Shown here: one piece after another, positions 1 through 64,000 of the stretch
How the letters are laid out: every line of letters begins with the position of its first letter
Numbering within the stretch: position 1 is the stretch's first letter
Source of the DNA: a virus
Lineage: Duplodnaviria > Caudoviricetes
Length of the DNA stretch: 64,000 nucleotides
Direction: 5' to 3' (one strand)
IMG/VR virus record: IMGVR_UViG_3300015050_001523
Span: 96,001-160,000 of that record
Position numbers and translations under genes: made by a program
Notes under the pieces: generated by a model
Databases searched by the model: none
Seen by the model: the letters and a program-made list of their open reading frames with translations, nothing else
What the model was told of the DNA's origin: nothing

Positions 1-346
1 GTGTCACGACATCCGATGGATGCCATTCACTTTTACCTTTATAATTCATCATAATATGTTTAGGAATATCTTCAAGAAAAGGACTGATCTCCAAATAATT
101 ACAAAGACTTATTTCATAAAGTAATGCATTTCTTTCTGAAAGATTTTGTTCTTCAAATGAAAATTTTGAAATTGTATCATATAAATCAATAAGATTTATT
201 CTAAAATTTTTAGAAATATTAAAATCTTTCATCCAAAACAAATGTCCAACTTCATGAAGAATTAACTGACGCAGCACTTGATCGTCAATTTTTTGTCCTA
301 ATAAATTTAGTCTTTTAATAAATTCTAAATTATTTTTTTTGGTCAT
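1..346 (-). CDS. Hypothetical protein with HEVGH motif (runs off window start); paralog of 12845..13402
   Basis: Translated by hand: MTKKNNLEF...ILHEVGHFC...QNLSERNALLYEISL, open to position 1. Confidence 0.75.
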   Translation of the reverse strand, partial: MTKKNNLEFIKRLNLLGQKIDDQVLRQLILHEVGHLFWMKDFNISKNFRINLIDLYDTISKFSFEEQNLSERNALLYEISLCNYLEISPFLEDIPKHIMMNYKGKSEWHPSDVVT

Positions 347-349
347 AAA

Positions 350-1030
350 TTATACCATAAAGATAATTTCTTCTTCAGAAGAGCAAGAACCACAAGCAAT
401 GCTAGCTGATTCTTTTGCTCGGCAAATTTGCTTACAGGAAGGGCACTTCCACTTTTTATAACCAGTTTGCACACTTGGCCGACGCTGAGACAATCCAAGA
501 AATGGAAGCTTTAAATTTTCTGGCAACTTCTTAAAAGCTTGAGAAAAATTTCCATCCTGAATGATTGAGTGATACATGCTCAATCCTGTAATTTTTGACG
601 GGCTTTTATTGTTTACTGGCCTCAGTCCAACAGCAATCATTTTTTCTGCCCATTGCTTATTATGATAACCGTTCTTTCCTGGAGAGCCGTAAAGATCTTG
701 CCAAAAATGACAAAGCTCATGAACAAAAGTTGCCATAATTTCTTCAAATGAAAAGCCGACCATTTTGGCAGGATTCATTGAAATTTCGGCCTTTTGTTCT
801 TTTCCGTCTTTTTCGATCCAAGCTCCTCGATTGTCGGACAAAAAGCCCATATAAAATCCAAGAGTTGATCGACCAGCAGTCCGCGAACAATTAAGAATTA
901 CTCGATTTTTATCTAGCTCTGAATCAAATAGTTCATCATTGAAAAAATGGAAAAGTCCGTGCCATGATTCCCACAGCTTTTCGGATGCACTTTGAGTTTC
1001 TTCTTTGGATGAATTTTCTTGTTCAGTCAT
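350..1030 (-). CDS. SprT-like zinc metalloprotease with C-terminal Zn ribbon
   Basis: TFVHELCHFWQ..GSPGKNGYHNKQWAEKM (HExxH plus downstream His) and CPSC..CGSC. Confidence 0.85.
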   Translation of the reverse strand: MTEQENSSKEETQSASEKLWESWHGLFHFFNDELFDSELDKNRVILNCSRTAGRSTLGFYMGFLSDNRGAWIEKDGKEQKAEISMNPAKMVGFSFEEIMATFVHELCHFWQDLYGSPGKNGYHNKQWAEKMIAVGLRPVNNKSPSKITGLSMYHSIIQDGNFSQAFKKLPENLKLPFLGLSQRRPSVQTGYKKWKCPSCKQICRAKESASIACGSCSSEEEIIFMV

Positions 1031-1090
1031 GTCTTCTTTGCCTCCCCTTGAATGATAGCATAAAGGGTTCGCAAGGCAAGGAAGATTTAT

Positions 1091-1447
1091 TTATGCGTTC
1101 TTCTTAAGATTGGAAAGAATATAATTAAGAGATTTTATCCTTTTAATTATATTCCAATAATATTCTTCAGAATAATAAAATCCATTTATATAATAATAGG
1201 TTCCTCCATTTGCACATTCAAGTGCTGGGCCATTTTCTCGATGCAAAAGCCCATGAATTCTCCATTGTTTTTCTCCATTTGACCATTCACAAGCGGGAAG
1301 ATTCCCTTCTCGATGAAGTTTTCCATGAATATAGTAAAGTTTAGTTCCGCTTAGAAATTCAATAGCAGGACCATCTTCTCGATGATACTTGTTATTTAAA
1401 TAATATCGTTTGGTTCCAGATTCATCAACAATTAATTCATTTTTCAT
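1091..1447 (-). CDS. HREDGPA-repeat protein (MORN-variant/YwqK-like family)
   Basis: Three HRE(D/N/G)GPA-type repeats; C-terminal YWNIIKRIKSLNYILSN. Confidence 0.8.
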   Translation of the reverse strand: MKNELIVDESGTKRYYLNNKYHREDGPAIEFLSGTKLYYIHGKLHREGNLPACEWSNGEKQWRIHGLLHRENGPALECANGGTYYYINGFYYSEEYYWNIIKRIKSLNYILSNLKKNA

Positions 1448-1643
1448 TTAATATTTCCTTTTTTAAATTTGATTTTTTTCCCATATTATAGGCTTCTTCT
1501 AGCGCCGCCCTTATCTCCCAAACACCAAGCTCATAAAAATCATCATCATCATTCCATCTTCTCTCTAAAGAATTTATTCCCAACTTGTACTTGGCAATTT
1601 CTTTAATAATCTTTTTAATATTTTTTTGTTTTTGAGTTTTCAT
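1437..1643 (-). CDS. Small conserved phage protein (DUF6900-like)
   Basis: IAKYKLGINSLERR..DDFYELGVWEIRAALEEAYNMG pattern recalled for this family. Confidence 0.55.
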   Translation of the reverse strand: MKTQKQKNIKKIIKEIAKYKLGINSLERRWNDDDDFYELGVWEIRAALEEAYNMGKKSNLKKEILNEK

Positions 1644-1652
1644 GATTTGTTT

Positions 1653-2012
1653 TTAGCCTAAATTAATAATAGAATATAAAAGCTTTTGGATGCCGGCTCC
1701 AAACATAAAATCAAATAAAAGAACTATAGCAAGAATCCAATAAAATGATCGGCCAGGAAGAAAAAAGAAAATGCAGCAAGAAACAAGAAATAAAGATAAA
1801 AATAAAACTAAGGCTTGTGGCCAAAAATAAGATGAAATTGCTCCAAGAAATAACATTAAAATCATAAAAATACCCTCAGAAAGAGCACTATTATGATATG
1901 GCGTTTCTATTTCATTATTCCCATTTAAATTTTCGGCAGGCATTTTTGTTTTCAACTTTGTGACGATTGGTTTCTTTTTGTCCTCGGCGAACATGTCCAT
2001 TGACAAGAACAC
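1653..2012 (-). CDS. Hypothetical membrane protein
   Basis: About three hydrophobic stretches in the C-terminal half; start uncertain. Confidence 0.6.
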   Translation of the reverse strand: MFLSMDMFAEDKKKPIVTKLKTKMPAENLNGNNEIETPYHNSALSEGIFMILMLFLGAISSYFWPQALVLFLSLFLVSCCIFFFLPGRSFYWILAIVLLFDFMFGAGIQKLLYSIINLG

Positions 2013-2103
2013 CAGAAAGCTTCATTGAAATATACATCTCATGTTTTGCAACAGAAATATCATGTCTTTTTTGTTTATTTGCATTCATTTTCTTCCTCGA
2101 CAA
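1915..2103 (-). CDS. Small basic hypothetical protein
   Basis: ORF in the co-directional gene chain. Confidence 0.5.
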   Translation of the reverse strand: MSRKKMNANKQKRHDISVAKHEMYISMKLSGVLVNGHVRRGQKETNRHKVENKNACRKFKWE

Positions 2104-2266
2104 TTATCATCTCATCGATTTCATCTAATTCTTGATTTTTTCTTTGAATCGTTGGAGTTTGATTTTTTGGACTATTTGACTTCCATTTTTTATGTGGCCG
2201 GCAAAGTCCGCAAGTTTTTCCACATCCATTATGATTTGAACGGCTCATAAATATAATATAAAACAC
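2075..2266 (-). CDS. Small Cys/His hypothetical protein
   Basis: CGKTCGLCRPHK motif; likely start MSRSNH. Confidence 0.55.
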   Translation of the reverse strand: MFYIIFMSRSNHNGCGKTCGLCRPHKKWKSNSPKNQTPTIQRKNQELDEIDEMIIVEEENECK

Positions 2267-2277
2267 TTAAAGAAGTA

Positions 2278-2643
2278 TTAAAGCGAATTATTATAACAAA
2301 AACATTTTTTATGAGAAGATGAAGTTAAATGTTTTTCAGATAAGGCAAATTGATTTCCTGTCAAAGCATACATAACTCCATAAACATTTCCTTTATAAAC
2401 TAAAATATCTTGAGGGAATATTTTCTTTTCGGAAGTGTTTTTTGGATTTATGTGAGGATGGTTGCATCTGGAATATTTTGGAACAATCGCTCTTCCATTA
2501 ATGTTATTAATGTTAATAACTAATTCAACATCAAATAATTTCCAATTTTCCATATCCAGCCAAAATCTATTGGCCATTTGCATACAATCTATATCAAATG
2601 AAATAAATTGAACTTCTAGTTTTTTTAGTTTAGAATTTTCCAT
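2278..2643 (-). CDS. Hypothetical protein
   Basis: ORF in the co-directional chain. Confidence 0.6.
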   Translation of the reverse strand: MENSKLKKLEVQFISFDIDCMQMANRFWLDMENWKLFDVELVININNINGRAIVPKYSRCNHPHINPKNTSEKKIFPQDILVYKGNVYGVMYALTGNQFALSEKHLTSSSHKKCFCYNNSL

Positions 2644-2648
2644 TTAAC

Positions 2649-2924
2649 TCATCGATACGGATGCGAAATTTTTTCTGAATATATTGTTCGTTGCGTATCA
2701 ACAATTAAATTCCAAGCGGCTATGGCATCAAGTTCACTTGAGTCTCCGCTAAACCAAATTGAATAAGAATCTTTATTGCGAAATTTGCCTTTGACAAAAT
2801 AATCTCTATTTTTAGTATGTTCTGTGACCGAACAACTAATAATTTCACGAACATCTAATGCTGTTTTTTCAACAGCATTTGGAAATGAAACAATTGGATT
2901 ATCCTGAATTGTTTGATTTGACAT
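2649..2924 (-). CDS. Hypothetical protein
   Basis: ORF directly downstream of tRNA-Glu. Confidence 0.6.
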   Translation of the reverse strand: MSNQTIQDNPIVSFPNAVEKTALDVREIISCSVTEHTKNRDYFVKGKFRNKDSYSIWFSGDSSELDAIAAWNLIVDTQRTIYSEKISHPYR

Positions 2925-2925
2925 A

Positions 2926-2997
2926 TGACCTTGCTGGGACTCGAACCCAGATTAGCGGCTTGAAAGGCCACCGTCTTAACCTTTAGACTACAAGGCC
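2926..2997 (-). tRNA. trnE: tRNA-Glu(TTC)
   Basis: Acceptor GGCCTTG/CAAGGTC, anticodon arm GTGGC-CTTTCAA-GCCGC, T-loop TTCGAGT. Confidence 0.95.
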
Positions 2998-2999
2998 AA

Positions 3000-3085
3000 T
3001 TTTTGGAAATGTTTGATGAAAAACGAAAAACGAAAATAATGAAAACTTGAAAACCATTTCACAAGCTTTCCAAACATTTCCAAAA
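3000..3085 (-). ncRNA. Inter-tRNA hairpin RNA, copy A
   Basis: 15-bp terminal inverted repeat TTTTGGAAATGTTTG/CAAACATTTCCAAAA enclosing CTTGTGAAATGGTTTTCA and a U-rich tract; related copy at 19285..19378. Confidence 0.6.
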
Positions 3086-3148
3086 TTCTCGCAGTCAGTA
3101 ACGAGCTGACATCTGGCCGTCGCCGATTTTTCATTAAACTATGCGAGA
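3086..3148 (-). ncRNA. Shrunken tRNA-like RNA
   Basis: Acceptor TCTCGCA/TGCGAGA+A, D-like TAGTTTAATG, short central arm, T-like arm GTCAG-CTCGTTA-CTGAC. Confidence 0.5.
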
Positions 3149-3150
3149 AA

Positions 3151-3294
3151 TTCCTGCGACTGGACTCGAACCAGCATGTCCGCCTTAAGGAGCGTTAGTT
3201 TTACGCATGCAATTTCAATCAACGTATTATAACAAGGTAACGCGTATATGCTATAACATTGGTTGATAATAAAATTGCTTTAAACTACACAGGA
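3151..3294 (-). ncRNA. tRNA-like RNA with ~70-nt hairpin inserted in the D-loop
   Basis: Acceptor TCCTGTG/CGCAGGA, T arm GCTGG-TTCGAGT-CCAGT, D stem GTTT/AAAC interrupted by hairpin GCAATTT...AAATTGC; anticodon arm non-canonical. Confidence 0.7.
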
Positions 3295-3295
3295 A

Positions 3296-3367
3296 AGCCC
3301 GTAACCGGATTTGAACCGGTATTCCCTGCTTGGAAGGCAGGCACTCTAGCCGTTGAGTTATACAGGC
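3296..3367 (-). tRNA. trnG: tRNA-Gly(TCC)
   Basis: GCCTGTA/TACGGGC acceptor, CCTGC-CTTCCAA-GCAGG anticodon arm. Confidence 0.95.
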
Positions 3368-3378
3368 AGGCAGGCAGG

Positions 3379-3606
3379 TCAAACAGCATCAATGTATAAT
3401 AAACATGTAGAAATAAGATGATAATGGTCTTTAGATGAAGCTTCGCTAAGAAATGTCTGAATTATCTCTTCAGGAGCGCCAGCTTCTCGCAATACCTTTC
3501 TACAGGCCATTAGAGTAAGTCGTGGCCGAACATTGAGAATTGGTAGCTGAATTTTTGGTTTTGGTATATTGGTACCTGGAATCACATTTAGATTTTGTTC
3601 ATTCAT
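3379..3606 (-). CDS. Small hypothetical phage protein
   Basis: ORF between tRNA-Ile and tRNA-Gly. Confidence 0.65.
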   Translation of the reverse strand: MNEQNLNVIPGTNIPKPKIQLPILNVRPRLTLMACRKVLREAGAPEEIIQTFLSEASSKDHYHLISTCLLYIDAV

Positions 3607-3613
3607 TTGAAAG

Positions 3614-3688
3614 TCCTCCTAGGTGGACTTGAACCACCAACTTCCCGCTTATAAGACGGACACTCTGACCAAATTGAGCTATAGGAGG
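3614..3688 (-). tRNA. trnI: tRNA-Ile with TAT (UAU) anticodon
   Basis: CCTCCTA/TAGGAGG acceptor, anticodon loop CTTATAA, T-loop TTCAAGT. Confidence 0.9.
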
Positions 3689-3730
3689 GAATTATGCCTC
3701 GGAAGATTTTTTGTTCCGAGGCATGTTCTA

Positions 3731-3760
3731 ACTATATCATCGAACCATTCGCTTGTCAAG
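3731..3760 (-). promoter_or_regulatory. Sigma70-type promoter for the tRNA cluster
   Basis: TTGACA-N17-TATAGT on the minus strand, followed by hairpin ATGCCTCGGAA/TTCCGAGGCAT. Confidence 0.7.
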
Positions 3761-3790
3761 TTTTTTCTGAAGCGATTAAGCAAAGAAATT

Positions 3791-4675
3791 TTATTGCCAT
3801 TTTTTCTTCTCATTTTTCAAAACATTATTAATTGCTTTATTTAAAATTTTATATCCGTTGTGGTTGCAGCTTTGGCTTCCTTCTCCAATTGTTTTAATCC
3901 AAGGCTTTCTTGTTTCTCTCAAGAATAAATTAATCCAAACACCTTTTAAAATGTCAATTAATAACAACTGAAGCTTATCATTTTCCATTTTTTCAACTAC
4001 TTCACTTGATAGAATTTCAAAAAATAACCCAAATGTTTCATTACTTCTAATGAATGAATAAATATATTTTGCAACCAAGTTTTTCTGATTATAACCTAAA
4101 GTAAGAATTGATTCTTTAAAGGAAAGAAGATCTTTGTACTCTGGAGTTTTATGTAACTTGATTTGTTCATGAACTCCTAAAATATAATCTGGCAAAAACT
4201 TTAGAATATCATTAAATGAATGATTTGATTTATAATCTTTGTATTTGAAATTTTCAATAATATAGTCAAATACTTCTTTATGAATTTGAACATGAGTCAA
4301 AGCATGTTCTTCTCCATCTATATCTTTGAAAAAGAGCCTTTGCTCATGATCTAATTCAAATAGCTGATCAATGTCAAAGGTTTCTTTTTTTGCTGGAATA
4401 TCATGGCACTCATTTTCGCCCAATTCTAATTCAACCAATCCTTCTTTTACTTTTTCAATAAGTAAATCCAGTCCTTCTCCATGACAACTCTCAACCGATC
4501 CATAATCGTTATATTTTCCATAAAATGGAATTAAGCATGGAGTGAAATAAGAATATATGTCACAATAATAATCATAATCATAACTTTTATTTTTTCTTAA
4601 CAAGAAAACAACTACTTCTTGACCAGCAGTTATATGCAAATTTGAAACCATGCAAGTTTTATTCCAACATCCCAT
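3791..4675 (-). CDS. Hypothetical phage protein (294 aa)
   Basis: Long ORF beginning MGCWNKTCMVSNLHI. Confidence 0.75.
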   Translation of the reverse strand: MGCWNKTCMVSNLHITAGQEVVVFLLRKNKSYDYDYYCDIYSYFTPCLIPFYGKYNDYGSVESCHGEGLDLLIEKVKEGLVELELGENECHDIPAKKETFDIDQLFELDHEQRLFFKDIDGEEHALTHVQIHKEVFDYIIENFKYKDYKSNHSFNDILKFLPDYILGVHEQIKLHKTPEYKDLLSFKESILTLGYNQKNLVAKYIYSFIRSNETFGLFFEILSSEVVEKMENDKLQLLLIDILKGVWINLFLRETRKPWIKTIGEGSQSCNHNGYKILNKAINNVLKNEKKKWQ

Positions 4676-4797
4676 ATTATTTATTCCTTTTTATTTTTTT
4701 CTTTTGTGATTGGGAATCTTATAGCCTTCTATTCCATAAGATTCGCCATACTCTGGCTGATGAAGTATTGTTTTTGCCTTTAGTCTTCTATTATTCT

Positions 4798-5058
4798 TTA
4801 GTTTTTCCTGCCGACATCCGTAATTTCCTCACACATTAATTCTTTAGCTGCTTCTTTGCAGAATATTGTTTTTCTCTCTGGGTTATACCATTCATTAGAT
4901 GAATTGATGCAATCAACAAAAAGTTGATTTATAACTTTAGAATCTGCCTTTGAACAATCAAATGCTTTTTCTCGGCAACCACTCAATAGAATCAAAGACA
5001 TAACAAAAATGAATTTTAAATTAATTCTTAATAACATATAACTTCCTTCCAAATCCAA
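4798..5058 (-). CDS. Putative lipoprotein
   Basis: Hydrophobic signal then LSGC lipobox; true start probably downstream of 5058. Confidence 0.6.
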   Translation of the reverse strand: MDLEGSYMLLRINLKFIFVMSLILLSGCREKAFDCSKADSKVINQLFVDCINSSNEWYNPERKTIFCKEAAKELMCEEITDVGRKN

Positions 5059-5566
5059 GTTTAATTAAAAGAGACTCTGCTTCTGCTTGGAATTCTTCTG
5101 TATCATGGTTTTGGAGAATTGCTTGCTCCATCGCATCCTGCCTGCTTATTTCTAGCTTGTTCTCAAGATACAGCGACGAAGCTGCTAAACATAGTGTTTG
5201 GTTGTCAAGATATTTTGTACATGTTACTATCTCCATAATCTTTTTATTGTCATCTAACGACAATGAATAAATTGAAGATTCTGGGTGCAAGGTATCGAGG
5301 CTATAAACTCGATTCATTTTTTCACTGAATTTATCAATTTTTATAAATTTACCTTTTATAAGGAATTCAAATTCTTCATCAATTTCATTTGAATAAGGGC
5401 CGCATTGATTAAAATCAAATTTAATCTCTTTGGCAGGTTCTAGTTTTTGCTGCTTTAAAACATAGATTAAATACTCTAATCGAGAATATTCACTTATGCT
5501 GCTTTGATGATTTAGAATCGATAGAATTACTGAGCGAATGTTAAAAGTATTATTTGATTCTGTCAT
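5021..5566 (-). CDS. YwgA/SocA (DUF4065)-like antitoxin-fold protein
   Basis: SRLEYLIYVLK...FDFNQCGPYSNEIDEEFEFL resembles the KLQKLxY..GPYS motif; start at MTESNN. Confidence 0.5.
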   Translation of the reverse strand: MTESNNTFNIRSVILSILNHQSSISEYSRLEYLIYVLKQQKLEPAKEIKFDFNQCGPYSNEIDEEFEFLIKGKFIKIDKFSEKMNRVYSLDTLHPESSIYSLSLDDNKKIMEIVTCTKYLDNQTLCLAASSLYLENKLEISRQDAMEQAILQNHDTEEFQAEAESLLIKLGFGRKLYVIKN

Positions 5567-5719
5567 TTGATAATTTCCTTTCAGATCTACTTCGCGGATG
5601 CATAAAATCATAAATTTTAAATGATAAAATTTCTCTAAATCCAAATTTATCTTCAGTTTTTAATAGCCATGCCAAACAAATTAAAAATTGTGTTTGTTTC
5701 TTTTCAAAGTCATCTTTGA

Positions 5720-6106
5720 TTATTTTAAAGTAGGACATTTAATATAACATTTAATATTTGAAAGAATGCAATTAAGGGATTTTCTTTTCTTGATTTCTTC
5801 CCAATAATCTTGTTCAGAATATTTTTTCCCATTTAAATAAAAATAATTATTTTTATTTTCGTCGTTTTTTTCCCATTTATAAGCTGGGCCATCTTCTCTA
5901 TGATATTTCCCGTTGACGAAATAAGATTCATCTCCATTATGATATTCAATGGCAGGAAGATTTCCTTCTCGGTGACGTCTTCCATGAACAAACCATTCTT
6001 TGGTTCCATTTAACCTTTCAATGGCAGGACCGTCTTCTCGGTGAAGAAAACCATTAAAATAATAACAATTATTTCCACAACTATCAACATTTAATCCATT
6101 TTTCAT
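5720..6106 (-). CDS. HREDGPA-repeat protein
   Basis: Three repeats plus YWEEIKKRKSLNCILSN tail. Confidence 0.8.
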   Translation of the reverse strand: MKNGLNVDSCGNNCYYFNGFLHREDGPAIERLNGTKEWFVHGRRHREGNLPAIEYHNGDESYFVNGKYHREDGPAYKWEKNDENKNNYFYLNGKKYSEQDYWEEIKKRKSLNCILSNIKCYIKCPTLK

Positions 6107-6120
6107 ATTTTTATCCTTAA

Positions 6121-6432
6121 TTATTCTATATCCAAATTTGGATATAAATTTAAAGTTTTCTCATACCTAATTTCTAAATTTCCAATTAGGGATGGCGAAG
6201 AGAGAGAATACCATTTATTTCCATTAATGGCCATGATAGAATTAATGGAAACTTTCTCTCCAACATATTCAGAAGCATGATCTAATGCCTCATCCAATTT
6301 TTCAAAATGACATTTTATTGCATTTTTTGAATTCATTTGCTTATTTGCAAGGAACCCATTGAAATAAACTGTATAATATAAAGAATTATTCATTTTAGTT
6401 AAATTGGTTCTGTGCTTATCGATTTGATGCAA
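6121..6432 (-). CDS. Hypothetical protein
   Basis: ORF in chain. Confidence 0.55.
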   Translation of the reverse strand: MHQIDKHRTNLTKMNNSLYYTVYFNGFLANKQMNSKNAIKCHFEKLDEALDHASEYVGEKVSINSIMAINGNKWYSLSSPSLIGNLEIRYEKTLNLYPNLDIE

Positions 6433-6620
6433 GCGAGTATGACACTAGCTGGAACGCCATTTCCGTCCTGCGACCATGTAATGACGTTACCGTCCTCTTT
6501 GGCCCTGCATGAGCGTACATAGTGTGGCTGTTGGCGCTCGGCTTTGGTCTGTCCACTATCAACAGCATAGCCCTTTTCCCTAAATTCCCAATTTGGAGGG
6601 AGAATAATTGCATTATTCAT
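6399..6620 (-). CDS. Hypothetical protein
   Basis: ORF in chain. Confidence 0.5.
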   Translation of the reverse strand: MNNAIILPPNWEFREKGYAVDSGQTKAERQQPHYVRSCRAKEDGNVITWSQDGNGVPASVILACIKSISTEPI

Positions 6621-6946
6621 TTTTCAACGCTTCGAAATACTCCGCTTCCAAAATTAACAAAGCCAGAGTTTAATGTTTCTTCGTGCAGACTAAGATTTGT
6701 TTCTAAATCCTTAACAGCGTCTTCAATAGAATGTCTTGAACTACCATAAATTTTATGATTTATAGAAGTTCCAAATGGCAGAAAAATACAAATGCTTGTT
6801 TCAACATGCCATTTATATAAAACATGGTATTCTCCGATCTTATCTTGTTTTGGTTCAAGATTAGATTTACAAGAGATAGAAAATGTATGACCTGGATGTT
6901 TGTTTGAAAGGTCATGAATTATATTAACGATGTCATTAGTAATCAT
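6617..6946 (-). CDS. Hypothetical protein
   Basis: ORF downstream of a TTGACA-N17-TATAAA promoter (about 6961-6989). Confidence 0.65.
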   Translation of the reverse strand: MITNDIVNIIHDLSNKHPGHTFSISCKSNLEPKQDKIGEYHVLYKWHVETSICIFLPFGTSINHKIYGSSRHSIEDAVKDLETNLSLHEETLNSGFVNFGSGVFRSVEK

Positions 6947-6986
6947 AATAGGATTCCAGTCTTTATATCATCAAGATACTTTTTTG

Positions 6987-7946
6987 TCAAGGGATTAGGA
7001 AAGCAGGTTCGACATAGTTAGAGGCTTTTTTGCCTTTTTGAATATAAGTCAAAACTGCTGATTCTTTTGCCTTGCACTCGCACATTACCCAGGCACTTGT
7101 TTTATAATCAGTAACTTCTTCATAAATCCAATCTGCATGCGCCCTAGCCATCTGGTCAGGCGATTCATGATTTATTGTGGAAGAAAAATGAAATACAGGA
7201 GCAATATTGTCTGGCCATGTAGATGCCGCCATATTTGCAGCAGCTTTATGATTCATATTGCTTGAACAAAATTTGTGATGATGAACATCAAATACAATTG
7301 GAACATTTATATTCTTATAAACAAGATCATATAGATCTTTTACTGAATATTGAGAAGACTTATCATCATTTTCTATAGTTAGACGTTTTTTTGTATTTTC
7401 ATTTAGATCTTCAAATGATTTACAAAACCTTACAGCAGCTTTATCTTTTCCGTCCTGGGTTGTACTAATATGAATATTGATTTTATTCCAAACAGACGGA
7501 ACAAATCCCATCTCATCAAAAATTTGAGAATGTTGATTGAGTTCTTTTATTGTCTTGGAGATAACATTAGGATTAAGTGATGCCAAAACATTAAAATGGC
7601 CAGGATGAAAGGTTAGCCTTTGATTATATTTAGTTGCCAAATCTCCAACCAATTTCAAATTTTTTGCAATAAGGGACCAATTAGGAAGATCGGTTAGTTC
7701 GTACTCTGACATCCATGGAAATAAATTGGAGGAGATACGAAAAAATTTTATTCCATTTTTTTCATTCCATTCAACAATTTTTGCAAGATCTTTAATATTT
7801 TGCAATGCCAAATTGGATACTTTTTTATTTGAAGTCTTTTGAGCTTCAAAAGTTTTTTTAATCATTCCTCTACTTGTAAAAATTCCTTGTTCTTTTTGAA
7901 GCCTGTCATTGATGCAAGGGTATCCAAGGCGTTTATTTATTTCCAT
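6987..7946 (-). CDS. uvsE: UV-damage endonuclease (UvsE/UvdE)
   Basis: RLGYPCIN, FFRISSNLFPW, RLTFHPGHF, KINIH, RLTIENDD, IVFDVHHH, HAD, ECKAKE motifs. Confidence 0.93.
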   Translation of the reverse strand: MEINKRLGYPCINDRLQKEQGIFTSRGMIKKTFEAQKTSNKKVSNLALQNIKDLAKIVEWNEKNGIKFFRISSNLFPWMSEYELTDLPNWSLIAKNLKLVGDLATKYNQRLTFHPGHFNVLASLNPNVISKTIKELNQHSQIFDEMGFVPSVWNKINIHISTTQDGKDKAAVRFCKSFEDLNENTKKRLTIENDDKSSQYSVKDLYDLVYKNINVPIVFDVHHHKFCSSNMNHKAAANMAASTWPDNIAPVFHFSSTINHESPDQMARAHADWIYEEVTDYKTSAWVMCECKAKESAVLTYIQKGKKASNYVEPAFLIP

Positions 7947-8084
7947 TTAATCTTTCTTTTTTATAAAGCTATCTGGGCTCGAACCAGAAATACAATTTTA
8001 GGAAAATTGTGTGATATCCATTTCACCATAGCTTCATGGTCTCTTTGATTGTAGCATGTAAGTTGCCTCAATGCAACTACTAGA

Positions 8085-8630
8085 TCAATACCAGATTTTA
8101 GTATCTTTTATAATATTTGATTCTAAAGAGCGAAGAAGATTTCTATTATATCCAAGAATTCTATCGATTAAGGTTACCATACGACGATTCGGAAGAATTT
8201 GTTGTTTTACATCTAGCAATTGATTAATTGCCAAATCTGCACTTTCTTGAGAGGGCTCAAGTCTTTGTGCTAAAATTGCTAGAGCAGCGGCAGAACTTCT
8301 AGAAATGCCAGCACCACAATGAACTAAAACATTTACATTATCTTTATTTTCTGAATCGTTAAAAGCTTTATTGACCAATTTTGCGAAATCAATAATTTGA
8401 ACCATATCATTATGTGATGGCAAAATCATGTCTCCACGAATTTTTGTCAAATCATAAAATGATAAAACAAGATGTTCTCCATTATGATTTGATAGATTTG
8501 CAGGAGGATTTTCTCCTGGATCATTTATTGAAATTACATGAGAGATTGAAGAATTTAAACTTGGATTTTCCAATAAAGCATTTGCTTCAAATTTTCCAAG
8601 AATTCTAATATTTGGATGGTTATTGTTCAT
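8085..8630 (-). CDS. Cys-based protein tyrosine/dual-specificity phosphatase
   Basis: VLVHCGAGISRSSA (HCxxGxxR) P-loop. Confidence 0.9.
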   Translation of the reverse strand: MNNNHPNIRILGKFEANALLENPSLNSSISHVISINDPGENPPANLSNHNGEHLVLSFYDLTKIRGDMILPSHNDMVQIIDFAKLVNKAFNDSENKDNVNVLVHCGAGISRSSAAALAILAQRLEPSQESADLAINQLLDVKQQILPNRRMVTLIDRILGYNRNLLRSLESNIIKDTKIWY

Positions 8631-9027
8631 AGTTTATCCCAAATTTCTTTTTCATATTCGAAAGAATATAATTCAGAGATTTTCTCCTTTTAATTTCTTT
8701 CCAATAATTTTGTTCAGAAAATTCTATTCCATCTAAATAATAAAATTTTGTTCCATTTACATATTCAGAAGCAGGTCCATCTTCTCGATGAGCCTTTCCG
8801 TGAATATAGTAAAATTTGTCTCCATTAGAAAACTCAACAGCAGGAAGATTTCCATCTCGATGCATTTCTCCATTAATGCACCAATATTTGGTTCCACTTA
8901 GATATTCAATTGCTGGGCCGTCTTCTCGATGAAACCTGTCATTTAAATAATATTTAATTGAAACATCATCAACAATTTTGCCATTTTTTGGTTTTGATTT
9001 ATTGTTTTCCATAACTGTATCATCCAT
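8620..9027 (-). CDS. HREDGPA-repeat protein
   Basis: Three repeats plus YWKEIKRRKSLNYILSN tail. Confidence 0.8.
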   Translation of the reverse strand: MDDTVMENNKSKPKNGKIVDDVSIKYYLNDRFHREDGPAIEYLSGTKYWCINGEMHRDGNLPAVEFSNGDKFYYIHGKAHREDGPASEYVNGTKFYYLDGIEFSEQNYWKEIKRRKSLNYILSNMKKKFGINYEQ

Positions 9028-9421
9028 AAGATGTAAGAAGCAATAACTTTCCTGGTTGCGGTTTTACCCCAAAGAATTTAGCAATTTCTCGAAGCTTTTC
9101 ATCAGCATTGTCAGGGATGGAAAGGTCTCCAATCTCTTGAGCAGCATCCCAGCTACCCGAGACAAACTTAAAGCCAAAAGCATAGCTCGGATCTCCATCA
9201 TATGGCACTCCCCACAAGATGAGCTGCCCGGCTTCTCGCAATGCCGCATTTTCTGCTTTGAAATTGTAATCCTTTGGATTTATTCCGACCGCTTCGTAAA
9301 CCATGGCATTCCATGCCTCGCTAAGCTTATCGAAATGTTCAGATTGGTCATCTTCGTCGCTTTCCCAATCGAATGTATATACAAAACCATAAATAATGTC
9401 AGATTGTGGGCTTTGTCCCAT
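9020..9421 (-). CDS. Hypothetical protein
   Basis: ORF in chain. Confidence 0.65.
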   Translation of the reverse strand: MGQSPQSDIIYGFVYTFDWESDEDDQSEHFDKLSEAWNAMVYEAVGINPKDYNFKAENAALREAGQLILWGVPYDGDPSYAFGFKFVSGSWDAAQEIGDLSIPDNADEKLREIAKFFGVKPQPGKLLLLTSYG

Positions 9422-9423
9422 AT

Positions 9424-9693
9424 TTAATCTTCTCCAAATTTTTCTAATGTATTATTTTTTAAGTAAATTTCTTTATAATTGGAAATTGCTTCATTTAAAG
9501 AAATATTTTCTTTTTTGTTCTCTAAGAGATGTGAAGCGGCAGCACAAGCATTTTGCAAATCTCGCGCATGCAATTTATCATGAGTTGATACGCTCCATAC
9601 ATATTTAACATTATTTCTAAATCCACTGGAGTTATCATAATATTCTCTGGCAGTTAGGTTTGGATATTCATCAATATTTTCAATGCGAATCAT
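9424..9693 (-). CDS. Hypothetical protein
   Basis: ORF in chain. Confidence 0.6.
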   Translation of the reverse strand: MIRIENIDEYPNLTAREYYDNSSGFRNNVKYVWSVSTHDKLHARDLQNACAAASHLLENKKENISLNEAISNYKEIYLKNNTLEKFGED

Positions 9694-9701
9694 AATTTTC
9701 C

Positions 9702-10046
9702 TTATTTTTTTCTGATATCTTCAAGATTAGCTCCTCCATTGCAAAATTTTCGATAAAGTTGCCAATCAATCATTGGCAAAAAATCTTCACAAAGAAGACG
9801 ATTTGTAAGCTCTCCTCCAAGCTTCTCAATCATCAAATTTTTAACATCTTCTGGTAACTCATGCAAAGGATTATTTTTATTTCCATTTGTAAAATGGGTC
9901 CTAATTCTAATTGGTTTGACATCGCTTTCCCAATTAGAACCAAGTGGAGTTAGGTTTACTTCCACAAACAAACTGTTTGAAGGGATATGAAATCCTTTAT
10001 TTAGAAGTCTTGACCAAGTACCCCAATAATCACTCTTGATGAACAT
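9702..10046 (-). CDS. Hypothetical protein, probably leaderless
   Basis: TTGCCA-N17-TATTCT then 6 nt then ATG. Confidence 0.7.
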   Translation of the reverse strand: MFIKSDYWGTWSRLLNKGFHIPSNSLFVEVNLTPLGSNWESDVKPIRIRTHFTNGNKNNPLHELPEDVKNLMIEKLGGELTNRLLCEDFLPMIDWQLYRKFCNGGANLEDIRKK

Positions 10047-10095
10047 GCTTGAAGAATAGCACGTCTTTCAAGGTGTGGCAAGAAATTTTAAGTAT

Positions 10096-10719
10096 TCAAA
10101 AAAAGCGAACCTCTTCCAATAATTCAATTTCTGGTTTTGACTGATTTAAAATTTCTTCTTTCAGAAGAAAAGGAATCATACATTTTGCAGGAACAGAAAA
10201 TATTTGGTCTTGAACAAGTACGCTGTATACAATCCCCAAACAAGAAACAAGCTTATTCTCTTCTTTTTTAATGACCCTCCCAATTAAAGGCTCTTTAAAA
10301 ACTGTCCAACCATACATGGTTTTTGGGTCATGTGATTCAAAAACTATTACTTCTTCATTTGAGTCAAATATAAAGGAATAATTTGATTGCATTCCTTTGT
10401 ATTCTATTTTATTATTATTTCCAAAAAAATGTTCAATTTCAGAAGTTTTTGGATCTGGCAAACTTGAAATTGGTCCTTTAAAAAATCTTTTTGGCCCAAT
10501 ATATTCTTCAATAATGTGCTCGATTCCTAGAGCATTTTTTTCCATATCATGGAGATAATGTGGTCTAAAGTTGCACCAATGAACTTTCAATCCAGGCTTG
10601 AAAAGAATATAATCATATAGCCTTATTTTTTGATTTGTCATTAGATATTCGTTGGTCGCATTTTTGCGATATATTCTTTGCATCCATGATTTTGCATAAA
10701 AAATGCCTTTCCTGCACAA
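10096..10719 (-). CDS. Hypothetical protein
   Basis: Long ORF; start probably MTNQKIR. Confidence 0.65.
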   Translation of the reverse strand: MCRKGIFYAKSWMQRIYRKNATNEYLMTNQKIRLYDYILFKPGLKVHWCNFRPHYLHDMEKNALGIEHIIEEYIGPKRFFKGPISSLPDPKTSEIEHFFGNNNKIEYKGMQSNYSFIFDSNEEVIVFESHDPKTMYGWTVFKEPLIGRVIKKEENKLVSCLGIVYSVLVQDQIFSVPAKCMIPFLLKEEILNQSKPEIELLEEVRFF

Positions 10720-10955
10720 TCAAGAGTTACAGGGTTTCCATTGACAAGAAATGAACATGCTAAATATCCATCATAGTCCGTATCATGTTTCATGCATGAA
10801 ACAAACTTAACATCGGCACCAGCAGCGCTAGCTTCTTTGGCATAAAATTTGGCTTCTTTTTCGGCTTGCTGCTGATTGGCACCGGTCCAATTGAAACAAC
10901 CAGATAAAAAAGTAAGCAAAACAATTGAAGGAATGAATTTTTTAATGCTTTTCAT
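10641..10955 (-). CDS. Putative lipoprotein
   Basis: MKSIKKFIPSIVLLTFLSGC lipobox signal. Confidence 0.75.
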   Translation of the reverse strand: MKSIKKFIPSIVLLTFLSGCFNWTGANQQQAEKEAKFYAKEASAAGADVKFVSCMKHDTDYDGYLACSFLVNGNPVTLDCAGKAFFMQNHGCKEYIAKMRPTNI

Positions 10956-10975
10956 ATAAGTTCTCTTTTCTAAAA

Positions 10976-11329
10976 TTAATCTACTTCGTCAGAACCATCT
11001 CCAAAACAAGTAATATAATCTAATTTTGATTTCCATAAAATTGTTAGCAAGAAAGCAGCAGCTTCTTTGGTGGATTTAAAGTTTGTTGGATTTCCTGAAG
11101 GTTCAGAGCCCATAAGCCCTGCCGAATAATCTGAAATGTCTTCTCCACGATCAATTGAAATATTGTTAGATGATTCATCAATCCAAACAAAAAATCCGCC
11201 TCTGTCATAACCGCTGCTATAAAATAACATTTCTTCAACTTCGACTTCATTATTATGAAATCCCATCGAGAATGAAAGATGTTTGAATTCGTTTGCAAAG
11301 TTTTTTAAAGTATTCATTTTAGTTACCAT
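10976..11329 (-). CDS. Hypothetical protein
   Basis: ORF in chain. Confidence 0.6.
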   Translation of the reverse strand: MVTKMNTLKNFANEFKHLSFSMGFHNNEVEVEEMLFYSSGYDRGGFFVWIDESSNNISIDRGEDISDYSAGLMGSEPSGNPTNFKSTKEAAAFLLTILWKSKLDYITCFGDGSDEVD

Positions 11330-11846
11330 AACGGCTTTTGGTCAATTTGGTAATTTCGAGGATGCTGAAACCAGTATTTATAATTTCGCTAATCGAAACT
11401 TTATTCTTATAAAGCTCGATCATTTTTCCAACCTTTGTTGCGCTTAGAAACTCATTCAAGGTTACATCTTCCTTCCGCTCAGTATAGGACACATTCCATC
11501 GAATGCATGTTATACAAACAGCCCAAAGATGCTGACTTTGCTCGGGAGTAAAAGAAATTTCATTATCATTCAAAAACAAAATGAAATTGGCAATATCTTC
11601 ATATCCTCGAAAATCAAAAGAAATATGATTGACATGATCTTCTTCATTTCGAATCATTGCCATGAAGTCTGAATAAGTTGAACGCTTTGGAGCGTTAACC
11701 CTGCCATTGCTTGGATTTGTTGTTTGAGTTACGAATCGATATCCTTTTCCTGGTTTGAATTCAAGATTAAATGTAATCTTGCATCGAAGCCTTCCATAAG
11801 GATAATCATTGCTAACTTGCTCGCCAGTCAAAATTTCGTACTTCAT
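11319..11846 (-). CDS. Hypothetical phage protein
   Basis: YPYGRLRC..FVTQTTNPSNGRVNAPKRSTYS motif-rich N-terminus. Confidence 0.7.
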   Translation of the reverse strand: MKYEILTGEQVSNDYPYGRLRCKITFNLEFKPGKGYRFVTQTTNPSNGRVNAPKRSTYSDFMAMIRNEEDHVNHISFDFRGYEDIANFILFLNDNEISFTPEQSQHLWAVCITCIRWNVSYTERKEDVTLNEFLSATKVGKMIELYKNKVSISEIINTGFSILEITKLTKSRYGN

Positions 11847-11872
11847 TATGTGATTTCCTTTTTGTTTTAGTT

Positions 11873-12115
11873 TTACTTCAATTCAGCTTGACCAAGTTCA
11901 TAGGTAATAATATATTGGTATCTGCAACCGAACCATTTATATTCAGTTCTTACTGGCTGAGCACACATAACAAACATGAATTGTTTAACGGCTAAACATA
12001 AACGCTGAACAAACTTGAATCGAGAGTTATGCGCATATTTTTCGGCGACTTCGGCTTCAACGCGAGCAAAGGCAAGAGAATTCATGATTCGTCGAAATTT
12101 GTTTGTAATACGCAT
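11873..12115 (-). CDS. Hypothetical protein
   Basis: ORF in chain. Confidence 0.55.
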   Translation of the reverse strand: MRITNKFRRIMNSLAFARVEAEVAEKYAHNSRFKFVQRLCLAVKQFMFVMCAQPVRTEYKWFGCRYQYIITYELGQAELK

Positions 12116-12421
12116 TTAACTACTATTTTTAGTATTGTTTTGTATATGCTCAGCTGCGACTGCAAAAGCTTTAGCTCTTCCCGCATGATATTGTGCAGAA
12201 TCTAAATGCTCATTATCTCGATAAGAAGAAGCTAGTATAAGATCCATTTTTTCAAGAGCATTAAGTTCTTTATGAATTGAATCAATTATACTTTTCACTT
12301 TTTCTAGAGCATCAACCATATCTTCATCAGGTGTGGTTGGCGCAAAGATTGCTGATTCAAGTTCTTTAAGGGATTCTTGTAGATTCATGTTTGAAGCTCC
12401 AATGATGGTAGAATAGCACAC
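12116..12421 (-). CDS. Hypothetical protein
   Basis: ORF; start probably MNLQES. Confidence 0.6.
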   Translation of the reverse strand: MCYSTIIGASNMNLQESLKELESAIFAPTTPDEDMVDALEKVKSIIDSIHKELNALEKMDLILASSYRDNEHLDSAQYHAGRAKAFAVAAEHIQNNTKNSS

Positions 12422-12433
12422 GAAAAAAAGATG

Positions 12434-12736
12434 TCAATATGGCCGAGGAGGAAAAAGAAATGGGAGAAAAGGCTTAATTTGTTTTTGCAAATTTTGCATT
12501 TGCTTAATCTTATCTTTTTTTTCTTTTTCCAAGTAATCAACATAACAAGACGGACAAAACCATTTAGGAGGTTTATTTTTTGATTGATAATTTATTGATT
12601 GAGTTCCCCAACCAATTGATACTGCATCTTTTCCACGAGAAGGTCCAATTGTCTTGCATGTTTCACAAGTGGCTTTATTATTTGATTTCGCTTGTCCCAT
12701 TATTTTCCAAATCTTTTTTTGTCCAATTTTCACCAT
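12434..12736 (-). CDS. Zn-finger-like hypothetical protein
   Basis: CETC..CPSC pairs. Confidence 0.6.
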   Translation of the reverse strand: MVKIGQKKIWKIMGQAKSNNKATCETCKTIGPSRGKDAVSIGWGTQSINYQSKNKPPKWFCPSCYVDYLEKEKKDKIKQMQNLQKQIKPFLPFLFPPRPY

Positions 12737-12848
12737 AGGAAGAAAGTGGCAAACAGAATTTTACACGCCAACAGGCTAACACACAAGCATGATGGCATTT
12801 TCCATCGTCAGGACATTTTATAATGCATTTTTGTTGTTCATTGTTCAT
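12678..12848 (-). CDS. Small Cys-rich protein not in the ORF track (56 aa)
   Basis: Hand translation MNNEQQKCIIKCPDDGKCHHACVLACWRVKFCLPLSSYGENW... Confidence 0.5.
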   Translation of the reverse strand: MNNEQQKCIIKCPDDGKCHHACVLACWRVKFCLPLSSYGENWTKKDLENNGTSEIK

Positions 12849-13402
12849 AGCCGACCACCTATTTCGGCAATCTGATTGTCATTATAATATTCTTCGTCAT
12901 AATTGTCATTATAAAACATTTCATTATGATTGAATGGTGGTTTTGCCCATTTTGAAATAATATCTTTTGAAAAAAGAAAGAGTTCTTTTTGAATGTTTGG
13001 AGATAGACCACCCGCCATTAAACAAACTTCATTATAAATTTTAGAAGATTGATAATATTGGTTCTCATTATCAATATCTGTTTCAAATTTGTAATTATAA
13101 AATATAAAATTTGTTATACTGATAAAATCTAAATCTTGATTTAGCATATTGTAAAGTGAAATTTCATACATTAATGCATTTTTCTCTGATTGATTTCTTT
13201 CTTTTAACGATAAAGAACTATAAAATTTATCCATTTCCAATAGATTTAGCATAAAATCATGTTTTGATTCAAATTTATTTTTGATATCAAAACAGTGGCC
13301 TAGATCATGGATAATGAATCTTGAACCAGGTCGACCTTCGATCTTTTTTTCTAGTTTTTGAATATTGTTTAGAAATTCTTCTTTTTCAGATAAAGAAATC
13401 AT
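12845..13402 (-). CDS. Hypothetical protein, paralog of 1..346
   Basis: IIHDLGH and RNQSEKNALMYEISL match ILHEVGH and QNLSERNALLYEISL. Confidence 0.75.
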   Translation of the reverse strand: MISLSEKEEFLNNIQKLEKKIEGRPGSRFIIHDLGHCFDIKNKFESKHDFMLNLLEMDKFYSSLSLKERNQSEKNALMYEISLYNMLNQDLDFISITNFIFYNYKFETDIDNENQYYQSSKIYNEVCLMAGGLSPNIQKELFLFSKDIISKWAKPPFNHNEMFYNDNYDEEYYNDNQIAEIGGRL

Positions 13403-13812
13403 TTACTTATCCTTTCATTTAAGGATTGAGGATCAAATTTTTTTTCATAATTTTCAAAGTCTACAAAATCTTCACGCACAAGAGGAGAACGATACACGCC
13501 TTCTCTGAGCTTGATTTGGCTGGAGAAGTCAGATGTCCATCCTTCAGGAAAAGACGCCTCTACAGCCTCCACAGAAGCTCCTGATGCATATTCTACATAT
13601 GGACCAACGGCCGATTCAAGAACAACAGAAATTTCTTGGCAAACAAATGGTTTTATTTTTTGACAAATCTGTGGCCCTCCATAAGAATAGCCAAAACATA
13701 AATCTGTAATCATCCATGGATATCTTTGGCTATCTTTAATTTCCCACCAAATACTTCCTATCTTTGCATTTTTAGATGAATCTGGGAGTTTTACAATTTT
13801 ATGATTTTTCAT
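13399..13812 (-). CDS. Hypothetical protein
   Basis: ORF in chain. Confidence 0.6.
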   Translation of the reverse strand: MKNHKIVKLPDSSKNAKIGSIWWEIKDSQRYPWMITDLCFGYSYGGPQICQKIKPFVCQEISVVLESAVGPYVEYASGASVEAVEASFPEGWTSDFSSQIKLREGVYRSPLVREDFVDFENYEKKFDPQSLNERISK

Positions 13813-13824
13813 CTTAAATCTTAT

Positions 13825-14232
13825 TTAGGTTTGAAGTTTTAATGGTCCAATTCGAGCCATAAGATCAGGAAAGAATTCTAGGGCCAATGACCACATCATT
13901 TCGAAATCGAGCGTTCCTTGGACAATGAAGTTTCCGTTAGAGTTTGGGCGAGGATCTCCGCTTCGATCCCAAAACGAAAGCATTGTCCAACCATTTTTAT
14001 GATGGAGACAAGCCACGCCAAGAGGTTGGGAATCTCCCGGAATTCCTTGTGGTTGCATCTTTCCGTCGATTTCCCACCCCCACGGAATCTGTGGTTTGTT
14101 GATGAAAGTCATCCCTCGAAGCTCGGGCTCTCTCCCTGACATTCCTGGCTTGGGCGTCGGCATTGTCATACATGAGGTATAGAAATGATGACCGGGAGAA
14201 TCTCCCTTTCCATAAAAATAGATATTTAGCAT
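13825..14232 (-). CDS. Hypothetical phage protein
   Basis: ORF in chain (YFYG..PGHHF, WTMLSFWDRSGDPRPNSN). Confidence 0.7.
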   Translation of the reverse strand: MLNIYFYGKGDSPGHHFYTSCMTMPTPKPGMSGREPELRGMTFINKPQIPWGWEIDGKMQPQGIPGDSQPLGVACLHHKNGWTMLSFWDRSGDPRPNSNGNFIVQGTLDFEMMWSLALEFFPDLMARIGPLKLQT

Positions 14233-14242
14233 AGAATTTTCT

Positions 14243-14698
14243 TTAAAATTTATTTAGGATTTGAATGGCGAACCAACATAAAAATCCAATAAATGATGCG
14301 CTCAAGAGAAATCCGCAAAACCACATAAAATAAATCATTTTTTCCATTTTATTTTTTCCTTTTAATTGTTTTTTAACTTTCAAATTTTTACAATAATCTT
14401 CTTTTGAAAAGAAGCGTTTCCCATTTAAAAAATACCATTTGTCTCCATTGGAATGTTCAATTGCAGGGCTGTTTTCCCGATGAAGAAGATCATTTATATA
14501 CCAAGATTTAGTTCCGTCAGAATATTCAACAGCAGGACCATCTTCTCGATGGCGTTTTCCATTGATATACCAAACTTTGGTTCCTTTTGGATTCTCCCAT
14601 GCAGGACCATCTTCTCTATGAAGAATATCATTTACAAAATAAACCCTGATCCCATCTTTTGGGTCAATAAATAATCCATTTTTCATATTTTTCATCAT
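14243..14698 (-). CDS. HREDGPA-repeat protein with C-terminal transmembrane helix
   Basis: Three repeats then MIYFMWFCGFLLSASFIGFLCWFAIQI. Confidence 0.75.
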   Translation of the reverse strand: MMKNMKNGLFIDPKDGIRVYFVNDILHREDGPAWENPKGTKVWYINGKRHREDGPAVEYSDGTKSWYINDLLHRENSPAIEHSNGDKWYFLNGKRFFSKEDYCKNLKVKKQLKGKNKMEKMIYFMWFCGFLLSASFIGFLCWFAIQILNKF

Positions 14699-15024
14699 CG
14701 GTCGAAATATCCATTATTTTCTGACTTTGTATCAGAAAAAGTATAAGTCATTTCAATATATTTAATTTCGCCTCGCTGATCAGCCACATGTTCTTTTGTA
14801 GTTCCATATGAAATAAACCATCCAGCAGCACGAAAACGATCAAGAGCGGCTTCGATTGTAATGTTTGGATATTTGTCTGGATGATTTGAAATTTTTACTT
14901 CAAAAGGAATCGAAACCGCTCGATTAATTTGATCGTTAATTATTTTTGACAATTTAATTGAAAGCTCTGAGCTTTCGGCTGTAAGTTTGTTGCGTATTTG
15001 TTTTGGTGTTGTAATATTTGTCAT
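14695..15024 (-). CDS. Hypothetical protein
   Basis: ORF in chain. Confidence 0.6.
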   Translation of the reverse strand: MTNITTPKQIRNKLTAESSELSIKLSKIINDQINRAVSIPFEVKISNHPDKYPNITIEAALDRFRAAGWFISYGTTKEHVADQRGEIKYIEMTYTFSDTKSENNGYFDR

Positions 15025-15030
15025 AATTTT

Positions 15031-15357
15031 TTAAACCCAATAAATCCCTTTCTCTTTATCAAAGTCATTTTTAATTCGAGGATCTGCAACCCAGCTAAGC
15101 ATTTCGAATATAGCACCATTTTGAATGTCCCATTCAAGACAATAAAATAATATGGGTCCACTTGACCATGGAGCTATTTGCAATTTTTCACGGATTACTC
15201 CGCGCTCAGGATGCTTCCATTTTCGTAATGGAGTCTTCTCTTCATACATTTCTAAAAATGTAGAAATAGTAGAGGTATCTGATGGCAAAGGCTCCAAATC
15301 TTTTACAAAATCTAATGCACTTTGAGTAAGGCCAACTATTTGAATTGAGCGTGACAT
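15031..15357 (-). CDS. Hypothetical phage protein
   Basis: ORF in chain. Confidence 0.65.
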   Translation of the reverse strand: MSRSIQIVGLTQSALDFVKDLEPLPSDTSTISTFLEMYEEKTPLRKWKHPERGVIREKLQIAPWSSGPILFYCLEWDIQNGAIFEMLSWVADPRIKNDFDKEKGIYWV

Positions 15358-15527
15358 AATTTTATCCTTAATTGTTTTAATTCAAAAGAAAAGGGAGCCC
15401 AATATCAGAAATTGATTGGAGCCGAAAGATGCCAGAATCATTAGCAACAAAAATTAATTTTTGTTTGACTGCTCTTTTTGGAGGAGTTCCGTCCATCGTA
15501 GAAAGGTGAATTGTTCGAATAATTTCT

Positions 15528-15866
15528 TTAGTTATCATAAATATTGCAGGAGAATTTCTCATTTGATGCTGAGAAATCATGATTATTATAATCAGCTTGG
15601 GATGGGTCAGAACACCAAGCAGATAAAATCCATTCTTCTCCGTCAAAAAATTTTTCTATAAGTTGATATTGACAAACTCGAACATCTTCTTCATTTAGAT
15701 CGGTAGGAGGATCTAGATAATAATGGAAAGAGCCATCTTTAAAGACTCCTTTTATAATATCAAAAGAACCTCTCTCCCAATTGAATTCAGTTGAGAATAG
15801 ATTATAAACTTCTTCAATTTGAAGCAGATCAAAAAAAACGTCAAGGGACCAAAATTCCATAATCAT
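15528..15866 (-). CDS. Hypothetical protein
   Basis: ORF in chain. Confidence 0.6.
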   Translation of the reverse strand: MIMEFWSLDVFFDLLQIEEVYNLFSTEFNWERGSFDIIKGVFKDGSFHYYLDPPTDLNEEDVRVCQYQLIEKFFDGEEWILSAWCSDPSQADYNNHDFSASNEKFSCNIYDN

Positions 15867-15948
15867 ATTATTTTATTTCCTTTTATTGCTCGGGATCCAA
15901 GCCATCCACCATAGAAAGAGAAAAGAACCAGCCAAATTTCATTATTTA

Positions 15949-16317
15949 TCATGGATTTTTAATTAGTCGAGCAACAGCCCATCCATCCATTTCGGTTTCT
16001 CCGTCATCTTCTTCAGGAAAATAATTGGACACAATTGCAACATAAATTCCTGGATGGCTAAGAATATGATCTTCGAGATAGCCACCAATAAATTCTGAAT
16101 TGTGCATAATGGGTCCCATATATCGGCCGCTAGGTCCGCTTCCAGCTTGGCTAGAAAACCCAGATAGAAGTTCCCACTCAGAGGAGTCTAGCTTCCCTTC
16201 CCACAATTCAGGAGCTGAAATTGAGTTTGGTCCGTCCGTAACAGAACCGTCCTCATGAACCGTTACAATATGATCAAAGTCCATAATGCTGCTCAGGGAT
16301 TTTTGATTGGTGCTCAT
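15949..16317 (-). CDS. Hypothetical protein, probably leaderless
   Basis: TTGCTC-N17-TATCCT then 6 nt then ATG. Confidence 0.7.
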   Translation of the reverse strand: MSTNQKSLSSIMDFDHIVTVHEDGSVTDGPNSISAPELWEGKLDSSEWELLSGFSSQAGSGPSGRYMGPIMHNSEFIGGYLEDHILSHPGIYVAIVSNYFPEEDDGETEMDGWAVARLIKNP

Positions 16318-16357
16318 AAGAAGAGGATAGCATGAGACGAATAGAGGAGCAAGAATT

Positions 16358-16777
16358 TTAAATGGCTTCTAGATTACAATATTGAAACCATAAAGTTCCA
16401 AATTTTGGATGTTTTGTTTTGACATATTGTCCTGGAGCTACGATTTCTTTACTATTATAAAATTGAATTGTTTCTTTCGCCTTAATAATAGATTTACAAC
16501 CTGACAAATTTCCACACTGGCAACCGATTAATTCACAATTAATTAAAGACATATAAGAAAATACATAAAGTCGTTTCTTTTTTTGGTTAAATTTAATTGA
16601 TTTAGATTTTTTGTAAGGCTTCCTAAAAAGATGCCGAAAGGGAAAATGTTGGCATCTAATTGTTCCAAATAATTTTAATTTATTTTGTTCGGATAAAGAT
16701 AATTTAATGAAAGCAAATTTTTTTATAGCTGGTCGTGAATCAAACTTTATCAAACATTTTTCATTTATAGGATTCAT
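16358..16777 (-). CDS. Hypothetical basic protein
   Basis: ORF in chain. Confidence 0.6.
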   Translation of the reverse strand: MNPINEKCLIKFDSRPAIKKFAFIKLSLSEQNKLKLFGTIRCQHFPFRHLFRKPYKKSKSIKFNQKKKRLYVFSYMSLINCELIGCQCGNLSGCKSIIKAKETIQFYNSKEIVAPGQYVKTKHPKFGTLWFQYCNLEAI

Positions 16778-17370
16778 GCTTCTCTTTCAAACATTGTACA
16801 TTGATTATTTGCGTCCAAAAATAATGGCCGAGAATAATTAACAGGTTTTCCTTGATCAGCATGGCATCTAAATTGTCTATCTATTTTGCCATTTACATCT
16901 TCAGACCATTTAGCGAATCGACATAATTTTCCACATGGAGTTTTGTTTGGCGGCGGAATTTGTTTCCCTGGCAATCTTATTTGTGCCAAAACTGCACCAT
17001 TTTTATCAACAATTTCTGCCATTACTTTTTCAAGTTTTTTCTCTCTTTCTTTAGATAGGGAAAGTTCTTCATTTGCTTCTTTAAGCTTTTTTGTTGATAA
17101 TTCGATGGTGCTTCTAAGAGAATTTAATTCTTCATTTGCATTTGTTATTTTTTGCTGAACTTCTGAATCAAGCCTGGCGCCAGGCAAAGCTAATTGGCCG
17201 CGAATATTTCCATCATCATCAAGAACCTCGACAAGAGTTTCTTCTAGCATCAACCTTTTATTTTTTTCTTCTTCAAGAAAATTAATTAATGTTTTGTTTC
17301 TCTTTGCGATATAGAAAAAAGGAATTCCAAAAACAGGAATTAAAATTATTGTAAAAATGAAATATCCCAT
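16774..17370 (-). CDS. Membrane-anchored coiled-coil protein with Cys-rich tail
   Basis: N-terminal TM segment, E/K-rich coiled coil, CGKLC..C..C. Confidence 0.7.
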   Translation of the reverse strand: MGYFIFTIILIPVFGIPFFYIAKRNKTLINFLEEEKNKRLMLEETLVEVLDDDGNIRGQLALPGARLDSEVQQKITNANEELNSLRSTIELSTKKLKEANEELSLSKEREKKLEKVMAEIVDKNGAVLAQIRLPGKQIPPPNKTPCGKLCRFAKWSEDVNGKIDRQFRCHADQGKPVNYSRPLFLDANNQCTMFEREA

Positions 17371-17371
17371 T

Positions 17372-17764
17372 TTAAAAATTGATCATTGCGTATAGATATA
17401 GTTTTCCAAATAGCCAAGCAATTGTTGGAAAAATCATATAATATGAAACAAAGTGAATAAAGGTTTGTTTCATATTGGCTTTATCTTGCTTTTGCTTTTT
17501 CTCTAGATCGTCCTGGTCCTGATTTATTTCACTCTTGTCGAGTTGAAGCCAAATAATAACAGAAGAGGATCCGCTAAGCCAACTACAAATCGACCACAAC
17601 GCAACAGCGTGCCAAATCCCAATCGGAATGACACCAAGAGGGACCACAAACCATCCCCATAGCTGAGTCAAGACCCAGCCACTCCAAACTATGGCTGGAA
17701 AAAATAGTAAGAATTGAGCGAGGGAGAACCCCCAATGATTTTTATAATTTTTTTTGTGATTCAT
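17372..17764 (-). CDS. Membrane protein
   Basis: Three hydrophobic segments. Confidence 0.7.
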   Translation of the reverse strand: MNHKKNYKNHWGFSLAQFLLFFPAIVWSGWVLTQLWGWFVVPLGVIPIGIWHAVALWSICSWLSGSSSVIIWLQLDKSEINQDQDDLEKKQKQDKANMKQTFIHFVSYYMIFPTIAWLFGKLYLYAMINF

Positions 17765-17790
17765 TTTGATTCTTTCTGACTTTATGGTTT

Positions 17791-18480
17791 TTATTCATTT
17801 TCTTTTAAATCGCTTTCAAGCCAAATTGTGGTAACCATGCAGTCTTTTGAAAGCATCATTGGATTACCATCAATATCATGTGCGTGAATTATTCCATCTT
17901 TAATATAACCAGGGCTTGATATCCATGGCTCACGACTTGGACATTCAATTGACCATCTCTTTTCTGGGTCTGAGCTGGAAACTACTACCTCAAGAAGATA
18001 TACCATTCCTAAAAATCCCGAAATAAGTAGAATGAGAATCCCAAATGGAATAATTAGGTCGGACCAGTTATCCAACACGTTCAATAAATGCCTGAATGAA
18101 AATTTCAGTTTTGCACTAACCTTTTCAAATCGAGTTGAAGGGCCAGTAACTGGAGGAATTCGATATGGATTATTCATTTGTTTAATTTCTTTCCAATACT
18201 CTTGTTCTGAAAATTCTTTTCCTTCTATATAAAATAAGGTATATCCATCAAAATATGAGAATGCCGGGCCGTCAAGCTTATGAAGTTCTCCATTTTTATA
18301 CCAAAATTTTGATCCATTTGCAAATTCAACAGCAGGACCATCTTCTCGGTGAAGCTTTCCTTCAACCCACCATTCTTTGGTTCCATTTATCCATTCAACA
18401 ACATGGCCGTTTTCTTGTTTATATGTTTTATTTATCTCAGGAAACATGGCTGCCCATTGCCGCCATCTTGTCAAAAACAA
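17791..18480 (-). CDS. HREDGPA-repeat protein fused to a TM/extracellular domain
   Basis: Two repeats, YWKEIK, then TM IIPFGILILLISGFLGMVYLL. Confidence 0.7.
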   Translation of the reverse strand: MFLTRWRQWAAMFPEINKTYKQENGHVVEWINGTKEWWVEGKLHREDGPAVEFANGSKFWYKNGELHKLDGPAFSYFDGYTLFYIEGKEFSEQEYWKEIKQMNNPYRIPPVTGPSTRFEKVSAKLKFSFRHLLNVLDNWSDLIIPFGILILLISGFLGMVYLLEVVVSSSDPEKRWSIECPSREPWISSPGYIKDGIIHAHDIDGNPMMLSKDCMVTTIWLESDLKENE

Positions 18481-18494
18481 GGCTTGGATCCAAA

Positions 18495-19021
18495 TCCCTG
18501 ATTATTTCTACATCGTCAAGAAACATTTTAATTTTTTCGCCTGATTTTTTGTTTTGTGCTCAACTTATTCAGACTTCACGGCAATGTTTCGAAATGAATA
18601 AATTTAATTCTCGCGTTCCAATTGGCTCAAGGTTATTTTGAGTTATAAACTTTTGAACTCGAACCCAAACATTTGCATAAGGTAGAAGCGCGAATCCATT
18701 ATGGAAAGCTTTCATTGTTGAAATGATGACAAATTCTTCATTTTTAATTTGAAGCTCAAGAACAGGAGACGCTGATGCTCCAAGCTTTTTATAAATTTCA
18801 GGCTCTAGAAAAAAGAAAATATTGTGATAAATTTCTTGGCGAGAACTTCGTGAATCTAAACGAACTTCATCATATTCACAAAGAGCGCTAAAATCAAAGG
18901 TTGAAACAGTAAATTTATTTTTCATGATTGTATAGCCTTTATGGACAACAGTCTGGATTCATACAGTGTGCGTCCCTGATTATTTCTACATCGTCAAGAA
19001 ACATTTTAATTTTTTCGCCTG
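18495..19021. repeat. 49-bp perfect direct repeat (18495-18543 and 18973-19021)
   Basis: TCCCTGATTATTTCTACATCGTCAAGAAACATTTTAATTTTTTCGCCTG occurs twice, 478 bp apart. Confidence 0.9.
18569..18925 (-). CDS. Hypothetical protein between the 49-bp repeats
   Basis: ORF in chain. Confidence 0.65.
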   Translation of the reverse strand: MKNKFTVSTFDFSALCEYDEVRLDSRSSRQEIYHNIFFFLEPEIYKKLGASASPVLELQIKNEEFVIISTMKAFHNGFALLPYANVWVRVQKFITQNNLEPIGTRELNLFISKHCREV

Positions 19022-19160
19022 GACACCAATCACTTTCATAAAGCAACCCCATCAAAATTAGTTCGACAAACTCCAAATCTAAGTTAGCCGGAACATTGAT
19101 TGTATACTCATGTTCATTGGCATTATAAAAATAAATGACTTTTGCAATTTTGGTTTCCAT
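18939..19160 (-). CDS. Hypothetical protein
   Basis: ORF downstream of tRNA-Arg; contains one copy of the 49-bp repeat. Confidence 0.6.
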   Translation of the reverse strand: METKIAKVIYFYNANEHEYTINVPANLDLEFVELILMGLLYESDWCPGEKIKMFLDDVEIIRDAHCMNPDCCP

Positions 19161-19206
19161 TTTTATTTCCTTTTTTTGAAATAATTTATTTGATGTTAAA
19201 AATTTT

Positions 19207-19280
19207 TGCGTCCGATAGGAATTGAACCTATAACCTATGGCTTAGAAGGCCATTGCTCTATCCTGTTGAGCTACGAACGC
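19207..19280 (-). tRNA. trnR: tRNA-Arg(TCT)
   Basis: ATGGC-CTTCTAA-GCCAT anticodon arm; full cloverleaf. Confidence 0.95.
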
Positions 19281-19284
19281 ATAT

Positions 19285-19378
19285 TTAAGTGATAACTGAA
19301 AATATGAAAAGCGAAAAACCAAGAACAAGAAACGCAAGTGAAACCATTTTCACAAGAGTTTATTCAGTTATCACTTAA
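19285..19378 (-). ncRNA. Inter-tRNA hairpin RNA, copy B
   Basis: 16-bp terminal inverted repeat TTAAGTGATAACTGAA/TTCAGTTATCACTTAA enclosing CTTGTGAAAATGGTTTCAC and a U-rich tract. Confidence 0.6.
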
Positions 19379-19451
19379 TGCACCTAGATGGACTTGAACC
19401 ATCAACTTCCATTTTATAAGAATGGCACTCTAACCATTGAGTTATAGGTGC
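19379..19451 (-). tRNA. trnI: tRNA-Ile with TAT (UAU) anticodon
   Basis: GCACCTA/TAGGTGC acceptor, CCATT-CTTATAA-AATGG anticodon arm. Confidence 0.9.
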
Positions 19452-19780
19452 AGAAAAAATCTAGCCCGACCCCTGTTTACCATTACATTTCAATGGACCA
19501 AACCATTTGGTATGGGTAGAGTATCGAGATAGAAATAAGCCTCCCAGATTCCGTGGACCAACAATATCTTGCTCAAGGATATTGATTTATTTAATCGACG
19601 AGTCTGCCCCAAACATTTTCAATCAAAAACCAATTCGAAAACCCTTGGGGATTTTGGCTGCCAAGCTTCCCTGGCATCTCTTGAAGGATAGCATCTTCTG
19701 GCGAAGGGTCAAGGCTATCTTTCATCCTTTTTTTGGGCTGTTCTATCTAAACAATAAATGCAAATCTTATATCATAAGAT

Positions 19781-20221
19781 ATGGGTTATATAGATATTGA
19801 TTATAGATCATTAAAAATATTAGAAGAAGATATAAAATGTATTTTGAAATCTCCAATGGTTTATTCTGAAAACATTTATTCATTCGAAGTCATGTTAGAT
19901 TTATTTTTAAAAAGTTATTTAAAAATAAAAGGATATGATGAGGATTATAGAAAAAAAATTCTCAAAAAATCTAGAGAAAAAATACATAAAAAATACTCAT
20001 TTAAATACCCGGCAGGTGGTGTACTGAAATATTATCTTTATTGCAGTATGCCTAAAAAATATTTAACACCTTACTGGGATGACATTAAATGGGAAATGCT
20101 GCAAGAAATATTTGATATATATGATGAGTTTGTAAGAGAAGTTTTAGAATATCCTCTTCCAATTAAAACAATTTTTGAAAAAATATTGTCAGAAAATCAC
20201 TATAACCCATATTATGATTAA
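19781..20221 (+). CDS. Hypothetical protein on the minority strand
   Basis: 146-aa ORF; weak likeness (ILKxPxM..ExML) to 50706..51425. Confidence 0.65.
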   Translation: MGYIDIDYRSLKILEEDIKCILKSPMVYSENIYSFEVMLDLFLKSYLKIKGYDEDYRKKILKKSREKIHKKYSFKYPAGGVLKYYLYCSMPKKYLTPYWDDIKWEMLQEIFDIYDEFVREVLEYPLPIKTIFEKILSENHYNPYYD

Positions 20222-20235
20222 TTTCAAATTTATTG

Positions 20236-20312
20236 GCCCATCCTTTGCATGGGCACTTATTGTTAATTAATAACCATATTAAAAAAAGAAATACAATATT
20301 GTATTTCTTTTT
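20236..20312. promoter_or_regulatory. Outlying degenerate cassette element plus bidirectional terminator
   Basis: CATCCTTTGCAT..TTATTGTTAATTAATAA and hairpin AAAAGAAATACAATATTGTATTTCTTTT. Confidence 0.55.
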
Positions 20313-20321
20313 GAAAATTGC

Positions 20322-20582
20322 TTAGTCTACGTCACAATCTCTTGTAATTGCATTAAGCAAATCTTGCACATCACTTAATTCATTAATTTGGCCAGATTCT
20401 TCTCCTCCGTAGCGATAAGCAATGCGCCATGCCCAACCCTCATTTTCGCAGTCCTGGTTATTCCCAGAAAACTCGGGCATGAGGAACATGCTCTTCACTA
20501 ATAATAAGACAAGTGCCGCTATCATAACGCCAATTAATATCATTAGTAGATAATTCAGCGGCAATAAGATTAAGATCATCAA
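20322..20582 (-). CDS. Small membrane protein
   Basis: Hydrophobic N-terminal half. Confidence 0.5.
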   Translation of the reverse strand: MMILILLPLNYLLMILIGVMIAALVLLLVKSMFLMPEFSGNNQDCENEGWAWRIAYRYGGEESGQINELSDVQDLLNAITRDCDVD

Positions 20583-20614
20583 TTTGTAGACTTGTTGACA
20601 TAATATATTTCCAA

Positions 20615-21130
20615 TTAAATCTTATTAAGTTTGTGTTTTTTTAAAGACCAAGACTTTGTTGATAAATCAAAACGAGGATCTTTAAGATCAAAATCTTGAA
20701 TATTGACAAATCCTCCAATTCCTTCAACTTCTCCCCCAAGAATCGGGCAAAAAGCAAATAAATCTTTTTCAATAAAAACTTGGTTCAAACTTTTTTGAAT
20801 TAGCTCATATTCAATTGAGGATAATTCATTATTCTCATTCATTTTTGCTGCAATGGCTTTTGCATCTTCAACTGTGGGGCATTTATCAAAATGCATGGCA
20901 ATGGGTTTTTCAACCAAATCATCAGGATTTTTGTCGAGATCAAGAATTGGGATTTTCAACTCAAAAATATAATCATTTTTTTCATTATTGCGGCATGAAT
21001 AAACGCCAGCTCTAAAACCCTTTTTTAGAGCCAAATAATGATCTGGCTCATAACCACAATAAGTTGATTTGAGGTCTGGTGCGAAAGAATGTATCCATTT
21101 TTTGAACAAGTATGTCCAAGAAGTATTCAT
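20615..21130 (-). CDS. Hypothetical protein
   Basis: ORF in chain. Confidence 0.65.
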   Translation of the reverse strand: MNTSWTYLFKKWIHSFAPDLKSTYCGYEPDHYLALKKGFRAGVYSCRNNEKNDYIFELKIPILDLDKNPDDLVEKPIAMHFDKCPTVEDAKAIAAKMNENNELSSIEYELIQKSLNQVFIEKDLFAFCPILGGEVEGIGGFVNIQDFDLKDPRFDLSTKSWSLKKHKLNKI

Positions 21131-21262
21131 TGATTAAGCCAATCCCAACAATAAGATCCATCTTCTGCACGATAATAAAAAACCCAACGTCCACGGATTC
21201 GTCCAATATCATCTATAGTGGCAGAACCGATTTTTGTTCCAATCAGTTTATTTCTCATAATT

Positions 21263-21769
21263 TTATGTAAGGTATTGTTTAATTTCATTTTTTATAACCT
21301 CTGCTACTATTTGCTCTGGATCAATTCCAAGTTCGTCCCAAATCACATCGATGATTGTATTCTGTAAAACTTCATTACAATATTTCGTCGGACCTGGTGG
21401 TCCACTGAGTATTGCAGCCACTCGCTGCTGTACCCAACGCTGAAGACTCTGCCACTCCTGAAGATTGAGCTGGTCGTGTTCAGGCTCGATTCCTTGCAAC
21501 CGCTGCGCAAGCTCTCGCGCTGATTCAGTAGTCAAATTTTGGCGCAGAATCTCTGCCCATCCTCGATATTCTTCTGCATGAGCAAGCTCATATGTGGCTC
21601 GCTTACGATGTGATCTCTCGTTATTTTCAACCAGTTCAAGCATATATTCACGAGATCCAGAAGCGATTCCATCGCACCACTCATCTTCGATATAAATTTC
21701 AATTATAAAATGATCTGCACTTGATTGAACAAGTCTGCAATCACCATGCTTTGGACTTGGACTATTCAT
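21263..21769 (-). CDS. Hypothetical protein
   Basis: ORF in chain. Confidence 0.65.
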   Translation of the reverse strand: MNSPSPKHGDCRLVQSSADHFIIEIYIEDEWCDGIASGSREYMLELVENNERSHRKRATYELAHAEEYRGWAEILRQNLTTESARELAQRLQGIEPEHDQLNLQEWQSLQRWVQQRVAAILSGPPGPTKYCNEVLQNTIIDVIWDELGIDPEQIVAEVIKNEIKQYLT

Positions 21770-21995
21770 CAGATTTCCCGCGAATAAAATTTTCTAAATT
21801 TAGTGTAGGGATTCCTAGTGGACCATCTGTCTCAGTGAATAATTCAATACTGCTTCCATCAGTAAAATTAATTACCCACATATTGATACAAGTAGTATCA
21901 ATTGACTGAATTGTTTTTCCATAAATGTGATTTTTATTTTTTGCCTTATTTAACATATTTAATCCTTTATTTTCTAGCTCTTCATCGCCACCCAA
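21762..21995 (-). CDS. Hypothetical protein
   Basis: ORF in chain. Confidence 0.5.
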   Translation of the reverse strand: MGGDEELENKGLNMLNKAKNKNHIYGKTIQSIDTTCINMWVINFTDGSSIELFTETDGPLGIPTLNLENFIRGKSDE

Positions 21996-22303
21996 CGTCG
22001 CGGCATCATTTTGCCCCTATAACGTGAAAATTGACGGTTACGGGTTCCTTCGCTTATTTGCAGACTGCCGATGCCGCTCATATCGACTCGACGCGAAGCA
22101 ATTGCAGTAAGCGCCATGGCTACCCTCACAAATTCCCATCGTCCGCGTGGCGTGGGTCCAAGTCGGCGATGTATTTCAGCAGCGGTTGTAGACCCATATG
22201 ATTTTGTTAGCTCAAGCGCTGCTGCGAATACCTGGCATTCAACGCGATCATCAAAATCCCCATGCATTTCAACGGGTCGTTTTTTTGGTAGTTGTTCTTC
22301 CAT
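21974..22303 (-). CDS. Hypothetical protein
   Basis: ORF in chain. Confidence 0.55.
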   Translation of the reverse strand: MEEQLPKKRPVEMHGDFDDRVECQVFAAALELTKSYGSTTAAEIHRRLGPTPRGRWEFVRVAMALTAIASRRVDMSGIGSLQISEGTRNRQFSRYRGKMMPRRWVAMKS

Positions 22304-22314
22304 TTTTTTATCTA

Positions 22315-22605
22315 CTAATATCGAATAAAAAATTCTGAAAAATCATCGATTGAAAGATTTCGAATATCTGACATATTAGGCCGAGCACATGTCATATTGG
22401 TTTTGGCAGCCTTAATATATCCGGCAGTTTCGCTGGGAGTTTGACACTCAGAATCGCTCCCAAATCGAACCCACCGAGCCCAACCAGACTTGGCCTCAGA
22501 AATTTCAAAGCCATGACGATGCATTAGCGGAAATTCCTTCGCTTCGCAAGTGAGAACTTCATTAAGGGAAAGAACTTGAGCAGAATATGAAACATTGTTA
22601 ATCAT
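22315..22605 (-). CDS. Hypothetical protein
   Basis: ORF in chain. Confidence 0.55.
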   Translation of the reverse strand: MINNVSYSAQVLSLNEVLTCEAKEFPLMHRHGFEISEAKSGWARWVRFGSDSECQTPSETAGYIKAAKTNMTCARPNMSDIRNLSIDDFSEFFIRY

Positions 22606-22652
22606 TGAACTAATCTCCTAAAATTAACTAATCATATATTTAGAGTTTATTG

Positions 22653-22958
22653 TCAATCAATTTCCCAAATTTTGGATCGGCTTTTAAGGGCTTGCAATTT
22701 TTGATTCAGCAATTCCGAATGAAGCTCGGAAGCAGCCCAACGCAAGGTCCGAGCACGCTCCCTCATTTCGGCTTCATACACCCCGCGCTTATAGCCAGAC
22801 GGGCGATCATTCGTCAAAGTTTTCTCTTGGCTTTCAAGGCGATCAGCTTCTGCGCGCCACCTAACAACAAGATCTTCGATTTTGGAATTCATTGTCCTGA
22901 ATCTTTCTTTCTTTTTTATTTGTTGAAATCCATGGCCCCGCTTTTGGAGCCTCTGCAC
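22653..22958 (-). CDS. Coiled-coil hypothetical protein
   Basis: ORF after tRNA-Arg; true start probably MNSKIED. Confidence 0.55.
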   Translation of the reverse strand: MQRLQKRGHGFQQIKKKERFRTMNSKIEDLVVRWRAEADRLESQEKTLTNDRPSGYKRGVYEAEMRERARTLRWAASELHSELLNQKLQALKSRSKIWEID

Positions 22959-23027
22959 CAGATAGGATTCGAACCTATGACCTACGGCTTAGAAGGCCGT
23001 TGCTCTATCCAGCTGAGCTACTGATGC
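22954..23027 (-). tRNA. trnR: tRNA-Arg(TCT)
   Basis: ACGGC-CTTCTAA-GCCGT anticodon arm; TTGACT-N17-TATACT promoter just upstream. Confidence 0.95.
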
Positions 23028-23084
23028 GTATTCTAAAGTATAAACGAGGCCAAGTGAAAAGTCAAGGGAGAAATCGCATAAATT

Positions 23085-23309
23085 TTATTCGTATGTAGTA
23101 CAAATATGTTTTACATCTTTTCCTGCATAATCTTGATCCCATCGGCAGCCAACTTCTTCATGAGAATCTTTATTGGTTGCATAATACCTTTTTTCCCCCT
23201 TAATCCAATGACCATCTTCCAAAATCATAAAAGTTACCAAATATGAATCTGAGTAAGTGCAACGATCTTTTGTATTTTTTAGTTCTGAGTCAATTTTAAT
23301 CATTAGCAA
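23085..23309 (-). CDS. Hypothetical protein
   Basis: ORF in chain. Confidence 0.55.
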   Translation of the reverse strand: MLMIKIDSELKNTKDRCTYSDSYLVTFMILEDGHWIKGEKRYYATNKDSHEEVGCRWDQDYAGKDVKHICTTYE

Positions 23310-23483
23310 TCTCCTAAATCTACATGAACAAGACCATCTTTAATTTCATGCTCTTCTACGCTTACATCTGGATCATAATTGTATGAATCTTTCATTAATT
23401 CACGAGCAGAAGCCTCAGAAGTAGAGACCACAACAATTGAACCACGCCAACTTAAATTTTGAACATAAATTTTAAGATTCATT

Positions 23484-23777
23484 TTAATTCTTCTTCTTTT
23501 TGATAGACGAGATAAAAGCGTCAAGAGCAGCAGAATCAAATTCGACAACTTTACATTCTCGAATTTCCTCCCAAGCCGAGACAACACCTTCCATAACTTC
23601 CAGAAAGTCCATCATACTCAGATCGGGAGCGGTTGCAGCTTCAAGAACCAATTCCCTCAAATCTCCAACCTTTCCAATGTCTGAAATCTCATCCAGCTTA
23701 TCCAAGAAATTCGTTCGAAGATCGCAAGATTTTGGGTCGAAATGAGGAGGAGGCAAGGTTCCTGGCAGCAGATTCAT
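23484..23777 (-). CDS. Hypothetical protein
   Basis: ORF in chain. Confidence 0.55.
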   Translation of the reverse strand: MNLLPGTLPPPHFDPKSCDLRTNFLDKLDEISDIGKVGDLRELVLEAATAPDLSMMDFLEVMEGVVSAWEEIRECKVVEFDSAALDAFISSIKKKKN

Positions 23778-23830
23778 GAAAGAATGATAGCATCAAATGG
23801 TGGGAGGGCAAGAGATTTTGATCTGGATTT

Positions 23831-24223
23831 CTAAATCTTTTCCAGTTTTTGAAAATTAACACTTTCACTATAGTAACCGTTGCTACTACCAAGCCAACGA
23901 ACAGTTACATAACCTTTGACTGTAGCGAATTTATAGAATGTCCAAGTGAAACTTTCAGCGTTGTCTGGATGAGGACGGTCTTCGCCTTCATTATCAATAC
24001 TCTCAGCCAACAATATCGGAGAATCCATAAGATCACTTAAGTCGCCAGAAATATCTTCAATATAAACATATTCGCAGCAACTCTGAGAATGAATAAAAGC
24101 ATAGGTAGTGCCATCGCTTAGATGAAATATGATGGATTCATCATCCTGTTCAACAAGAGTAGCGGTTTGGTCGATAAGAACGTCGATATCTGCCATAGCT
24201 CCGATTTTGTAATGCTGGGTCAT
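23831..24223 (-). CDS. Conserved phage protein (HxQxCCE / TWTFY / SNGYYSE family, DUF7448-like), leaderless
   Basis: HSQSCCEYVYIEDISGDL..SFTWTFYKFATVKGYV..SSNGYYSES; TTGCAT-N16-TATAAT-N6-ATG. Confidence 0.75.
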   Translation of the reverse strand: MTQHYKIGAMADIDVLIDQTATLVEQDDESIIFHLSDGTTYAFIHSQSCCEYVYIEDISGDLSDLMDSPILLAESIDNEGEDRPHPDNAESFTWTFYKFATVKGYVTVRWLGSSNGYYSESVNFQKLEKI

Positions 24224-24307
24224 CAACATATTATAGCCCATATCTGGCGTGATGCAATCCAAAAAAAATTTCTTGCATACTCATTTTTTAGGTGTATACT
24301 CAAGCTT

Positions 24308-24727
24308 ATGAATTTGAGTAAGGACGAATTTGAAAGCATTCTAAATCTTGAAGTTGGTGAGGACTTTCAGGATTCAACTGGTACTGTTTGGGCTCGCTTC
24401 CCGAGCACCGATGGAAATATGGAATATAAAATTAGCACAAACGGCCATAATAATGATTATGATACAGGTTCTTCTTGGGTCCCTAAAAAAGAATTGCAAG
24501 AAATTTTTGACATTGGCCAGCGAGAAGCTCAGCTTCATAAAACCCCAAATTGCTCACGTCCGCTCTATGGGATTCGATTGAAGGCCGGAGACACCTTGCA
24601 GGCAACCGATATGTATGATTCAACTGGAGGCGACTGGGCGCCTTGTCCAGTGCCAGGATTGAAGCTTGGGCATCTTGGTTCAGATTCAGTAGTCTGGGTT
24701 CGCCCAATAATAACTAATAAGGAATAA
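24308..24727 (+). CDS. Hypothetical protein, leaderless, divergent from 23831..24223
   Basis: TTGCAT(24273)-N16-TATACT(24295)-N7-ATG(24308). Confidence 0.7.
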   Translation: MNLSKDEFESILNLEVGEDFQDSTGTVWARFPSTDGNMEYKISTNGHNNDYDTGSSWVPKKELQEIFDIGQREAQLHKTPNCSRPLYGIRLKAGDTLQATDMYDSTGGDWAPCPVPGLKLGHLGSDSVVWVRPIITNKE

Positions 24728-24730
24728 ATT

Positions 24731-24922
24731 ATGCGAGAACTAATTCTATCAAAAATTGAATTTCATAAAAATGGATCACAAAATTTTTCAAATGAATATC
24801 GATGGAAAAATGCTATATTGAATGATATTCATGCTTCAAAAATTAAATTTGAAGACTTGTCAGATGAGGACTTACTTAAGATTTTTGAAAAAATCCTATA
24901 TCATTCATTCAGAATGATTTAA
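24731..24922 (+). CDS. Small hypothetical protein
   Basis: Follows 24308..24727. Confidence 0.6.
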   Translation: MRELILSKIEFHKNGSQNFSNEYRWKNAILNDIHASKIKFEDLSDEDLLKIFEKILYHSFRMI

Positions 24923-24934
24923 AAAATGAAATGA

Positions 24935-25004
24935 AAAAATGGCGAAATTTCGCCATTTTTCTTTTTAATGGAACTTATTAATTAATAACCAAGAGCTATG
25001 CAAA
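24935..25004. promoter_or_regulatory. Outlying cassette element (terminator plus palindrome)
   Basis: AAAAATGGCGAAATTTCGCCATTTTT then TTATTAATTAATAA-N9-ATGCA; near twin at 38958..39028. Confidence 0.7.
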
Positions 25005-25042
25005 ATTCGAGCCAAGTGGCTCGAATTTTTTCTTTCTTGAAA

Positions 25043-25714
25043 TTAAGTCGAAAGAAGATTGTCGGTTCGCTTAATTGTTCCAATTTTAACAAGCATTTCG
25101 ACTGTCTCGAAAATAAACTTGATTTTTGTTTCATTTACAGAATCAATTTTTGCCTTGGTGCAAGGACCAGACTTGAGGCACTTAAGAATAAATTCCCTTG
25201 CAGGAAGAGTATTCAATCGAAAACCAGAATCATCTTTAACAATGGTTCCAAGGCTTAATAGTTTATTTGTCCGATACAAAACCCTTTGATATGGAATTGA
25301 AGTCCTTTTTGCAATAGTTGCGGTGCCAAAGCTGGATGCTGGGTCTCGGCTCAAAAAATTGATAACTTTATCCATTTCTTGCTGAATGTCGATGGCCTCT
25401 TTTTGAGGCTCGATCAAATAATCATCTCGGCGATGCAAGATTTCATTTTTTTGAGGAATCAACAATTGCGCAAATTCCGTCAATGGAATTTCCATAACTT
25501 GTTCCTTTACTCCCTTGGACCGCTTAATCTCATCCCAAAGACTTCCAAAAGAATAAAAAGGATTTTCTTCAATCCTTTGCTGAATCAAATCAATAAGGCT
25601 TTGCTTTGCGGCAGCTGCACGCATTTCCTTGAGCTTTTCATTTGTTTGTTTTGAAACTTGATCTGCAAATGACATATTGATTGTTTTCCTTTTTAAAATG
25701 AAAGAAGAGTCCAA
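25043..25714 (-). CDS. Putative winged-helix DNA-binding protein
   Basis: FGTATIAKRTSIPYQRVLYRTNKLLSLGTIVKDDSGFRL and a second wHTH-like segment. Confidence 0.55.
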   Translation of the reverse strand: MDSSFILKRKTINMSFADQVSKQTNEKLKEMRAAAAKQSLIDLIQQRIEENPFYSFGSLWDEIKRSKGVKEQVMEIPLTEFAQLLIPQKNEILHRRDDYLIEPQKEAIDIQQEMDKVINFLSRDPASSFGTATIAKRTSIPYQRVLYRTNKLLSLGTIVKDDSGFRLNTLPAREFILKCLKSGPCTKAKIDSVNETKIKFIFETVEMLVKIGTIKRTDNLLST

Positions 25715-26016
25715 TAAGAAACACCATCAATCTCAAATCGACACACTTCGATATCGTCTAAGGTAAATGTTTCCAAAATTGGCCATGAGAGTTTTTTACA
25801 TTCATTGTCATTTTCATATTTTTGATCAATGTTTGTCATGACATCATAAAGATAAACACACTCTTCATTATCTTCAAAATGACGATAAGCTTTATCATCC
25901 ATTGAATACAAAACTGTATAAGCAACAGCCAATGACTTTTTGAGAAAAACTGGATATGAAGTATATTTAATCATATATTCTACAGCTCTAGGGCTTCTCG
26001 CTGTGTAGGTTCTCAA
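25693..26016 (-). CDS. Hypothetical protein
   Basis: ORF in chain. Confidence 0.55.
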   Translation of the reverse strand: MRTYTARSPRAVEYMIKYTSYPVFLKKSLAVAYTVLYSMDDKAYRHFEDNEECVYLYDVMTNIDQKYENDNECKKLSWPILETFTLDDIEVCRFEIDGVSYWTLLSF

Positions 26017-26251
26017 TCGCTGGCACGCATGCGTCTAAAATCTCGCGCAGAGACACACCTGCCTCTAGAGCTTCCACAAGAACACCTTCGATACCCTTCA
26101 AGAAAGACTGGGAACTCAGAATAAACCGATCCTTGTCGTCGATCACTCGAAGCTGGCTTTGCACGGCAAGGCACTGGCCACGGACGCAACGTTCACCGCT
26201 GTTACGTTGGGACAGGCATCCATCCGATAGGCATATGAGTTTGATTGGCAT
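25988..26251 (-). CDS. Cys-rich hypothetical protein
   Basis: CLSDGC..C...C. Confidence 0.55.
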   Translation of the reverse strand: MPIKLICLSDGCLSQRNSGERCVRGQCLAVQSQLRVIDDKDRFILSSQSFLKGIEGVLVEALEAGVSLREILDACVPAIENLHSEKP

Positions 26252-26259
26252 AATAAAAT

Positions 26260-26565
26260 TTACAGTCCGAGGACTTCCCGTTCTTCTTTGGTGAGCTTAG
26301 AAATGGCTTCAACTTTAAGTTCTTCACGACGTTGAAGTTCAAGTTCGTCGCAGGTATCAAGAATTGTTATTACTGTCTCGTAAATATTGTTGATATCCGC
26401 TTTCTCGCTTTGATATCCCATTACACACCAGCGGACGTATGCCGGCGACTTCACAAACTTAATTGCAGCCCGTTCATTGGAGAATCGCGCTACAACTTTC
26501 ATAGGGCCTCGACCCTCCATTGTGTCGGTGTGGCCCATTACTTCAAAACATTTAATAATTTGCAT
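26260..26565 (-). CDS. Hypothetical phage protein
   Basis: DTMEGRGPM..AISKLTKEEREVLGL pattern. Confidence 0.65.
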   Translation of the reverse strand: MQIIKCFEVMGHTDTMEGRGPMKVVARFSNERAAIKFVKSPAYVRWCVMGYQSEKADINNIYETVITILDTCDELELQRREELKVEAISKLTKEEREVLGL

Positions 26566-26624
26566 TTTTTTAGTTTCCTATTTCTTTAAAAAATGAATCT
26601 ATTTTTTGGCAGGATTGTAACGAA

Positions 26625-26885
26625 TCAATCAATGATGGTATAATCCCTCTTTTTCCTCAAAAAATAACCATCACAAAACCCGTGGAATCCAAGCCATGTA
26701 CTCTCATTATGTTCAAGGCGACTCATTGATTGAGGAATAAAATCAGAACCATATGCACCTTGATCTCGCTCCTCCTTTCGGCGCTGAGCCATCCCAGAGT
26801 CAAACCCTGAATCATATTGGACTTTGAGCCATTCTTTAGCGCCAATCTTTGCCATAAGACAGTTCTCATTAAGATTTGTGAACAT
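26625..26885 (-). CDS. Hypothetical protein
   Basis: ORF in chain. Confidence 0.55.
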   Translation of the reverse strand: MFTNLNENCLMAKIGAKEWLKVQYDSGFDSGMAQRRKEERDQGAYGSDFIPQSMSRLEHNESTWLGFHGFCDGYFLRKKRDYTIID

Positions 26886-26916
26886 TTATTTTTTCTTTCT
26901 AAAAAATGAAAGGAAA

Positions 26917-27294
26917 TTAGTAGCCGATGACTGCCAGGCCAGGTTCGATTTGATAACTGCGAATTATTGGCGTTGCATAAGCGAAATAATTTTGTGAATT
27001 ATTTGCAGTATCTACAAGATCGATTACTGGATTAAAGGACTTTATAGCCTTTGTGGCGGCAACCAACCTAATCGCTGTATCTTCCATAAATCCTGACCAC
27101 TTGCAGAGATGGCGAGAAATAAGAAAATAACCAGCTGCATTAAGCTGAGTCTCTGCACTTTTGGCCAATTTTAGAGTGACTGAAAATCGATGAGTATCAG
27201 AATAATTCTGAGTCACATTACGAATAAGGTGTACCTCGATATCATGCTTGTCAAGCTGATATCGCGGAAAATCGTTGGAGTCAACCTTAATCAT
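26917..27294 (-). CDS. Hypothetical protein
   Basis: ORF in chain. Confidence 0.6.
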   Translation of the reverse strand: MIKVDSNDFPRYQLDKHDIEVHLIRNVTQNYSDTHRFSVTLKLAKSAETQLNAAGYFLISRHLCKWSGFMEDTAIRLVAATKAIKSFNPVIDLVDTANNSQNYFAYATPIIRSYQIEPGLAVIGY

Positions 27295-27408
27295 TTTATT
27301 CCTTTTGCAAAGATTTGCTGCTTGCTAAATGCTGTGATTTGATTCTAATTTTTGGCAAGAAATGAAAAAATAATTCCATTTAATGCCAATTTATTATTAA
27401 AAAATCAT

Positions 27409-27813
27409 TCAGATATCAGAACGATGAAATAATTTTGAGTAATCAGCACTTGATGACGTTCCAAACCGGCGCTCGTCTTTAAACAACGATTCCTTTAATT
27501 CTGGGCAGTAAATAACCCATCCAAAGCCAAGTGAATCAGTTTTCCATTCAAGTTCAAAAAACTGGGTAATTTCTTCAAAAAAATCGTCCAGTCGATCATC
27601 TTCATCGTCAACACAATTATTCCTCGCAAACATAAAAAGACAAGGGATAAGTTTCCCAAAAAATTGGAGAGGGCTTGCGTTAGATTCTGGATCGGAATTG
27701 AAACAAAAGCAGCTTTCACCGAACATTCCGCGACCAGAGTAAAGACTAACAGAAAATTCCATTTCGTCAACTGCAAACATCAAAGCATCGATCATGTTGT
27801 TTGACAAGTTCAT
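27409..27813 (-). CDS. Hypothetical phage protein
   Basis: YSGRGMFGESC..DSLGFGWVIY motif. Confidence 0.7.
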   Translation of the reverse strand: MNLSNNMIDALMFAVDEMEFSVSLYSGRGMFGESCFCFNSDPESNASPLQFFGKLIPCLFMFARNNCVDDEDDRLDDFFEEITQFFELEWKTDSLGFGWVIYCPELKESLFKDERRFGTSSSADYSKLFHRSDI

Positions 27814-27855
27814 TTTTTATATTCTTTCTTTGGAAGATGAAAAATCTTAGAAATT

Positions 27856-27927
27856 TGAGCCTAGTAAGATTCGAACTTACAACCTTGAGATTAAAAGTCT
27901 CTCGCTCTACCGTTGAGCTATAGGCCC
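27856..27927 (-). tRNA. trnK: tRNA-Lys(TTT)
   Basis: GGGCCTA/TAGGCTC acceptor, anticodon loop CTTTTAA, T-loop TTCGAAT. Confidence 0.93.
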
Positions 27928-28150
27928 TAAAACCCGGCAAATGGCCAAGCCGTTGCTTTTATCTAAACAATTGATTTTTTTCCAATCCTTTTTTCATATT
28001 CGGCCTTACTAACAGCAGGGCCGTCGATCAACCATTTCATCGGAGCGACTGGGCTAATTGGATCTGGAACGATGCCACTGCCCTTACATGGATTACATGA
28101 GTAAACAAATAGGAAACCTCGACCGTTGCAATCTGGACATTTCATGGATT

Positions 28151-28390
28151 TTATCCACAGCACTTAAGGATTGCTTCGGCAACCAGCTTCATTTCGAGCG
28201 GCGTTCCCATGATCCGATTGCCAACCTTTCCATCATCAGTATAGCATCGAACCTCGACAAGATCAATACCATCAGCATCAGGACCGACTTCAATGTATTC
28301 ACCAGACTTATCATTATAAATCCGATAAACGGTTTCGACACTATATTTCTCAAAGGTTTCGACCATTGGAGTTTTCATCAGGGCTTCCAT
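28151..28390 (-). CDS. Cassette ORF, leaderless
   Basis: TATCCT-N6-ATG downstream of the element at 28395..28542. Confidence 0.65.
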   Translation of the reverse strand: MEALMKTPMVETFEKYSVETVYRIYNDKSGEYIEVGPDADGIDLVEVRCYTDDGKVGNRIMGTPLEMKLVAEAILKCCG

Positions 28391-28543
28391 ATACAAAGGA
28401 TACACTGGAAACGGGGTGATGCAAGCGATCTTTGGCGATTTATTTTATGCTGCGCCTTTGGCGCTTTGGCACGGTTTGTGCATGGATTAATTTATTAATT
28501 AATAACAATTGCCTATGCAAAAAAAGGGCCATCGGCCCTTTTA

Positions 28544-28909
28544 TCAATCCGTTTTTTCAATTTCTTTACGTATTTTTTCAATATCCAATATGGAAATTTC
28601 AGAACATCCAGCCCCACAATCAAGAAGCCTTATTTCAAGTTTGTCAATCAAACTTTGAAGAACATTCATTTCGATTCCAAGTGTAGAACATGCGTCCCAT
28701 GTAGTAAGTGTGGAACCCATGTAAACTGCCGATTTTGAAAGGTTCGCAATTCGAGATTTAATTTCTGACAATTTTCCAATAGATGAAAGACCACAAAAAG
28801 TAGCGAAGATTTTAATTTCACGACCAGTCTTTAGATTGTTTTCAATCAAGGCCAAAGAGTCTTGAAAGTTCGACTTCTCAATCATTTCCTTTAGTTCGCG
28901 TGCCTTCAT
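28544..28909 (-). CDS. Hypothetical protein, leaderless
   Basis: TTGCGC-N16-TATCAT-N6-ATG (MKARELKE). Confidence 0.7.
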   Translation of the reverse strand: MKARELKEMIEKSNFQDSLALIENNLKTGREIKIFATFCGLSSIGKLSEIKSRIANLSKSAVYMGSTLTTWDACSTLGIEMNVLQSLIDKLEIRLLDCGAGCSEISILDIEKIRKEIEKTD

Positions 28910-29021
28910 GCTTTTATGATACCATATAACAAATGAAGCGCAACCCATTTAATGGAAATAAAAAAGGGCGCATAATGCGCCCTTTCATTTTTTTATTCTA
29001 TTTTTTGGCGCTTTGGCGCCT

Positions 29022-30098
29022 TTAGCGCTTCTCTACCATTTGAAGCATGCGAGCATGATGCTTCCAACGCTCACCAGGCAGTTGCATGCGATAGTTGCAA
29101 AGATGGACAATGAGCCGCAAGGAAAGCTGGCGCCACTTATTCACGTTTTCGTGAACAAAGTCAAGAATTTCTTGCTGGATTTTGGGGTCAGTGACCCCAT
29201 TTTCCACCATAATCCCAGAATCCTGGCAAACCTGAACAACGCGCAGAAGCCGCCGTCGCTTTGAAAAGAGCCCGAGATTCATGTAACCAGAGCGCGACAG
29301 AAGCGCCTTGACATGCTCGGCCTTTTTGGAGCCAGATTCGCATTCTCGCTGAAAATCGATATTTGTCAGGAACAAAATTCGACCCTGGAAATCAATAGAA
29401 TTTGGGATATCCTCCTTTTGAAGAGTACCAGATTCCTTGAGCCAGCAAATCTTGCGCGCCCTTCCCGGCGGCAAAACTTCAAGCGCTGCCTTCAAGAGAT
29501 TAAGAGTCGTTTCATCTTTGAAAACGCTATCGCAATCATCAAAGCAAAGCACGCCACCTTCAGATGCGCGATGAAGTGCCATGTAGAGATTGATGGGAGA
29601 AATATCCCCCTTAATCAATTCATAGTAAATTCCATCCTCGATTGCCTTTTCGGCATACTTGCCGATACAGTGACTTTTGCCGCAACCGGCAGGGCCGCTG
29701 ATCAGAGTGCTCGGGCGATTGCCCAAAACAACCTGCTCGACACACTCCTCAAAGGTTTCAAATCGACCGGCAATTTCGGTAATAATTTCATCATCCGAAA
29801 GAAGATCGTCAGGATCCTGATAGACAAATTCATTCGCCTCGCGGGGAGTAGCAGGAGCAGATCCAGATCGGGCGAAGCCTGGAGCGAAATCGCCCGAAGC
29901 AACCGCATCAGCCAAGGCGCGCATAGTTTGCGCAAGACGAGGGCTAATAGACTTGCTAGGATCATTGAGAGTCTGAGAGATCGTTGGCTGACTAACACTA
30001 TGTCCAAGCTTGTTAGCCTTGTCAGTCGCGGCCTTCTGCCATCCATGATTAGGATAGCCAAGCGCCTTACAGATCGTCATAAATTCGTCGTGATTCAT
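29022..30098 (-). CDS. AAA+ ATPase with N-terminal HTH-like domain
   Basis: Walker A GPAGCGKS, Walker B LCFDDCD, LFLTN sensor, ALLSR Arg finger; N-terminal VSQPTISQTLN helix. Confidence 0.85.
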   Translation of the reverse strand: MNHDEFMTICKALGYPNHGWQKAATDKANKLGHSVSQPTISQTLNDPSKSISPRLAQTMRALADAVASGDFAPGFARSGSAPATPREANEFVYQDPDDLLSDDEIITEIAGRFETFEECVEQVVLGNRPSTLISGPAGCGKSHCIGKYAEKAIEDGIYYELIKGDISPINLYMALHRASEGGVLCFDDCDSVFKDETTLNLLKAALEVLPPGRARKICWLKESGTLQKEDIPNSIDFQGRILFLTNIDFQRECESGSKKAEHVKALLSRSGYMNLGLFSKRRRLLRVVQVCQDSGIMVENGVTDPKIQQEILDFVHENVNKWRQLSLRLIVHLCNYRMQLPGERWKHHARMLQMVEKR

Positions 30099-30468
30099 TT
30101 TGTCTCGTTTGTTCGGGTTCGGTAAGGTTCCTGTCTCCCCCTCATGATAGCTTGAAGCCGACTTGACGCAAGGAACCTTCGCAACAAATTTCTTTCACCC
30201 TTTGGCATCCTTTATGCATCAATCCAAAATTATTACTAAACAAAATAAATGGTATGCAGCATCCGTGCCAAGCCTTTGCTTGGCGGGACCACTATAAAGG
30301 ATCGGAAGCATCTTTGCCGAAAAGGAAATGATTTCAATGGCTTGCGAGATTTGTCTGAAAAAGAGACCGGCCGAGGTTGCACTTCGAAGGTTATCGTCCA
30401 TACTGTGAGGGTGGTCGGGAAAGAGCCCGCCACGCCCAACCAAACCAAAAAGAAAGAAGATACCAATC

Positions 30469-31092
30469 ATGACCACCGAAACCGTCACCGCTCCCGCTGC
30501 CACCGAAACCGCCACCGCTCCCGCGAAGCCCGCTGGCCGCCCGCGCAAGATCTCCGATAAGGCCCTGGCTCGTGCCGAGCAGCTCTATGACTCTGGCCAG
30601 ACCATCGCGCAGATCTGTAGTCAGCCCTGGTGCAATGTCGGCCCTGCCGCGCTTTACTACCACTTCGCTGGCCGTTCGCCCAAGGGCGATTCTGGCGTCG
30701 AAATGCGACCGCGCGGTCGCAAGGGTCCGAATCCCACGCAGCTCGCGCACCTACTTGCCGAGTTTGAAAAGGGCCGCACCCTGACCGAGATCCGGGAGGA
30801 TGCCGTGCTTTGCTCGCGCGTCAAGGTCAAGAACCCCGCTGAAGGTGAGCCGGCGAGTAAGAAGCATATGTTCTCACTGGCCACGCTCAGCAAGGCCGTG
30901 AAGGATGCGGGATTCACGCCGCGCCGCGGCCGACCGGCGAATCCGGTTGCGGTTGAGGAGGTTGCGGAGGTTGCGGAGGTTGCGGCCGAGCCCGCTGCCG
31001 ACGCTCCGATGGCTGCTGAGCCGGTTGCGGAGGTTGCGGCCGAGCCCATGGCCGAGGCTCCGATGGTCGACGAGGCGAGCGCCGCGGAGTAA
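30469..31092 (+). CDS. DNA-binding protein: AT-hooks, two HTH-like segments, acidic Ala/Glu tail
   Basis: GRPRK, RPRGRKG and RRGRP motifs; GQTIAQIC..GPAALYYHF; GRTLTEIRE..LATLSKAV; EVAEVAEVAAEP repeats. Confidence 0.75.
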   Translation: MTTETVTAPAATETATAPAKPAGRPRKISDKALARAEQLYDSGQTIAQICSQPWCNVGPAALYYHFAGRSPKGDSGVEMRPRGRKGPNPTQLAHLLAEFEKGRTLTEIREDAVLCSRVKVKNPAEGEPASKKHMFSLATLSKAVKDAGFTPRRGRPANPVAVEEVAEVAEVAAEPAADAPMAAEPVAEVAAEPMAEAPMVDEASAAE

Positions 31093-31099
31093 TCCATGA

Positions 31100-31127
31100 A
31101 TGGTGGGAGGGTTTCCCCTCCCACCAT
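31100..31127 (+). terminator. Rho-independent terminator-like hairpin
   Basis: ATGGTGGGAGGG-TTT-CCCCTCCCACCAT after the AT-hook gene. Confidence 0.7.
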
Positions 31128-31147
31128 ATTATTTTAATCTTAATTTA

Positions 31148-31304
31148 AGGTGCGCCAATCGCGCACCTTTTTTTATGGACATCAAAAATTAATTAATTAA
31201 TAACAAGCCTTATGCATGAAAGATGCCAAAGCGCCAAAGGCGCGGCATAAATTAAATCGACCGAAGATGCTTGCATCCTGATTTAGATAAGCTATCTTTA
31301 GGTC
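31148..31304 (+). promoter_or_regulatory. Cassette element driving the tRNA-like RNA pair
   Basis: Full element; TTGCAT-N16-TATCTT places +1 at about 31305. Confidence 0.8.
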
Positions 31305-31419
31305 TGAGGATAGGCGAGATAAAGGAAAGACCAAGGGGCTCTGCCAAGAACCAAGGTCACTATTTCCAGGAACACGCAAGCTGGCAGGCTTTCTCCCGGG
31401 TTCGAATCCTGGATCCTCA
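31305..31419 (+). ncRNA. tRNA-like RNA (acceptor plus T arm, ~80-nt non-canonical interior)
   Basis: TGAGGAT/ATCCTCA stem stacked on CCGGG-TTCGAAT-CCTGG; internal CTGCCA/TGGCAG and GAAAG/CTTTC helices. Confidence 0.65.
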
Positions 31420-31426
31420 TTTTTGA

Positions 31427-31547
31427 CGGTATGAGACGAATAGGAGCACGTCTGCACCAAGCCACCCCGGTGCAAGAGATCTAAAGATCTATGCGAAAGC
31501 TAAGGATTTATTTAGATTTATAGTTGGTTCGAATCCAGCCATATCGA
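31427..31547 (+). ncRNA. Elongated tRNA-like RNA (10-nt anticodon-position loop, long variable arm)
   Basis: CGGTATG/CATATCG acceptor, GACG/CGTC D stem, GCACC-AAGCCACCCC-GGTGC arm, long hairpin capped GCGAAAGC, GTTGG-TTCGAAT-CCAGC T arm. Confidence 0.75.
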
Positions 31548-31590
31548 AATTTTAATTGGACATCAAACCTTCTCATGCTAGGATTTTAAC

Positions 31591-31920
31591 ATGTTCAGGC
31601 AAATGAAAATTGTCGTTGAAGTTTCGCCCGAGCTTGCTGCTGGCATGAGCGAGTCTCAATTGGCGCGACTCGCGCGAGGGATTGATATCTCCTCATGTTA
31701 TCGAGGAATTAGGATTGATGGATTTCAAGATCCTCAAGTTTTTGATTCGCTTGGAAACGCTGTTATGTTCCTTCTAAACACGTCCGCGACCGAGCGAGCC
31801 CTGTCCCTTGCTTGTGGAGGAAAAGCGACTGCTACGGGCTTGTGGAGGCATGACCGAGCCGAATTCTTTAGGCTCGCGGCCGAGGCTCTTTACAATCATC
31901 GAAATCTTTTTTGGCCTTGA
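31591..31920 (+). CDS. Cassette ORF, leaderless
   Basis: TGGACA-N16-TAGGAT-N6-ATG. Confidence 0.6.
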   Translation: MFRQMKIVVEVSPELAAGMSESQLARLARGIDISSCYRGIRIDGFQDPQVFDSLGNAVMFLLNTSATERALSLACGGKATATGLWRHDRAEFFRLAAEALYNHRNLFWP

Positions 31921-31950
31921 CTCCCTCGAAATATAGGCTATAACCAAATC

Positions 31951-32175
31951 ATGAGCACCACGACGATCAAGATCTCTTTCTCTACTGACGGCGCCGCCTT
32001 CGAGGATAACTTTGATGGGGAAATGGCTCTCGTTATCCGACAGATCGCTAACAAGATCCCACGGCTTCAAGCCCGGCGACCAGGGTGCGTATGTTCCTGG
32101 CCCGAGGGCGATGATACCCTATTTGACAGCAATGGCAACACGATCGGCAGCATCGCCTATAAGGAAGCCAAGTAA
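31951..32175 (+). CDS. Small conserved phage protein, leaderless
   Basis: TTGACT-N16-TATAAC-N6-ATG; I.F.TDGAAFED..LFDSNGNTIG pattern. Confidence 0.7.
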   Translation: MSTTTIKISFSTDGAAFEDNFDGEMALVIRQIANKIPRLQARRPGCVCSWPEGDDTLFDSNGNTIGSIAYKEAK

Positions 32176-32531
32176 TGAAAGTTCGCAAACCTAAAACCGA
32201 AGCTGAAGATATGGCAATGTCTGCGCGGGCTCTGGATTTTCTTATTGAAAAAGAAAACAATTGGATTCCTATCGACGCTCCCAAGACACGAATGGATAAA
32301 GTCCATTGTCAGCATATCCATATTGACAATGGCGGAATCTCAATGTCGGTTGAGGATACTGGGAAGAGCATCAATTTTGAAATATCTGCCCAATATTTTG
32401 GATATCCGGCAATTTCGGCTTCTATGAACATTCAGGACCACGCAATCGAATTTGTTTCTGCGCTGAGGAAGCTAGCAGATTCCGTTGAAAAAGACATCGA
32501 AAATATCAATTGGCAGGAACGATACGAATAA
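32175..32531 (+). CDS. Hypothetical protein
   Basis: Stop/start overlap with the previous ORF. Confidence 0.65.
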   Translation: MKVRKPKTEAEDMAMSARALDFLIEKENNWIPIDAPKTRMDKVHCQHIHIDNGGISMSVEDTGKSINFEISAQYFGYPAISASMNIQDHAIEFVSALRKLADSVEKDIENINWQERYE

Positions 32532-32641
32532 AGAAAAGGATGCCATTTGGCATCCTTTTTGCATGGCCAATTTTTATTAATTAATAATTTAACGATATGC
32601 AAAAAAGATGCCAAGCTTGGCATCTTTCAATGTTACCAGAG

Positions 32642-32770
32642 TCAGTCTCGCCTGGATGGCACGGCCGGCCATTGGCAGGCACACTTGGCAGTTCCACAGC
32701 TCGAAGGGATCCAAATGTTCCCGCACCACGGACAGCGCGGGAAGGTCTTGGTCTTGGTCTTGGTTTCCAT
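32642..32770 (-). CDS. 42-aa Cys-rich micro-protein (not in the ORF track), leaderless
   Basis: METKTKTKTFPRCPWCGNIWIPSSCGTAKCACQWPAVPSRRD; TTGCGT-N16-TATGCT-N6-ATG. Confidence 0.65.
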   Translation of the reverse strand: METKTKTKTFPRCPWCGNIWIPSSCGTAKCACQWPAVPSRRD

Positions 32771-32907
32771 AAACTAAGCATAACGTATTCTGGCGAGAAC
32801 GCAACCCAGTTCAGTGATTTATTTTTGGCATTCTTTATGCATGCTTAAAATTTATTAATTAATTAAAAAAGAACATTAAAAGAAAAGGCGCATTATGCGC
32901 CTTTTGG

Positions 32908-33453
32908 TTATCGGGCCGTCATTTCTCCGAGCCAAAGCTTGGCATCCTTACTGTCTCGAAAGATAACAAAGCTGGCATCAATAACAAACCATCCAATATA
33001 ATTTAGATCTTTCATTCGTGGTTCTTCCTTATGGCGCAAGGCTGGCCGATCGTTATGTTGGTCTTCAACCAGCATGACTGCCATATCAAACTTTTCTTCG
33101 GGGCCAACAAACCAACCAAAGCTGCTATCTCCAACTTTGATTTCCTTAAAGGACAGAGCCTTGACAGCATGCAAAGCTCGCATTTCTCGCAAGGCGCTCG
33201 GCAAAGCTCCAAATTCAAACTCGGCCGAGCCCATATAATCGAAAGAGAAGTATTGGTCAACACCTTTACTTTGGCCTACAGAATGCTTCTTCGCACAAAT
33301 CCGCTGTACCAAATAAGTCGCCCGAGAAGGATAATTAATCTTCTCCCAATCAAGGCGCTGCTGACGCTGTGACTTTGTGGACTTTGTTTGCGAATCAGGT
33401 TGCGGCTTGGTCCAAGTGTTCGCAGAATTCATCAGTGACTTTAGGCTGGCCAT
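32908..33453 (-). CDS. Cassette ORF, leaderless
   Basis: TTGCAT-N16-TATCCT-N7-ATG; FSFDYMGSAEFEFGALP motif. Confidence 0.75.
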   Translation of the reverse strand: MASLKSLMNSANTWTKPQPDSQTKSTKSQRQQRLDWEKINYPSRATYLVQRICAKKHSVGQSKGVDQYFSFDYMGSAEFEFGALPSALREMRALHAVKALSFKEIKVGDSSFGWFVGPEEKFDMAVMLVEDQHNDRPALRHKEEPRMKDLNYIGWFVIDASFVIFRDSKDAKLWLGEMTAR

Positions 33454-33457
33454 GATT

Positions 33458-33548
33458 AAAAGGATAGCCTATCCGAATCAGGATGCAAGGCCAAAAATAA
33501 ATTTATTTTGATGTTGCGCGAGCGACCTTTATGGACCATCCTATAATC
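33458..33548. promoter_or_regulatory. Compact divergent promoter pair around palindrome AAAATAAATTTATTTT
   Basis: Palindrome at 33494-33509 with TTGC(A/G) -35 boxes pointing outward. Confidence 0.75.
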
Positions 33549-33953
33549 ATGGAAACCGAAGCCGCCGCTATCACTCTCAAGCCCGAGCCCACCAATAGCA
33601 AAGAAGAGCTTTTGCTGGCAAAGATTCCGATGCCTGACAGCGCCAATCAAAAGGAAGGCACGCGAAATGAATTGGAGATAAAGGTTCGGTATATCAAGGA
33701 TGGAATGGGAAGGCTCGGCGGCCGAGGCTTTTTCCTAACCATTCATGGATATGCGGTTGAAGGTCTATTTAAAACCTTTATGCTTTGTCAGGACCCTTCG
33801 GAGTATATCTTTGTCGAGCCCTGTCAGCGATTTGGCGCAAAGGCCATGAATCAGGCCGCTTCCCGCGCTTGCGGAGAAGAATTTCGCGCTAAGATCGAAA
33901 AAGAGGTTGTCAAGGCACAAAAGTATTATCTTGGAAAGACTTTTCCAATGTAA
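33549..33953 (+). CDS. Cassette ORF, leaderless
   Basis: TTGCGC-N17-CATCCT-N6-ATG. Confidence 0.7.
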   Translation: METEAAAITLKPEPTNSKEELLLAKIPMPDSANQKEGTRNELEIKVRYIKDGMGRLGGRGFFLTIHGYAVEGLFKTFMLCQDPSEYIFVEPCQRFGAKAMNQAASRACGEEFRAKIEKEVVKAQKYYLGKTFPM

Positions 33954-34111
33954 ATCAAAAGGCGCATAAAGCGCCTTTCTTTTTAAATGTTCTTTTTTAT
34001 TAATTAATAACAAGCCTTATGCATTAGCCATGCCAAGCGCCTTTGGCGCGGCATGAAATTAAAGATCGGTTTGAGGTTGCATCTTCGGAAAAATGCTTCA
34101 TGCTAAAAGAG

Positions 34112-34348
34112 ATGAAAGACAAGCCTCTTTATCCAGGAAATGTTTATGACAACCCGATTAAGGGGTATAACACCCTTTATGATGAGGTAAATATTGTGAT
34201 TAGGGAACTTGAGCGCCTTCGCAAGTTTGCTCATGATGATTCTCTCAAAAATGAACATGCACTTCACCGAGAAAATGCTTTAGGCCGAACTTGTGCCTAC
34301 GAAACTGCCAAATCATTGCTTAGTGATATCTTTGTTCGTCTTGAATGA
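34112..34348 (+). CDS. Cassette ORF, leaderless
   Basis: TTGCAT-N16-CATGCT-N7-ATG. Confidence 0.65.
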   Translation: MKDKPLYPGNVYDNPIKGYNTLYDEVNIVIRELERLRKFAHDDSLKNEHALHRENALGRTCAYETAKSLLSDIFVRLE

Positions 34349-34529
34349 AACGATCCACTAAAAAGGCGCATAAAGCGCCTTTCTTTTAAATGTTCTTTTT
34401 TATTAATTAATAAATTAAGCCCATGCAAAAAGGATGCCAATGCGCCAAAGGCGCGGCATGAAATTAAAATCGATTTGGCCTTGCATCTTAGCTGGAATGC
34501 ATTATCATCAGAAGAGGAGCTAAAGAAAA

Positions 34530-34781
34530 ATGTCACGCACTACTCGAACGGTTCCAGGACATATGATTGATCGCGGCAGTTTGACAATTACTCCTGCCAT
34601 GCAAGATTATTTGGTGAAGGTTCAGCGAGGCCAGGCTCGGGCTGTAAGCACCGTTGTTTGCGAGCATGGCTGGCCCGAGCATATTTCCGGTTCAGACCGC
34701 AAGCGAATCAAGCGCTTTGTGGCGAAGGTTCGCCGCCGTCAGGCTCGGCAAGATATCCGAGATTCTTTTATGCTTGGCTGA
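34530..34781 (+). CDS. Cassette ORF, basic
   Basis: Downstream of a full element; GAGGAG SD. Confidence 0.7.
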   Translation: MSRTTRTVPGHMIDRGSLTITPAMQDYLVKVQRGQARAVSTVVCEHGWPEHISGSDRKRIKRFVAKVRRRQARQDIRDSFMLG

Positions 34782-34792
34782 GTCACCGCTAT

Positions 34793-35107
34793 ATGAATAA
34801 TCTCTCCGACCAAACCGCTTGCATCCATCCCAATCTCGCATCGCTTATTGCTGAGGAATTTACCCAATTTGGCTTTGTGCGAGTTAACCTCACAAACGGC
34901 TACGTGATCGAAATCGAACTTTACGATAGCGGTAACACCGCCGTGGTGGTCCGCGCGCCCGTAACGGAGCGATCCCCCTATGGAGGTTGCGATCTTATTT
35001 ACCAAACCAAGACTAAGCCCGCATCGGTTGCGATTGATGCGATGATGGCGCGGATCGTTGAATGGATGCGTCCGAAGACCGAGCCTGCTGACCTTGCACC
35101 ATTCTGA
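34793..35107 (+). CDS. Cassette ORF
   Basis: Second gene of the cassette. Confidence 0.6.
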   Translation: MNNLSDQTACIHPNLASLIAEEFTQFGFVRVNLTNGYVIEIELYDSGNTAVVVRAPVTERSPYGGCDLIYQTKTKPASVAIDAMMARIVEWMRPKTEPADLAPF

Positions 35108-35220
35108 GAATCGAGGATGCCAGATTAAATCTGGCATCCTTTTTGCATTCTGGTTTAATTATTAATTAATAACTTTCTTTAAAATAAAAAGAGCGCAATA
35201 AATGCTGCGCTCTTTTTCCA

Positions 35221-35490
35221 TTAATAAAGTGTAAAGTTTTGGGCTGGACTTGGGCTTAGTCCGTTTAAAACGCATGCTCCAATTGCAGCAACCAAAGTAG
35301 AGGCATTATTCGTATTAAATTCGTATCCAACATATCGCTTTCCTTTGTGCATCCTGGTTTTATCCGAGCCTCCCCAAATGCAAAGTTTGTTCAAGTCTGT
35401 GCGAAGCTCGGGAGCCGAATCTTCACAAACAAAGATCCGATGTCCATAATAGGTTCCGCCAAGAACGACCACAAACTTTGGATTCTCCAT
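35221..35490 (-). CDS. Cassette ORF, leaderless
   Basis: TTGCTT-N16-TAGACT-N6-ATG. Confidence 0.65.
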   Translation of the reverse strand: MENPKFVVVLGGTYYGHRIFVCEDSAPELRTDLNKLCIWGGSDKTRMHKGKRYVGYEFNTNNASTLVAAIGACVLNGLSPSPAQNFTLY

Positions 35491-35568
35491 ATATAGAGTC
35501 TAATTCATGCTGAGCCAAAAGCAAGAAAGAAATCCTAAAAAAAAAGGCGCCTAAAGCGCCTTTCCTCG

Positions 35569-35766
35569 TTATTGAAGGTTAGCTAGAAATTTAGAGATCC
35601 TTTCACGAACCCATGGGTTTTCTGGGTCGTGCTCAATCGAGCCGCTTGCGGAGCTTTGGAAGGTGCTCGTGATTGCAAGAGGCGAGCCATAATGGCCCGT
35701 GCATCCGCGAAACATGCGAGCATCAATAACATCTGCCATGGTCATTTGAATAGAATTATTATTCAT
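35569..35766 (-). CDS. Cassette ORF
   Basis: Ends at terminator hairpin GGCGCCTAAAGCGCC. Confidence 0.55.
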   Translation of the reverse strand: MNNNSIQMTMADVIDARMFRGCTGHYGSPLAITSTFQSSASGSIEHDPENPWVRERISKFLANLQ

Positions 35767-35772
35767 GATCTA

Positions 35773-36003
35773 TCATCCTTGCCAATTGCGCGGACGTGGA
35801 ACCGGCGGATCGTGCGGGTGTGGCTGGGCTTGAATAACAACCACTTCTGGCAAGAACCAGGACAAGTGTCCCGATGCCATGTTATAGCCAGCCAACCTTC
35901 CGCGCTCGTCGTAACGTGTTAGTCGCTTGTGTTTGGCACCGCTCCAAAACATATCTCCGTCTACAAGCTCGGACAGTGGAACTTTGATTGGGTCAGTCAC
36001 CAT
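35773..36003 (-). CDS. Cassette ORF
   Basis: Downstream of a minus-oriented element. Confidence 0.6.
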   Translation of the reverse strand: MVTDPIKVPLSELVDGDMFWSGAKHKRLTRYDERGRLAGYNMASGHLSWFLPEVVVIQAQPHPHDPPVPRPRNWQG

Positions 36004-36137
36004 CTAATAATGCCAGAAGAAAGACAGGATGCAAGCAGACTTAATGATTTATTTTTTGCCGTGCCAAGGCACGGCTCATGCATGATGCTTGTTATTAATT
36101 AAGATTTTAATGCTAAATGCGCCAAAGGCGCTTCTTT

Positions 36138-36323
36138 TCAGTCGGACTTGCGCTTTGTGTCGGCCGCAATTTGAATCGCTCGTGCCGCAGCCGTAATTGC
36201 TGACAAGACGGCCGGCAACTGAGTAACTGCGAGAAAGCTCAGATCGCTGGCGAGCTTGCCGTATTTGCGAGCAGCATCCGCGATCTCCTTTTGAGTTTCG
36301 TTGTTGAGTATTGGATCAGCCAT
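36138..36323 (-). CDS. Cassette ORF, leaderless
   Basis: TTGCAT-N16-CATTAT-N6-ATG. Confidence 0.65.
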   Translation of the reverse strand: MADPILNNETQKEIADAARKYGKLASDLSFLAVTQLPAVLSAITAAARAIQIAADTKRKSD

Positions 36324-36484
36324 AAGCTAATAATGCCAGAAGAAAGACAAGATGCAAGTACCTTCTGTCTATATTTATTTATTCCGCGCCTTTGGCGCTT
36401 GGCATCCTTTATGCATGAAAGTTTTTATTAATTAATTAATAACGGAACCTTAAATGAAAAAGGCGCTTTATGCGCCTTTTCAAA

Positions 36485-36937
36485 TTATTCGCACTTATTA
36501 TTGGAATCGATTGACGTCCAACAGCCAGAGTGTGGACCGACTTCGCCGATTTCCTCGTCAAGCATCAAAGCATAAACGGGAAAAAAGATAGAACCTCCAC
36601 CATGACTGTTAAAGTAAGGGAACCTCGCATCAATCGCTGTGCAGAGCGGCATGGTAATTGCACGATACAGAATCTCGGAATCAGAAGGTGCAATTTCCTT
36701 TCCATCATAATCGATAATGGAGGCAACAACCATCTTTCCAAGAGAGTCAACAATCGACTTGTAAGAATTGTCGACAATTTCGACCTTGATTCCTTCGGCG
36801 CTCAATTCCGCATGGATCTTCAAAGCCTTTTCGAAGGTATGATATTCTCCCTCAAAAACTCGCCTTCCGCTTCCATTACCAGGAACGCTAGGAACGAAAG
36901 AGAGGACAGCAAACGGAGCATTGATTGGCTGGCTCAT
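36485..36937 (-). CDS. Cassette ORF, leaderless (true start MSQPIN)
   Basis: TTGCTC-N16-TATCTT-N7-ATG. Confidence 0.7.
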   Translation of the reverse strand: MSQPINAPFAVLSFVPSVPGNGSGRRVFEGEYHTFEKALKIHAELSAEGIKVEIVDNSYKSIVDSLGKMVVASIIDYDGKEIAPSDSEILYRAITMPLCTAIDARFPYFNSHGGGSIFFPVYALMLDEEIGEVGPHSGCWTSIDSNNKCE

Positions 36938-37033
36938 CCCTAACAAGATAGCATCCTCCAATGAGCGAGCAACGATTAAAATAAATTTATTTTCGTTCTT
37001 GACTCTCTCGGATTCTCGGCCAGACTTATAATC
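36938..37033. promoter_or_regulatory. Compact divergent promoter pair around palindrome AAAATAAATTTATTTT
   Basis: Palindrome at 36978-36993; same design as 33494. Confidence 0.75.
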
Positions 37034-37321
37034 ATGACCCGCCAGATCGCCATCGCTGAAGCTGCTCGGCCTTTCTATGTTGTGGAGGTTGCGCCGACCT
37101 ACCATCCTGTTACAGATGGAATTACTGGTTACCGCGAATACCGCGAAAGCGAAGCAAGCTACGAAACCTTTGGTGGCGCTAGCTGGCGCGTTGGAATGCT
37201 GGATCGGCGATATGGCGGGGATGTCTGGTATGCGATTCGTGATGCGCTTGGGCGTAGTGTTTACTTCCCGCGAGTCGAGCCCGAGCAGGCACCTTGCGAG
37301 GATGGCGATATTCCGTTCTAA
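37034..37321 (+). CDS. Cassette ORF, leaderless
   Basis: TTGACT-N16-CAGACT-N7-ATG. Confidence 0.65.
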   Translation: MTRQIAIAEAARPFYVVEVAPTYHPVTDGITGYREYRESEASYETFGGASWRVGMLDRRYGGDVWYAIRDALGRSVYFPRVEPEQAPCEDGDIPF

Positions 37322-37357
37322 GCTTGCATCCCATCATTTTCGAGGTATAACTCTCTC

Positions 37358-37792
37358 ATGGAAACCGCCGAGTCTTTTATTTCCAAGTTGAATCTTTCTT
37401 TTACTGAAAGCTTCCCTAACGGATTCATTTCGACTCAGATTCACCGGTCACTTTGCAAGGCTGATGCCTTTAAAATTTATGTTGTTTTTACGATTCTTCC
37501 GCTTGGAGCGCAAACAAACGGAATCGTTGAAAACGATCCGAGCCTGAACAAATTTTTCATTTACATCGGCGAAAATCTTGAATCTTTGCCGGAATCGATC
37601 CAAACTGATCTATTCCAAGGAAATAGGCTTTACAGCCCAAAGGGACCGCAAGCGGGCAGCGAAAAGCTGGGCTGGCGCAATGGCAAGGCATCGGCCGAAA
37701 AGATCCTAAAAAAGTTTGATCTTTTCTTTAAGAAGGTTCGGGCGATGGTCGATGCCAATGGTGGAATTGAGGCTTATCAAAAGAGCGCATAA
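37358..37792 (+). CDS. Cassette ORF, leaderless
   Basis: TTGCAT-N16-TATAAC-N6-ATG. Confidence 0.7.
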   Translation: METAESFISKLNLSFTESFPNGFISTQIHRSLCKADAFKIYVVFTILPLGAQTNGIVENDPSLNKFFIYIGENLESLPESIQTDLFQGNRLYSPKGPQAGSEKLGWRNGKASAEKILKKFDLFFKKVRAMVDANGGIEAYQKSA

Positions 37793-37935
37793 CGCGCTCT
37801 TTTTCTTTTTAAGATCATGGCTTATTAATTAACAAGAAAAGCCATGCAGGAAGCATGCCAAGCGCCAAAGGCGCTGCATAAAATAAACCGTCAAAGTCCG
37901 CTTGCATCTTGGCTTCTATGAGGTATCATTACATC

Positions 37936-38199
37936 ATGCGAAATCGAAACTTTCTTCTTCCTTTGGTGCTTTGCTTTGGCTTTCTTATTGGCTGCACCGT
38001 GCCCAGCGATCGGGCTATGCACGTGCTAAAGGGAGCCGGTTATACTGAGGTCAACCTCGGTGATCATGCGTGGTATAGCTGCGGAAAGGATGATACCCTC
38101 GCAACTGAGTTTGTGGCCAAAGGTCCAAATGGCCAGCGTGTTCAGGGTGCGGTTTGTTGCGGTGTTTGGGGCAAGAGCTGCACCGTTCGGCTTGACTAG
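37936..38199 (+). CDS. Conserved phage lipoprotein, leaderless
   Basis: FLIGC lipobox; GYT..WYSCGKDD..F.AKGPNGQRVQGAVCCG; TATCAT-N6-ATG. Confidence 0.75.
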   Translation: MRNRNFLLPLVLCFGFLIGCTVPSDRAMHVLKGAGYTEVNLGDHAWYSCGKDDTLATEFVAKGPNGQRVQGAVCCGVWGKSCTVRLD

Positions 38200-38203
38200 A
38201 TTT

Positions 38204-38299
38204 ATGACGACCGCGATCGGTATGCCTCTAACAATTCTAGTATGCTTATTCTCTGGAATAGCCGTTTCGCTGCTCCTAAACAAGAAACGAAGGAGCTAA
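38204..38299 (+). CDS. 31-aa single-TM micro-protein
   Basis: MTTAIGMPLTILVCLFSGIAVSLLLNKKRRS. Confidence 0.5.
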   Translation: MTTAIGMPLTILVCLFSGIAVSLLLNKKRRS

Positions 38300-38459
38300 A
38301 CCTAAAGGCGCATTACGCGCCTTTTCTTCTTTGCCAAAAACATTTATTAATTAATAAAAATTCTTCATGCACAAGGCATGCCAAGGCGCCAAAGGCGCGG
38401 CATGAAATTAAAGATCGATTTGAGGTTGCATCTTGATTTGGATAGGTTATCCTTGGAGT

Positions 38460-38705
38460 ATGGGAAAGACGCAACGAAACCGGAAGCAGCAGTCCAAGGG
38501 CCAAGAAATGACCCGAGCCGCCGCCCGAGCATACATGGTTCGAAACCTCAAGGATTACACCGATCGAATCAGCGGCGATGTCAATCTGACCCGCCTCGCC
38601 GAGTCATGTTGTCAAGCTTTCAATTGTAACCATGATGGTGGTCCCCTCGATCAAGAGGATCATTGGATTTGGGATGTTACCGCGGATTTCTCAAATATCC
38701 GGTAA
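38460..38705 (+). CDS. Cassette ORF, leaderless
   Basis: TTGCAT-N16-TATCCT-N6-ATG. Confidence 0.7.
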   Translation: MGKTQRNRKQQSKGQEMTRAAARAYMVRNLKDYTDRISGDVNLTRLAESCCQAFNCNHDGGPLDQEDHWIWDVTADFSNIR

Positions 38706-38712
38706 AACCCAT

Positions 38713-38943
38713 ATGACCACAATCCTAATGTTTTTCGTGGGAATCGTTGTTGGCACAATGATTGGCTGGATTCTTGGCTGGAGCCTCATTGTTATTTGTA
38801 GCTATCCTTTGGAATGGCTCCGAAGGCGCAAGCGACTCAAGGAATTTGAGCGCGAGGAGCGCGAAAAAGAAAATGATTTGATCCTCAACTTGGATCCTCA
38901 ACTTCTAACCGAGCTAATTCAAGCATTCCGAAACCAAAAGTAA
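38713..38943 (+). CDS. Small membrane protein
   Basis: N-terminal TM segment then charged tail. Confidence 0.6.
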   Translation: MTTILMFFVGIVVGTMIGWILGWSLIVICSYPLEWLRRRKRLKEFEREEREKENDLILNLDPQLLTELIQAFRNQK

Positions 38944-39058
38944 AAAAATCAAACGAAAAAATGGCGAATTTTCGCCATTTTTTGCTTAAGGTATCAGGTT
39001 ATTAATTAATTAATCTTAAGAATGCAAAAAATGTTCCAAAGGATTTCCTTTGGAACAT

Positions 39059-39160
39059 TGCACCAAATAGGATTTGAACCTATATCCCTCCAGACAACGC
39101 TGGTAGCACTTAATTCTTGCAAAAATCAGTGCAGTGCTTTACCCATTAAGCTATTGGTGC
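39059..39160 (-). ncRNA. Atypical 102-nt tRNA (8-nt anticodon loop and 33-nt extra arm, or tRNA-Ile(GAT) with ~30-nt insertion)
   Basis: GCACCAA/TTGGTGC acceptor, GCTT-AATGGGTA-AAGC D arm and ATAGG-TTCAAAT-CCTAT T arm are all canonical. Confidence 0.75.
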
Positions 39161-39163
39161 GAT

Positions 39164-39298
39164 TTAAATTGCCCAGTCCCAAAAAGAACTTGACAAAAGA
39201 TAAAGCGCGAAAAGGCACATTCCAAAAACAGCGCAGGTTGCAACAACCATTGTCCAAGTAATAATGTCTGAAATGAGCATTTGGGTGGAGACCTTCAT
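39164..39298 (-). CDS. 44-aa membrane peptide, leaderless, co-transcribed with the atypical tRNA
   Basis: MKVSTQMLISDIITWTMVVATCAVFGMCLFALYLLSSSFWDWAI; TTGCGC-N16-CATCAT-N7-ATG. Confidence 0.6.
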   Translation of the reverse strand: MKVSTQMLISDIITWTMVVATCAVFGMCLFALYLLSSSFWDWAI

Positions 39299-39374
39299 AT
39301 GCTTAATGATGGCAGAAAAAATCAGAAGCGCAAGCCATTTTTTCGTTTGATTTTTTGGCAAAAATTTAAATAAA

Positions 39375-39399
39375 AAAGGGAGCCCGACCGGCTCCCTTT
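39375..39399 (-). terminator. Rho-independent terminator
   Basis: AAAGGGAGCC-GGTCG-GGCTCCCTTTTTT on the minus strand. Confidence 0.8.
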
Positions 39400-39900
39400 C
39401 TCGCATGTCTTTCCAGGCTGTCAAGCATGCCAAGATTTGATCAAAACTAGATTGTTCATGCTGAAACTTTCTAGCCTTTAGCTTGTCTTTCCAAGCTGTC
39501 AAGCATGCCAAGATTTGATCAAAACTAGATTGTTCATGCTGAAACTTTCTAGCCTTTAGCTTGTCTTTCCAAGCTGTCAAGCATACCAAGATTTGATCAA
39601 AACTAGATTGTTAATGCTGAAACTTTCTAGCCTTTAGCTTGTCTTTCCAAGCTGTCAAGCATATCTTTTTAAGATCCAGGTGCTATTATGCCGGATAGCC
39701 GCCTTTAAGACTGTTATTCCAAGTTAATCCCGACCAAGTGTGCAAAACAGCCAAAAAGTTTGGTCGAATGCTTGTCTTTCCAAGCTGTCAACCCTTAGAC
39801 TTGCGTCACAGGCTTTAAGAAGCTGTCCGCCGACTTTTCGGCGGAGCTAAGAGTTAGTTTTATCTGGACCATTCCAGTCGAGCCATTGGCTCTAATACAC
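39400..39900 (-). ncRNA. Candidate large structured RNA
   Basis: ORF-poor; serial hairpins (GAGCC-AAT-GGCTC, CTGGA-ATGG-TCCAG, CCGCCGA-AAAG-TCGGCGG, five GGAAAGAC hairpins); terminator at the 3' end. Confidence 0.55.
39406..39663. repeat. 78-bp tandem repeat, 3.3 copies, plus an extra core at 39770-39790
   Basis: Units start at 39406, 39484, 39562 and 39640; the minus-strand core GACAGCTTGGAAAGACAAGC forms hairpin GCTTG-GAAAGA-CAAGC. Confidence 0.95.
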
Positions 39901-40012
39901 TTTTTTTCAGAAATTTTTGTTAGGGGTTGAAAGCGACTTATCGCTTCGGAGGAGCCCGCGCAGTGTTATTAGATTTGTTCATTTTTGTCCTTTCAGACAG
40001 AAGATGGCTGAA

Positions 40013-40087
40013 TCAGACAGAAGAGAAGATGGCCGAAGGAACCGTAATCAAGAAAACAAAGGTAAAAACGATGAAAGCGGTCGTCAT
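40013..40087 (-). CDS. 24-aa hydrophobic micro-ORF
   Basis: MTTAFIVFTFVFLITVPSAIFSSV downstream of a minus promoter at about 40134-40161. Confidence 0.4.
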   Translation of the reverse strand: MTTAFIVFTFVFLITVPSAIFSSV

Positions 40088-40126
40088 TTTGGTTTCTTTC
40101 TGGCGGGAGAAGTTCTCCGCTGCCGA

Positions 40127-40315
40127 CCCTCAAAGTATGAGGCATTCTGCCGAGGATGCAAGCCGCCTTTGACGATTTAATTTGCGGCGACAAAGGCGCC
40201 TTGGCATGGTTCATGCATGGCTTAATTTATTAATTAAGAACATTGCGTCAAAGGCGCAAAAAATTTAAGATCGATTTGGGCTTGCATCTTACCTTGGCCA
40301 TGGTATCCTGAAGTC
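40127..40315. promoter_or_regulatory. Bidirectional cassette element (two promoters sharing one palindrome)
   Basis: TTGCAT-N16-CATACT (minus) and TTGCAT-N16-TATCCT (plus) either side of TTATTAATTAAG. Confidence 0.8.
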
Positions 40316-40711
40316 ATGGCACTAACCAAAGCTGTCGCTGGTCTTGCTCGCGTGATGGGTCTCCAATCCTCGCGCTTGGCGCTCCCAAACGAAAAGGGAG
40401 ACGCAGAAGTTGCGCGATGCAAGAAATGCGCGAGCTACATTCTGAGCGAGAATCGCCATGACTTTGTGACTTGTTTTTGTGGCGCAGTTTCGATTGATGG
40501 TGGCCGAGACTACACGCGAATTACTGGAAATGACGAGGATTATGAACTTTTGTCGGTTGTGTTCGGATACGATACGGAGGAACAACTAAAACAAAAAATC
40601 CTAATTCTTTCCGCGCGATTAATGCCAAAAATTAATACAGAATTATATGGGCTCTTGCTCGAATTGATGCAAGCCGAAATTGAGCTAGATCGGGTTCGCG
40701 CTAGGCACTAA
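40316..40711 (+). CDS. Zn-binding phage protein (CxxC..RHDFVTCxCG..DGG family), leaderless
   Basis: RCKKC..SENRHDFVTCFCGAVSIDGGRDYTR. Confidence 0.75.
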   Translation: MALTKAVAGLARVMGLQSSRLALPNEKGDAEVARCKKCASYILSENRHDFVTCFCGAVSIDGGRDYTRITGNDEDYELLSVVFGYDTEEQLKQKILILSARLMPKINTELYGLLLELMQAEIELDRVRARH

Positions 40712-40896
40712 ACAAACCAAACATTCCTTAAGAGCGCCTTGTGCGCCCTTTTCTTCTTGAGTTATTAATTAATAACAATTATCATGCATTAAGGATGCCA
40801 AGGCGCCTTTGGCGCGGCATAAAATAAATCGACCGAAGGCTTGCATCTTCTCTAGACTCTGATAAGATAAACCTGACTCCAAAAAGGAACCCAACC

Positions 40897-41043
40897 ATGC
40901 AAAAGTTCATCATCGCCTCCATCATCGCTTTTTCTCTCTTTCTTTCTGGTTGCGATCTCGCCGAGCAGGGTTACACTTGCGACGACGCTGGTCAGCTTAT
41001 CGAGCCGACCGGAAAGCCGACCGGCCTGCCCTGTCCTTTCTGA
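40897..41043 (+). CDS. 48-aa lipoprotein (not in the ORF track)
   Basis: MQKFIIASIIAFSLFLSGCDLAEQGYTCDDAGQLIEPTGKPTGLPCPF; AAGGA SD; sole payload of its cassette. Confidence 0.75.
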   Translation: MQKFIIASIIAFSLFLSGCDLAEQGYTCDDAGQLIEPTGKPTGLPCPF

Positions 41044-41221
41044 GAGGAAAGACACAACTTTGGAAAAGGGCGCTTTATGCGCCCTTTGTTTTTTAAAGTT
41101 TTCGACTTATTAATTAATAAAACTTATTATGCATGAAGGATGCCAAGCGCCAAAGGCGCGGCATAAAATAAATCGTCAAAGATGGGTTGCGTCTTATGTA
41201 AATCCACACTAATATGAAGTC

Positions 41222-41536
41222 ATGTCCAGTCCATTTCTTGTCGATGTCAAGCGGTATCTCCTCCATTTGATTGCAACTGACATTGTTACTGGATTACCAT
41301 TTGGAGGTGGTTTTCCGAAATCGCTAATGATGCAACTGCTTCCGTGGTCAAACTTGCAAGCTGATTTCATTGAAGCAATGCGCGGCAAAACTTGCGGCGT
41401 GGGAGAGGCTACTGATACAGACCCCGATGGTGAATGTGTGTACTACATGGATAATGTCGTCGACTGGCTCCAAAGCGACGAAACCGAACAAGTCTCTCCC
41501 TATGTTAAAAGCCTCTCAAAACTCAAGGACATGTAA
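41222..41536 (+). CDS. Cassette ORF, leaderless
   Basis: TTGCGT-N17-TAATAT-N6-ATG. Confidence 0.7.
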   Translation: MSSPFLVDVKRYLLHLIATDIVTGLPFGGGFPKSLMMQLLPWSNLQADFIEAMRGKTCGVGEATDTDPDGECVYYMDNVVDWLQSDETEQVSPYVKSLSKLKDM

Positions 41537-41712
41537 AAAATCCAGCCGCATCTAAAGGGGCATAAAGCCCCTTTTTTCTTTAAGTTTCCTAAATTATTAA
41601 TTAATAAAAATCCTTCATGCATAGTCCATGCCAAAGCGCCAAAGGCGCTTCATAAAATAAATCGTCAATGCGGCTTGCATAACTCTTTGATTGGTTTATG
41701 CTTCGGATTGCA

Positions 41713-42057
41713 ATGCTTCTCACTTTCGAAGAAAAGCTCATCGGGATTTCTCTCATGCAAGCGGGATGCTCGGCTTCCTCGGCTTCCGTTCAAATGAATG
41801 CATATTCAGGAGGCCAGTACACACTGGAAAAGATGCGCGATCTTTTCAAGTCCTTGGAAGAGGCCAAGAAAACTCACAAGGCGATTGGCGGCGTATTGAT
41901 CGAACTTCAAAACCCAGAAGCCACGGTAGAAGATCGCGTGTTTTTTCTGTATTCCATGGACAATCGAAGCGTGCAAGTAACAAAAGCGTTTCTGAACACC
42001 TGCTTGCCAGAATGGGCGATCCAGCTCGAAAAGATCATGGATTCGTGGGATTTCTAA
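41713..42057 (+). CDS. Cassette ORF
   Basis: TTGCAT-N16-TATGCT-N10-ATG. Confidence 0.7.
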   Translation: MLLTFEEKLIGISLMQAGCSASSASVQMNAYSGGQYTLEKMRDLFKSLEEAKKTHKAIGGVLIELQNPEATVEDRVFFLYSMDNRSVQVTKAFLNTCLPEWAIQLEKIMDSWDF

Positions 42058-42234
42058 CAAGTCACACGTTCAAAAAGGGCGCACAAAGCGCCCTTTTTCT
42101 TTTTTAAGTTCCTGAGTTTATTAATTAATAAAGCTTATTATTCATGAATCGTGCCAAAGCGCCAAAGGCGCATGATAAAATAAATCGTCAAAGATGGCTT
42201 GCGCCCCTCGCCAATCCAAGCTAAGGTTAATCCG

Positions 42235-42678
42235 ATGGCAAATTTCAAAACCCTCCTCGCTGCTTCCCTCGTTCGCAATTCGCGCAAGGAACAGGCCCAG
42301 GAATGGCAGCAATCCATCGCGCTTGCCGCGCAAAGCGAAGATAACTTCGAGCGCGAGGTTGAAGTCCGAACCCGTGCGATTTGTGAGCATGATTTCTGCG
42401 CGAGTTTCACCAGCCTCGTGGAAAGCGAGGTTCACAGCGCGCTTCTCGCGCAGGTCAAGGAACTTTCGATTTGCGCGGCATGCGCAGAGTATGAAAGTCG
42501 GCATTGTTCGGATTGTCGCGGATATGGCTTCACTTCATGGGAGAATCGTTCGACTCGGGCCATGCTTGCCGATCCGCATACTGTGAACAAAATCGATGAA
42601 TCCATCCGAGCCGAGCTTGAAAGCCGCTTGGGAAAAGGAGCTTGGGAGGATATGATGGAATGCATGAATGATGCATAA
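42235..42678 (+). CDS. Cassette ORF with CxxC motifs, leaderless
   Basis: TTGCGC-N17-TAAGGT-N7-ATG; CAAC..CSDCRG. Confidence 0.7.
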   Translation: MANFKTLLAASLVRNSRKEQAQEWQQSIALAAQSEDNFEREVEVRTRAICEHDFCASFTSLVESEVHSALLAQVKELSICAACAEYESRHCSDCRGYGFTSWENRSTRAMLADPHTVNKIDESIRAELESRLGKGAWEDMMECMNDA

Positions 42679-42851
42679 CAAATCAAACATTCCCAAGGGC
42701 GCATAAGGCGCCCTTTTTCTTTTTAGACTTCCAATTTATTAATTAATAAATTTGAATATGCATGAAGGATGCCAAGGCGCCAAAGGCGCGGCATAAATAA
42801 AAAATAAATCGTTGCTTGACTTCGGCCGAGACTCGATTAGAATGATCTTCG

Positions 42852-43043
42852 ATGGAAACCGTCCGCTTCACCTTCACCGCTACCGCCATCGGCTCGACTC
42901 ACGAGATCACGATTGTCGTTCCGATTGAAGATGATCCAGAGCTTGCTTACTCGGAACTTGCGGACAACGCGCAAGAGCAAGCTGAGCAGATCGCGCGCGA
43001 GCGACTCGGAGTCGAGGATGTCGAGGTTCTGCTGCGCAGCTAG
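42852..43043 (+). CDS. Small acidic cassette ORF
   Basis: TTGACT-N16-TAGAAT-N8-ATG. Confidence 0.7.
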   Translation: METVRFTFTATAIGSTHEITIVVPIEDDPELAYSELADNAQEQAEQIARERLGVEDVEVLLRS

Positions 43044-43222
43044 CGCCGCTCTCTTCGGATCCTTAAGGGCGCTTGAAGCGCCCTTTTCTTTTTAAGTTTC
43101 CTGAGCTATTAATTAATAAAGTTTACTATGCATAAAGGATGCCAAAGCGCCAAAGGCGCGGCATAAAATAAATCGACCGAGGTTGCTTGCATCTTCTCAA
43201 TCATGATTTATAGTTCCTTTGC

Positions 43223-43579
43223 ATGGCGACCCAAATGGTTCCGACCCTCTCGATCTTCTCTATGCCTGAGAACGTCTATTGGCAGGCGAACGAATTGCGC
43301 AATTCGGACAATCCGCATCGATACTCTGCGTGCAATTATTTCACGCATGGTAGCGTATACTTCCAAAAAGGCCATTGGCTGAGCGAAGACATGTGGATCG
43401 TCGAAATCGATGGCGAGGAGATCGCTACCTTTAAGCTTCGATTCTTGACCGAGGCGGTTGCTTTTATGTCGGTCCAAGTCGACAAGGATGGTGATCGTGA
43501 TGCGATGGTGAATGCTATGCAAAGCACGCAAAGTGACTATGAGGAGGATTGGGATTATGAAGAGGAGTTTCGTGAATAA
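43223..43579 (+). CDS. Acidic cassette ORF
   Basis: TTGCAT-N16-TATAGT-N8-ATG. Confidence 0.7.
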   Translation: MATQMVPTLSIFSMPENVYWQANELRNSDNPHRYSACNYFTHGSVYFQKGHWLSEDMWIVEIDGEEIATFKLRFLTEAVAFMSVQVDKDGDRDAMVNAMQSTQSDYEEDWDYEEEFRE

Positions 43580-44024
43580 ACAGGATAAAATCAAACATTC
43601 CTTAAGGGCGCTTTGTGCGCCCTTTTTGCTTTAAGTTTCCTAAATTATTAATTAATAACCCCTAGCCATACACCTTCTATGCCAACGTCTTTATTTTGTT
43701 GCACATTATTCGCAGCATAAGCTGGCTTCCTAGAAGCTTCCAGAAGGCGGCGAGGACTCGGCCGGTACCCTCGCCGCCCGACAGGCCGAAAACGGCTCAG
43801 CAAGGCGCATAACAATGTTTCCTTTGATGCTAGCATCTGGCCGGCGCTGCCCAAAAACGGAGGAGAAGATCGAACCCTAGCCTCCACCCCCCTCCAAAAA
43901 ATGGCCCAAATCTTGCTTAAATTCTGGGCGTTAATTAATTAAAATTCTCTATGCAAAAAATGGACCAAAGTTAAATAAAAAAGGGCGCTTTATGCGCCCT
44001 AACAAAATGAAAGCTTTGGGAGGA

Positions 44025-44408
44025 TTAAATGAAATAATCGCTTTCGTACCAAAGATCATGGTCAAAGGTATCAAAACCCATAACCTCGTTGAAGGCGTGA
44101 GCGCCTCCTATCATTCCTGCATGAACTGCCATTTCATCCAAGCATGCACGCTCGAATTGCGCAGCTTCATGCGCCTTTTGCGCATTCATTTGCGCAATTT
44201 CTGCGTCAGTTTTGACGCGGCGAGAAACTCCCAAATCTGGGATCTCAAGCCAAGCTGTCCAAACCAACATTTTATTTAGAGGTTTTGAATCGTGAGGATT
44301 GTGAAAAAACTCCAAAGCCTCAGCTTCCGTTTCGAACGAAACGCTAGAATGACAATCATCGTTACCATTGGCAGGATTGGAACCCCAGAAAAAAACTTCG
44401 ATAGCCAT
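44025..44408 (-). CDS. Cassette ORF
   Basis: TTGCCT-N17-TATAAA-N8-ATG; ends at a terminator hairpin. Confidence 0.7.
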   Translation of the reverse strand: MAIEVFFWGSNPANGNDDCHSSVSFETEAEALEFFHNPHDSKPLNKMLVWTAWLEIPDLGVSRRVKTDAEIAQMNAQKAHEAAQFERACLDEMAVHAGMIGGAHAFNEVMGFDTFDHDLWYESDYFI

Positions 44409-44620
44409 CGCACAAATTTATAGCAAAGGACATGCTCCAAGGCAAGCCAACTTAAAGATTTATTTTTTGGCATCATTTATGCATGAGCCAAATTTATTAA
44501 TTAATGAATTTCTCGATGCAAAAAATAGGCCGAAACATTAAAATAAAAAGGGCGCATAAAGCGCCCTTCAAAAGCTATTAATAAAAAATGGCGCGGATCT
44601 TGCAACCCGCGCCATTGGCG

Positions 44621-45586
44621 CTAACCGAGCACCGCTTCGATTTTCTCGACCGCGAACTTCACGCGATCGTTACCCTTCGCGTCGAAATGATTGCGCTCGT
44701 CGGACAAAACCCACAAAACATAATCAACCATCGATTTGTTAGCATGGATCTTCGAGGGATGCGGGATTCGCGCGATGTCGGCGCGAAGGTCGCGCATCAA
44801 CCGATTGAGCCGATCAAACGCGGTCTCGGCGCGCTCGGGATCCGGCGCAGCCTGGCCATCATGCGCACGGAGCGCTTCATCGGTCACGTTGAGGATCTCG
44901 CGGTAAATGCGCCCAAGCATGCCGGGGTTGTTGCAGTGGCGGTGATCGCGCCCTTCGGTCCAAGTGCCAAGGCGCCCAACGCGCTTCACAGTGTGACCCT
45001 TGCGCTGGTCGCGCGTCTTCGAGCTGACGCCGGGAGCGCAGATCCGAATCTGATCCGAGCCGAGCGGCCGAACGGCGCCGCCAACGCGCTTGCCGTTGGC
45101 GCTCTTGCCGCCAACAATCGAAGTGAAGACCGAGACCACGATCGGCATGCCGCGCGAGTCGCGCCCAACCTCACGAACCCAGATCTCCTCACCGGGAGTC
45201 AGCGGAGATCCCGCGGTCTCGCTGGCGAACGCGAACCCCGCAATGAGCAGAACATCGCGGATCGCGCCAGCGAGCATTTCGCGCGATTGCGTGCTATGCG
45301 GATCGTACTTGGTTTCCGCGGTGTACGCGGTATGCGGGGTTTGCGCCCACGTCTGCGACTCTCGCGCAGCATCGGCCGCGGCTTGCGCAGCCGCACGCAA
45401 ATCTTGCTCCGGGTTCTCAGCGCGCAGTTCCCGCGAAGCTTGCGCGAGGAGCGCATCGTAATCCAGACCATGCTCGGCGCAGATCTTGCACGCGTTAAGT
45501 CGCGCGTTAAGCGCTTCGGTCGAGCTAGTCGCGGGATGCGCAACGATCTTAAGGAGCTTTACCACTTTGGAGGAGAAGTTCGACAT
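44621..45586 (-). CDS. DUF2786-like N-terminal domain protein (321 aa, GC-rich)
   Basis: KVVKLLKIVAHPATSSTEALNARLNACKICAEHGLD resembles the DUF2786 KxxKLL..EAxxA..A..LMAKYGI helix pair. Confidence 0.6.
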   Translation of the reverse strand: MSNFSSKVVKLLKIVAHPATSSTEALNARLNACKICAEHGLDYDALLAQASRELRAENPEQDLRAAAQAAADAARESQTWAQTPHTAYTAETKYDPHSTQSREMLAGAIRDVLLIAGFAFASETAGSPLTPGEEIWVREVGRDSRGMPIVVSVFTSIVGGKSANGKRVGGAVRPLGSDQIRICAPGVSSKTRDQRKGHTVKRVGRLGTWTEGRDHRHCNNPGMLGRIYREILNVTDEALRAHDGQAAPDPERAETAFDRLNRLMRDLRADIARIPHPSKIHANKSMVDYVLWVLSDERNHFDAKGNDRVKFAVEKIEAVLG

Positions 45587-45649
45587 GGTAGCTTTGTCGC
45601 TTTCGGCACCGGTCAGCGGCGCATCGGGAAAAAATCAGGATCGATTTGA

Positions 45650-48600
45650 TTATGGTCCGAGATCAAGATTAAGCAAGCGATACGCAAAGAAAAAAATCCA
45701 CCTAATTAAATCAATCACTTACACTTGGCACCAATCTTGCCGATCAGAATTCCTAACATAAGCGATTTTTTAACTTTCTTTTAACTAATATTCCTATGGA
45801 TCGAATCTTGCAAAGGATCTTCCTTGGATCAGATCTTGCATAAAAAGCACGTTATTAATTAATAGCTCAGGCATATGCATAAAAGATGCCAGCGCAAGGT
45901 TTGCGCTCCAAAGCAAGCCAAAATCATTGAACATTTAAGGCATAGGGCTGGGACGTCGTATAAGGCTCATGGCGAGGCGATCGCCAAAACAAGGGAGAGG
46001 TTAGGGGTCACCCTTAAAAACCCGTCTCCGTCAATCCTCGCGCGTCGAGCCTAGAACCGCTGCTAGTCGCCGATCCAAGCCCGAAACCGCCAAAATCCCT
46101 TAAATCCGCAAGCCGCGCACAAGAAAAGATAAGGAAAGGTGAGCAAACCTCATGAAATGTAATTAAAGGTAAAGAGATGGAATCAATCATAAACAAACCT
46201 CCCACCATGTAAGTAAAGGTCATGACGTCTGGGATAATGTCATGACATATAAGTGAATTGGATCAAAGATAATAAAATATAACCAAACATAATGAAAGGT
46301 AGGCAAACATCGGGAAAGGTAATAAGAGGTAGCCTAAGATAATCCAAGGAAATGAAAGGTAGGCAAATGTCATGAGACTTGGGGAAACCTAAGAGAAGTA
46401 AACACGCGCCGCATAACCTATACAAAAAACTTATATTGAAGGGAAATAAAATCAAATATCCCTCATGTATGACACCATCCCAGCTTGTAAACCGTTGCAG
46501 CATTTACTGTAACAGCATTCATTGATTCAATAAACACTGAAACATCTTAACCGTCTCACTCGCAACCGTTACAGTAAACGCTGTCACAGTGTTCGCTGAA
46601 ACACTAATCAATGTCTCAATAAAAATGTTTCAGTAAACAATGACATAATAACATAACTAACCCTTATCCCATCCTTGCCTACATATAAGCTTTCCTCATG
46701 ACATTTCCTTACCCCTTTTTGTGAACTAGCTTACATATCGTTTCATGCGTTGCAACATCACTTGAAACACTCCGCGCATGATTCGCAAACATCGTTCCAG
46801 CATGGCTAAACATCATGCTAGACCCCCATATCCCTCAGGTTTGGCGTGAAACATGGGGGCAATGGTCCTATCGCCCCCCATCCTATCGCCTCGCAGAATC
46901 CATCCTGGCGCGCGACAGCCTATGAAGGTTTCTTGCCTACATATAAACTTTCCATAAACTAACTCTCCCATAATAAATCTAACCTTCCTATAACCAACTA
47001 TTTCCTAACTCTATACAAATTATATGCCATCAAATTCCTAACTTTCCTTAACCCTTTCATAATTCCTTCTATATCTTCCGTTCCTTCCTCTCCTATTACC
47101 ATTTAAAGCTAATAATAATCAGATAACCCATTTCCCTTATGGATCAATGGCCCAATTACCATTTCAAACATTCCTGCCATATCTAATATGTTTGTTTTGC
47201 TATATTTGGCCAAATAACTGCTTAAACTATTATAAATAGTAAAGCTTACTTTACTATCTCCTTAGTTTTTCAAAATATTGAATATTAATTATATCATTAT
47301 TTTTTGAATTGTTGGGATTGTCTAAAACGATAGCTATGTTCGATTAGGGAGCTTTTTGACATATTAGCCGCTATAAATAACGATCAGTTTCTTGCATATT
47401 TCATGCCAGTTAAAAGGCTACCATTCCTCAAAAACCTATTATGCCGAATCATTCATATTTAATGATCCTAACTCCACGAATTCAAACATTTCGCATTAAT
47501 TAATAACCCCTTATTTCATTATTTCCAGAATATCAAAGAAAGCTAGCAAAACAAAAGGATGGAAAAAGCTAACAAAAGCGATATTTCCAAGAAAGCTAAA
47601 ATGCCGAATCATTCATATTTAATGATCCTAGCTATTCGAATTCGAAGTTTTGATAGTTATGTTTGGATTGGTAGAAATATAAGGAAAGTTAGAAATGGGA
47701 GTTATTAATTAAGAAGGTAAAGGCATGCACAAGGCATGCCAACCACAAAAGTTAGGAATGATAGATTAGGAAGGAAAGTTAGGAAGGAAAGTTAGGAATG
47801 AGAGAAAGAGGAGGAGAACCCAGCCAAATCAAACCTCCTATTCCTACCTAACCTTATATCTCTTATGCTAGATATATGGGATATGTCTGGGTTGATAGGT
47901 TATGCTCGCCCATCCTTAATTAACAATCCTTCTCTATGCAATCCCTATGCCATGTCTCCATGTTCGATATGTTAGCTTTGTTCCAAAAGCTCTTAATTAA
48001 CAAATCCGATTCATGCAACCCTTATGCCAATAGCTTTGATACTAATGTTAGGAATGGGAGCCTTATATCCCTTCAGCTTTGTTAGGTTATGCTTTGGCAT
48101 GAAGTATGCAAGATGTTAGGTTTGGTAGGCTAACATTGTTCTAAATTTAGTTATAGGAATGGATGCTATGTTGGGATTGTTAGGATTGATAGGTAAATTT
48201 TAAATAGCTTTGGCAGCTTTGATGCTTTCGCGCCAAGGCCGCCATGTTCGGTTTGTTATTAATGTTTGATATGGGAGGATTGGGTATATTAGTTTTCTTC
48301 GATATGTTAGCTTCGCCGGGTTTGCGCTCGGGCCGCATAGCTCCTATTCCTCCCGGTAGGATACCCGCCTACATCACCCCCCTTTAGACCCCCCCTGTTT
48401 ACCCCCCCTTACACCCCCCTACCATGCGTCACTAATCGCCCCCTTATGGACCTGCTCTAAGAGCCCTCGCAAAAATTTTCTAAATTTTTAACATTTTTAA
48501 ATGATTACATTTTTCCGAAAATGTAATCAAAAAATATTTGATATATGGGTCGAAAAAATTTTTGGGGAAAATTTTTGAAAATTAGGAATTTATAGATGTT
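45650..48600. other. ~3-kb non-coding repeat-rich region (candidate terminus, terminal-repeat junction or origin)
   Basis: No credible ORF; repeated AAAGGTAGGCAAA, GGAAAGTTAGGAA, TTGCCTACATATAA, a 30-bp direct repeat at 47441/47601, degenerate TTAATTAA..ATGCA..ATGCCA sites, alternating purine/pyrimidine skew. Confidence 0.75.
48377..48419 (-). other. Four-tract G-quadruplex motif (C6-N6-C7-N6-C7-N5-C6 on plus)
   Basis: C-runs at 48377-82, 48389-95, 48402-08 and 48414-19. Confidence 0.7.
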
Positions 48601-48629
48601 TATGTTTATGTTTTATATTTATAGTTTAT

Positions 48630-49316
48630 ATGAGACTGTTAGAGAATGTTTACAGGGCAATATTGAGGGAGGCGCGCGCACAATCGCAAGAATTTGAAAA
48701 CGGAGCGATTGAGTGGACTCTTCCGAGCGGAGTGCTGCACAATGAAAACGGCCCAGCCATTGAACAGGGAGATGGTAGCAAATATTGGTACATTGATGGA
48801 GATCGTCACCGAGATGGAAATCTTCCTGCCATTGAAATGGCAAATGGAGACAAGGAATGGTGGGTTGAAGGGAAGCGTCACAGAGACGGAGGTCTTCCTG
48901 CTGTTGAAAAGGCAAACGGAGATAGAGAATATTGGTTCAATGGAAAGCGTCACAATGAAGACGGACCAGCCATTGTTTCAGGAAAGAATTCTAGTTTTTG
49001 GATAAACGGGAAACGCATTGAAACGATTGATGAATTTTTAAAACAAGCATATTTTTTTGGAATTTATATACCTATTGAGGGGCCATTTCGAGGCAATCGA
49101 GATTTAAATCGGGAAGTATTTTCAAAATACGACGAGTCTTTTGAAGTTATTTCAGATTTATTGATGGCTCGTGGATTTTCGGAAGAGAAGGTAGATAACA
49201 TGATGTCAGGAACCTTGCTTCCTGACGGAGAATATTATATTCTTATTCCGCAAGAGGTAAGTGACATTGTATCAAGAATTTTGGAACGCGATAATATTTC
49301 TTATTATCATTCTTAG
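48630..49316 (+). CDS. HREDGPA-repeat protein with distinct N-terminal leader and C-terminal domain
   Basis: Four HNENGPA/HRDGNLPA repeats; MRLLENVYRAILREA start. Confidence 0.8.
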   Translation: MRLLENVYRAILREARAQSQEFENGAIEWTLPSGVLHNENGPAIEQGDGSKYWYIDGDRHRDGNLPAIEMANGDKEWWVEGKRHRDGGLPAVEKANGDREYWFNGKRHNEDGPAIVSGKNSSFWINGKRIETIDEFLKQAYFFGIYIPIEGPFRGNRDLNREVFSKYDESFEVISDLLMARGFSEEKVDNMMSGTLLPDGEYYILIPQEVSDIVSRILERDNISYYHS

Positions 49317-49825
49317 GTCAAATGCCAATGGAGTCTTCGTGCTTCATCTTCGATATCCTTGGCGCCCCAGCCGGCCTTAATTGGGTCGAGAACAGGTTGC
49401 CCGAATATGGCTCGTTTAGAATTGATGTATTCTAGCTGCTGCCGAACAAGTTCGGGACAACTTGTTTCATCTTTCTTCTCAAAAGATTTGATAGAGACCC
49501 AGGTATCCAGCCACTCATGACCGATTGCCAGAATCTCGGGTTCAAACCCTGTTTCCGATCCTCTTGAAAGGATGAGTCGGCATTTGGAAAGTCCGCCCAA
49601 GGCAAGAACCAAGGCGGCTGAAATATCGCCCAGCATGGATGGGATTGTAGATATAATATATGGAGGTTTAAGATTGCCTTCTACACAAAGGAGCAGGAGC
49701 AGATTTTGCGACCCGAGCTTTAAAACGAGTTTTCGAAGCTCTGCTGAAACTACGCTACCTTCTGGCATATTTTTAATGGATTGGGTTACGATCTTCATTT
49801 GGATTTCCTGGGAGAAGGATGACAC
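49313..49825 (-). CDS. Hypothetical protein
   Basis: ORF convergent with 48630..49316. Confidence 0.65.
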   Translation of the reverse strand: MSSFSQEIQMKIVTQSIKNMPEGSVVSAELRKLVLKLGSQNLLLLLCVEGNLKPPYIISTIPSMLGDISAALVLALGGLSKCRLILSRGSETGFEPEILAIGHEWLDTWVSIKSFEKKDETSCPELVRQQLEYINSKRAIFGQPVLDPIKAGWGAKDIEDEARRLHWHLT

Positions 49826-49872
49826 AAGGAAGAAGAAAAGTCAAGGGACCGATTTAAGCTTTAAACCCCCGT

Positions 49873-50139
49873 TTATTTCTGGATTGTTATTTCCCAATCA
49901 CCCAACGAGCCAATGATCGCGGGTAGGTCCGAAGGAGACATAGCTCCAGCTGTCAGCATATGATCTAGCATATGGCCGACGATCTCGCATAGGCGATTGT
50001 GTTTAGCGGCCAATAAATTTGCGGGGTTGCATACCTCGTTTTCACAGGCTCGCTCGACTAAATCGACAGCGGAGGTTTCTCGTGGAGCTGCTAATCGCGG
50101 GTTGAACTTATGACGGATCCATATCGTGTTATCGGTCAT
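49873..50139 (-). CDS. Hypothetical protein
   Basis: ORF in chain. Confidence 0.6.
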   Translation of the reverse strand: MTDNTIWIRHKFNPRLAAPRETSAVDLVERACENEVCNPANLLAAKHNRLCEIVGHMLDHMLTAGAMSPSDLPAIIGSLGDWEITIQK

Positions 50140-50693
50140 TGGCCATTCTCCTGAGAAAAGTTTTCCTTTGTTCTTAATTTATACATAACATCAGTTCTTA
50201 AGACATATTTTACACCAGAAATAACAGGAAGCCCTTCATGCATTAGGTGATGAAGAAACAGAGTAGCTTGGCCGATTTTTGGAGAGATTGTTTCCATTCC
50301 AAGGAATTCGGTTTCGCCGCCTTCATAATCTTCATTTAGATATATTAGAAAAGTTTGGAAGCTTTTTTCTTTTTCATTTCTTATAAAGGAAGCATCTGTA
50401 TGCAATGCAAAGCTTTGCTCTGGTTTATAGCGATAAACTTTAAATCTTTCATTTAGGCCGGCTGGTTGCCATTCTAGATCGCTGTATATTAATTGTGATT
50501 TTATTTTATCAAATAAACTTTGAGCTAGATCAGGATCATCAAAAATATAACGATCATTATTTCTATAGCTTGTATCTATTTTGTTTCCGTTTGGTGTTGT
50601 AATTGAAGCTTGTTCCATGCCAGACTTTTCTGCCAAGTCAATAAAGTGCTGACATTCTTCGGGGGTTAATAAGTTTTCTATAATTGTTCTCAT
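50136..50693 (-). CDS. 2OG-Fe(II) oxygenase (prolyl-4-hydroxylase-like)
   Basis: RFKVYRY..FALHTD..TFLIYLNEDYEGGET..HEG..V.SGVKYVLRTD. Confidence 0.9.
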   Translation of the reverse strand: MRTIIENLLTPEECQHFIDLAEKSGMEQASITTPNGNKIDTSYRNNDRYIFDDPDLAQSLFDKIKSQLIYSDLEWQPAGLNERFKVYRYKPEQSFALHTDASFIRNEKEKSFQTFLIYLNEDYEGGETEFLGMETISPKIGQATLFLHHLMHEGLPVISGVKYVLRTDVMYKLRTKENFSQENGQ

Positions 50694-50705
50694 ATATTTC
50701 TCATT

Positions 50706-51425
50706 TTAGCAGCCCCATGGATGTGTAAATATAACGCTAAATTTGCCCATAAGATTTGGTTTTCCTGTTTTTGGATCGGTTCCGGTAAACCCTTTTCCTT
50801 CAGGAATTTCGCAACCATAAACTCCTGGCTCGCAGCTATTTCTTTCAATTTGGTTGGCGGCTGCTCGTAAAAGATCTGCCAAACGTTTATTTGCTACTTC
50901 GAATGAGCCTGCGGCTCGAACCATTGTCATATAGATTTCGTGAGGATCTGTTTTATTGATATGTTCTTCGGTTTTGTTTTCTTTGTTTTCTTCCATATTG
51001 GTGTTTTCCGTCTCTTCTTGAATTTTCTCATTTAAAATTGCTTCATGAATTGCTGCGACCCATTTCTTATAGAAATTCATAATCTCTTCAAATTTAGAAT
51101 GATTTGGATTGAGGATATCTTTCCCATAAAAATGCCCATAAAAATGAGTAATTTCGTGAGAGACAGATCTATTCCTTATATTATATTCTTTAGCCGCCAT
51201 TTCTCGTAGCGGCATGTTTGCATCGATATTTGCTTGCGCCAAACGAATCCTCATAACAAGCAAGACATATAACATGCTCTCCATCGCCTCCAAAGAAAGG
51301 GCATGCATTGATGGCCTCTTTAGAATGTCCTGAATATAATTATCAATAAATTCTTCGTTCGAATATATCTTATTGAATTTTTCTATTGTTAGATTTGTTT
51401 CATTATCAATAAATGTGTTTTTCAT
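50706..51425 (-). CDS. Hypothetical protein
   Basis: 239-aa ORF in chain. Confidence 0.65.
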   Translation of the reverse strand: MKNTFIDNETNLTIEKFNKIYSNEEFIDNYIQDILKRPSMHALSLEAMESMLYVLLVMRIRLAQANIDANMPLREMAAKEYNIRNRSVSHEITHFYGHFYGKDILNPNHSKFEEIMNFYKKWVAAIHEAILNEKIQEETENTNMEENKENKTEEHINKTDPHEIYMTMVRAAGSFEVANKRLADLLRAAANQIERNSCEPGVYGCEIPEGKGFTGTDPKTGKPNLMGKFSVIFTHPWGC

Positions 51426-51437
51426 AAAATAATTCCT

Positions 51438-51938
51438 CTAAGAAGATTTTTTTTGAGCGGCTTCGAGGGCAGCTACAAGAGCTTCAGATTTGGTTGATCC
51501 TTTTGCTAATAGAGGGAGATCCATGCCCCATACCAACCACTCTATTGGTTCGCCATAGTTTGGACAAACCGTTTCGCAGCGACGGCCCCATTCGACCTTG
51601 ATATGGCGCCCTAACGCCTTTTGAATAAGCTCAAGAAAGCATCCAATTGTGGCGGGGTCCTCTAGATCAGGTACCAAATTTTCTTTTAGCCACCACATAA
51701 TCGACCTTGAAAAGTCCATCATTCTTGGTTGCAAATCACAAACAATTACAGAATTGCTGGCTGGGTTTGGAGTTTCAACAATCGTTACATACACTTCGCG
51801 CTGAGTATCAAAAGCTCTCATTCCTTGGATTAGTGAAAAGTCTGCACATGCAACAGCGCGCTTGGCCAAATCAAGATTTATTATATTTGTTTGTTTTATA
51901 TCTTTCATAAAGATTTCTTTATTTTGATCGATTACCAT
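51438..51938 (-). CDS. Hypothetical protein
   Basis: DLEDPATIGCFLELI..ALVAALEAA motif. Confidence 0.65.
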   Translation of the reverse strand: MVIDQNKEIFMKDIKQTNIINLDLAKRAVACADFSLIQGMRAFDTQREVYVTIVETPNPASNSVIVCDLQPRMMDFSRSIMWWLKENLVPDLEDPATIGCFLELIQKALGRHIKVEWGRRCETVCPNYGEPIEWLVWGMDLPLLAKGSTKSEALVAALEAAQKKSS

Positions 51939-51947
51939 ATTACAATA

Positions 51948-52412
51948 ATGGAATCAACCATGGAAAAGGATAGGATATTTAATGAAGCGCGCGAGAAGGC
52001 CAAGGAGCACGGAATAGAATTTAAAATTAAGATTGAAGAGATGCCGGAATTGCCTGAGTATTGTCCGGTTCTTGGAATAAAGATAAACGAGAGCGAAGTT
52101 GATCGTCGCGCAACATTGGATAGGATTGATCAAGAATTGGAATATGTTCTTGGAAATGTTAAAGTTATTTCCGCGCGCGCTTCGCGCTTGCGTTCTGATG
52201 GAACGGCTGAAGAGTTTCAGCGGATAATAAATTATATGAGGGGAATATCGAATAAGAAGAACAAATTATTGGATGAAGAGGTTCTTGAGATTCGGAGATT
52301 ATTGAAAAAGGGAATGAGTCAAAGAAAGTTGGCTCATAAATACAACGTTTCCCAGGCAGTAATTGGAAAGATAAATCGAGAAGAGATTTGGAAGAACATC
52401 ATTTCAGAATAG
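51948..52412 (+). CDS. HNH/EndoVII-like endonuclease with C-terminal HTH, possibly degenerate
   Basis: CPVLG..ATLDRIDQELEYVLGNVKVISARASRL; VLEIRRLLKKGMSQRKLAHKYNVSQAVIGKI. Confidence 0.7.
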   Translation: MESTMEKDRIFNEAREKAKEHGIEFKIKIEEMPELPEYCPVLGIKINESEVDRRATLDRIDQELEYVLGNVKVISARASRLRSDGTAEEFQRIINYMRGISNKKNKLLDEEVLEIRRLLKKGMSQRKLAHKYNVSQAVIGKINREEIWKNIISE

Positions 52413-52469
52413 CCTGGAAGGTCGTATAAAGAAATGATTGATTTGCTATAACGCGAGAAATAATTCATA

Positions 52470-52762
52470 TTATTGATCATGAACATTTTGATAATCTTTC
52501 GTTATTTTAATAAATTCTTTTTCAGAAAGCTGTTTTCCATCGATCCACCATTGAGGAAAGGCACTATGTTCTAAAGCTGGTCCATCAATTCTATGTTTCT
52601 TATTATTTACAGCCCATATTTTTATATCATATGTTTCATATGCTGGGCCGTTTTCTCGATGCCATTCTCCATTTAGACGACACGGCCGCCATATACAGGA
52701 CCACTATAAATAACTCCATTGTTAATAATTGAGTTATTAACTTGCCAATTTATATTCGTCAT
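52470..52762 (-). pseudogene. Frameshifted HREDGPA-repeat paralog
   Basis: MTNINWQ..GGRVV-stop in one frame; LNGEWHRENGPA..HRIDGPA..WWIDGKQLSEKEF in the -1 frame with no own start. Confidence 0.65.
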
Positions 52763-53115
52763 AGATTTGTTACAAACCAAACAACTAATCCGATTGCTGC
52801 AAGAATAAGTGACCATTTCATTACAAACATTCCGATGATTATTGAACGAACGACCCATGTTTTTGGAACAAAGTCTTCTAGAACGTTGATAAGCTTACAT
52901 GCTCGTTCAGAATTCCCTGCCTTACAGAGTTTGCTGACATGTTTTGCAAATCGCGGTGCGTCGGTTAGTCCTGGAATTAGATCGGCCAGGGCTTCAACTT
53001 TTGTTTCAATTTCGGAGAATTCAAGTTCTTTATCAAGGGCGATCTTAACCATCTCAGATTTTAGGTCTCGACAATCGAACATGAACCATGTTTTTTTTGA
53101 TTTTATATTTGTCAT
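52759..53115 (-). CDS. Hypothetical protein with C-terminal TM segment
   Basis: ORF in chain. Confidence 0.6.
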   Translation of the reverse strand: MTNIKSKKTWFMFDCRDLKSEMVKIALDKELEFSEIETKVEALADLIPGLTDAPRFAKHVSKLCKAGNSERACKLINVLEDFVPKTWVVRSIIIGMFVMKWSLILAAIGLVVWFVTNL

Positions 53116-53130
53116 TTGAATCTCATTTTA

Positions 53131-53562
53131 TTATTGTAAATGTCTAAATTTTTTGTCAATAGATTTATTTTCTGGTGTTTCATTTGATAAATTGAATTCC
53201 TTCAATTCTTTTTTAGAAAGGGCTTCTATTTTATATGAAGACTTTGCAGGGACTATAATCCATTTTCCATCAGAATCTTTTTTTCTGATTCCATTTTTAT
53301 CGCATTCATAGCTTTGCGAAAAGTTTTTTGATTTTAAATAATTTGGATGGCCATACATTCGAATATAAGTTTTTGAACTTTGAATATATTGCTTTATAAA
53401 ATCTTCTTCTTTTACATCGTCAGAATATGTTACTGAATGCCAAATTTTATTTTGGCCAATTTCAAACTTAATAAGAAACTTCTTTTTGCTAAGTTTTCTA
53501 ATTATATGATCAATGCTCAATTTGTTTTTGCAAATATCTTTTAATTGGCGAGAAATATTCAT
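53131..53562 (-). CDS. Hypothetical basic protein
   Basis: ORF in chain. Confidence 0.6.
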   Translation of the reverse strand: MNISRQLKDICKNKLSIDHIIRKLSKKKFLIKFEIGQNKIWHSVTYSDDVKEEDFIKQYIQSSKTYIRMYGHPNYLKSKNFSQSYECDKNGIRKKDSDGKWIIVPAKSSYKIEALSKKELKEFNLSNETPENKSIDKKFRHLQ

Positions 53563-53776
53563 TTAAATATTTTGAGCCGCCAGCACTTCCCAGACCTTTC
53601 ATTGAAATGTTTTTGTCGGCATCTGATTCAATAAAATAACCTTCTTCATCTTCTACAGAAACAATTTTACATTTCTTTCTTTCATTCCTTGGAATGGCTC
53701 TCATTTTGTCTTTGGATCTTGAGCTTCCACCAAGTCTTGGCCTTAGACAAAGAAGCTTATGCATATCTTTTCTCAT
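53510..53776 (-). CDS. Hypothetical protein
   Basis: Downstream of TTGACA-N17-TATGAT (about 53795-53823). Confidence 0.6.
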   Translation of the reverse strand: MRKDMHKLLCLRPRLGGSSRSKDKMRAIPRNERKKCKIVSVEDEEGYFIESDADKNISMKGLGSAGGSKYLNEYFSPIKRYLQKQIEH

Positions 53777-53821
53777 ATAGTCTTATCTCAAGCGATATCA
53801 TAGCAAGAACTTATTCCATTG

Positions 53822-54034
53822 TCAAGCTTTTAGCCTTGATATCATATCTTTGAACATTCTTGCTTTTTGGCATTTTTCGCACATAAGAACGGTATATAAT
53901 TTTCCTGTTATTTTAGATTTAAGTTTCCACAAATCTGTAGAAAGTGCTGGTCCATTGCAATCCTCACAACGTGGTTTATTTTGCTTTATTTTATTAAAAC
54001 AATAATTTGAAATGATAGAATTTAGATTACTCAT
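53822..54034 (-). CDS. Zn-ribbon hypothetical protein
   Basis: CEDC..CEKC. Confidence 0.6.
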   Translation of the reverse strand: MSNLNSIISNYCFNKIKQNKPRCEDCNGPALSTDLWKLKSKITGKLYTVLMCEKCQKARMFKDMISRLKA

Positions 54035-54302
54035 ATTGATTTATAGGATTTCGATGAATAACAAGCTTAACAGCTATAGAAATTAAGGGTTTAAGCAAAT
54101 TATAAAGCTCTACTTCATTTATATCTCCATGATAGTCTAGGAATATTTCGCCCTTTCCTATATTTGTGCTGAAAGAGTCAACTCTAACAAAGCTATTGGC
54201 CAAACTCAAAATATCTCTTTCAGATGATCTAGCAGATTCTACAATCTGCATATGCAATTTGCTGCATATTTTTATATTATTTAATATTGTATTTAATTTC
54301 AT
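54027..54302 (-). CDS. Hypothetical protein
   Basis: ORF in chain. Confidence 0.55.
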   Translation of the reverse strand: MKLNTILNNIKICSKLHMQIVESARSSERDILSLANSFVRVDSFSTNIGKGEIFLDYHGDINEVELYNLLKPLISIAVKLVIHRNPINQYE

Positions 54303-54657
54303 AATCTTTGGCTAATAATTTGTTTGTTAGATTAACATAATCCATAATACAATCAATATAATATTTGTTCCAAGCATGTATTTTATATTCTGTAAGAATT
54401 TTATTTAAATTATTCATATTCGCTTATTATTCTCCATCATTATTGAATTCAAACATTTTTCTTTCAAATATTTGTTCTTCCTCTTCAAACATTATCCTTT
54501 CTAATTCTCTATTAGTTTCTATGATCATTTTAAATAAAGCTTTATTTAAAATAAAATTATTAATTATATAATTTAAATTATTCATTTTTTGCTTTCTGTG
54601 TTTTGAGTGCATCAAGCATTGCATTGAATTGTTCCCCATTGATTGCTTGCTCCAATG

Positions 54658-55023
54658 TCAATTCTTCGGCGTAGAATCTCCATTCTTCAGAACTATCTTT
54701 TTTGGGGGTTCCCAAGCTCGCAGTTCCCAAGCTATCACTGTTTCCAGACCCTCTTCAGGATTGTCATCGCCTTGCCAAACTTCTAGAAGTCCATAGTTTG
54801 GAAAATTATCTAAAAAATAATAGGCAACCAATGTTGAATTGGCAGAATTATTTACCCTACTTGGAAGCTGTCCTGTATGAAGCTCGCAGAGAGAAATCAT
54901 AGCTCTAAATAAAGCAGCTTGTTTAGGAATGATTCGCGGAGTAAGCTCATCATAAGGTTTCTCAATCGCTTTTTGAATGCGGGCTTCAATTTCTGGCCAT
55001 GATAAAATTTTGTTTTTTTCCAT
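54658..55023 (-). CDS. Hypothetical protein
   Basis: ORF in chain. Confidence 0.65.
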   Translation of the reverse strand: MEKNKILSWPEIEARIQKAIEKPYDELTPRIIPKQAALFRAMISLCELHTGQLPSRVNNSANSTLVAYYFLDNFPNYGLLEVWQGDDNPEEGLETVIAWELRAWEPPKKIVLKNGDSTPKN

Positions 55024-55028
55024 AATTA

Positions 55029-55685
55029 TTATTCTTTATAAATTGATAGAAAGTGTTCTATAAGAGAATTGCTTAGCCAAAAGGATCGATCTTTTATTTT
55101 TTTGCCTTCCCAATAAATGCAAACAACATTTATTCCTGGAGTTATGCTGCTTGGCTTAATCATCCAAATAATGTCAGAACTTCCTCTCCATGAGACTTCA
55201 ACAATCCCTGATTCAAAACTAATATCAGCTTCAAGTCTTGGATTCTCATATAAGGCCATCCTAATAAGTCTTGCTGTTTGGCGAACTAAATTTTTTGATG
55301 CACCTTTTGATTTCATATCTTCAAGAGCTGAAGTCAGGGTTGGCGGAGTTTCTCCCATTTTTGGTTCTGGAATGTCACGAACTTGAATTCTAATCTTTGC
55401 TTCAATATTATCTAGCCAGCGCTTTTGATATCGGGCAATAAATTCAAGGAGAAATAGGCTTAAATGCTTCATAAAATAAGATTTTTTATATTTTTTGGAT
55501 TTGAAAGAATTGTTTGGTATAGGACGCGAAACTGCATATGAATGACTTCCTTGTCGTTCGATAACCGTTACTTCCATTATCCGATCTGGAGAGTTTAAAT
55601 CTCTCATCGCCTTTTGAACCGTTTCAAGCGCTTGTTTTTTTGTTCTTCGATGCTTCATGACGACGCCCTCGCTGTTTTTCTTCAA
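55029..55685 (-). CDS. Hypothetical protein
   Basis: ORF in chain. Confidence 0.65.
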   Translation of the reverse strand: MKKNSEGVVMKHRRTKKQALETVQKAMRDLNSPDRIMEVTVIERQGSHSYAVSRPIPNNSFKSKKYKKSYFMKHLSLFLLEFIARYQKRWLDNIEAKIRIQVRDIPEPKMGETPPTLTSALEDMKSKGASKNLVRQTARLIRMALYENPRLEADISFESGIVEVSWRGSSDIIWMIKPSSITPGINVVCIYWEGKKIKDRSFWLSNSLIEHFLSIYKE

Positions 55686-55956
55686 TCTCTATAAGACGTT
55701 CAATATTTGCTATTGTTCTTTTTATTTGCGATACAAAATATTTGTCTTCTGAGAAGATTTGAATTAATGGTTCAAATGACTTAATTTCGGCTTGTCGACT
55801 TTCTTTTGTTGGGCGCTTTGTCAGGCATACTAGACAAGATTCATTATTTCCAATATAACTTCCACATGCTCCGCAAGAACAATTTATGCAACAAACATCC
55901 TCATCTATTGGTTCATTACAAGTTTGGCAATAAAGTTGTTTTTGTTTTTTGGTCAT
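55624..55956 (-). CDS. Cys-rich hypothetical protein
   Basis: CQTC..CCINCSCGAC..CLVC. Confidence 0.6.
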   Translation of the reverse strand: MTKKQKQLYCQTCNEPIDEDVCCINCSCGACGSYIGNNESCLVCLTKRPTKESRQAEIKSFEPLIQIFSEDKYFVSQIKRTIANIERLIEIEEKQRGRRHEASKNKKTSA

Positions 55957-56354
55957 TTTATTTCCATATTGTATGGAAGTGAAATAAAATCATCGGTTCC
56001 AGGCATCCATTCAGAGAAATTTTCAGGTTCGCAACTATCTACAATATCAAGCATACAAATAGAATTATTAGAAATTAATTCTTCAATTCCAAGAATTAAA
56101 CGATTCCATGTATCATTAAATGGATATGTATCATCATTTTTGGTTGATGCCCATGCAACTGGGGTTCTAGAGTGTGTAATAAATGTAGGATACCCTTGAT
56201 TATTTAAAATTCCATAAAGAGCTGGGCCAACCTTGAGTGGATTCTCTTCTTTTGGATGTATAATATATGTTGGAAAAGGTGCTCCGCCTCTAACAACCTT
56301 AGTAAATTGTAAATTTCTATCCATCATTTCTAAGTTCTCTCCATCTTTCTTCAA
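55953..56354 (-). CDS. Hypothetical protein
   Basis: ORF in chain. Confidence 0.6.
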   Translation of the reverse strand: MKKDGENLEMMDRNLQFTKVVRGGAPFPTYIIHPKEENPLKVGPALYGILNNQGYPTFITHSRTPVAWASTKNDDTYPFNDTWNRLILGIEELISNNSICMLDIVDSCEPENFSEWMPGTDDFISLPYNMEIK

Positions 56355-57048
56355 TCATTCTTGCGTAAAGAATACTTCCTATTCCATAATTCCCTAATGA
56401 ATATGAATCATTTACTTCAACAAGAACAGTTTTTCCATCTTTAGTTACTCCAACATCAATTGATCCAGATACAGGTTTTTCTTTATATGATTTAAAAATT
56501 TCTTCAATAATTTTTCTATCAGGAAAAATTAAAGAATCTCCATGATAATGTTTGCATCCGACAATTTCATTTTTTAAAAAATAAACTCTGTACTCCGATT
56601 TAAATTCTAAGCATTCACTAATATAAATTTCAGTTCCCTTTTTCAAATGTGCAACCTGCAATAAATCTAAAAAAGATGAAAAAACAAATCCTTTAAATTC
56701 TTTTTCTTTGACTGGTTTTAGAAAAAAAGGTTTAATATTTTCATTATTTGCTTCTTGCCTTGCAAAATCAATTGTTGATTTTTCTATTTTTCTATGAAGA
56801 AATTTTTCCAATGATTCTGGGTAATTCATTTCTTTTGGTTGTGGAATTCCCATTTTTGTCATGGCATCTAAAACAATTGGAATTCCCCCAAATAAAATAT
56901 CATCTTTTTCATATTCAAAATTTGGAGCTTGAAGTTCTTTAATCTCAAAAGGAATTACCTCATAGCCTAAAATATCAAATCCTTTTGAGGCATGAAATGA
57001 ATTTATTGTCATATCATTTCCTTGCACATGTTGAATATATGCCTTCAT
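56317..57048 (-). CDS. ATP-grasp domain protein (DUF4343/R2K-like)
   Basis: FFLKPVKEKEFKGFV..SEYRVYF..IDVGV..LVEVNDSYSLGNYG. Confidence 0.85.
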   Translation of the reverse strand: MKAYIQHVQGNDMTINSFHASKGFDILGYEVIPFEIKELQAPNFEYEKDDILFGGIPIVLDAMTKMGIPQPKEMNYPESLEKFLHRKIEKSTIDFARQEANNENIKPFFLKPVKEKEFKGFVFSSFLDLLQVAHLKKGTEIYISECLEFKSEYRVYFLKNEIVGCKHYHGDSLIFPDRKIIEEIFKSYKEKPVSGSIDVGVTKDGKTVLVEVNDSYSLGNYGIGSILYARMIEERWRELRNDG

Positions 57049-57081
57049 GATTTGATGTGCCTTTGTAATGATTTTGAATTT

Positions 57082-57567
57082 CTATCCATAACACCTATTA
57101 ACAGATGGGTTAGTTCGTTTTCCGATAGAGATTGCTTGATCTATAAGTGCAGCCACCCATTTTTCTTTTTCTTCGGGGTTGTCTACGTTGCCATATATTA
57201 CATATCCAGAAATATATGAGATCAGATCACTACGCTCTTCGTCCAGTCCTGCCTGATATTCAAATGGAAATTGCACATGTAAAGGAAGGTTTGTAATTTG
57301 GCTTTTTGGCACTGGCTGTGCATCATCCCGCTGTCGCTCAAGATCGAGACACCCCATTTCAAGAGGGCAAAAGTCTGGGAAGTCATGACCTTTACGTTTT
57401 TCTCTATCCCACTCTACATAACCTGCAACAATTTTTCGAGGGGTAACTGCATTGCAATAATAATCAATTGCATAACCTGCTCCTGGTGTTTTCTCCTCCG
57501 AAATATGTTGGCATTGATGACAATTGGTAATTTTATTAATTCTAATTTGTTTATTCATAGGAGTCAA
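57082..57567 (-). CDS. Hypothetical protein
   Basis: CHQCQH..C..PDFCPL. Confidence 0.65.
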   Translation of the reverse strand: MTPMNKQIRINKITNCHQCQHISEEKTPGAGYAIDYYCNAVTPRKIVAGYVEWDREKRKGHDFPDFCPLEMGCLDLERQRDDAQPVPKSQITNLPLHVQFPFEYQAGLDEERSDLISYISGYVIYGNVDNPEEKEKWVAALIDQAISIGKRTNPSVNRCYG

Positions 57568-58421
57568 ATAATTTCAATAACATGAAATGCTTTTGGTTGT
57601 ATTATTTCAATCTTAGATCTTATAATAGAATGCAAGCTATCATTAGGATTTGAAGATTTACATAAATAAATTGAATAAATGTTCATAAGAATAGATGGAC
57701 TTAAAAATGATTTTCCTCTTTGCGCTAAAATAATTTTTTCTTTAGGCAAGAATGGAGAATGCTCTGCTTCTATTTTTATAAAATTAGTAATAATTTGAGT
57801 ATTGATTATTTTACAGATTTCTTTTGATTCCGAAAAAACAGTAACTTTATCTGAATTATGTGTCCGTGAATAAATTGCAGATGCAGCCCTAATAACTGTT
57901 TCTTTTATATTTTTTATATCAGAATTATATATAAAATTATTTTCTGCACAAATATGCAACATATTAAAAAATAATTCGTGGTCAATTTCTATAGCTATTT
58001 GCTCAAGGAATGAATCAAAAATATCAGATTCACATTCTCCATGAATGCTTATTATTTCATTTAGTGAATTCTCTGACAAAAAACGTGCTTTTAAATGTTT
58101 TGATTGAGCTATTATATTTTTTTGTTTTAAATCAAAATTTATTTCAGGAACTCCATTATTTAAAACTGGTTCAGATAATGAATTCCAAAATAAAGTTCCT
58201 GAAGGACTTTTCATAGCTCCAATATAGCATCCTTTAGAGCTAATCATTTTTGACCACATAGTTTCTAAATTTTTTTCATCTGATAATTTTAATTGCATCT
58301 TTAAAGCATAATCAGAGTAATAATCTTTTATTCTTTCAGAATAAATTCTATTATTTTCAGATACAATTTTCCATGGCTCATCATAAATTATTTTTTGTTC
58401 TTCTGTATTTATTACATTCAT
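57564..58421 (-). CDS. Truncated, divergent T4 gp23-like major capsid paralog
   Basis: MKSPSGTLF, FDLKQKNIIAQSKHLKARF and SIHG..EQIAIEIDHEL match gp23 motifs MTGPTGLIF, F.IEK.TVTAKSR.LKA and AIHGLD..EI..EI.RE. Confidence 0.65.
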   Translation of the reverse strand: MNVINTEEQKIIYDEPWKIVSENNRIYSERIKDYYSDYALKMQLKLSDEKNLETMWSKMISSKGCYIGAMKSPSGTLFWNSLSEPVLNNGVPEINFDLKQKNIIAQSKHLKARFLSENSLNEIISIHGECESDIFDSFLEQIAIEIDHELFFNMLHICAENNFIYNSDIKNIKETVIRAASAIYSRTHNSDKVTVFSESKEICKIINTQIITNFIKIEAEHSPFLPKEKIILAQRGKSFLSPSILMNIYSIYLCKSSNPNDSLHSIIRSKIEIIQPKAFHVIEII

Positions 58422-58432
58422 AAATTACTCTT

Positions 58433-58699
58433 TTAGAAATTTTCGTCATAGAATTTGTCATATGCAAATCTTTTTAAGGATTCATATACAGGTTTGCGCA
58501 TCAAAGGATGTGGAATTGCTTTTCCATTTTTCCATCGATTTACTGTAGATCTAGAAACTGCCAAACTATTAGCAAAAACTATATCTTCCAAATTAAGATC
58601 TTGCATAGTTTGTGAAACACATTCTTTAAAAAGATCGTCATCTGTTAGATTAAATTGAGCATATTCAATTCTATTTTTAATTTCATTAAAATTATCCAT
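58433..58699 (-). CDS. XRE-family HTH protein
   Basis: FANSLAVSRSTVNRWKNGKAIP. Confidence 0.8.
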   Translation of the reverse strand: MDNFNEIKNRIEYAQFNLTDDDLFKECVSQTMQDLNLEDIVFANSLAVSRSTVNRWKNGKAIPHPLMRKPVYESLKRFAYDKFYDENF

Positions 58700-58720
58700 T
58701 TTTGCCTTGATGAAAATATA

Positions 58721-59140
58721 TTATTTGTCTTTTATCTGGGAAAGTAGCTCTCGCTCTGTTGGTTCATTTCGCATAAACCAAGCCATCCAACCACAAAGAA
58801 CAGTGGTAAACCCATATAATCCAACAACCCACAATTTATCGTTAGAATGATCAAATATACACATAATATTAGCGACGGCACATAGCAAGAACATGTAGAA
58901 TGGAGTTATTCTTTTCATCAAGAGCAGGATAGAGATCGCTATCAAGGCGCCGAATCCAATCCATCCCAATACTGTTAGAGGTCCTAAAATCCCCAACGAG
59001 ATGAGTAGTAGTTCGATTATTGTACTTACTAAAAAGACGAATTTATAAAATTGAAAGGAATCAAGGAGTGAATCCGCTACAGAATTACTTTTTGACGACA
59101 TTGTGGGTTCTTGTATAATATTCATTAATTCGATATCCAT
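58721..59140 (-). CDS. Integral membrane protein
   Basis: Four hydrophobic segments. Confidence 0.7.
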   Translation of the reverse strand: MDIELMNIIQEPTMSSKSNSVADSLLDSFQFYKFVFLVSTIIELLLISLGILGPLTVLGWIGFGALIAISILLLMKRITPFYMFLLCAVANIMCIFDHSNDKLWVVGLYGFTTVLCGWMAWFMRNEPTERELLSQIKDK

Positions 59141-59142
59141 AC

Positions 59143-60039
59143 TTAATAATCTATTTCCCCATCATCATAATGGCTGTCGTCGTCGTCATCATAGTCACTA
59201 TAGTCATCATCATAATTGTCATCATTGTCATCATCATTGTCATATTCTTCAGAACTATCATCATATTCAGATGTATATGTGTCATCAAGTGCTCTTTCAA
59301 ATTCGGCAACCACTTTATATTTACAGGTTCTTAGTTTCTGATGTTCGCAATCAACTGGGATGCTAACAACATCAGCAGGATTGATTTCTACAATAACAAC
59401 TTTACCACCTCTTCCTGCAAACTCTTGTGCATAAGACAAACTCCCAGCATGCATTCCTGTAGAGCAGCCAATACTGCTATCATCACAAACCTGAGTCCTA
59501 ACACATTCAATCTCTTCTCCTATACCATTATAGATTTGGCCACCTTCATTAACTTTTCCAGAAAGAAGCGTAAGGTTTCCAGAGCGAATACTCCAATAAT
59601 CATCTGTTAGTCCTTTATAAGCCAAAAAGTTTCCATTTGGAATTATTGGCATATTTTTATGTTCAAGGAATTTGTATAATTCATCAATTGCCCTTCTTGA
59701 AGGATTACTTAATAGTTTTTCAAGGAATCTAACAATTGTTTCAAAGGGCAAGTTTTTAGCATAGAATTCAAGAATTCTATCAACAACAACACCGCCTATT
59801 GAAACTCCTTTATATAAAAGGTTTCCTCTTTCAATTGAAATATTTCCATTTGAATATTTCATAATCGAATTGGCAGTATCTAACAGTCTTGGAATTAATT
59901 CTTCATTTTTTTCATTAATTGCATCCAGGATCTCAGACCATTTTGGATGAGATGAATTGGCACTATATGTTTTTGATTCTCCATTTTCATCAATGATAAG
60001 AATGGTTAGATTGTTGTTTGTTAGTGATGTAGTTATCAT
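59143..60039 (-). CDS. rIIB: rIIB-like protein with acidic low-complexity tail
   Basis: GNFLAYKG..CSTGMHAGSLSYA..VEINPADVVSIP.DC..KLRTCKYKVV; follows rIIA. Confidence 0.85.
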   Translation of the reverse strand: MITTSLTNNNLTILIIDENGESKTYSANSSHPKWSEILDAINEKNEELIPRLLDTANSIMKYSNGNISIERGNLLYKGVSIGGVVVDRILEFYAKNLPFETIVRFLEKLLSNPSRRAIDELYKFLEHKNMPIIPNGNFLAYKGLTDDYWSIRSGNLTLLSGKVNEGGQIYNGIGEEIECVRTQVCDDSSIGCSTGMHAGSLSYAQEFAGRGGKVVIVEINPADVVSIPVDCEHQKLRTCKYKVVAEFERALDDTYTSEYDDSSEEYDNDDDNDDNYDDDYSDYDDDDDSHYDDGEIDY

Positions 60040-60057
60040 GGATTTTTCTCTTCCTAT

Positions 60058-62361
60058 TTAAGCGCTCTTCATAAGAGTTTGGTCTAAAGTATTATCTTTT
60101 TCCTTATAAGACTTTATAGAATTCATATCTTCAATATAGTCTATAATAATTTTATCAAAACCATCAAGGATACCATATGGTTTATTGAAGTAACCAATCA
60201 TTGGATAGGTTGTTTTTATATCTAAAAAGCATTTTTTAAGCCTTTTGTAATATTCATTGTTTTTTATTTCTTGATTTGTAATTTTCATTCTATGAAGTAT
60301 AGAATGAAAATTGTTTTCTTGCAATTTTTTTATTGCTCCATTTATTATACTACTTTTTATAGTGAAAAAATCATTAAATGGACCATCTTTACAATTAGGA
60401 TTTTTTAAGATCTCATTTAATATTTTTTCATTTTCCAAAATAAATGACAAACATTTTGCAGAATCGACCAATTTCATTGCTTCACGAAAAACCCCATAAT
60501 CTAAAAAGCTTTGAAGCTTCAGAAGATTGTCTAGTCCTTCATCAACATATTGAGAGACTTCAGTCCAATTTTTTTCATTGTCTTTAAAGTCTTTAGATTG
60601 CATTATCTTTTGTCCAAAAATATAAATTTTATTTAAAGCAACATCATTTGATAATATTTTATAACAATCAATATTTTTTCTAATAGAACCAATATCAGTT
60701 CCAAAAACACTATCAAATTGACCATTGGCCTTTTTAATATAAAATCCTTTTTCTGCCTTTAAATCCAATTTAGATTGGAAAAATGATTCTGTTGTTTCAT
60801 ATTTTTTTGAGAATTCAAAACCAGACACATCATTTATAACATTTGGAATTTTTATTACTTTTGCTTTTTTATTATTTTCTTGTTTATTTGATTTAAGTCC
60901 GCGACGCGATTTTAGAGTTTCATGCAAATCGCTATATTTTATCATTGGATAAGTTCCAATTTCGCCTTCCAAAACCTTCTTTTTGGTTTCTTCGCTTTGA
61001 AACTTTATAACATAAACAAACTTTATTTCATCATTTTCTTCAAAAATTAGCTCAGCAGCTTTCTTTTCTCCTATTTTTCTAGAGTCCATTAGGAGAAACT
61101 TTTTTTCTTCTGAACAAAGAATATTATCGACACCAGACTTAGCCGATTTTTGTTTTATTTTATCGCCGGTATTCTCATAAAGAAAACACCATCTTTCTCT
61201 TCTATTAGATGCAGAAATGTCAAGGTATTCTTGATTTATTAATTTATCTGCCCATATTATTTTTATATGCTTGCACAAGCGGCGCAAATTATAATTTCCA
61301 TTATTTGAAAATAATTTTCCATACAAACTTCTTGCTTCAAATAAGTTTTTGCAATTTTTAAATTGTTTAGAAATGTTTGTTTTAAATTCTGCAAACACTT
61401 CTAATATAAGATCTTTTATTACTTTTTTTGTATGATCTGTATATTGTAAACTTTCTCGACTTGGAGAAAATTGCACCGAACCTATTGGGACTTGTAAAAT
61501 AAAACTTTCTGATCTAAGATATAATATAAAATCACTTATTTCTTCATTCCAATCAATTGCACTTGAAAAGCAAGTATTCCAATCAATTGGATATGGGGTA
61601 TTTCCCATAACTGCATAACTTTTTTGATCTACTGAATAATAAGAATTATATGATTGTTTTGAAGCGGAAATTTCCCAATTGCTTCCTGAAAATAAGATTT
61701 CTTTTTTCTTAAGAAGTTGTTCTTCTTCTTCTTTATTAAAGTTTACATCTGGCATTACGCGCCAGAACTTAAAAAAGTTTAAAGCTGTTTTTCTTACAGT
61801 CTCAACGTCGGCTAATTTTATATTAATTACAATTTCAATGCCAGGCAAGTCATCTTTTCCCATTTGACTTGAATGCATTACAATAAGAGAACCTACACTA
61901 TCTTCGCCGATGGCACAATTATAAACCGTTTTAATCCCAGAATTGAAGCTGGTGACTATAAAATTATCTGTATAACAAAAGCCGGCCTTGCTTCCGATTC
62001 CCATTTGGCCAATTGCATCATTTGTATTTCTTTTTGTAGATTCCCCATAACTAATAAAAGTATCTACTATTTCTTGTCGATTTAGCCCATTTCCATAGTC
62101 TCTAATTTTTAGACTTTGGTCAAATTTATTTGGAAGAGAAACAGATATCGGCCAATCTTTTTTTCCCGCTTCTACATTTGCATCATGGGCATTACAAGAA
62201 TATTCTCTAATAATTGCCAAGATTTTGTCTGAATAAACATCATTTCTAAGCAATCCAATGAGAATCGGAAGATTTTTGGCCTTAATTCCAAAGCTATGAT
62301 TTTCAAGCTCGCTTGAATTTGTAATAGTTTGGATTTCTTCAGAAGATTTAATTATTTTCAT
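60058..62361 (-). CDS. rIIA: rIIA-like protein (N-terminal GHKL ATPase)
   Basis: VYSDKILAIIREYSCNAHDA, IRDYGNGL, YGESTKR, IGQMGIGSKAGF.YTD.F. Confidence 0.88.
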   Translation of the reverse strand: MKIIKSSEEIQTITNSSELENHSFGIKAKNLPILIGLLRNDVYSDKILAIIREYSCNAHDANVEAGKKDWPISVSLPNKFDQSLKIRDYGNGLNRQEIVDTFISYGESTKRNTNDAIGQMGIGSKAGFCYTDNFIVTSFNSGIKTVYNCAIGEDSVGSLIVMHSSQMGKDDLPGIEIVINIKLADVETVRKTALNFFKFWRVMPDVNFNKEEEEQLLKKKEILFSGSNWEISASKQSYNSYYSVDQKSYAVMGNTPYPIDWNTCFSSAIDWNEEISDFILYLRSESFILQVPIGSVQFSPSRESLQYTDHTKKVIKDLILEVFAEFKTNISKQFKNCKNLFEARSLYGKLFSNNGNYNLRRLCKHIKIIWADKLINQEYLDISASNRRERWCFLYENTGDKIKQKSAKSGVDNILCSEEKKFLLMDSRKIGEKKAAELIFEENDEIKFVYVIKFQSEETKKKVLEGEIGTYPMIKYSDLHETLKSRRGLKSNKQENNKKAKVIKIPNVINDVSGFEFSKKYETTESFFQSKLDLKAEKGFYIKKANGQFDSVFGTDIGSIRKNIDCYKILSNDVALNKIYIFGQKIMQSKDFKDNEKNWTEVSQYVDEGLDNLLKLQSFLDYGVFREAMKLVDSAKCLSFILENEKILNEILKNPNCKDGPFNDFFTIKSSIINGAIKKLQENNFHSILHRMKITNQEIKNNEYYKRLKKCFLDIKTTYPMIGYFNKPYGILDGFDKIIIDYIEDMNSIKSYKEKDNTLDQTLMKSA

Positions 62362-62561
62362 TTATATTCCTTTCAAGAAATACGAACAATACATAACATA
62401 TAAAAGCAAAGAAGTTGATAGTCCATAAACTGTGAGAAGGTTGCGGCGGCCAGTTAAGACCCAGACAACCAGCACAAATTGCGCAAAGATGATCGGAGCT
62501 GTAATAATTTGATGAAGAGTTAGTGTTATGTTCATAAAATATGTTTCTCTGCTTTTATATC

Positions 62562-62840
62562 TTATAGATCTGCATACTCACAATCTAGCACAGAGTTACC
62601 TAAAGTGCAAGTACAAACTGTCAGCATGCATCGTGGTGCAGAATAATTGACCAACTTGGCATTTGCTAGCCATCTATCATGTTTTCGGATAGTATCAACA
62701 AAAATGGATTCTGGGATTGTTTGGCCAAGCAAATTATCTAACATTATGGCAGCAGTTCGAGCCCGAAATTCTATTTCGAATTTAGGCATTGATTCTTTTC
62801 TATCTGACCACCTTTGTTCACGGTTAGATTTAGTCATCAT
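62562..62840 (-). CDS. Hypothetical protein
   Basis: ORF in chain. Confidence 0.55.
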   Translation of the reverse strand: MMTKSNREQRWSDRKESMPKFEIEFRARTAAIMLDNLLGQTIPESIFVDTIRKHDRWLANAKLVNYSAPRCMLTVCTCTLGNSVLDCEYADL

Positions 62841-63450
62841 TTGATATCATTTCCATATATTCTTCATCCATATAAGAATTTAATGCATCTTTTATATGGC
62901 CACGAGCTACCGAATATCCAACATCAAGACCTGAATTATATTCAGAATCAGGATCAGCACCAGGATCAAGACGTAATTCTTTGATTATATTATTGAGAAT
63001 TTTTTTAATATTTTCTAAATAAGAATTGGAATTTTGTGCTTCTTCTTTAACATTGGCTATTTCTTTTTTTAATTCTTCATTTTCTTTTTTTAATTCTTCA
63101 TTTTCTCTTTCAAGACCTTCAGGAAATATTTCTGTTTTGAAATTTGACAAAATATAATTTATAGATTTTCTCCTTTCAATTTCTTTCCAATAATTTTCTT
63201 TGGAAAAGTTTTTTCCATTTAGATAATAACTTTCAGGCTCTGATTTGTCCCCATATTCACAAGCAGGTCCGTCTTCTCTATGAAGAAGATCATTGATGTA
63301 CCAAAATTTATTTCCAACTGTATTTTCAACAGCAGGTCCATCTTCTCTATGAAATTTATCATTTAAATAGTAAATTTTTGTTTTCCATTCATTAATAATT
63401 AATCCATTTTTCATATTTATTTCCTTAAGCTCTAATATCATGCCATTCAA
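62830..63450 (-). CDS. HREDGPA-repeat protein fused to a coiled coil
   Basis: Two repeats, YWKEIERRKSINYILSN, then ENEELKKENEELKKE. Confidence 0.8.
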   Translation of the reverse strand: MNGMILELKEINMKNGLIINEWKTKIYYLNDKFHREDGPAVENTVGNKFWYINDLLHREDGPACEYGDKSEPESYYLNGKNFSKENYWKEIERRKSINYILSNFKTEIFPEGLERENEELKKENEELKKEIANVKEEAQNSNSYLENIKKILNNIIKELRLDPGADPDSEYNSGLDVGYSVARGHIKDALNSYMDEEYMEMISNDD

Positions 63451-63700
63451 CTTTTTGAAGAGGTTCGACTTTGAAGGTTTTAATCATCTCCATAACACAT
63501 TTTTCACAGAGTGAAAAGGTAAAAGAATTCATGTCTCCTATAAATTTAGAAAAATAACCTCCACGAACACAAACTTCTATTAATCCATCATATTCTCCAA
63601 ATTCAATATCTGTTTTACAGGATTCTCCGCATTTATTACAAATAATATCTTTAATGACTGTAATAGTTTCTGTTATTGTTTCTTCTTTTGTTATTTTCAT
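63425..63700 (-). CDS. Zn-binding hypothetical protein
   Basis: CNKCGESC..FSLCEKC. Confidence 0.7.
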   Translation of the reverse strand: MKITKEETITETITVIKDIICNKCGESCKTDIEFGEYDGLIEVCVRGGYFSKFIGDMNSFTFSLCEKCVMEMIKTFKVEPLQKVEWHDIRA

Positions 63701-63703
63701 AAA

Positions 63704-64000
63704 TTAGTCTACGGCATTCCACGCATTTTCTTCCGCTTTGCGAGCAGCTTCATATTCAATAGCGGCTGCAACTCGTTCGGTGGTTGGTATGCTGGACATG
63801 GAAAGATCTTGTGCGCGACACTTGGCTTGTGCCCTGCGAGCGCGAAGAGTGGCCTCTTCGGCAACATTAAGAATCTCATTGTCATGACGAAATGATGAAA
63901 TATTTTCTAATATATTTACATTTGTTTTTGTATCATAACAAATTAGTTCAATTTTACATCTAAGAACCTTGCAATTATTTGCTTCTATTTGAGAAACAAT
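63704..64000 (-). CDS. Hypothetical protein (3' part; start outside the window)
   Basis: Open frame from 64000 to the stop at 63704 (..ARKAEENAWNAVD). Confidence 0.6.
   Translation of the reverse strand: MVSQIEANNCKVLRCKIELICYDTKTNVNILENISSFRHDNEILNVAEEATLRARRAQAKCRAQDLSMSSIPTTERVAAAIEYEAARKAEENAWNAVD

What the first reader, a model, noticed from the sequence alone, without database searches (positions are those of the whole stretch)
3000..3085. Conserved hairpin RNA sandwiched between tRNAs at two loci (3000-3085 and 19285-19378)
Seen: both elements sit within a few nt of flanking tRNA or tRNA-like genes and have a perfect 15-16-bp closing stem of entirely different sequence. Their interiors share CTTGTGAAA(A)TGGTTT(T)CA (a small hairpin) and GTTTTTCG(T/C)TTTTCAT. 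Different stems with a conserved interior look like covariation. Inference: a small RNA released by RNase P/Z processing of the tRNA operon. The closed stem plus pyrimidine-rich loop recalls Y RNA architecture or an Hfq/RNA-binding-protein sponge.
Basis: partly seen in the sequence, partly recalled or inferred. Interest (0 to 1): 0.7.

Follow-up and report, generated by a model that had tools for sequence, protein, structure and literature searches.

The report
Stem-closed small RNAs inside phage tRNA operons
A 322-kb freshwater phage has two related ~90-base hairpin elements, each filling the gap between two tRNA genes; they are probably cut out as stable small RNAs when the tRNAs are trimmed, but a relative lacks one, no other homologue was found, and their job is unknown.

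Summary
E1 (window 3001-3085) and E2 (19285-19378) lie on the transcribed minus strand of a 322.5-kb T4-like IMG/VR phage. Each lies within about 3 nt of a tRNA or tRNA-like unit on both sides. Each is closed by a perfect 15- or 16-bp stem. The stems are unrelated (10 of 15 pairs changed on both sides), but the cores are 43/48 identical. A covariance model built from E1 alone finds E2 as its best non-self hit.

There are only these two copies in the genome. I found no homologue in Rfam, IMG/VR, JGI metagenomes, GTDB genomes or about 45 related phage records. A relative (76% identical neighbouring protein) has a closely matching tRNA-Ile/tRNA-Arg pair with a 31-nt unrelated spacer and no E element. 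So E is an accessory insert and is not needed to process those tRNAs.

Best reading (about 0.45): a phage-specific small RNA released by RNase Z/BN-type and RNase P cuts. Its sealed ends would protect it, and its conserved hairpin and U-rich strand would be the working part.

The Y RNA idea fails three of five membership tests. The phage does, however, encode a Ro60/Rsr protein with YrlA-like RNAs in another tRNA array.

Earlier first-stage notes of this scan describe the same two elements on this genome. I found no note of them on other DNA.

The parts
3001..3085 (-). E1, whole element (85 nt): 15-bp closing stem, 55-nt core
   Evidence: Sequence. MFE -25.8 kcal/mol, z -5.3. Covariance model R1 scores it 117 bits.
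3071..3085 (-). E1 closing stem, 5' arm (UUUUGGAAAUGUUUG)
   Evidence: Pairs perfectly with 3001-3015: 15/15 Watson-Crick.
3001..3015 (-). E1 closing stem, 3' arm
3041..3070 (-). E1 inner hairpin P2 (about 13 bp with one mismatch and two G.U pairs, AUGG loop). It stacks directly on the closing stem and holds motif 1 (3050-3065).
   Evidence: MFE and suboptimal folds. Motif position. The G.U pairs form only on the minus strand; the plus strand folds 7 kcal/mol worse.
3016..3040 (-). E1 single-stranded U-rich tract on the 3' side. UUUUCR units recur every 7-9 nt from the inner hairpin's 3' strand onward. Ends in motif 2, GUUUUUCGUUUUUCAU (3016-3031).
   Evidence: Unpaired probability about 0.9, apart from a weak 2-bp hairpin. 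Motif position. The 3' part of the core after the UGG loop is 79% pyrimidine.
19285..19378 (-). E2, whole element (94 nt): 16-bp closing stem, 62-nt core
   Evidence: Sequence. MFE -25.5 kcal/mol, z -6.6. R1 scores it 29.6 bits.
19363..19378 (-). E2 closing stem, 5' arm (UUAAGUGAUAACUGAA)
   Evidence: 16/16 Watson-Crick with 19285-19300.
19285..19300 (-). E2 closing stem, 3' arm
19330..19361 (-). E2 inner hairpin P2 (GUGAAA/UUUCAC with AUGG loop, extended by C-G and AAAC/GUUU). Holds motif 1 (19341-19356).
   Evidence: This fold lies 0.7 kcal/mol above the MFE. Motif position.
19301..19329 (-). E2 U-rich 3' tract, with motif 2 GUUUUUCGCUUUUCAU (19304-19319)
3086..3148 (-). TL2, a 63-nt tRNA-like minihelix (7-bp acceptor-like stem plus T-like arm) that abuts the 5' end of E1
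   Evidence: Fold. Not called by ARAGORN or Rfam tRNA.
2925..2998 (-). tRNA-Glu(UUC), 2 nt downstream of E1
   Evidence: ARAGORN. Rfam tRNA 67.5 bits.
19378..19452 (-). tRNA-Ile(UAU); its last base is the first base of E2
19206..19281 (-). tRNA-Arg(UCU), 3 nt downstream of E2
3731..3759 (-). Sigma70-type promoter (TTGACA-17-TG-TATAGT, 11/12 matches) at the head of the operon tRNA-Ile, ORF75, tRNA-Gly, TL1, TL2, E1, tRNA-Glu
   Evidence: A 36-nt stretch 88.9% identical precedes the tRNAs in relative L417.

Best explanation
E1 and E2 are two paralogous, phage-specific small-RNA genes that occupy 'slots' in tRNA operons.

Inferred mechanism. Each is transcribed as part of the tRNA polycistron. 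Its 5' end is made when a host RNase Z/BN-type enzyme cuts after the discriminator of the upstream CCA-less tRNA or tRNA-like unit. Its 3' end is made when RNase P cuts at +1 of the downstream tRNA. The product is an RNA of about 87-98 nt. Its ends are locked in a perfect 15-16-bp helix with only 0-1 nt (5') and 2-4 nt (3') overhangs, which should resist 3' exonucleases.

The working part is the conserved core. It consists of a hairpin capped by an AUGG loop, coaxial with the closing stem, and a 25-30-nt single-stranded U-rich strand (UUUUCR units ending in GUUUUUCGYUUUUCAU). This most likely acts as a binding or titration platform for a protein or a complementary RNA. The closing stem needs only to pair, so its sequence is free to differ.

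The element is accessory: a relative has a matching tRNA pair without it.

Shown: the anatomy, the paralogy, the position, and the absence in a relative. Inferred: transcription, the cuts, the stability, and any binding partner.
For: - Position and strand. Both copies lie on the transcribed strand within about 3 nt of tRNA or tRNA-like borders on both sides. In the chain tRNA-Gly|TL1|TL2|E1|tRNA-Glu each unit is closed by its own terminal stem.
- Operon context. There is a promoter upstream, and no terminator is predicted on the transcribed strand near either element.
- Conservation pattern. The core is 43/48 identical while the arms are as different as random sequence yet still fully paired. 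E2 is the best non-self hit of a model built from E1 alone.
- Strand asymmetry. The E1 inner hairpin uses G.U pairs that form only on the minus strand (-25.8 against -18.4 kcal/mol).
- Slot logic. Elsewhere in this genome the closely packed tRNAs are only about 4-12 nt apart, so E fills a gene-sized slot and is not an ordinary spacer.
- Processing. The tRNAs encode no CCA and the phage has no RNase Z-type or CCA-adding gene of its own. Host endonucleolytic 3' trimming is therefore expected; this step rests on established knowledge of T4 CCA-less tRNAs and RNase BN.
- Precedents. T4 RNA C and RNA D come from the tRNA region and are stable, with unknown function (PMC3014915, PMC9697503). D. radiodurans Yrn2 is made in one precursor with tRNA-Asp and Yrn1 (PMC4201824).
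- Analogues. Other stem-closed units abut tRNAs in this and related phages: 6 cases against about 0.8 expected, or 3 against about 0.7 without E1/E2.
Against: - No RNA evidence is available.
- There are only two copies. No homologue turned up in Rfam, IMG/VR, JGI metagenomes, GTDB genomes or rsr-bearing relatives. Conservation therefore rests on one comparison.
- A relative's matching tRNA-Ile/tRNA-Arg junction lacks the element, so it is dispensable.
- All 31 arm pairs are Watson-Crick with no G.U. That pattern is what a DNA-level palindrome gives, not what a long-selected RNA helix usually shows.
- The core is low in complexity (U-rich heptads), which inflates apparent similarity.
- No binding partner or target could be identified.
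Confidence: 0.45

Rival explanations
1. DNA-level insertion with no RNA function. E is a palindromic insert or recombination scar that landed between tRNA genes in a genome that shuffles small cassettes often. The perfect arms are kept perfect by quasipalindrome template switching, a process well documented in T4. The shared core is similar because it was copied recently.
For: - Presence or absence differs between relatives at an otherwise matching tRNA pair.
- The arms are 31/31 Watson-Crick with no G.U, and both strands fold well.
- There are only two copies and no homologue anywhere.
- The core has its own short inverted ends (GUGAAA(A)...UUU(U)CAU) and is a low-complexity heptad repeat.
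Against: - A mobile element should keep its terminal repeats and vary inside. Here the reverse is seen.
- Both copies fit the tRNA borders to within 3 nt on both sides, which a random insertion would not do.
- The E1 inner hairpin is much better on the transcribed strand.
- The core motif pair is absent from three very large collections, so the element is not prolific.
Confidence: 0.25
2. Cis-acting processing module. The long helix (closing stem stacked on the inner hairpin, about 29 bp in all) is an RNase III site. The U-rich CGUUUUU repeats are RNase E entry sites. Together they separate and insulate neighbouring tRNAs, and the excised piece is then degraded.
For: - The near-continuous helix and the single-stranded AU-rich tract are seen in the folds.
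- RNase E cuts spacers of E. coli tRNA polycistrons, and RNase III takes part in T4 tRNA precursor processing (recalled from the literature, not checked here).
- A 23-bp perfect hairpin sits flush with the first tRNA of an array in a distant relative (L259:2291-2412).
Against: - The matching tRNA-Ile/tRNA-Arg pair in a relative has a plain 31-nt spacer.
- Closely packed tRNAs elsewhere in this genome are only about 4-12 nt apart with no such module.
- This reading does not explain why a 50-nt core is 90% conserved while the helix sequence is free.
Confidence: 0.15
3. Non-canonical Y RNA. E1/E2 are extra partners of the phage's own Ro60/Rsr protein. Their pyrimidine-rich loop would tether an effector such as host PNPase.
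For: - The phage encodes Rsr (533 aa; TROVE 34.9 bits and vWA_Ro60 55.2 bits).
- E1/E2 are 85-94 nt, with a long terminal stem and a pyrimidine-rich loop. This is the shape reported for Yrn2 and YrlB (PMC4201824).
- None of the 38 related records searched for the Ro60 vWA domain has it, and none of the 40 searched with the E model has E. This co-absence is weak evidence, because most of those records are fragments.
- Y-like RNAs of this phage and its relatives are also embedded between tRNAs.
Against: - No Rfam Y_RNA, YrlA or YrlB hit at E<=10.
- There is no CGAA or GNCGAA(N)G on the transcribed strand.
- The two stems share no handle, whereas known and scan-noted Ro partners share one (PMC4201824).
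- They lie 65-82 kb from rsr, not within 4 kb.
- Better candidates sit next to rsr (L411:14084-14189 and L411:14514-14608).
Confidence: 0.08
4. Small hydrophobic peptide genes. A GUG (E1) or GUG/AUG (E2) start in the inner hairpin opens a 22-24-codon frame that reads motif 2 in the same phase in both copies (RFSFFI and GFSLFI).
For: The frame is shared between the copies: the distance from the GUG to motif 2 differs by exactly 3 nt (my reading). The E2 product MKMVSLAFLVLGFSLFIFSVIT looks like a single membrane helix.
Against: - There is no Shine-Dalgarno sequence, and the start codon is buried in the hairpin.
- The E1 frame runs into tRNA-Glu before it stops.
- Any U-rich tract reads as Phe/Leu/Ser-rich.
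- The only substitution in motif 2 changes an amino acid, so nothing suggests coding constraint.
Confidence: 0.05

Closest known systems
Phage T4 RNA C and RNA D (species 1 and 2 RNAs; rnaC, rnaD)
   Same: Both are small stable RNAs encoded in the tRNA gene region of a T4-type phage, on the tRNA strand, packed against the neighbouring RNA genes (rnaD lies 1 nt after tRNA-Arg and rnaC 6 nt after rnaD). Their function is still unknown (PMC3014915, PMC9697503).
   Different: There is no sequence or shape relation. RNA C is a 139-nt tRNA-like RNA with a T arm, and RNA D (119 nt) has no strong fold. E1/E2 are 85-94-nt rods with a long perfect terminal helix and a U-rich bulge, and they come in two copies with unrelated stems.
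Bacterial and phage Y RNAs (Yrn1/Yrn2, YrlA/YrlB) with Ro60/Rsr
   Same: Size 80-130 nt, a terminal stem made from the 5' and 3' ends, and a pyrimidine-rich loop. Some are made in one precursor with tRNAs (PMC4201824). The phage has an rsr gene.
   Different: E1/E2 have no Rsr-binding motif and no shared stem. They are not near rsr and give no Rfam match. The phage's likely true Y RNAs lie next to rsr.
tRNA-operon spacer RNAs of E. coli that act as sponges (3'ETS-leuZ; metZWV internal spacers)
   Different: The E. coli pieces rely on Hfq, a terminator hairpin and pairing to known sRNAs. E1/E2 have no terminator tail, the host is unknown, and no complementary partner was found.
tRNA-linked pre-miRNA hairpins of murine gammaherpesvirus 68 (TMERs)
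   Different: That is a eukaryotic Pol III and Dicer pathway. Nothing here shows that the E stems are diced or act as guides.
PeSL (promoter-early stem-loop) cassettes of T4-type phages
   Same: Repeated regulatory modules in T4-type genomes that combine a conserved motif with a stem-loop of variable sequence (PMC2839356).
   Different: A PeSL is a strong sigma70 promoter with a short G/C stem-loop, followed by a Shine-Dalgarno sequence and a start codon. E2 has no acceptable -10 box, neither element scores as a promoter on the transcribed strand, and neither precedes an ORF.

Membership tests
Y RNA (Ro60/Rsr partner) | 80-130 nt, with a long stem formed by the 5' and 3' ends and a large or pyrimidine-rich loop | tested here: met
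   85 and 94 nt; 15- and 16-bp terminal stems. The core is 64-68% pyrimidine overall and 79% in its 3' part. Criterion from PMC4201824.
Y RNA (Ro60/Rsr partner) | Rsr/Ro-binding motif (GNCGAAN0-1G in bacteria, GGUCCGA in animals, CGAA in Thermus phage phiLo) near the 5' end | tested here: not met
   The transcribed strand of E1 and E2 has no CGAA. CGAA occurs only on the opposite strand. Criteria from PMC4201824 and PMC12135203.
Y RNA (Ro60/Rsr partner) | Encoded within about 4 kb of rsr on the same strand | tested here: not met
   rsr lies at G000 180146-181747. E1 and E2 lie at G000 99001-99085 and 115285-115378: same strand, but 65-82 kb away.
Y RNA (Ro60/Rsr partner) | Match to Rfam Y_RNA, YrlA or YrlB | tested here: not met
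   No such hit even at E<=10.
Y RNA (Ro60/Rsr partner) | A Ro60/Rsr protein present in the same genome | tested here: met
   A 533-aa ORF matches TROVE (34.9 bits) and vWA_Ro60 (55.2 bits), both over the curated cut-offs.
tRNA or tRNA-like RNA | Cloverleaf, or at least an acceptor stem plus T arm, detected by ARAGORN or Rfam RF00005 | tested here: not met
   Neither tool calls it. The cores show no significant similarity to any of the phage's 37 tRNAs or to TL1/TL2.
T4 RNA C / RNA D | Sequence or structure homology to rnaC or rnaD | tested here: not met
   The folds are different. No direct alignment was run; the judgement rests on fold and length.
Intrinsic terminator | Short G+C-rich hairpin with a 3-8-nt loop, followed by a U run | tested here: not met
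   No terminator is predicted at either element. The loops are 55-62 nt, and the stems are followed by AAU and AUA, not a U run.
PeSL / sigma70 promoter cassette | Conserved -35 and -10 boxes at 16-18-nt spacing, followed by SD and ATG | tested here: not met
   E1 has TTGTGA-17-CATTAT, but at the same place E2 has TTGTGA-17-TTTCTT. The scan lists no minus-strand site in either element. PeSL anatomy from PMC2839356.
MITE / small transposable element | Terminal inverted repeats conserved between copies, target-site duplications, many copies | tested here: not met
   The arms are unrelated (5/15 identical). There are two copies only. No flanking direct repeat is seen.
tRNA-spacer-derived sponge RNA (3'ETS-leuZ type) | Hfq binding and pairing to a defined sRNA or mRNA | not testable with these tools
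   The host is unknown and the phage has no Hfq. The best complement to motif 2 in the phage genome has 2 mismatches, which is no better than chance.

The most novel reading that the evidence does not exclude
E1/E2 are a bacterial-virus counterpart of herpesvirus tRNA-linked hairpins. The conserved core is a handle for a protein. The perfect 15-16-bp arms, different at each locus, are the payload. After release by RNase Z and RNase P, RNase III or another dsRNA enzyme would cut them to give locus-specific short duplex RNAs that act on host or rival nucleic acids. A close variant of this idea is that the sealed ends are joined by the phage's Rnl1-type ligase into a dumbbell RNA.
Probability: 0.05. 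Interest if true: 0.85.

Novelty: new member of a known kind. Interest (0 to 1): 0.4.

Why it matters
Phage tRNA arrays are usually read as codon-supply or anti-defence devices. This case adds to the evidence that they also serve as expression and processing scaffolds for other small RNAs. T4 RNA C and RNA D have been unexplained for 50 years, and Y-like RNAs lie beside phage Ro60.

A family whose core is fixed while its closing helix is free, and which is present in one phage but missing at the same junction of a relative, would be a simple test case. It could show what such 'passenger' RNAs do and how they are gained.

If it is only a palindromic insert, the lesson is a caution: perfect hairpins with 'compensatory' differences between two copies are not evidence of RNA function.

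Tried and rejected
- **Rfam.** The gathering scan of the window, and E<=10 scans of both loci, gave only tRNAs plus weak plant-miRNA-precursor hits that merely reflect a long hairpin.
- **Exact-motif scans.** I scanned IMG/VR with four patterns, JGI metagenomes and GTDB genomes. None of the hits I examined lay near a tRNA or was stem-closed. One IMG/VR hit (L074) lies in a NUMOD3-repeat homing-endonuclease ORF. That raised the idea that the E core is a relic of such a gene on the plus strand. The 24-aa plus-strand peptide of E2 has no Pfam hit and no BLASTP similarity to it, so I rejected the idea.
- **Relatives through neighbouring proteins.**
  - The 118-aa ORF found no relatives and the 75-aa ORF no homologue.
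  - The 294-aa gene and UvdE gave only distant, non-syntenic loci in IMG/VR.
  - The major capsid protein gave relatives of 60-87% identity, mostly fragments.
  - Model R2 found nothing significant in 40 such records (best 20.4 bits, not at tRNAs).
- **Records I could not read.** The 12.4-kb contig of the 76%-identical homologue P0122 had no DNA available. Records behind L413-L415 cannot be searched whole.
- **RNA runs.** No RNA holder was listed. The DNA runs held only short, nearly identical pieces of the same phage, with no informative variant in E1 or E2.
- **Promoter, PeSL and sigma54 readings.** Not conserved between the copies.
- **CRP-like TGTGA...TCACA site.** The spacing is wrong (my reading).
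- **tRNA pseudogene.** No significant similarity. The AAAUGGUUU hairpin resembles a D arm, but that 9-mer is not enriched in the genome (9-10 per strand against 7 expected).
- **Shared origin with the 227-nt leader, TL1 or TL2.** No similarity.
- **Arms copied from elsewhere, or antisense to phage genes.** Only 11-13-nt chance matches. The best complement to motif 2 is the start of a doubtful 54-codon ORF, with 2 mismatches.
- **Phage-encoded enzymes.** RNase III, RtcB, CCA-adding enzyme, RNase Z-type enzyme and Hfq: none found.

Full report
**Context.** The window is G000:C1:96001-160000 of a 322,518-bp IMG/VR virus record. The genome has 33.6% G+C and 37 tRNA genes by ARAGORN. It encodes a gp23-type capsid protein, so it is a T4-like jumbo phage, and earlier notes of this scan describe it the same way. 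In the first 24 kb of the window almost all ORFs and all tRNAs lie on the minus strand. The two elements must therefore be read on that strand.

**The observation.** On the minus strand E1 is window 3085 to 3001 and E2 is 19378 to 19285.
- E1 is closed by a perfect 15-bp stem and E2 by a perfect 16-bp stem. All 31 pairs are Watson-Crick.
- In either register only 5 of 15 pairs are the same in the two copies, and 10 are changed on both sides.
- The 55- and 62-nt cores align with 43 identities over 48 aligned bases. The alignment scores 42, against 15.2 +/- 2.7 for shuffled cores (0 of 2000).
- A covariance model built from E1 alone finds E2 as the best non-self hit in 64 kb (29.6 bits, E 5e-4).
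- Fuzzy motif searches and nhmmer find no third copy in the whole genome.
- Both elements fold far better than shuffles.
- Perfect inverted repeats of this size are rare. There are 6 with arms of at least 14 bp and a 25-110-nt loop, against a mean of 1.0 in 20 simulated genomes. Three of the others lie inside long ORFs.

**Anatomy.** The folds give one common shape.
- The closing stem P1 is stacked, with 0-1 unpaired bases between, on an inner hairpin P2.
- P2 has about 13-14 pairs with internal mismatches and is capped by AUGG. In E1 the stem is CUUGUGAA/UUUUCAAG plus GAAAG/UUUUC. In E2 it is GUGAAA/UUUCAC plus C-G and AAAC/GUUU.
- A 25-30-nt single-stranded, 79%-pyrimidine tract follows on the 3' side only. 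It is built from UUUUCR units and ends in GUUUUUCGYUUUUCAU.
- In E2 this fold lies 0.7 kcal/mol above the minimum. The alternative pairs GUGAAAA with the UUUUCAU of motif 2. The same alternative exists in E1, so the two conserved motifs are mutually complementary. Two sequences cannot decide between the folds.
- The E1 inner hairpin uses G.U pairs, and E1 folds 7 kcal/mol better on the minus strand than on the plus strand. This is the only strand-specific signal.

**Surroundings.**
- The E1 operon begins with a strong sigma70-type promoter (TTGACA-17-TG-TATAGT, 3759-3731).
- Its order is tRNA-Ile(UAU), a 75-codon ORF, tRNA-Gly, TL1 (a tRNA-like unit with a long insertion), TL2 (a 63-nt minihelix with a 7-bp acceptor-like stem and a T-like arm), E1 and tRNA-Glu.
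- From tRNA-Gly to tRNA-Glu the gaps are about 0-3 nt.
- E2 fills the gap between tRNA-Ile(UAU) and tRNA-Arg(UCU) (-1 and 3 nt).
- No terminator is predicted on the transcribed strand near either element.
- None of these tRNAs encodes CCA.
- Elsewhere in the genome the closely packed tRNAs are about 4-12 nt apart, so E takes up a gene-sized slot.

**Search for relatives.**
- Rfam gives nothing.
- Motif scans of IMG/VR, JGI metagenomes and GTDB genomes gave hits that, where examined, were all chance matches.
- A model of both copies (R2) finds nothing in four places: 40 related IMG/VR records, the phage's own main tRNA region, rsr-bearing relatives and L417.
- Public runs hold only near-identical DNA of the same phage, and no RNA holder was listed.

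**An informative relative.** The 294-aa gene just upstream of the E1 operon has a 76%-identical homologue on a 2-kb JGI contig, L417.
- There the gene is followed by a promoter stretch that is 88.9% identical over 36 nt to the E1-operon promoter region.
- Next come a leader, tRNA-Ile(UAU), a 31-nt unrelated spacer, tRNA-Arg(UCU) and an HNH endonuclease gene.
- blastn aligns the two tRNAs to the window's E2 locus at 84% and 86% identity. They are 40 nt apart in L417 and 105 nt apart in the window. R2 finds nothing in L417.
- Orthology is not certain. The L417 tRNA-Ile is 83% identical to the E2-locus copy and 79% to the E1-operon copy. The L417 tRNA-Arg is 74% identical to the E2-locus copy and 76% to the other tRNA-Arg(UCU) at 22954.
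- Even so, the same tRNA-Ile/tRNA-Arg pairing exists without E. E is therefore an accessory insert (or was lost in the relative) and is not required to mature these tRNAs.

**The Y RNA lead.** It lies inside the main tRNA region, 65-82 kb from E1/E2.
- About 340 nt upstream of rsr, right after tRNA-Leu(AAG), is a sub-threshold YrlA match (35.7 bits). It covers the permuted tRNA-like part.
- A syntenic relative with 65%-identical Rsr has a similar match (35.8 bits).
- One tRNA-Leu spacer further upstream lies a 95-nt stem-closed RNA that carries GGCGAAAAG.
- Rsr-bearing relatives also have stem-closed, CGAA-bearing units between tRNAs.
- So this phage lineage does express Y-like RNAs from tRNA arrays, as described for bacteria and some phages (PMC4201824, PMC12135203) and as noted before by this scan in other phages.

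E1/E2 nevertheless fail the defining tests. They have no CGAA-type motif on the transcribed strand, no stem shared between the copies, no proximity to rsr and no Rfam match. I therefore do not file them as Y RNAs. A looser functional link remains possible at low odds.

**What it most likely is.** Five features together are best explained by a small-RNA gene whose helix only has to pair and whose core has to keep its sequence:
- the flush fit to tRNA borders at both ends of both copies;
- the slot-like place in the arrays;
- the transcribed-strand bias of the inner hairpin;
- the strong contrast between a 90%-identical core and arms at random-level identity;
- the precedents of T4 RNA C and RNA D (PMC3014915, PMC9697503) and of Y RNAs made with tRNAs.

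Release follows from established enzymology and is inferred, not shown. RNase P cuts at +1 of the downstream tRNA. A CCA-less upstream tRNA or minihelix is cut after its discriminator by an RNase Z/BN-type enzyme. The phage encodes neither that enzyme nor a CCA-adding enzyme, so host enzymes would do this. The product would have sealed ends with 2-4-nt 3' overhangs, which are poor substrates for 3' exonucleases. The U-rich strand and the AUGG hairpin would then be the site that binds a protein or RNA. Which one cannot be told.

**Why I hold this at only about 0.45.**
- No expression data exist.
- The comparison rests on two copies.
- The element is dispensable in a relative.
- Its arms are perfect DNA palindromes without a single G.U pair.
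- Its core is of low complexity.

A neutral or selfish palindromic insert (0.25) and a cis-acting RNase III or RNase E processing module (0.15) remain live. Y-RNA-like (0.08) and small-peptide (0.05) readings are minor.

**Verdict.** The feature is real and beyond chance. It is a new, so far lineage-restricted member of the known kind 'small RNAs embedded in and released from tRNA operons'. Its function is unknown. Interest is moderate.

Noticed in passing
L411:12146-13747 (-) = G000:C1:180146-181747; L411:14084-14189 (-); both outside the window: The phage encodes a Ro60/Rsr orthologue (533 aa, TROVE plus vWA_Ro60) inside its main tRNA region. About 340 nt upstream, right after tRNA-Leu(AAG), lies a sub-threshold YrlA-like RNA (35.7 bits) that matches the permuted tRNA-like part. 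A relative with 65%-identical Rsr has a syntenic match (L413:5893-6032, 35.8 bits) and also carries RtcB.
   Followed up: partly
L411:14514-14608 (-) = G000:C1:182514-182608: A 95-nt RNA closed by a 10-bp stem lies between tRNA-Leu(UAG) and tRNA-Leu(CAA), 3 nt after the upstream tRNA. It carries GGCGAAAAG (close to the Rsr-binding GNCGAA(N)G) and a 13-bp inner hairpin (z -4.8). It is a likely second Y RNA of this phage.
   Followed up: partly
L259:2291-2412; L253:10962-11025; L413:1239-1401; L415:8623-8726: Other jumbo-phage contigs also have stem-closed units flush with tRNAs. One has a perfect 23-bp stem around 76 nt, directly before tRNA-Cys. One has an 11-bp stem after tRNA-Val. One is a 163-nt unit closed by a 10-bp helix between two tRNA-Pro genes. 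One unit with GGCGAAG and a T-like arm lies between tRNA-Pro and tRNA-Leu next to an rsr gene.
   Followed up: partly
L417:1098-1279: A relative (76%-identical 294-aa gene) has tRNA-Ile(UAU) and tRNA-Arg(UCU) only 31 nt apart, followed at once by an HNH endonuclease gene. The contig ends in what looks like the T arm of a further tRNA-like unit.
   Followed up: partly
G000:C1:9475-9543, 82211-82302, 247230-247291 (outside the window): Three perfect 16-bp inverted repeats around 30-60-nt loops lie inside long open frames (323, 256 and 1183 codons). This is more than chance predicts (about 1 per genome for arms of at least 14 bp).
   Followed up: no
window 39059-39160 (-): Rfam calls a 102-nt tRNA (56 bits) that ARAGORN does not report. 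It may have a long insertion or extra arm.
   Followed up: no
window 19453-19700 (-): An unusually G+C-rich stretch of about 230 nt with no ORF lies between promoter-like sites and tRNA-Ile(UAU). It contains a CCAAAUGGUUUGG hairpin, has no Rfam match, and shows no significant similarity to the E cores.
   Followed up: partly
window 2922-2925 (-): The ATG of ORF 2649-2924 follows the last base of tRNA-Glu directly, so this mRNA's 5' end may be made by tRNA 3' processing.
   Followed up: no

What the first reader, a model, noticed from the sequence alone, without database searches (positions are those of the whole stretch)
3151..3294. tRNA-like RNA with a ~70-nt hairpin inserted in the D-loop
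Seen: acceptor, D and T stems pair well, but the D-loop carries a long, well-paired hairpin (GCAATTT/AAATTGC, ATCAAC/GTTGAT, TGTTATAGCA/TGTTATAATA). Removing it leaves about 74 nt, and the anticodon arm does not form a canonical 7-nt loop. The gene abuts tRNA-Gly with a 1-nt gap. Inference: either a non-canonical intron at an unusual position or a functional mimic with a protein-binding extension.
Basis: partly seen in the sequence, partly recalled or inferred. Interest (0 to 1): 0.75.

Follow-up and report, generated by a model that had tools for sequence, protein, structure and literature searches.

The report
Asparagine-tRNA-derived, non-decoding phage small RNA
A giant freshwater phage carries, inside a tRNA operon, a 144-base RNA gene derived from an asparagine tRNA that has a 70-base hairpin growing out of its D-loop and no usable anticodon, so it is most likely a non-decoding tRNA look-alike built like the long-known but still unexplained 'species 1' RNA of phage T4, not a tRNA with an intron.

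Summary
There is a 7-bp acceptor stem, a 5-bp T arm with loop UUCGAGU, and a 4-bp D stem enclosing a 70-nt hairpin of 25 bp (dG -20, z -4.6). The anticodon-position arm can only form a 6- or 8-nt loop. One base separates the element from tRNA-Gly.

The intron reading is not supported:
- there is no bulge-helix-bulge at the hairpin base;
- the phage has no splicing endonuclease or RtcB;
- removing the hairpin still leaves no decodable tRNA.

The body derives from tRNA-Asn. Its T-arm plus acceptor 21-mer occurs in five bacterial genomes, always inside tRNA-Asn(GUU). The GUU anticodon and the G73 discriminator are lost.

The layout matches T4 species 1 RNA (rnaC, 139 nt), whose function is unknown. 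It is acceptor, short D-like stem around a long hairpin, short hairpin with a 6-nt loop, then T arm. There is no sequence homology to rnaC.

I found no homolog of this element anywhere and no RNA data. Conservation and expression are therefore untested, and a recently disabled gene remains possible.

This scan has reported similar tRNA-shaped, non-decoding phage RNAs before, both in this genome and in others.

Verdict: a new member of a known but unexplained kind, of moderate interest.

The parts
3151..3294 (-). The whole tRNA-shaped RNA gene (144 nt, here TL1), from acceptor position 1 at 3294 to discriminator A at 3151
   Evidence: Fold z -3.66. Found by ARAGORN only in intron mode, with an implausible model. 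No Rfam hit at E <= 10.
3288..3294 (-). Acceptor stem, 5' strand (UCCUGUG). It pairs with 3152-3158 (CGCAGGA).
   Evidence: 7 of 7 pairs, one U.G, probability 0.87-1.0.
3282..3285 (-). D stem, 5' strand (GUUU). It pairs with 3198-3201 (AAAC) and is preceded by U8 A9.
   Evidence: Direct reading. Probability is only 0.2-0.35 in the ensemble, but G10-C25, Y11-R24, U8, A14, A21 and A15/U48 are all in tRNA register.
3209..3278 (-). 70-nt hairpin ('rod') inserted between D-loop positions 16 and 17: 25 bp in three helices, with a 14-nt apical loop at 3235-3248 that contains the palindrome ACGCGU
   Evidence: dG -20.0, z -4.6, 0 of 500 shuffles as good. Three strand-specific G.U pairs; the plus strand gives only -11.1. 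Not repeated elsewhere in the genome.
3181..3194 (-). Arm in the anticodon position: 4 bp (CGCU/GGCG) with a 6-nt loop CCUUAA. No 7-nt loop, U33 or GUU is possible.
   Evidence: Direct reading; probability 0.34-0.39. Aligns to CUGUUAA of bacterial tRNA-Asn.
3159..3175 (-). T arm: GCUGG / UUCGAGU / CCAGU
   Evidence: Probability 0.82-0.91. Together with the acceptor 3' strand it forms a 21-mer found only in tRNA-Asn genes of five bacterial genomes.
3296..3367 (-). tRNA-Gly(UCC), immediately upstream with a 1-nt spacer and no encoded CCA
   Evidence: ARAGORN; Rfam 67.2 bits.
3085..3149 (-). Neighbouring 65-nt mini tRNA-like module, 1-2 nt after TL1: an 8-bp closing stem with a 5-bp arm (GUCAG/CUGAC, 7-nt loop) abutting its 3' strand. 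It shares UAGUUUAA with TL1.
   Evidence: Folds. The spacer 2999-3150 as a whole has z -5.27.
2999..3085 (-). 87-nt hairpin with a 15-bp closing stem, between the mini module and tRNA-Glu
   Evidence: Folds.
2925..2998 (-). tRNA-Glu(UUC), the downstream end of the ORF-free RNA array
3613..3688 (-). tRNA-Ile(UAU), the first gene of the putative operon
3731..3759 (-). Best promoter-like site of the region (TTGACA, 17 nt, TG, TATAGT; 11 of 12), 43 nt upstream of tRNA-Ile
   Evidence: This is a consensus match only; the number of such sites in the region does not exceed the shuffle expectation.

Best explanation
TL1 is a tRNA-Asn-derived gene for a non-decoding, tRNA-shaped small RNA of the phage T4 'species 1' type.

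Inferred steps:
- It is transcribed with tRNA-Ile, a small ORF, tRNA-Gly, two further structured modules and tRNA-Glu as one operon.
- Its intact acceptor/T-arm minihelix, with U at -1, makes it an RNase P substrate. Cutting at its 5' end frees it and also trims tRNA-Gly to a 1-nt trailer.
- The next module's 5' cut defines its 3' end.
- The host CCA enzyme may then extend it, since the phage encodes neither CCA ends nor a CCA enzyme.

The 70-nt hairpin stays in the mature RNA. It projects from the D-loop corner of an otherwise tRNA-like L-shape.

The RNA cannot read codons, and it lacks the marks for charging with asparagine. Its job after release is unknown. The most likely class of role is tRNA mimicry: binding or diverting a tRNA-recognising protein of the host or the phage.

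Shown here: the anatomy, the tRNA-Asn ancestry, the absence of intron features, and the shared layout with T4 rnaC. Inferred: transcription, processing, stability and any function.
For: Anatomy:
- The acceptor stem, T arm and hairpin are robust and better than chance.
- The hairpin is far better on the tRNA-sense strand, -20.0 against -11.1, through three G.U pairs. That points to an RNA-level structure rather than a DNA palindrome.

tRNA core kept in register (direct reading): U8, A14, A21, A15/U48, G10-C25, Y11-R24, G53-C61 and U54-U55-C56-G57-A58. The hairpin sits in the naturally variable part of the D loop, between positions 16 and 17.

Ancestry:
- The 21-mer of T arm plus acceptor 3' strand occurs in 5 of 185,579 species genomes, each time inside tRNA-Asn(GUU).
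- The body is 54-55 of 74 identical to those genes and 52 of 74 to E. coli tRNA-Asn.

Context:
- It lies in a 454-nt stretch (2925-3378) with no ORF of 50 aa or more on either strand, in a dense genome, and on the same strand as the flanking tRNAs with 1-2-nt spacers.
- A strong promoter-like site lies upstream.

Parallel with T4: rnaC (139 nt, in the T4 tRNA cluster) folds as a 7-bp acceptor, a 3-bp D-like stem around a 60-nt hairpin, a 10-bp hairpin with a 6-nt loop, and a T arm. T4 RNAC and RNAD are real, late-accumulating RNAs of unknown role (PMC3014915; PMC9697503).

Recurrence: three more oversized acceptor-plus-T-arm elements occur in this window. Others lie in related jumbo phages, at L020:4940-5120 and L002:8823-8970.
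Against: - No homolog of TL1 was found, so there is no covariation or conservation evidence that selection keeps it.
- The neighbouring ORF is an orphan.
- The nearest relative's locus carries different tRNAs and an HNH endonuclease instead.
- Nothing here bears on whether the RNA is made.
- The D stem and the anticodon-position arm are not the minimum-energy pairing.
- A covariance model of TL1 gives T4 rnaC only 9.1 bits (E 0.68), less than ordinary T4 tRNAs. The likeness is therefore one of layout, not descent.
- A young pseudogene would show the same intact helices.
Confidence: 0.58

Rival explanations
1. It is a dead tRNA-Asn gene. A hairpin-forming sequence inserted into the D loop and the anticodon loop then decayed. 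The RNA has no role and survives only because the event is recent.
For: - The anticodon loop and discriminator have lost the asparagine marks.
- The phage already has a canonical tRNA-Asn(GUU) elsewhere.
- The element is a singleton with no homologs.
- It sits in a variable, endonuclease-visited region.
Against: - Every helix is intact: 7 of 7, 5 of 5, 4 of 4 and 25 of 25 pairs. The tertiary-core positions are also kept.
- The hairpin is not a perfect, fresh palindrome. Its imperfections within helices are all RNA-compatible G.U pairs.
- The hairpin is not a repeated or mobile sequence in this genome.
- Several other non-decoding tRNA-shaped genes exist in the same phage and its relatives, and T4 keeps such genes.
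Confidence: 0.2
2. It serves only as processing punctuation. The tRNA-like shape recruits RNase P and RNase Z so that tRNA-Gly, the neighbouring modules and tRNA-Glu are released from the operon transcript. The released RNA itself does nothing.
For: - Spacers to the flanking modules are 1-2 nt, so a cut at the TL1 5' end defines the tRNA-Gly 3' end.
- There is no encoded CCA and no phage CCA enzyme.
- RNase P recognises the tRNA domain, and T4 tRNAs mature from dimeric precursors (PMC11143913).
Against: - A plain tRNA or a short minihelix would do this job. It does not explain a 25-bp hairpin or the retained D stem and core.
- It was not tested here.
Confidence: 0.13
3. It is an intron-bearing tRNA. 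The hairpin is cut out and the halves are rejoined, for example by the phage's own RNA ligases, to give a 74-nt tRNA.
For: - The insertion is compact and lies at a D-loop site where archaeal non-canonical introns are known (my own knowledge).
- The phage encodes an Rnl1-like ligase and two to three Rnl2-type ligase domains.
Against: - There is no bulge-helix-bulge at the junction.
- The phage has no splicing endonuclease, no RtcB and no RNase III.
- No group I or II intron or ribozyme family matches.
- The product would still have a 6- or 8-nt anticodon loop without U33, no GG in the D loop, and no GUU or G73.
- The ligases are the usual phage tRNA-repair set (PMC7824862).
Confidence: 0.03

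Closest known systems
Bacteriophage T4 species 1 RNA (rnaC, 139 nt; NC_000866 70908-71046), with its neighbour species 2 RNA (rnaD)
   Same: - It lies inside a phage tRNA gene cluster, on the tRNA strand, abutting other RNA genes.
- The size is similar, 139 against 144 nt.
- The layout is the same: a 7-bp acceptor stem, a short D-like stem enclosing a 60-70-nt hairpin, a second short hairpin with a 6-nt loop in the anticodon position, and a canonical T arm next to the acceptor 3' strand.
- Neither can decode, and the function of rnaC is unknown (PMC3014915, PMC9697503).
   Different: - There is no detectable sequence or profile homology.
- TL1 keeps an obvious tRNA-Asn body with a U8-A9 linker, a 4-bp D stem and a perfect acceptor stem. 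T4 rnaC has two U.U mismatches in the acceptor and a 3-bp D-like stem with no linker.
- T4 rnaC is experimentally shown to accumulate. TL1 is a prediction.
Bacterial tRNA-Asn(GUU), for example in Streptomyces, Kribbella, Actinomycetales and a Verrucomicrobiota SAG (L034-L038), and in E. coli
   Same: - The T arm and acceptor 3' strand are identical over 21 nt.
- The acceptor 5' strand differs by one transition that keeps pairing (C6 to U).
- U1-A72, U8, A14, A21 and UUAA in the anticodon-loop position are shared.
- Identity is 52-55 of 74 once the hairpin is removed.
   Different: - A 70-nt hairpin sits in the D loop.
- GCG replaces G18G19.
- The anticodon loop has 6 or 8 nt and lacks U33 and G34.
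- The discriminator is A, not G.
- It is not recognised by the Rfam tRNA model or by default ARAGORN.
Archaeal tRNAs with non-canonical (including D-loop) bulge-helix-bulge introns
   Same: A structured insert interrupts the D loop of a tRNA-shaped gene.
   Different: There is no BHB motif, no endonuclease or RtcB in the genome, the setting is a bacteriophage, and the spliced product would not be a working tRNA.
YrlA-type bacterial and phage Y RNAs (Rfam RF02553) that accompany Ro60
   Same: A tRNA-mimicking non-coding RNA in a phage that also encodes a TROVE/Ro60 protein.
   Different: - The topology is opposite. In YrlA the RNA ends form the Ro-binding stem and the acceptor-like helix is closed by a loop. 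In TL1 the ends form the acceptor stem.
- There is no Rfam match.
- The Ro60 gene lies about 80 kb away.

Membership tests
Canonical decoding tRNA (Rfam RF00005), specifically tRNA-Asn | 7-bp acceptor stem and a 5-bp T arm with a UUCRANY loop | tested here: met
   the 21-mer is shared with tRNA-Asn genes.
Canonical decoding tRNA (Rfam RF00005), specifically tRNA-Asn | 5-bp anticodon stem with a 7-nt loop, U33, a purine at 37 and anticodon GUU | tested here: not met
   Only a 4-bp stem with a 6-nt loop CCUUAA, or 3 bp with 8 nt, is possible.
Canonical decoding tRNA (Rfam RF00005), specifically tRNA-Asn | D loop of 7-11 nt with G18G19 | tested here: not met
   The D loop is 80 nt including the hairpin, and GCG replaces GG.
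Canonical decoding tRNA (Rfam RF00005), specifically tRNA-Asn | Scores above the family threshold (29 bits) or is called by a tRNA finder | tested here: not met
   No RF00005 hit even at E <= 10. ARAGORN in default mode finds nothing. In intron mode it gives an implausible Asp(AUC) model.
Canonical decoding tRNA (Rfam RF00005), specifically tRNA-Asn | Discriminator G73, an asparagine identity mark (established knowledge for E. coli AsnRS) | tested here: not met
   The discriminator is A (3151), against G in all seven compared tRNA-Asn genes.
Intron-containing tRNA (BHB type, or group I) | Bulge-helix-bulge motif spanning both exon-intron junctions | tested here: not met
   My own scan found no BHB at the hairpin base. 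The one strict arrangement in the element lies near the tip, against 5.5 expected in shuffles.
Intron-containing tRNA (BHB type, or group I) | Splicing endonuclease and RtcB-type ligase available | tested here: not met
   PF01974 and PF01139 are absent from the 93%-complete phage genome, and the controls responded. The host genome is unknown, so this covers the phage only.
Intron-containing tRNA (BHB type, or group I) | Removing the insert yields a canonical tRNA | tested here: not met
   The 74-nt body keeps the defective anticodon arm. Brute-force deletions gave only scattered, mutually inconsistent ARAGORN calls.
Intron-containing tRNA (BHB type, or group I) | Self-splicing intron or ribozyme fold | tested here: not met
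   No Rfam family matches at E <= 10 over 2850-3750. 70 nt is too short for a group I intron (established knowledge).
T4 species 1 RNA (rnaC) type phage stable RNA | Encoded within a phage tRNA cluster on the tRNA strand | tested here: met
T4 species 1 RNA (rnaC) type phage stable RNA | Acceptor stem and T arm framing a long hairpin in the D position and a short non-anticodon hairpin | tested here: met
   Folds of both RNAs.
T4 species 1 RNA (rnaC) type phage stable RNA | Sequence or profile homology to rnaC | tested here: not met
   The TL1 covariance model gives rnaC 9.1 bits, E 0.68, below ordinary T4 tRNAs. BLAST against 50,697 phage records gives only short T-arm matches.
T4 species 1 RNA (rnaC) type phage stable RNA | Accumulates as a discrete stable RNA released by RNase P | not testable with these tools
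   No RNA run holding this phage was available to lay on the stretch.
tmRNA | G3.U70 alanine mark, a tag reading frame and pseudoknots | tested here: not met
   Pair 3-70 is C-G. ARAGORN calls no tmRNA and Rfam gives no hit.
YrlA / bacterial Y RNA | RNA ends form a Ro60-binding stem and the tRNA-like domain is circularly permuted | tested here: not met
   The ends form the acceptor stem. There is no RF02553 hit.

The most novel reading that the evidence does not exclude
TL1 is a selected tRNA-Asn mimic. It keeps U1-A72 and the L-shaped core but hides the anticodon, and its 25-bp rod is a handle. Together they would bind or divert a tRNA-recognising factor during infection. Candidates are a host tRNA-targeting defence nuclease, the Asn-tRNA transamidation machinery, or the phage's own Ro60 and RNA-repair proteins. 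If so, it would give a first function to the T4 species-1 class of RNAs.
Probability: 0.12. Interest if true: 0.75.

Novelty: new member of a known kind. Interest (0 to 1): 0.36.

Why it matters
Phage T4's species 1 and 2 RNAs have had no known function for about fifty years. TL1 is an independent example of the same layout, with no sequence relation to them, and it shows clearly how such an RNA arises: a tRNA-Asn gene gained a D-loop rod and lost its anticodon.

It sits in a jumbo phage that also carries several other tRNA-shaped non-decoders, RNA ligases of the tRNA-repair type and a Ro60 homologue. That supports the idea that non-decoding tRNA look-alikes are a recurrent, convergent phage invention and not a T4 oddity.

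On the practical side, tRNA finders and Rfam miss it or mis-call it. ARAGORN in intron mode reports a false tRNA-Asp with an intron, so such genes distort phage tRNA and intron counts.

Tried and rejected
Homolog searches, all empty:
- exact 25-mer of the 3' end in IMG/VR;
- the tRNA-Gly 3' 24-mer as an anchor in IMG/VR;
- two gapped patterns in 241 million metagenome records;
- blastn against GenBank phages, which gave only 24-28-nt T-arm matches at E >= 2;
- a covariance model of TL1 over 24 related jumbo-phage records, which gave only ordinary 72-nt tRNAs at 15 bits, and over T4 and three relatives' loci.

Synteny route:
- The 75-aa neighbour has no relatives in IMG/VR.
- The 91-aa neighbour is an orphan among 5.8 billion protein clusters.
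- The 294-aa neighbour has 76%-identical relatives, but their loci hold tRNA-Ile(UAU), tRNA-Arg(UCU) and an HNH endonuclease, with no room for TL1. One of these contigs came without DNA.

Expression: no RNA holder was listed.

Laid DNA contigs:
- One freshwater run holds 151-nt contigs identical to 2973-3123 and 3192-3342, with no variants.
- It may be the source sample, so it is at most weak support against an assembly artefact.
- The other runs matched only the flanking tRNAs.

Brute-force deletion of every 20-104-nt segment followed by ARAGORN gave 206 inconsistent calls across about 30 anticodons, which is not informative.

- GCGUUA (52-57) is complementary to UAACGC (98-103).
- That is not beyond chance. 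Six or more Watson-Crick pairs occur in 6% of loop shuffles, and the duplex energy is matched in 16%.

Rejected readings:
- A tRNA-Lys decoy. The loop resembles CUCUUAA minus U33, but nothing else matches the phage's tRNA-Lys genes.
- A tmRNA. A GCA-started 10-codon frame exists in the hairpin, but 3-70 is C-G.
- A phage attachment site. The element has a full 5' half, not just a tRNA 3' fragment.
- A repeated or mobile hairpin. There is no second copy in the genome.

Full report
**Setting.** The window is bases 96001-160000 of a 322.5-kb IMG/VR virus record (93% complete, 33.6% G+C). ARAGORN finds 37 canonical tRNA genes covering every amino acid except histidine. DNA contigs identical to parts of the locus occur in a freshwater metagenome. 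This is a freshwater jumbo phage. All tRNAs near the finding are on the minus strand, so the finding is read as the reverse complement, with RNA position p at window coordinate 3295 - p.

**The observation.** It is correct in every particular.
- The 144-nt RNA has a 7-bp acceptor stem (1-7/137-143) and discriminator A.
- It has a 5-bp T arm with the canonical loop UUCGAGU, the linker U8-A9, and a 4-bp D stem (GUUU/AAAC).
- Inside the D loop sits a 70-nt hairpin (positions 17-86, window 3278-3209) of 9 + 6 + 10 bp, interrupted by a 2-nt bulge and a 3x1 internal loop and capped by a 14-nt loop.
- The hairpin alone is 4.6 sd more stable than dinucleotide shuffles (0 of 500 as good). The whole RNA has z -3.66.
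- The hairpin holds three G.U pairs, so it is much weaker on the other strand (-11.1 against -20.0 kcal/mol). That argues for an RNA structure on the tRNA-sense strand and against a DNA palindrome.
- The arm in the anticodon position pairs only as CGCU/GGCG with a 6-nt loop CCUUAA, or as 3 bp with an 8-nt loop. No register gives a 7-nt loop.
- tRNA-Gly(UCC) ends at 3296, one base before the element.
- The stretch 2925-3378 carries no ORF of 50 aa or more on either strand.
- Caveat: the D stem and the anticodon-like arm compete with alternative pairs that are 3.7 kcal/mol better in the nearest-neighbour model.

**What it derives from.**
- With the hairpin removed, the 74-nt body resembles tRNA-Asn.
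- The 21-mer made of the T-arm 3' part and the acceptor 3' strand occurs exactly in only five of 185,579 species genomes: three actinomycete lineages, an Actinomycetaceae MAG and a Verrucomicrobiota SAG.
- In every one of those it lies in a tRNA-Asn(GUU) gene.
- The body is 54-55 of 74 identical to those genes and 52 of 74 to E. coli tRNA-Asn.
- The alignment places the hairpin between D-loop positions 16 and 17, the naturally length-variable part of the loop at the outer corner of the tRNA L-shape.
- U8, A14, A21, the A15/U48 pair, G10-C25, Y11-R24, G53-C61 and U54-U55-C56-G57-A58 remain in register.
- What has changed is the decoding and identity end:
  - CUGUUAA has become CCUUAA, with U33 and G34 gone;
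  - the discriminator G73 has become A;
  - G18G19 reads GCG.
- The phage has a separate, canonical tRNA-Asn(GUU) elsewhere.

**Is the hairpin an intron?** The evidence says no.
- A scan for the bulge-helix-bulge geometry (3-nt bulge, 4-bp helix, 3-nt bulge on the other strand, flanked by helices) finds nothing at the base of the hairpin. The one arrangement it finds lies near the tip, against 5.5 expected in shuffled sequence.
- Rfam reports no intron, ribozyme or other family over 2850-3750, even at E <= 10.
- The phage genome has no tRNA splicing endonuclease, RtcB, RNase III or CCA-adding enzyme, and the control genomes responded for each.
- It does encode an Rnl1-like ligase and Rnl2-type ligase domains. 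These are the usual jumbo-phage tRNA-repair set (PMC7824862).
- Above all, excision would not yield a working tRNA.
- ARAGORN's intron-mode call (tRNA-Asp AUC with a 59-nt intron) has a 3-bp D stem with a G.U pair and an invented anticodon arm. It is an artefact.

**What it resembles.**
- Following a lead from earlier notes of this scan, I fetched the T4 tRNA cluster and folded rnaC, the species 1 RNA.
- The plan of rnaC is:
  - a 7-bp acceptor stem with two U.U mismatches;
  - a 3-bp D-like stem enclosing a 60-nt hairpin;
  - a linker;
  - a 10-bp hairpin with a 6-nt loop in the anticodon position;
  - a canonical T arm.
- TL1 has the same plan at nearly the same size, 144 against 139 nt, and the same genomic setting: inside the tRNA cluster, on the same strand, abutting neighbours.
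- There is no homology. The TL1 covariance model scores rnaC at 9.1 bits, below ordinary T4 tRNAs.
- T4 RNAC and RNAD are real RNAs that accumulate late, and their roles are unknown (PMC3014915; PMC9697503).
- TL1 is not alone in this phage. The window holds three more oversized acceptor-plus-T-arm elements, at 31305-31419, 31427-31546 and 39060-39160.
- Related jumbo phages carry others at L020:4940-5120, with identical copies in L013 and L021, and at L002:8823-8970.

**Local array.**
- Downstream of TL1, after 1-2 nt, comes a 65-nt module (3149-3085). It has an 8-bp closing stem and a 5-bp, 7-nt-loop arm abutting its 3' strand, a miniature acceptor/T-arm arrangement. It shares UAGUUUAA with TL1.
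- Next comes an 87-nt hairpin (3085-2999), and then tRNA-Glu. The spacer as a whole has z -5.27.
- The best promoter-like site of the region (11 of 12, with an extended -10 TG) lies 43 nt upstream of tRNA-Ile. No terminator-like site was found between 2200 and 5000.
- I therefore infer one operon transcript: tRNA-Ile, a 75-aa ORF, tRNA-Gly, TL1, the mini module, the hairpin and tRNA-Glu.
- It would be cut into pieces by tRNA-processing enzymes, as for the dimeric T4 precursors (PMC11143913). This is inference; nothing here shows transcription.

**Conservation.**
- This is the weak point. I found no homolog in IMG/VR, in 241 million metagenome records, in GenBank phages, or in 24 related jumbo-phage records.
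- The flanking small ORFs are orphans.
- The nearest relatives, at 76% identity in the 294-aa neighbour, have a different tRNA set and an HNH endonuclease at this locus.
That is not beyond chance (p about 0.06).

**Verdict.**
- The intron reading is not supported. The mimic reading is plausible but unproven.
- Most likely (about 0.58) TL1 is a tRNA-Asn-derived, non-decoding small RNA of the T4 species-1 type, released by tRNA-processing enzymes with its hairpin retained.
- Alternatives are a recently disabled tRNA gene (about 0.2), pure processing punctuation (about 0.13) and a spliced tRNA (about 0.03).
- It is a new member of a known but functionally unexplained kind.
- This scan has already met comparable tRNA-shaped phage RNAs in this genome and in others. 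Those notes were used only as leads.

Noticed in passing
window 3085-3149 (-): A 65-nt miniature tRNA-like module 1-2 nt after TL1. It has an 8-bp closing stem (UUCUCGCA/UGCGAGAA) and a 5-bp arm (GUCAG/CUGAC) with 7-nt loop CUCGUUA abutting the 3' strand. Its 5' part shares UAGUUUAA with TL1.
   Followed up: partly
window 2999-3085 (-): An 87-nt hairpin with a 15-bp perfect closing stem, directly before tRNA-Glu. The whole 152-nt spacer folds with z -5.27. An earlier first-reader note says a similar element lies at 19285-19378; I did not check that.
   Followed up: partly
window 39059-39160 (-): A 102-nt tRNA-like gene. Rfam tRNA scores 56 bits with about 33 extra nt in the anticodon region. 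ARAGORN calls it only in intron mode, as Gln(UUG) with a 30-nt intron. No clean 7-nt anticodon loop is visible.
   Followed up: partly
window 31305-31419 and 31427-31546 (+): Two tandem oversized (115 and 120 nt) elements with perfect 7-bp acceptor stems and canonical T arms. ARAGORN does not call them.
   Followed up: no
window 2649-2924 (-): The ATG of a 91-aa ORF starts immediately after the last base of tRNA-Glu, with no room for a ribosome-binding site. The protein has no relative among 5.8 billion protein clusters. It is either a leaderless message made by tRNA processing or not a gene.
   Followed up: partly
L030:1283-1744, and the 12.4-kb JGI contig of P0002: In the closest relatives (76% identity in the 294-aa protein) the equivalent locus holds tRNA-Ile(UAU), tRNA-Arg(UCU) and an HNH endonuclease gene. 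The tRNA island is therefore a variable, endonuclease-visited region, like segB in the T4 tRNA cluster.
   Followed up: partly
L020:4940-5120 (identical in L013 and L021); L002:8823-8970: Related jumbo phages carry 181-nt and 148-nt RNAs with tRNA-type acceptor stems and T arms around large structured interiors. The first lies directly after the homolog of the 294-aa gene.
   Followed up: partly
L019:6750-7141; L004:3642-3716; L009:1300-1374; L028:1896-1970 and 2403-2479: ARAGORN predicts a permuted tmRNA in one related phage and CUA-anticodon (amber-reading) tRNAs in three others. That hints at stop-codon reassignment or suppression in this phage group.
   Followed up: no
genome C1:71154-71774, 35777-36376, 165831-166394, 180821-181048 (outside the window): The phage encodes an Rnl1-like RNA ligase, Rnl2-type ligase domains and a TROVE/Ro60-domain protein, together an RNA-repair and RNA-quality-control toolkit. 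It has no CCA-adding enzyme, RtcB, RNase III or splicing endonuclease.
   Followed up: partly
window 6987-7946 (-) and 350-1030 (-): A UvdE UV-damage endonuclease (Pfam E 4.8e-58) and a SprT-like metalloprotease flank the tRNA island.
   Followed up: no

What the first reader, a model, noticed from the sequence alone, without database searches (positions are those of the whole stretch)
28390..45910. 17-kb array of self-contained gene cassettes punctuated by a conserved multi-part palindromic element
Seen: about 23 copies of a composite element, in order: terminator hairpin AAAAGGGCGCATAAAGCGCCCTTTT, palindrome TTATTAATTAATAA flanked roughly 9 bp away by TGCAT/ATGCA, ATGC repeated about 11 bp apart, bulged hairpin, A-tract AAAATAAATCG, then (C)TTGCAT-N16-TA(T/G)NNT. 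Copies occur in both orientations, as convergent (32.5, 35.1 kb) and divergent (40.2 kb) variants, each bracketing one or two small unrelated genes or RNAs. Known precedent: the promoter-early stem-loop (PeSL) cassettes of T4-type coliphages such as RB49, which mediate modular shuffling; integron attC arrays are a looser analogy. Inference: a recombination-shuffled early or anti-host module library whose element is more elaborate than a plain promoter and probably binds a dedicated protein. No recombinase is visible in this window.
Basis: partly seen in the sequence, partly recalled or inferred. Interest (0 to 1): 0.9.

Follow-up and report, generated by a model that had tools for sequence, protein, structure and literature searches.

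The report
Phage gene-cassette array with sigma-54 junctions
A 322-kb uncultured T4-like phage keeps about 30 unrelated small genes as separate promoter-gene-terminator cassettes, joined by a repeated junction that holds a sigma-54-type promoter aimed at an AT-rich palindrome; a related phage has the same array with cassettes replaced or flipped one at a time.

Summary
Window 28.4-45.9 kb is the only GC-rich island (45-52% against about 32%) of a 322,518-bp T4-like virus record. It consists of unrelated small genes, each with its own promoter and terminator.

The junction element occurs only here: 18 full and about 9 partial copies, none elsewhere in the genome.

It points away from the cassette's own TTGCAT-N16-TAnnnT promoter. 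The palindrome TTATTAATTAATAA sits 8-10 nt downstream of the box, at its predicted +1, and a two-way terminator usually follows. 22 of 24 palindromes have such a box.

An aquifer relative has the same array between the same anchor genes, with 17 box-plus-palindrome junctions. Seven shared genes stay in order, three are flipped individually, and about ten of its roughly 15 array genes have no homologue in our phage.

The genome encodes no sigma-54, no canonical activator and no Tyr, Ser or HUH recombinase. It does encode a RecA/UvsX homologue.

Best reading: a PeSL-type recombination-shuffled hyperplastic region with an extended junction. The function of the sigma-54 part is untested; no RNA data exist and the host is unknown. 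The scan has noted sigma-54 site arrays in other uncultured phages (e1-3266403, e1-3538249).

The parts
28389..28531 (.). Junction J1. Head module of the minus-strand cassette 28151-28390 with a sigma-54-type box (28467-28483, +), the palindrome 28492-28505, and a tail-type box/terminator of cassette 28544-28948 (28515-28531, -).
29022..30098 (-). Anchor gene: an HTH plus AAA+ ATPase, the T4 NrdC.10 type (phrog_1250). It is conserved in all relatives examined.
30203..30219 (+). Sigma-54-type box in sense orientation, 249 nt upstream of the HTH/AT-hook gene. Its position is conserved in L083, L082 and L085.
30469..31092 (+). Conserved gene (66% GC) for a protein with two HTH_7-like units, three GRP-type arms including an RRGRPAN AT-hook, and an acidic tail. 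It is a candidate binder of the AT palindrome.
31188..31310 (+). Full head module: palindrome 31190, box 31212-31228 (-), hairpin, A-tract and TTGCAT promoter. It drives tRNA-like RNAs and then three ORFs (31591-32531).
32534..32625 (.). Convergent (tail-tail) junction. Two terminator hairpins whose 3' halves are sigma-54-type boxes (32548-32564 +, 32597-32613 -) face one palindrome (32574-32587).
32768..32905 (-). Head module for the minus-strand unit 32600-32770 (box 32826-32842 +, palindrome 32852), followed by the terminator of gene 32908-33453.
33994..34111 (+). Full head module (palindrome 33997, box 34019-34035 -).
34397..34519 (+). Full head module (palindrome 34400, box 34423-34439 -).
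35113..35215 (.). Convergent junction: tail-type box/terminator (35132-35148 +), palindrome 35159-35172, and a plain terminator of gene 35221-35490 (-).
35999..36105 (-). Head module (box 36067-36083 +, palindrome 36092). From the -35 hexamer to the start codon it is almost identical to the next head, although the two ORFs are unrelated.
36320..36440 (-). Head module (box 36400-36416 +, palindrome 36425).
37819..37942 (+). Full head module (palindrome 37822, box 37844-37860 -). It drives the lipoprotein-like gene 37936-38199, which is shared with the relative.
38342..38465 (+). Full head module (palindrome 38344, box 38367-38383 -). It drives 38460-38705, which is shared with the relative but inverted there.
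38956..39059 (.). Tail-tail junction: terminator, palindrome 38999-39012, and a tail-type box (39022-39038 -) that is also the terminator of the tRNA gene 39059-39160 (-).
40123..40318 (.). Divergent (head-head) junction. The left head has the box 40202-40218 (+); one palindrome follows at 40227-40240; the right head has no box and drives 40316-40711 (DUF7695).
40759..43225 (+). Run of six tandem plus-strand cassettes, each opened by a full head module (starts 40759, 41104, 41591, 42116, 42733, 43103) and closed by a tail module. The palindromes are at 40762, 41107, 41594, 42118, 42736 and 43106. The box at 42118 has lost its -12 GC.
43604..43658 (.). Tail module plus palindrome 43645, with only a degenerate box on the right side.
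44432..44532 (.). Head of the minus-strand gene 44025-44408 (box 44468-44484 +), palindrome 44494, and a degenerate tail-type box.
44025..45586 (-). Right anchor: genes 44621-45586 (321 aa, 62% GC) and 44025-44408, collinear with L078 5125-6599.
45795..45891 (.). Last junction: two weaker GG-N10-GC boxes (+), palindrome 45852-45865, and the box 45875-45891 (-), which lies in sense orientation about 290 nt upstream of gene 44621-45586.
20234..25014 (.). Left outliers: box-plus-palindrome units at 20234-20273 and 24975-25014, set among lower-GC genes.

Best explanation
This is a hyperplastic accessory-gene region of a jumbo T4-like phage, built from autonomous cassettes.

Each cassette has three parts:
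- a conserved 'head' of about 105 nt: a GC hairpin, an A-tract that looks like an UP element, and a TTGCAT-N16-TAnnnT sigma-70-like promoter;
- one to three unrelated ORFs or RNAs of mixed base composition;
- a conserved 'tail': a 3' UTR box and a two-way intrinsic terminator.

Cassettes meet at one copy of TTATTAATTAATAA. At least one side of nearly every junction carries a sigma-54-type -24/-12 box aimed at that palindrome from 8-10 nt away, so the palindrome begins at the predicted start site.

Shown: the anatomy, its restriction to this island, its presence in a relative, and cassette-by-cassette replacement and inversion between the two phages.

Inferred, cassette movement: the conserved heads, tails and palindromic junctions act as portable homology for the phage's own general recombination system (UvsX type). 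Cassettes are thereby swapped, lost and flipped in place, as proposed for PeSLs, and no dedicated site-specific recombinase is needed.

Inferred, the sigma-54 boxes: they bind host sigma-54 RNA polymerase. Where a box faces a gene (the HTH/AT-hook gene, the 321-aa gene, DUF7695) it would serve as that gene's promoter. Where it faces the previous cassette's terminator it would make a transcript of about 55 nt or an antisense transcript, or it would simply park polymerase as an insulator.
For: Anatomy and restriction to the island:
- The element and its statistics.
- The island is the only GC island of the genome. Gene GC ranges from 0.36 to 0.66, and the cassette ORFs have no paralogues.
- Tail modules are conserved.
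- Two adjacent heads (36.0 and 36.3 kb) are almost identical from the -35 hexamer to the start codon, yet are fused to unrelated ORFs.

Comparison with the relative L078:
- It comes from independent metagenome assemblies and shares both flanks with our phage.
- It has 17 box-plus-palindrome junctions.
- Seven shared genes are collinear. Three of them (the HTH gene, 38424-38702 and 42846-43040) are inverted singly. Two further homologues lie elsewhere in our genome. About 10 of its roughly 15 array genes have no homologue in our phage.

The sigma-54-type boxes:
- 22 of the 23 matches to TGGCAY-N5-WTGCW in the whole genome fall in the zone; the window holds 22 against 0.47 expected.
- 22 of 24 palindromes have a box at 8-10 nt.
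- Relatives carry the full TGGCAC-N5-TTGCA consensus followed by an AT-rich motif at the same spacing.
- A box sits at the same place upstream of the HTH gene in four phages whose HTH proteins (this gene's products) are 33-34% identical to ours.

Recombination machinery: a RecA/UvsX homologue is present, and no Tyr, Ser or Y1-HUH recombinase is found.

PeSL definition and the nt-1/KVP40 type (A3-4G3-loop-C3T3-4 with TTGYVH-N17-TAWWAT): PMC4122927.
Against: - No transcript data: no sequencing run holds the window, and only DNA runs hold the relative.
- No structural variants could be read, because contigs break at the repeats.
- The host is unknown, so whether it has rpoN is unknown.
- The phage encodes no sigma-54. 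It encodes no canonical enhancer-binding protein either: the only PF00158 hits lie in a double-AAA ORF, and that model also hits every control genome.
- In our phage the -12 element is mostly ATGCA rather than TTGCA, and TGGCAT is also half of a hairpin stem. Part of its conservation could therefore be structural.
- Only one relative is close enough for a cassette-by-cassette comparison.
- PeSLs as published place the stem-loop directly before the promoter. Here about 85 nt of other modules lie between them.
Confidence: 0.55

Rival explanations
1. The element is purely regulatory. The junctions are conserved only because they are a compact set of expression signals (terminator, insulator, UP element, promoter, and a second promoter class). 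The rearrangements seen between relatives are ordinary illegitimate or homologous events and are not promoted by the element.
For: - Each part has an ordinary transcriptional reading.
- More distant relatives (L083, L085) use the same sigma-54-type boxes as plain sense promoters in one-directional gene runs without a cassette array.
- No recombinase is encoded.
Against: - Single-cassette inversions with gene order kept, and wholesale replacement of cassettes between fixed anchors, are what recombination at flanking palindromic repeats would produce.
- Head sequences are far more uniform within our phage than between phages, which points to homogenisation by recombination.
- Identical heads are fused to unrelated ORFs.
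Confidence: 0.2
2. The array is a sink for sigma-54. The 25 or more high-affinity sigma-54 sites per genome, multiplied by replication, titrate host sigma-54 polymerase and so silence sigma-54-dependent host responses. Most boxes point into terminators because no product is needed.
For: - At least 14 of 21 boxes face a terminator within about 50 nt.
- No activator is encoded.
- Boxes are confined to one region.
These notes are unchecked.
Against: - A decoy does not need a palindrome locked to +1, nor one site per cassette border.
- Boxes in sense orientation at a conserved position in front of the HTH gene in four phages look like working promoters.
- Host sigma-54 levels are unknown.
Confidence: 0.1
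3. The array is a site-specific cassette system. The palindrome is the crossover core of a dedicated recombination machine, perhaps the conserved double-HTH/AT-hook protein with the neighbouring AAA+ ATPase. This would be integron- or shufflon-like, but with an unknown catalyst.
For: - There is exactly one palindrome at every junction type: tail-head, tail-tail and head-head.
- A symmetric core would allow both inversion and excision.
- The HTH protein has Hin-type arms and an AT-hook suited to AT-rich DNA.
- That protein is always next to the ATPase.
Against: - No catalytic recombinase or transposase domain was found anywhere in the genome.
- The ATPase is the common T4 NrdC.10 type, present in phages that have no such array.
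- Its fold matches only generic AAA+ proteins.
- The fold matches of the HTH protein are not significant.
Confidence: 0.08
4. Each junction is an R-loop hot spot made of a promoter plus an unwinding element. As at T4 oriF and oriG (a promoter followed by an AT-rich unwinding element; from my own knowledge of the Kreuzer laboratory's work), each box-plus-palindrome would form a persistent RNA-DNA hybrid. The hybrid would prime replication or provoke breaks, making cassette borders recombination hot spots.
For: - The palindrome begins at the predicted +1 of the box in 22 of 24 junctions.
- The ORF-poor, iteron-like stretch next to the array (45.9-48.6 kb) carries further boxes followed by TTAATTAA motifs.
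Against: There is no direct evidence. Fourteen base pairs is short for an unwinding element. A terminator follows closely, which favours release of the transcript.
Confidence: 0.07

Closest known systems
PeSL / PmSL elements of T4-like phages (RB49/phi1, T4/PST, KVP40/nt-1; PMC2839356, PMC4122927)
   Same: - Found in a T4-like myovirus, in a hypervariable region.
- A composite of a terminator stem-loop and a sigma-70-like promoter.
- Flanks ORFans that differ between related phages.
- The stem (A-run, G3CGC, loop, GCGC3, T-run) and the -35 hexamer TTGCAT fit the nt-1/KVP40 consensus (A3-4G3-loop-C3T3-4; TTGYVH-N17-TAWWAT).
- No dedicated recombinase.
   Different: - About 85 nt of extra conserved modules lie between stem-loop and promoter: the AT palindrome, an opposite-strand sigma-54-type box, a GC hairpin and an A-tract.
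- Cassettes occur in both orientations, with convergent and divergent junctions.
- All copies are packed into one 17-kb island of foreign base composition rather than scattered.
- Single-cassette inversions are seen between relatives.
- Mini-circles have not been tested for.
Bacterial sigma-54 (RpoN) -24/-12 promoters, for example the divergent pspF-pspA or rtcR-rtcBA arrangements (own knowledge)
   Same: - GG-N10-GC spacing with TGGCA(C/T)-N5-(T/A)TGCA.
- The full consensus is present in relatives.
- One box lies in a divergent intergenic region next to an AAA+ gene that has an HTH.
   Different: - No canonical enhancer-binding protein: no specific PF00158 match and no room for a GAFTGA loop.
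- Most boxes fire into a terminator or antisense to the neighbouring gene.
- An AT palindrome is fixed at +1.
- There are dozens of copies in a phage.
Integron gene-cassette arrays (attC sites and the IntI recombinase)
   Same: An array of unrelated small genes of mixed composition, separated by a repeated, partly palindromic element. Cassette content differs between relatives.
   Different: There is no IntI or any other tyrosine recombinase. Each cassette has its own promoter and terminator, whereas integron cassettes are promoterless behind one Pc promoter. Cassettes occur in both orientations. The junction sequence is unrelated to attC.
T4 replication origins oriF and oriG (a promoter plus a downstream AT-rich unwinding element; own knowledge)
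   Same: A promoter followed at once by an AT-rich, easily melted stretch, in a T4-like phage.
   Different: The promoter is of the sigma-54 type, not MotA-dependent. The AT stretch is only 14 bp and is followed by a terminator. There are about 25 copies.

Membership tests
PeSL (promoter-early stem-loop) elements | Lies in a hyperplastic region of a T4-like myovirus genome. | tested here: met
   The genome has an rIIA homologue, a NrdC.10-type ATPase and a RecA/UvsX homologue. The content of the region differs between relatives while the flanks are conserved.
PeSL (promoter-early stem-loop) elements | A compact composite in which a terminator-like stem-loop is directly followed by a sigma-70-type early promoter. 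| tested here: inconclusive
   Both parts are present and match the nt-1/KVP40 consensus. They are, however, separated by about 85 nt of other conserved modules, and the timing of expression is unknown.
PeSL (promoter-early stem-loop) elements | Flanks ORFans that are inserted, deleted or replaced between related phages. | tested here: met
   About 10 of roughly 15 array genes in L078 have no homologue in our genome. Only 3 of the roughly 27 ORFs between our anchors are shared.
PeSL (promoter-early stem-loop) elements | Recombination between copies, giving mini-circles or deletions during infection. | not testable with these tools
   There is no isolate, and no run holds the window. Contigs of the relative break at the repeats.
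Sigma-54-dependent promoters | -24 GG and -12 GC spaced by 10 nt within TGGCAC-N5-TTGCA. | tested here: met
   22 matches in the window against 0.47 expected. The full consensus is present in L078, L083 and L085. The position upstream of the HTH gene is conserved in four phages.
Sigma-54-dependent promoters | A cognate AAA+ enhancer-binding activator (Sigma54_activat domain with a GAFTGA loop). | tested here: not met
   The only PF00158 hits (22-28 bits) lie in a double-AAA ORF at genome 74-75 kb, and that model also hits all 14 control genomes. The neighbouring NrdC.10-type ATPase matches generic AAA+ folds only. A host activator cannot be excluded.
Sigma-54-dependent promoters | Sigma-54 is available, and transcription starts about 12 nt downstream of the GC. 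| not testable with these tools
   The phage has no rpoN, the host is unknown, and there is no RNA run.
Integron cassette array | An IntI tyrosine recombinase with attI, and promoterless cassettes ending in attC. | tested here: not met
   There is no PF00589 match in the genome. Every cassette has its own promoter and terminator.
Shufflon or invertase switches | A serine or tyrosine invertase acting on inverted repeats. | tested here: not met
   There is no PF00239 or PF00589 match. The HTH_7 protein has the DNA-binding units only and no catalytic domain.

The most novel reading that the evidence does not exclude
The junction is a new kind of phage element: a docking site for host sigma-54 polymerase, locked to a meltable AT palindrome and a terminator, that marks every cassette border. 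The parked or firing polymerase would then do one of two things. It could create the lesion or R-loop that lets cassettes flip and exchange without a recombinase, possibly helped by the conserved double-HTH/AT-hook protein. Or it could drain sigma-54 from the host. Either way a lineage of T4-like phages would be using sigma-54 without a canonical activator. I found no published precedent for this in the library searched.
Probability: 0.2. Interest if true: 0.85.

Novelty: new variant of a known kind. Interest (0 to 1): 0.66.

Why it matters
PeSLs are one of the few proposed mechanisms by which large lytic phages acquire and shuffle accessory genes. This array is a much cleaner and denser example. 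Its heads and tails are defined, and it shows direct comparative evidence of cassette replacement and of inversion one cassette at a time.

The sigma-54-type box at nearly every border is unexpected. Sigma-54 normally needs a dedicated activator and is not known as a tool of phages. An array of such sites, recurring across a lineage and also noted by this scan in unrelated phages, would open a testable question about how phages engage or disable this host factor.

The defined head and tail modules could also guide searches for accessory and anti-defence genes in metagenomic phages.

Tried and rejected
Searches that found nothing:
- Pattern scans for the junction in IMG/VR and in GTDB genomes gave no hits.
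- The metagenome scan gave mostly chance hits, apart from the relative L003/L013.
- The search for related loci with the ATPase, alone and as an alignment, found nothing in IMG/VR.
- No run was listed for the window. For the relative, only three DNA runs kept as contigs were listed. Laying them showed contigs ending at the repeats and no usable joints.

Ideas rejected:
- The NrdC.10-type ATPase as a phage enhancer-binding protein. PDB sequence search and Foldseek give generic AAA+ matches (MoxR/NorQ, RuvB, Rubisco activase) at TM 0.42-0.58. There is no specific PF00158 match.
- MotA/AsiA-type middle promoters. Neither family was found, but the controls did not ring either, so this is a weak negative.
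- An assembly chimera as the cause of the GC island. The same layout with both flanks occurs in independent assemblies.

Other results:
- Pfam, PHROGs and PADLOC on about 35 cassette ORFs gave only DUF7695, HTH_7 and AAA hits.
- The Foldseek hits for the HTH protein (paired domain, Mos1, Tc3) are not significant.
- The contig carrying an 81%-identical homologue of cassette protein 32908-33453 could not be fetched.

Full report
**Setting.** The window is bases 96001-160000 of a single 322,518-bp virus record (IMG/VR class; CheckV completeness 93%). The genome is about 32% GC. Its only GC-rich stretch is genome 125-145 kb, at 44-49%. In the window this is 28-46 kb, at 44-52% GC.

The phage is a distant T4-like jumbo phage:
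- an rIIA homologue at window 60058-62361;
- a RecA/UvsX homologue;
- an AAA+ ATPase at 29022-30098 that matches phrog_1250 and the T4-type NrdC.10 gene in 1306 phage records;
- eight tRNA genes called by ARAGORN; Rfam adds a 102-nt tRNA match inside the array.

- TTATTAATTAATAA with at most 1 mismatch occurs 25 times in the window, against 0.14 expected. With the element's flanks it occurs only at genome 116-144 kb.
- A profile of 11 forward copies finds 18 full copies and about 9 partial ones, and none elsewhere.
- The junctions at 32574 and 35159 are tail-to-tail. The junction at 40227 is head-to-head.
- The 34 ORFs I assigned to cassettes have no paralogues, and their GC ranges from 0.36 to 0.66.
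- Almost none matches Pfam, PHROGs or PADLOC.
- The 3' ends are conserved as well. A tail consists of a short 3' UTR box, a GGGCGC-type hairpin and a T-rich spacer ending in TTAAGTTTCCT, about 22 nt before the palindrome.

A cassette is therefore a head of about 105 nt, a unique payload, and a tail of about 65 nt. Adjacent cassettes share one palindrome.

**What the extra modules are.** Read on the other strand, ATGCAT-N5-ATGCCA becomes TGGCAT-N5-ATGCAT. This has the GG-N10-GC spacing and most of the consensus of a sigma-54 -24/-12 promoter.
- TGGCAY-N5-WTGCW occurs 22 times in the window against 0.47 expected.
- 22 of the 23 genome-wide matches lie in the array zone.
- 22 of 24 palindromes have such a box aimed at them from 8-10 nt away. 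With the usual sigma-54 geometry (own knowledge) the palindrome therefore begins at the predicted +1.

There are two classes of box:
- In head-type copies, TGGCAT is the 3' half of the ATGCC-GCGCC-N3-GGCGC-GGCAT hairpin. The box points away from the cassette's own TTGCAT promoter and into the previous cassette's terminator.
- In tail-type copies, TGGCATCC is the descending stem of the gene's own terminator, and TTTTTGCAT supplies both the T-run and the -12 element.

At least 14 of 21 boxes meet a hairpin followed by four or more T within about 50 nt. The unit they define would give an RNA of roughly 55 nt, or an antisense RNA if polymerase reads through.

Three or four boxes face genes instead: 30203(+) before the HTH gene, 45891(-) before the 321-aa gene, and 40202(+) toward DUF7695.

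The cassette promoters (TTGCATCTT...TATCNT) form a class of their own. TTGACA-type promoter matches occur 36 times in the genome and never in the array.

**Relatives.** A metagenome pattern scan picked up L003 and L013. Walking out with exact-protein look-ups gave L074 and L078, 30 kb of a 62,960-nt contig. The same sequence is present in two JGI samples and one Logan run, and the habitat is an aquifer. The proteins matched in its flanks and anchors are mostly 51-70% identical to ours, and both flanks of the array are syntenic.

Between the anchors (the ATPase plus HTH gene on one side, the 127-aa plus 321-aa genes on the other), L078 has an array of about 11 kb at about 46% GC. It contains 17 box-plus-palindrome junctions of the form TGGCA(C/T)-N5-TTGCA(T/A), N9, TTATT(A/T)ATTAATAA.

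Cassette-by-cassette comparison:
- Seven shared genes keep their order.
- The HTH gene, the homologue of 38424-38702 and the homologue of 42846-43040 are each inverted relative to the flanks.
- Two L078 array genes have their only homologues outside our array, at window 11.3 and 22.7 kb.
- About ten L078 array genes have no homologue in our genome at all.

Head sequences are uniform within our phage but differ from those of L078. Two adjacent heads of ours are almost identical from the -35 hexamer to the start codon, yet precede unrelated ORFs. Replacement between fixed anchors, inversion in place and homogenisation within one genome are what recombination at the junction repeats would produce.

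**More distant relatives.** Their ATPases are 45-52% identical to ours. They lie on contigs of 351 kb (L083), 356 kb (L082) and 18 kb (L085).
- L083 and L085 carry boxes closer to the consensus, in L083 the full TGGCAC-N5-TTGCAT, each followed at 8-10 nt by an AT-rich TAATTAA-type motif. In one L085 case a terminator follows directly.
- L082, L083 and L085, like ours, have a box 104-118 nt from the ATPase gene and 174-277 nt upstream of the divergent HTH gene.

A promoter-like box that keeps its position across phages whose HTH proteins are only 33-34% identical to ours argues that it is functional.

**The two conserved proteins.** The ATPase model is confident (pLDDT 91), but it matches only generic AAA+ folds. 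It has no specific Sigma54_activat match, so it fails the test for a canonical activator.

The HTH protein has two three-helix HTH_7-like units, each preceded by a GRP arm. An invariant RRGRPAN AT-hook and an acidic tail follow. This makes it a plausible binder of the AT palindrome. That is inference only, because its structural matches are not significant.

**What the genome lacks.** It has no sigma-54, no tyrosine or serine recombinase and no Y1-HUH enzyme. MotA and AsiA were not found either, but the controls for those two searches did not ring, so that is a weak negative. One sigma-70-family gene lies at genome 203.5 kb.

**Comparison with the known.** PeSLs are defined as terminator stem-loop plus early-promoter composites in the hyperplastic regions of T4-like phages. 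They flank ORFans that differ between close relatives and recombine to delete or swap them (PMC4122927; PMC2839356).

Our element meets the criteria of location, composition and variable payload, and its stem and -35 hexamer fit the nt-1/KVP40 type. It differs in several ways:
- about 85 nt of inserted modules;
- cassettes in both orientations;
- all copies packed into one island of foreign base composition;
- the sigma-54-type unit.

The membership tests for integrons and invertase switches fail. Two library searches found no paper describing sigma-54 promoter arrays in phages. Earlier notes of this scan report such arrays in other uncultured phages; I did not check them.

**Verdict.** The best reading is a PeSL-type, recombination-shuffled cassette array whose junction carries a sigma-54-type promoter locked to an AT palindrome (confidence 0.55).

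The comparative evidence for shuffling rests on one close relative. The sigma-54 reading rests on motif statistics and conservation alone. There are no transcripts, no binding data and no known host.

Noticed in passing
window 45900-48600: An ORF-poor stretch of about 2.7 kb directly right of the array. It holds iteron-like short repeats (units like AAAGGTAGGCAAA and AAAGTTAGGAAGG), C-rich repeats near 48380, and further sigma-54-type boxes followed by TTAATTAA motifs. It is partly conserved in the relative (L078 1.5-4.8 kb). It may be an origin of replication or a control region.
   Followed up: partly
window 39059-39160 (-): Rfam calls a 102-nt tRNA here (56 bits) that ARAGORN does not report. 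It seems to carry an insertion of about 30 nt. Its terminator doubles as a tail-type sigma-54-like box.
   Followed up: no
window 31300-31560 (+): The stretch behind the head at 31188 has no ORF but contains T-arm-like GGTTCGAATCC motifs. It looks like a set of tRNA-like RNAs transcribed ahead of three ORFs. Another reader noted it as TL4 (e1-5319093).
   Followed up: no
window 39406-39662: A 78-nt unit repeated 3.3 times at 98% identity, between the tRNA and the divergent junction. No ORF explains it.
   Followed up: no
head hairpins and terminators across window 28400-44600: The inner hairpin occurs as GCGCC-AAA-GGCGC or GCGCC-TTT-GGCGC, never with a mixed loop. Terminator loops likewise occur as ATAAA or TTTAT among cassettes of the same orientation. 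These are flip-flop forms, as expected if the small palindromes invert.
   Followed up: partly
window 33520-33540, 36940-37040, 35999-36010, 36320-36330: Several cassettes place the start codon only 1-6 nt after a TATAAT-like or CATTAT hexamer, so they may be leaderless. Others have clear GGAG ribosome-binding sites. Two divergent pairs share a palindromic A-tract (AAAATAAATTTATTTT) and lack the palindrome and box.
   Followed up: no
genome 203554-203763 (-), outside the window: A 300-aa ORF with a strong Sigma70_r2 match (69 bits). This is a phage-encoded sigma-70-family factor that might read the TTGCAT-type promoters.
   Followed up: no
window 29022-30098 (-): This homologue of T4 NrdC.10 carries an extra N-terminal domain of about 70 aa with four helices, resembling an HTH, joined by a disordered linker. 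The T4-like matches cover only residues from about 56-101 onward (mostly from 101) to the C-terminus.
   Followed up: partly
3.7-kb contig of JGI sample 3300059473 (no DNA could be fetched): This contig encodes a protein 81% identical to cassette protein 32908-33453, among small genes of mixed orientation. It probably comes from a closer relative of this phage and would be the best material for mapping breakpoints.
   Followed up: partly
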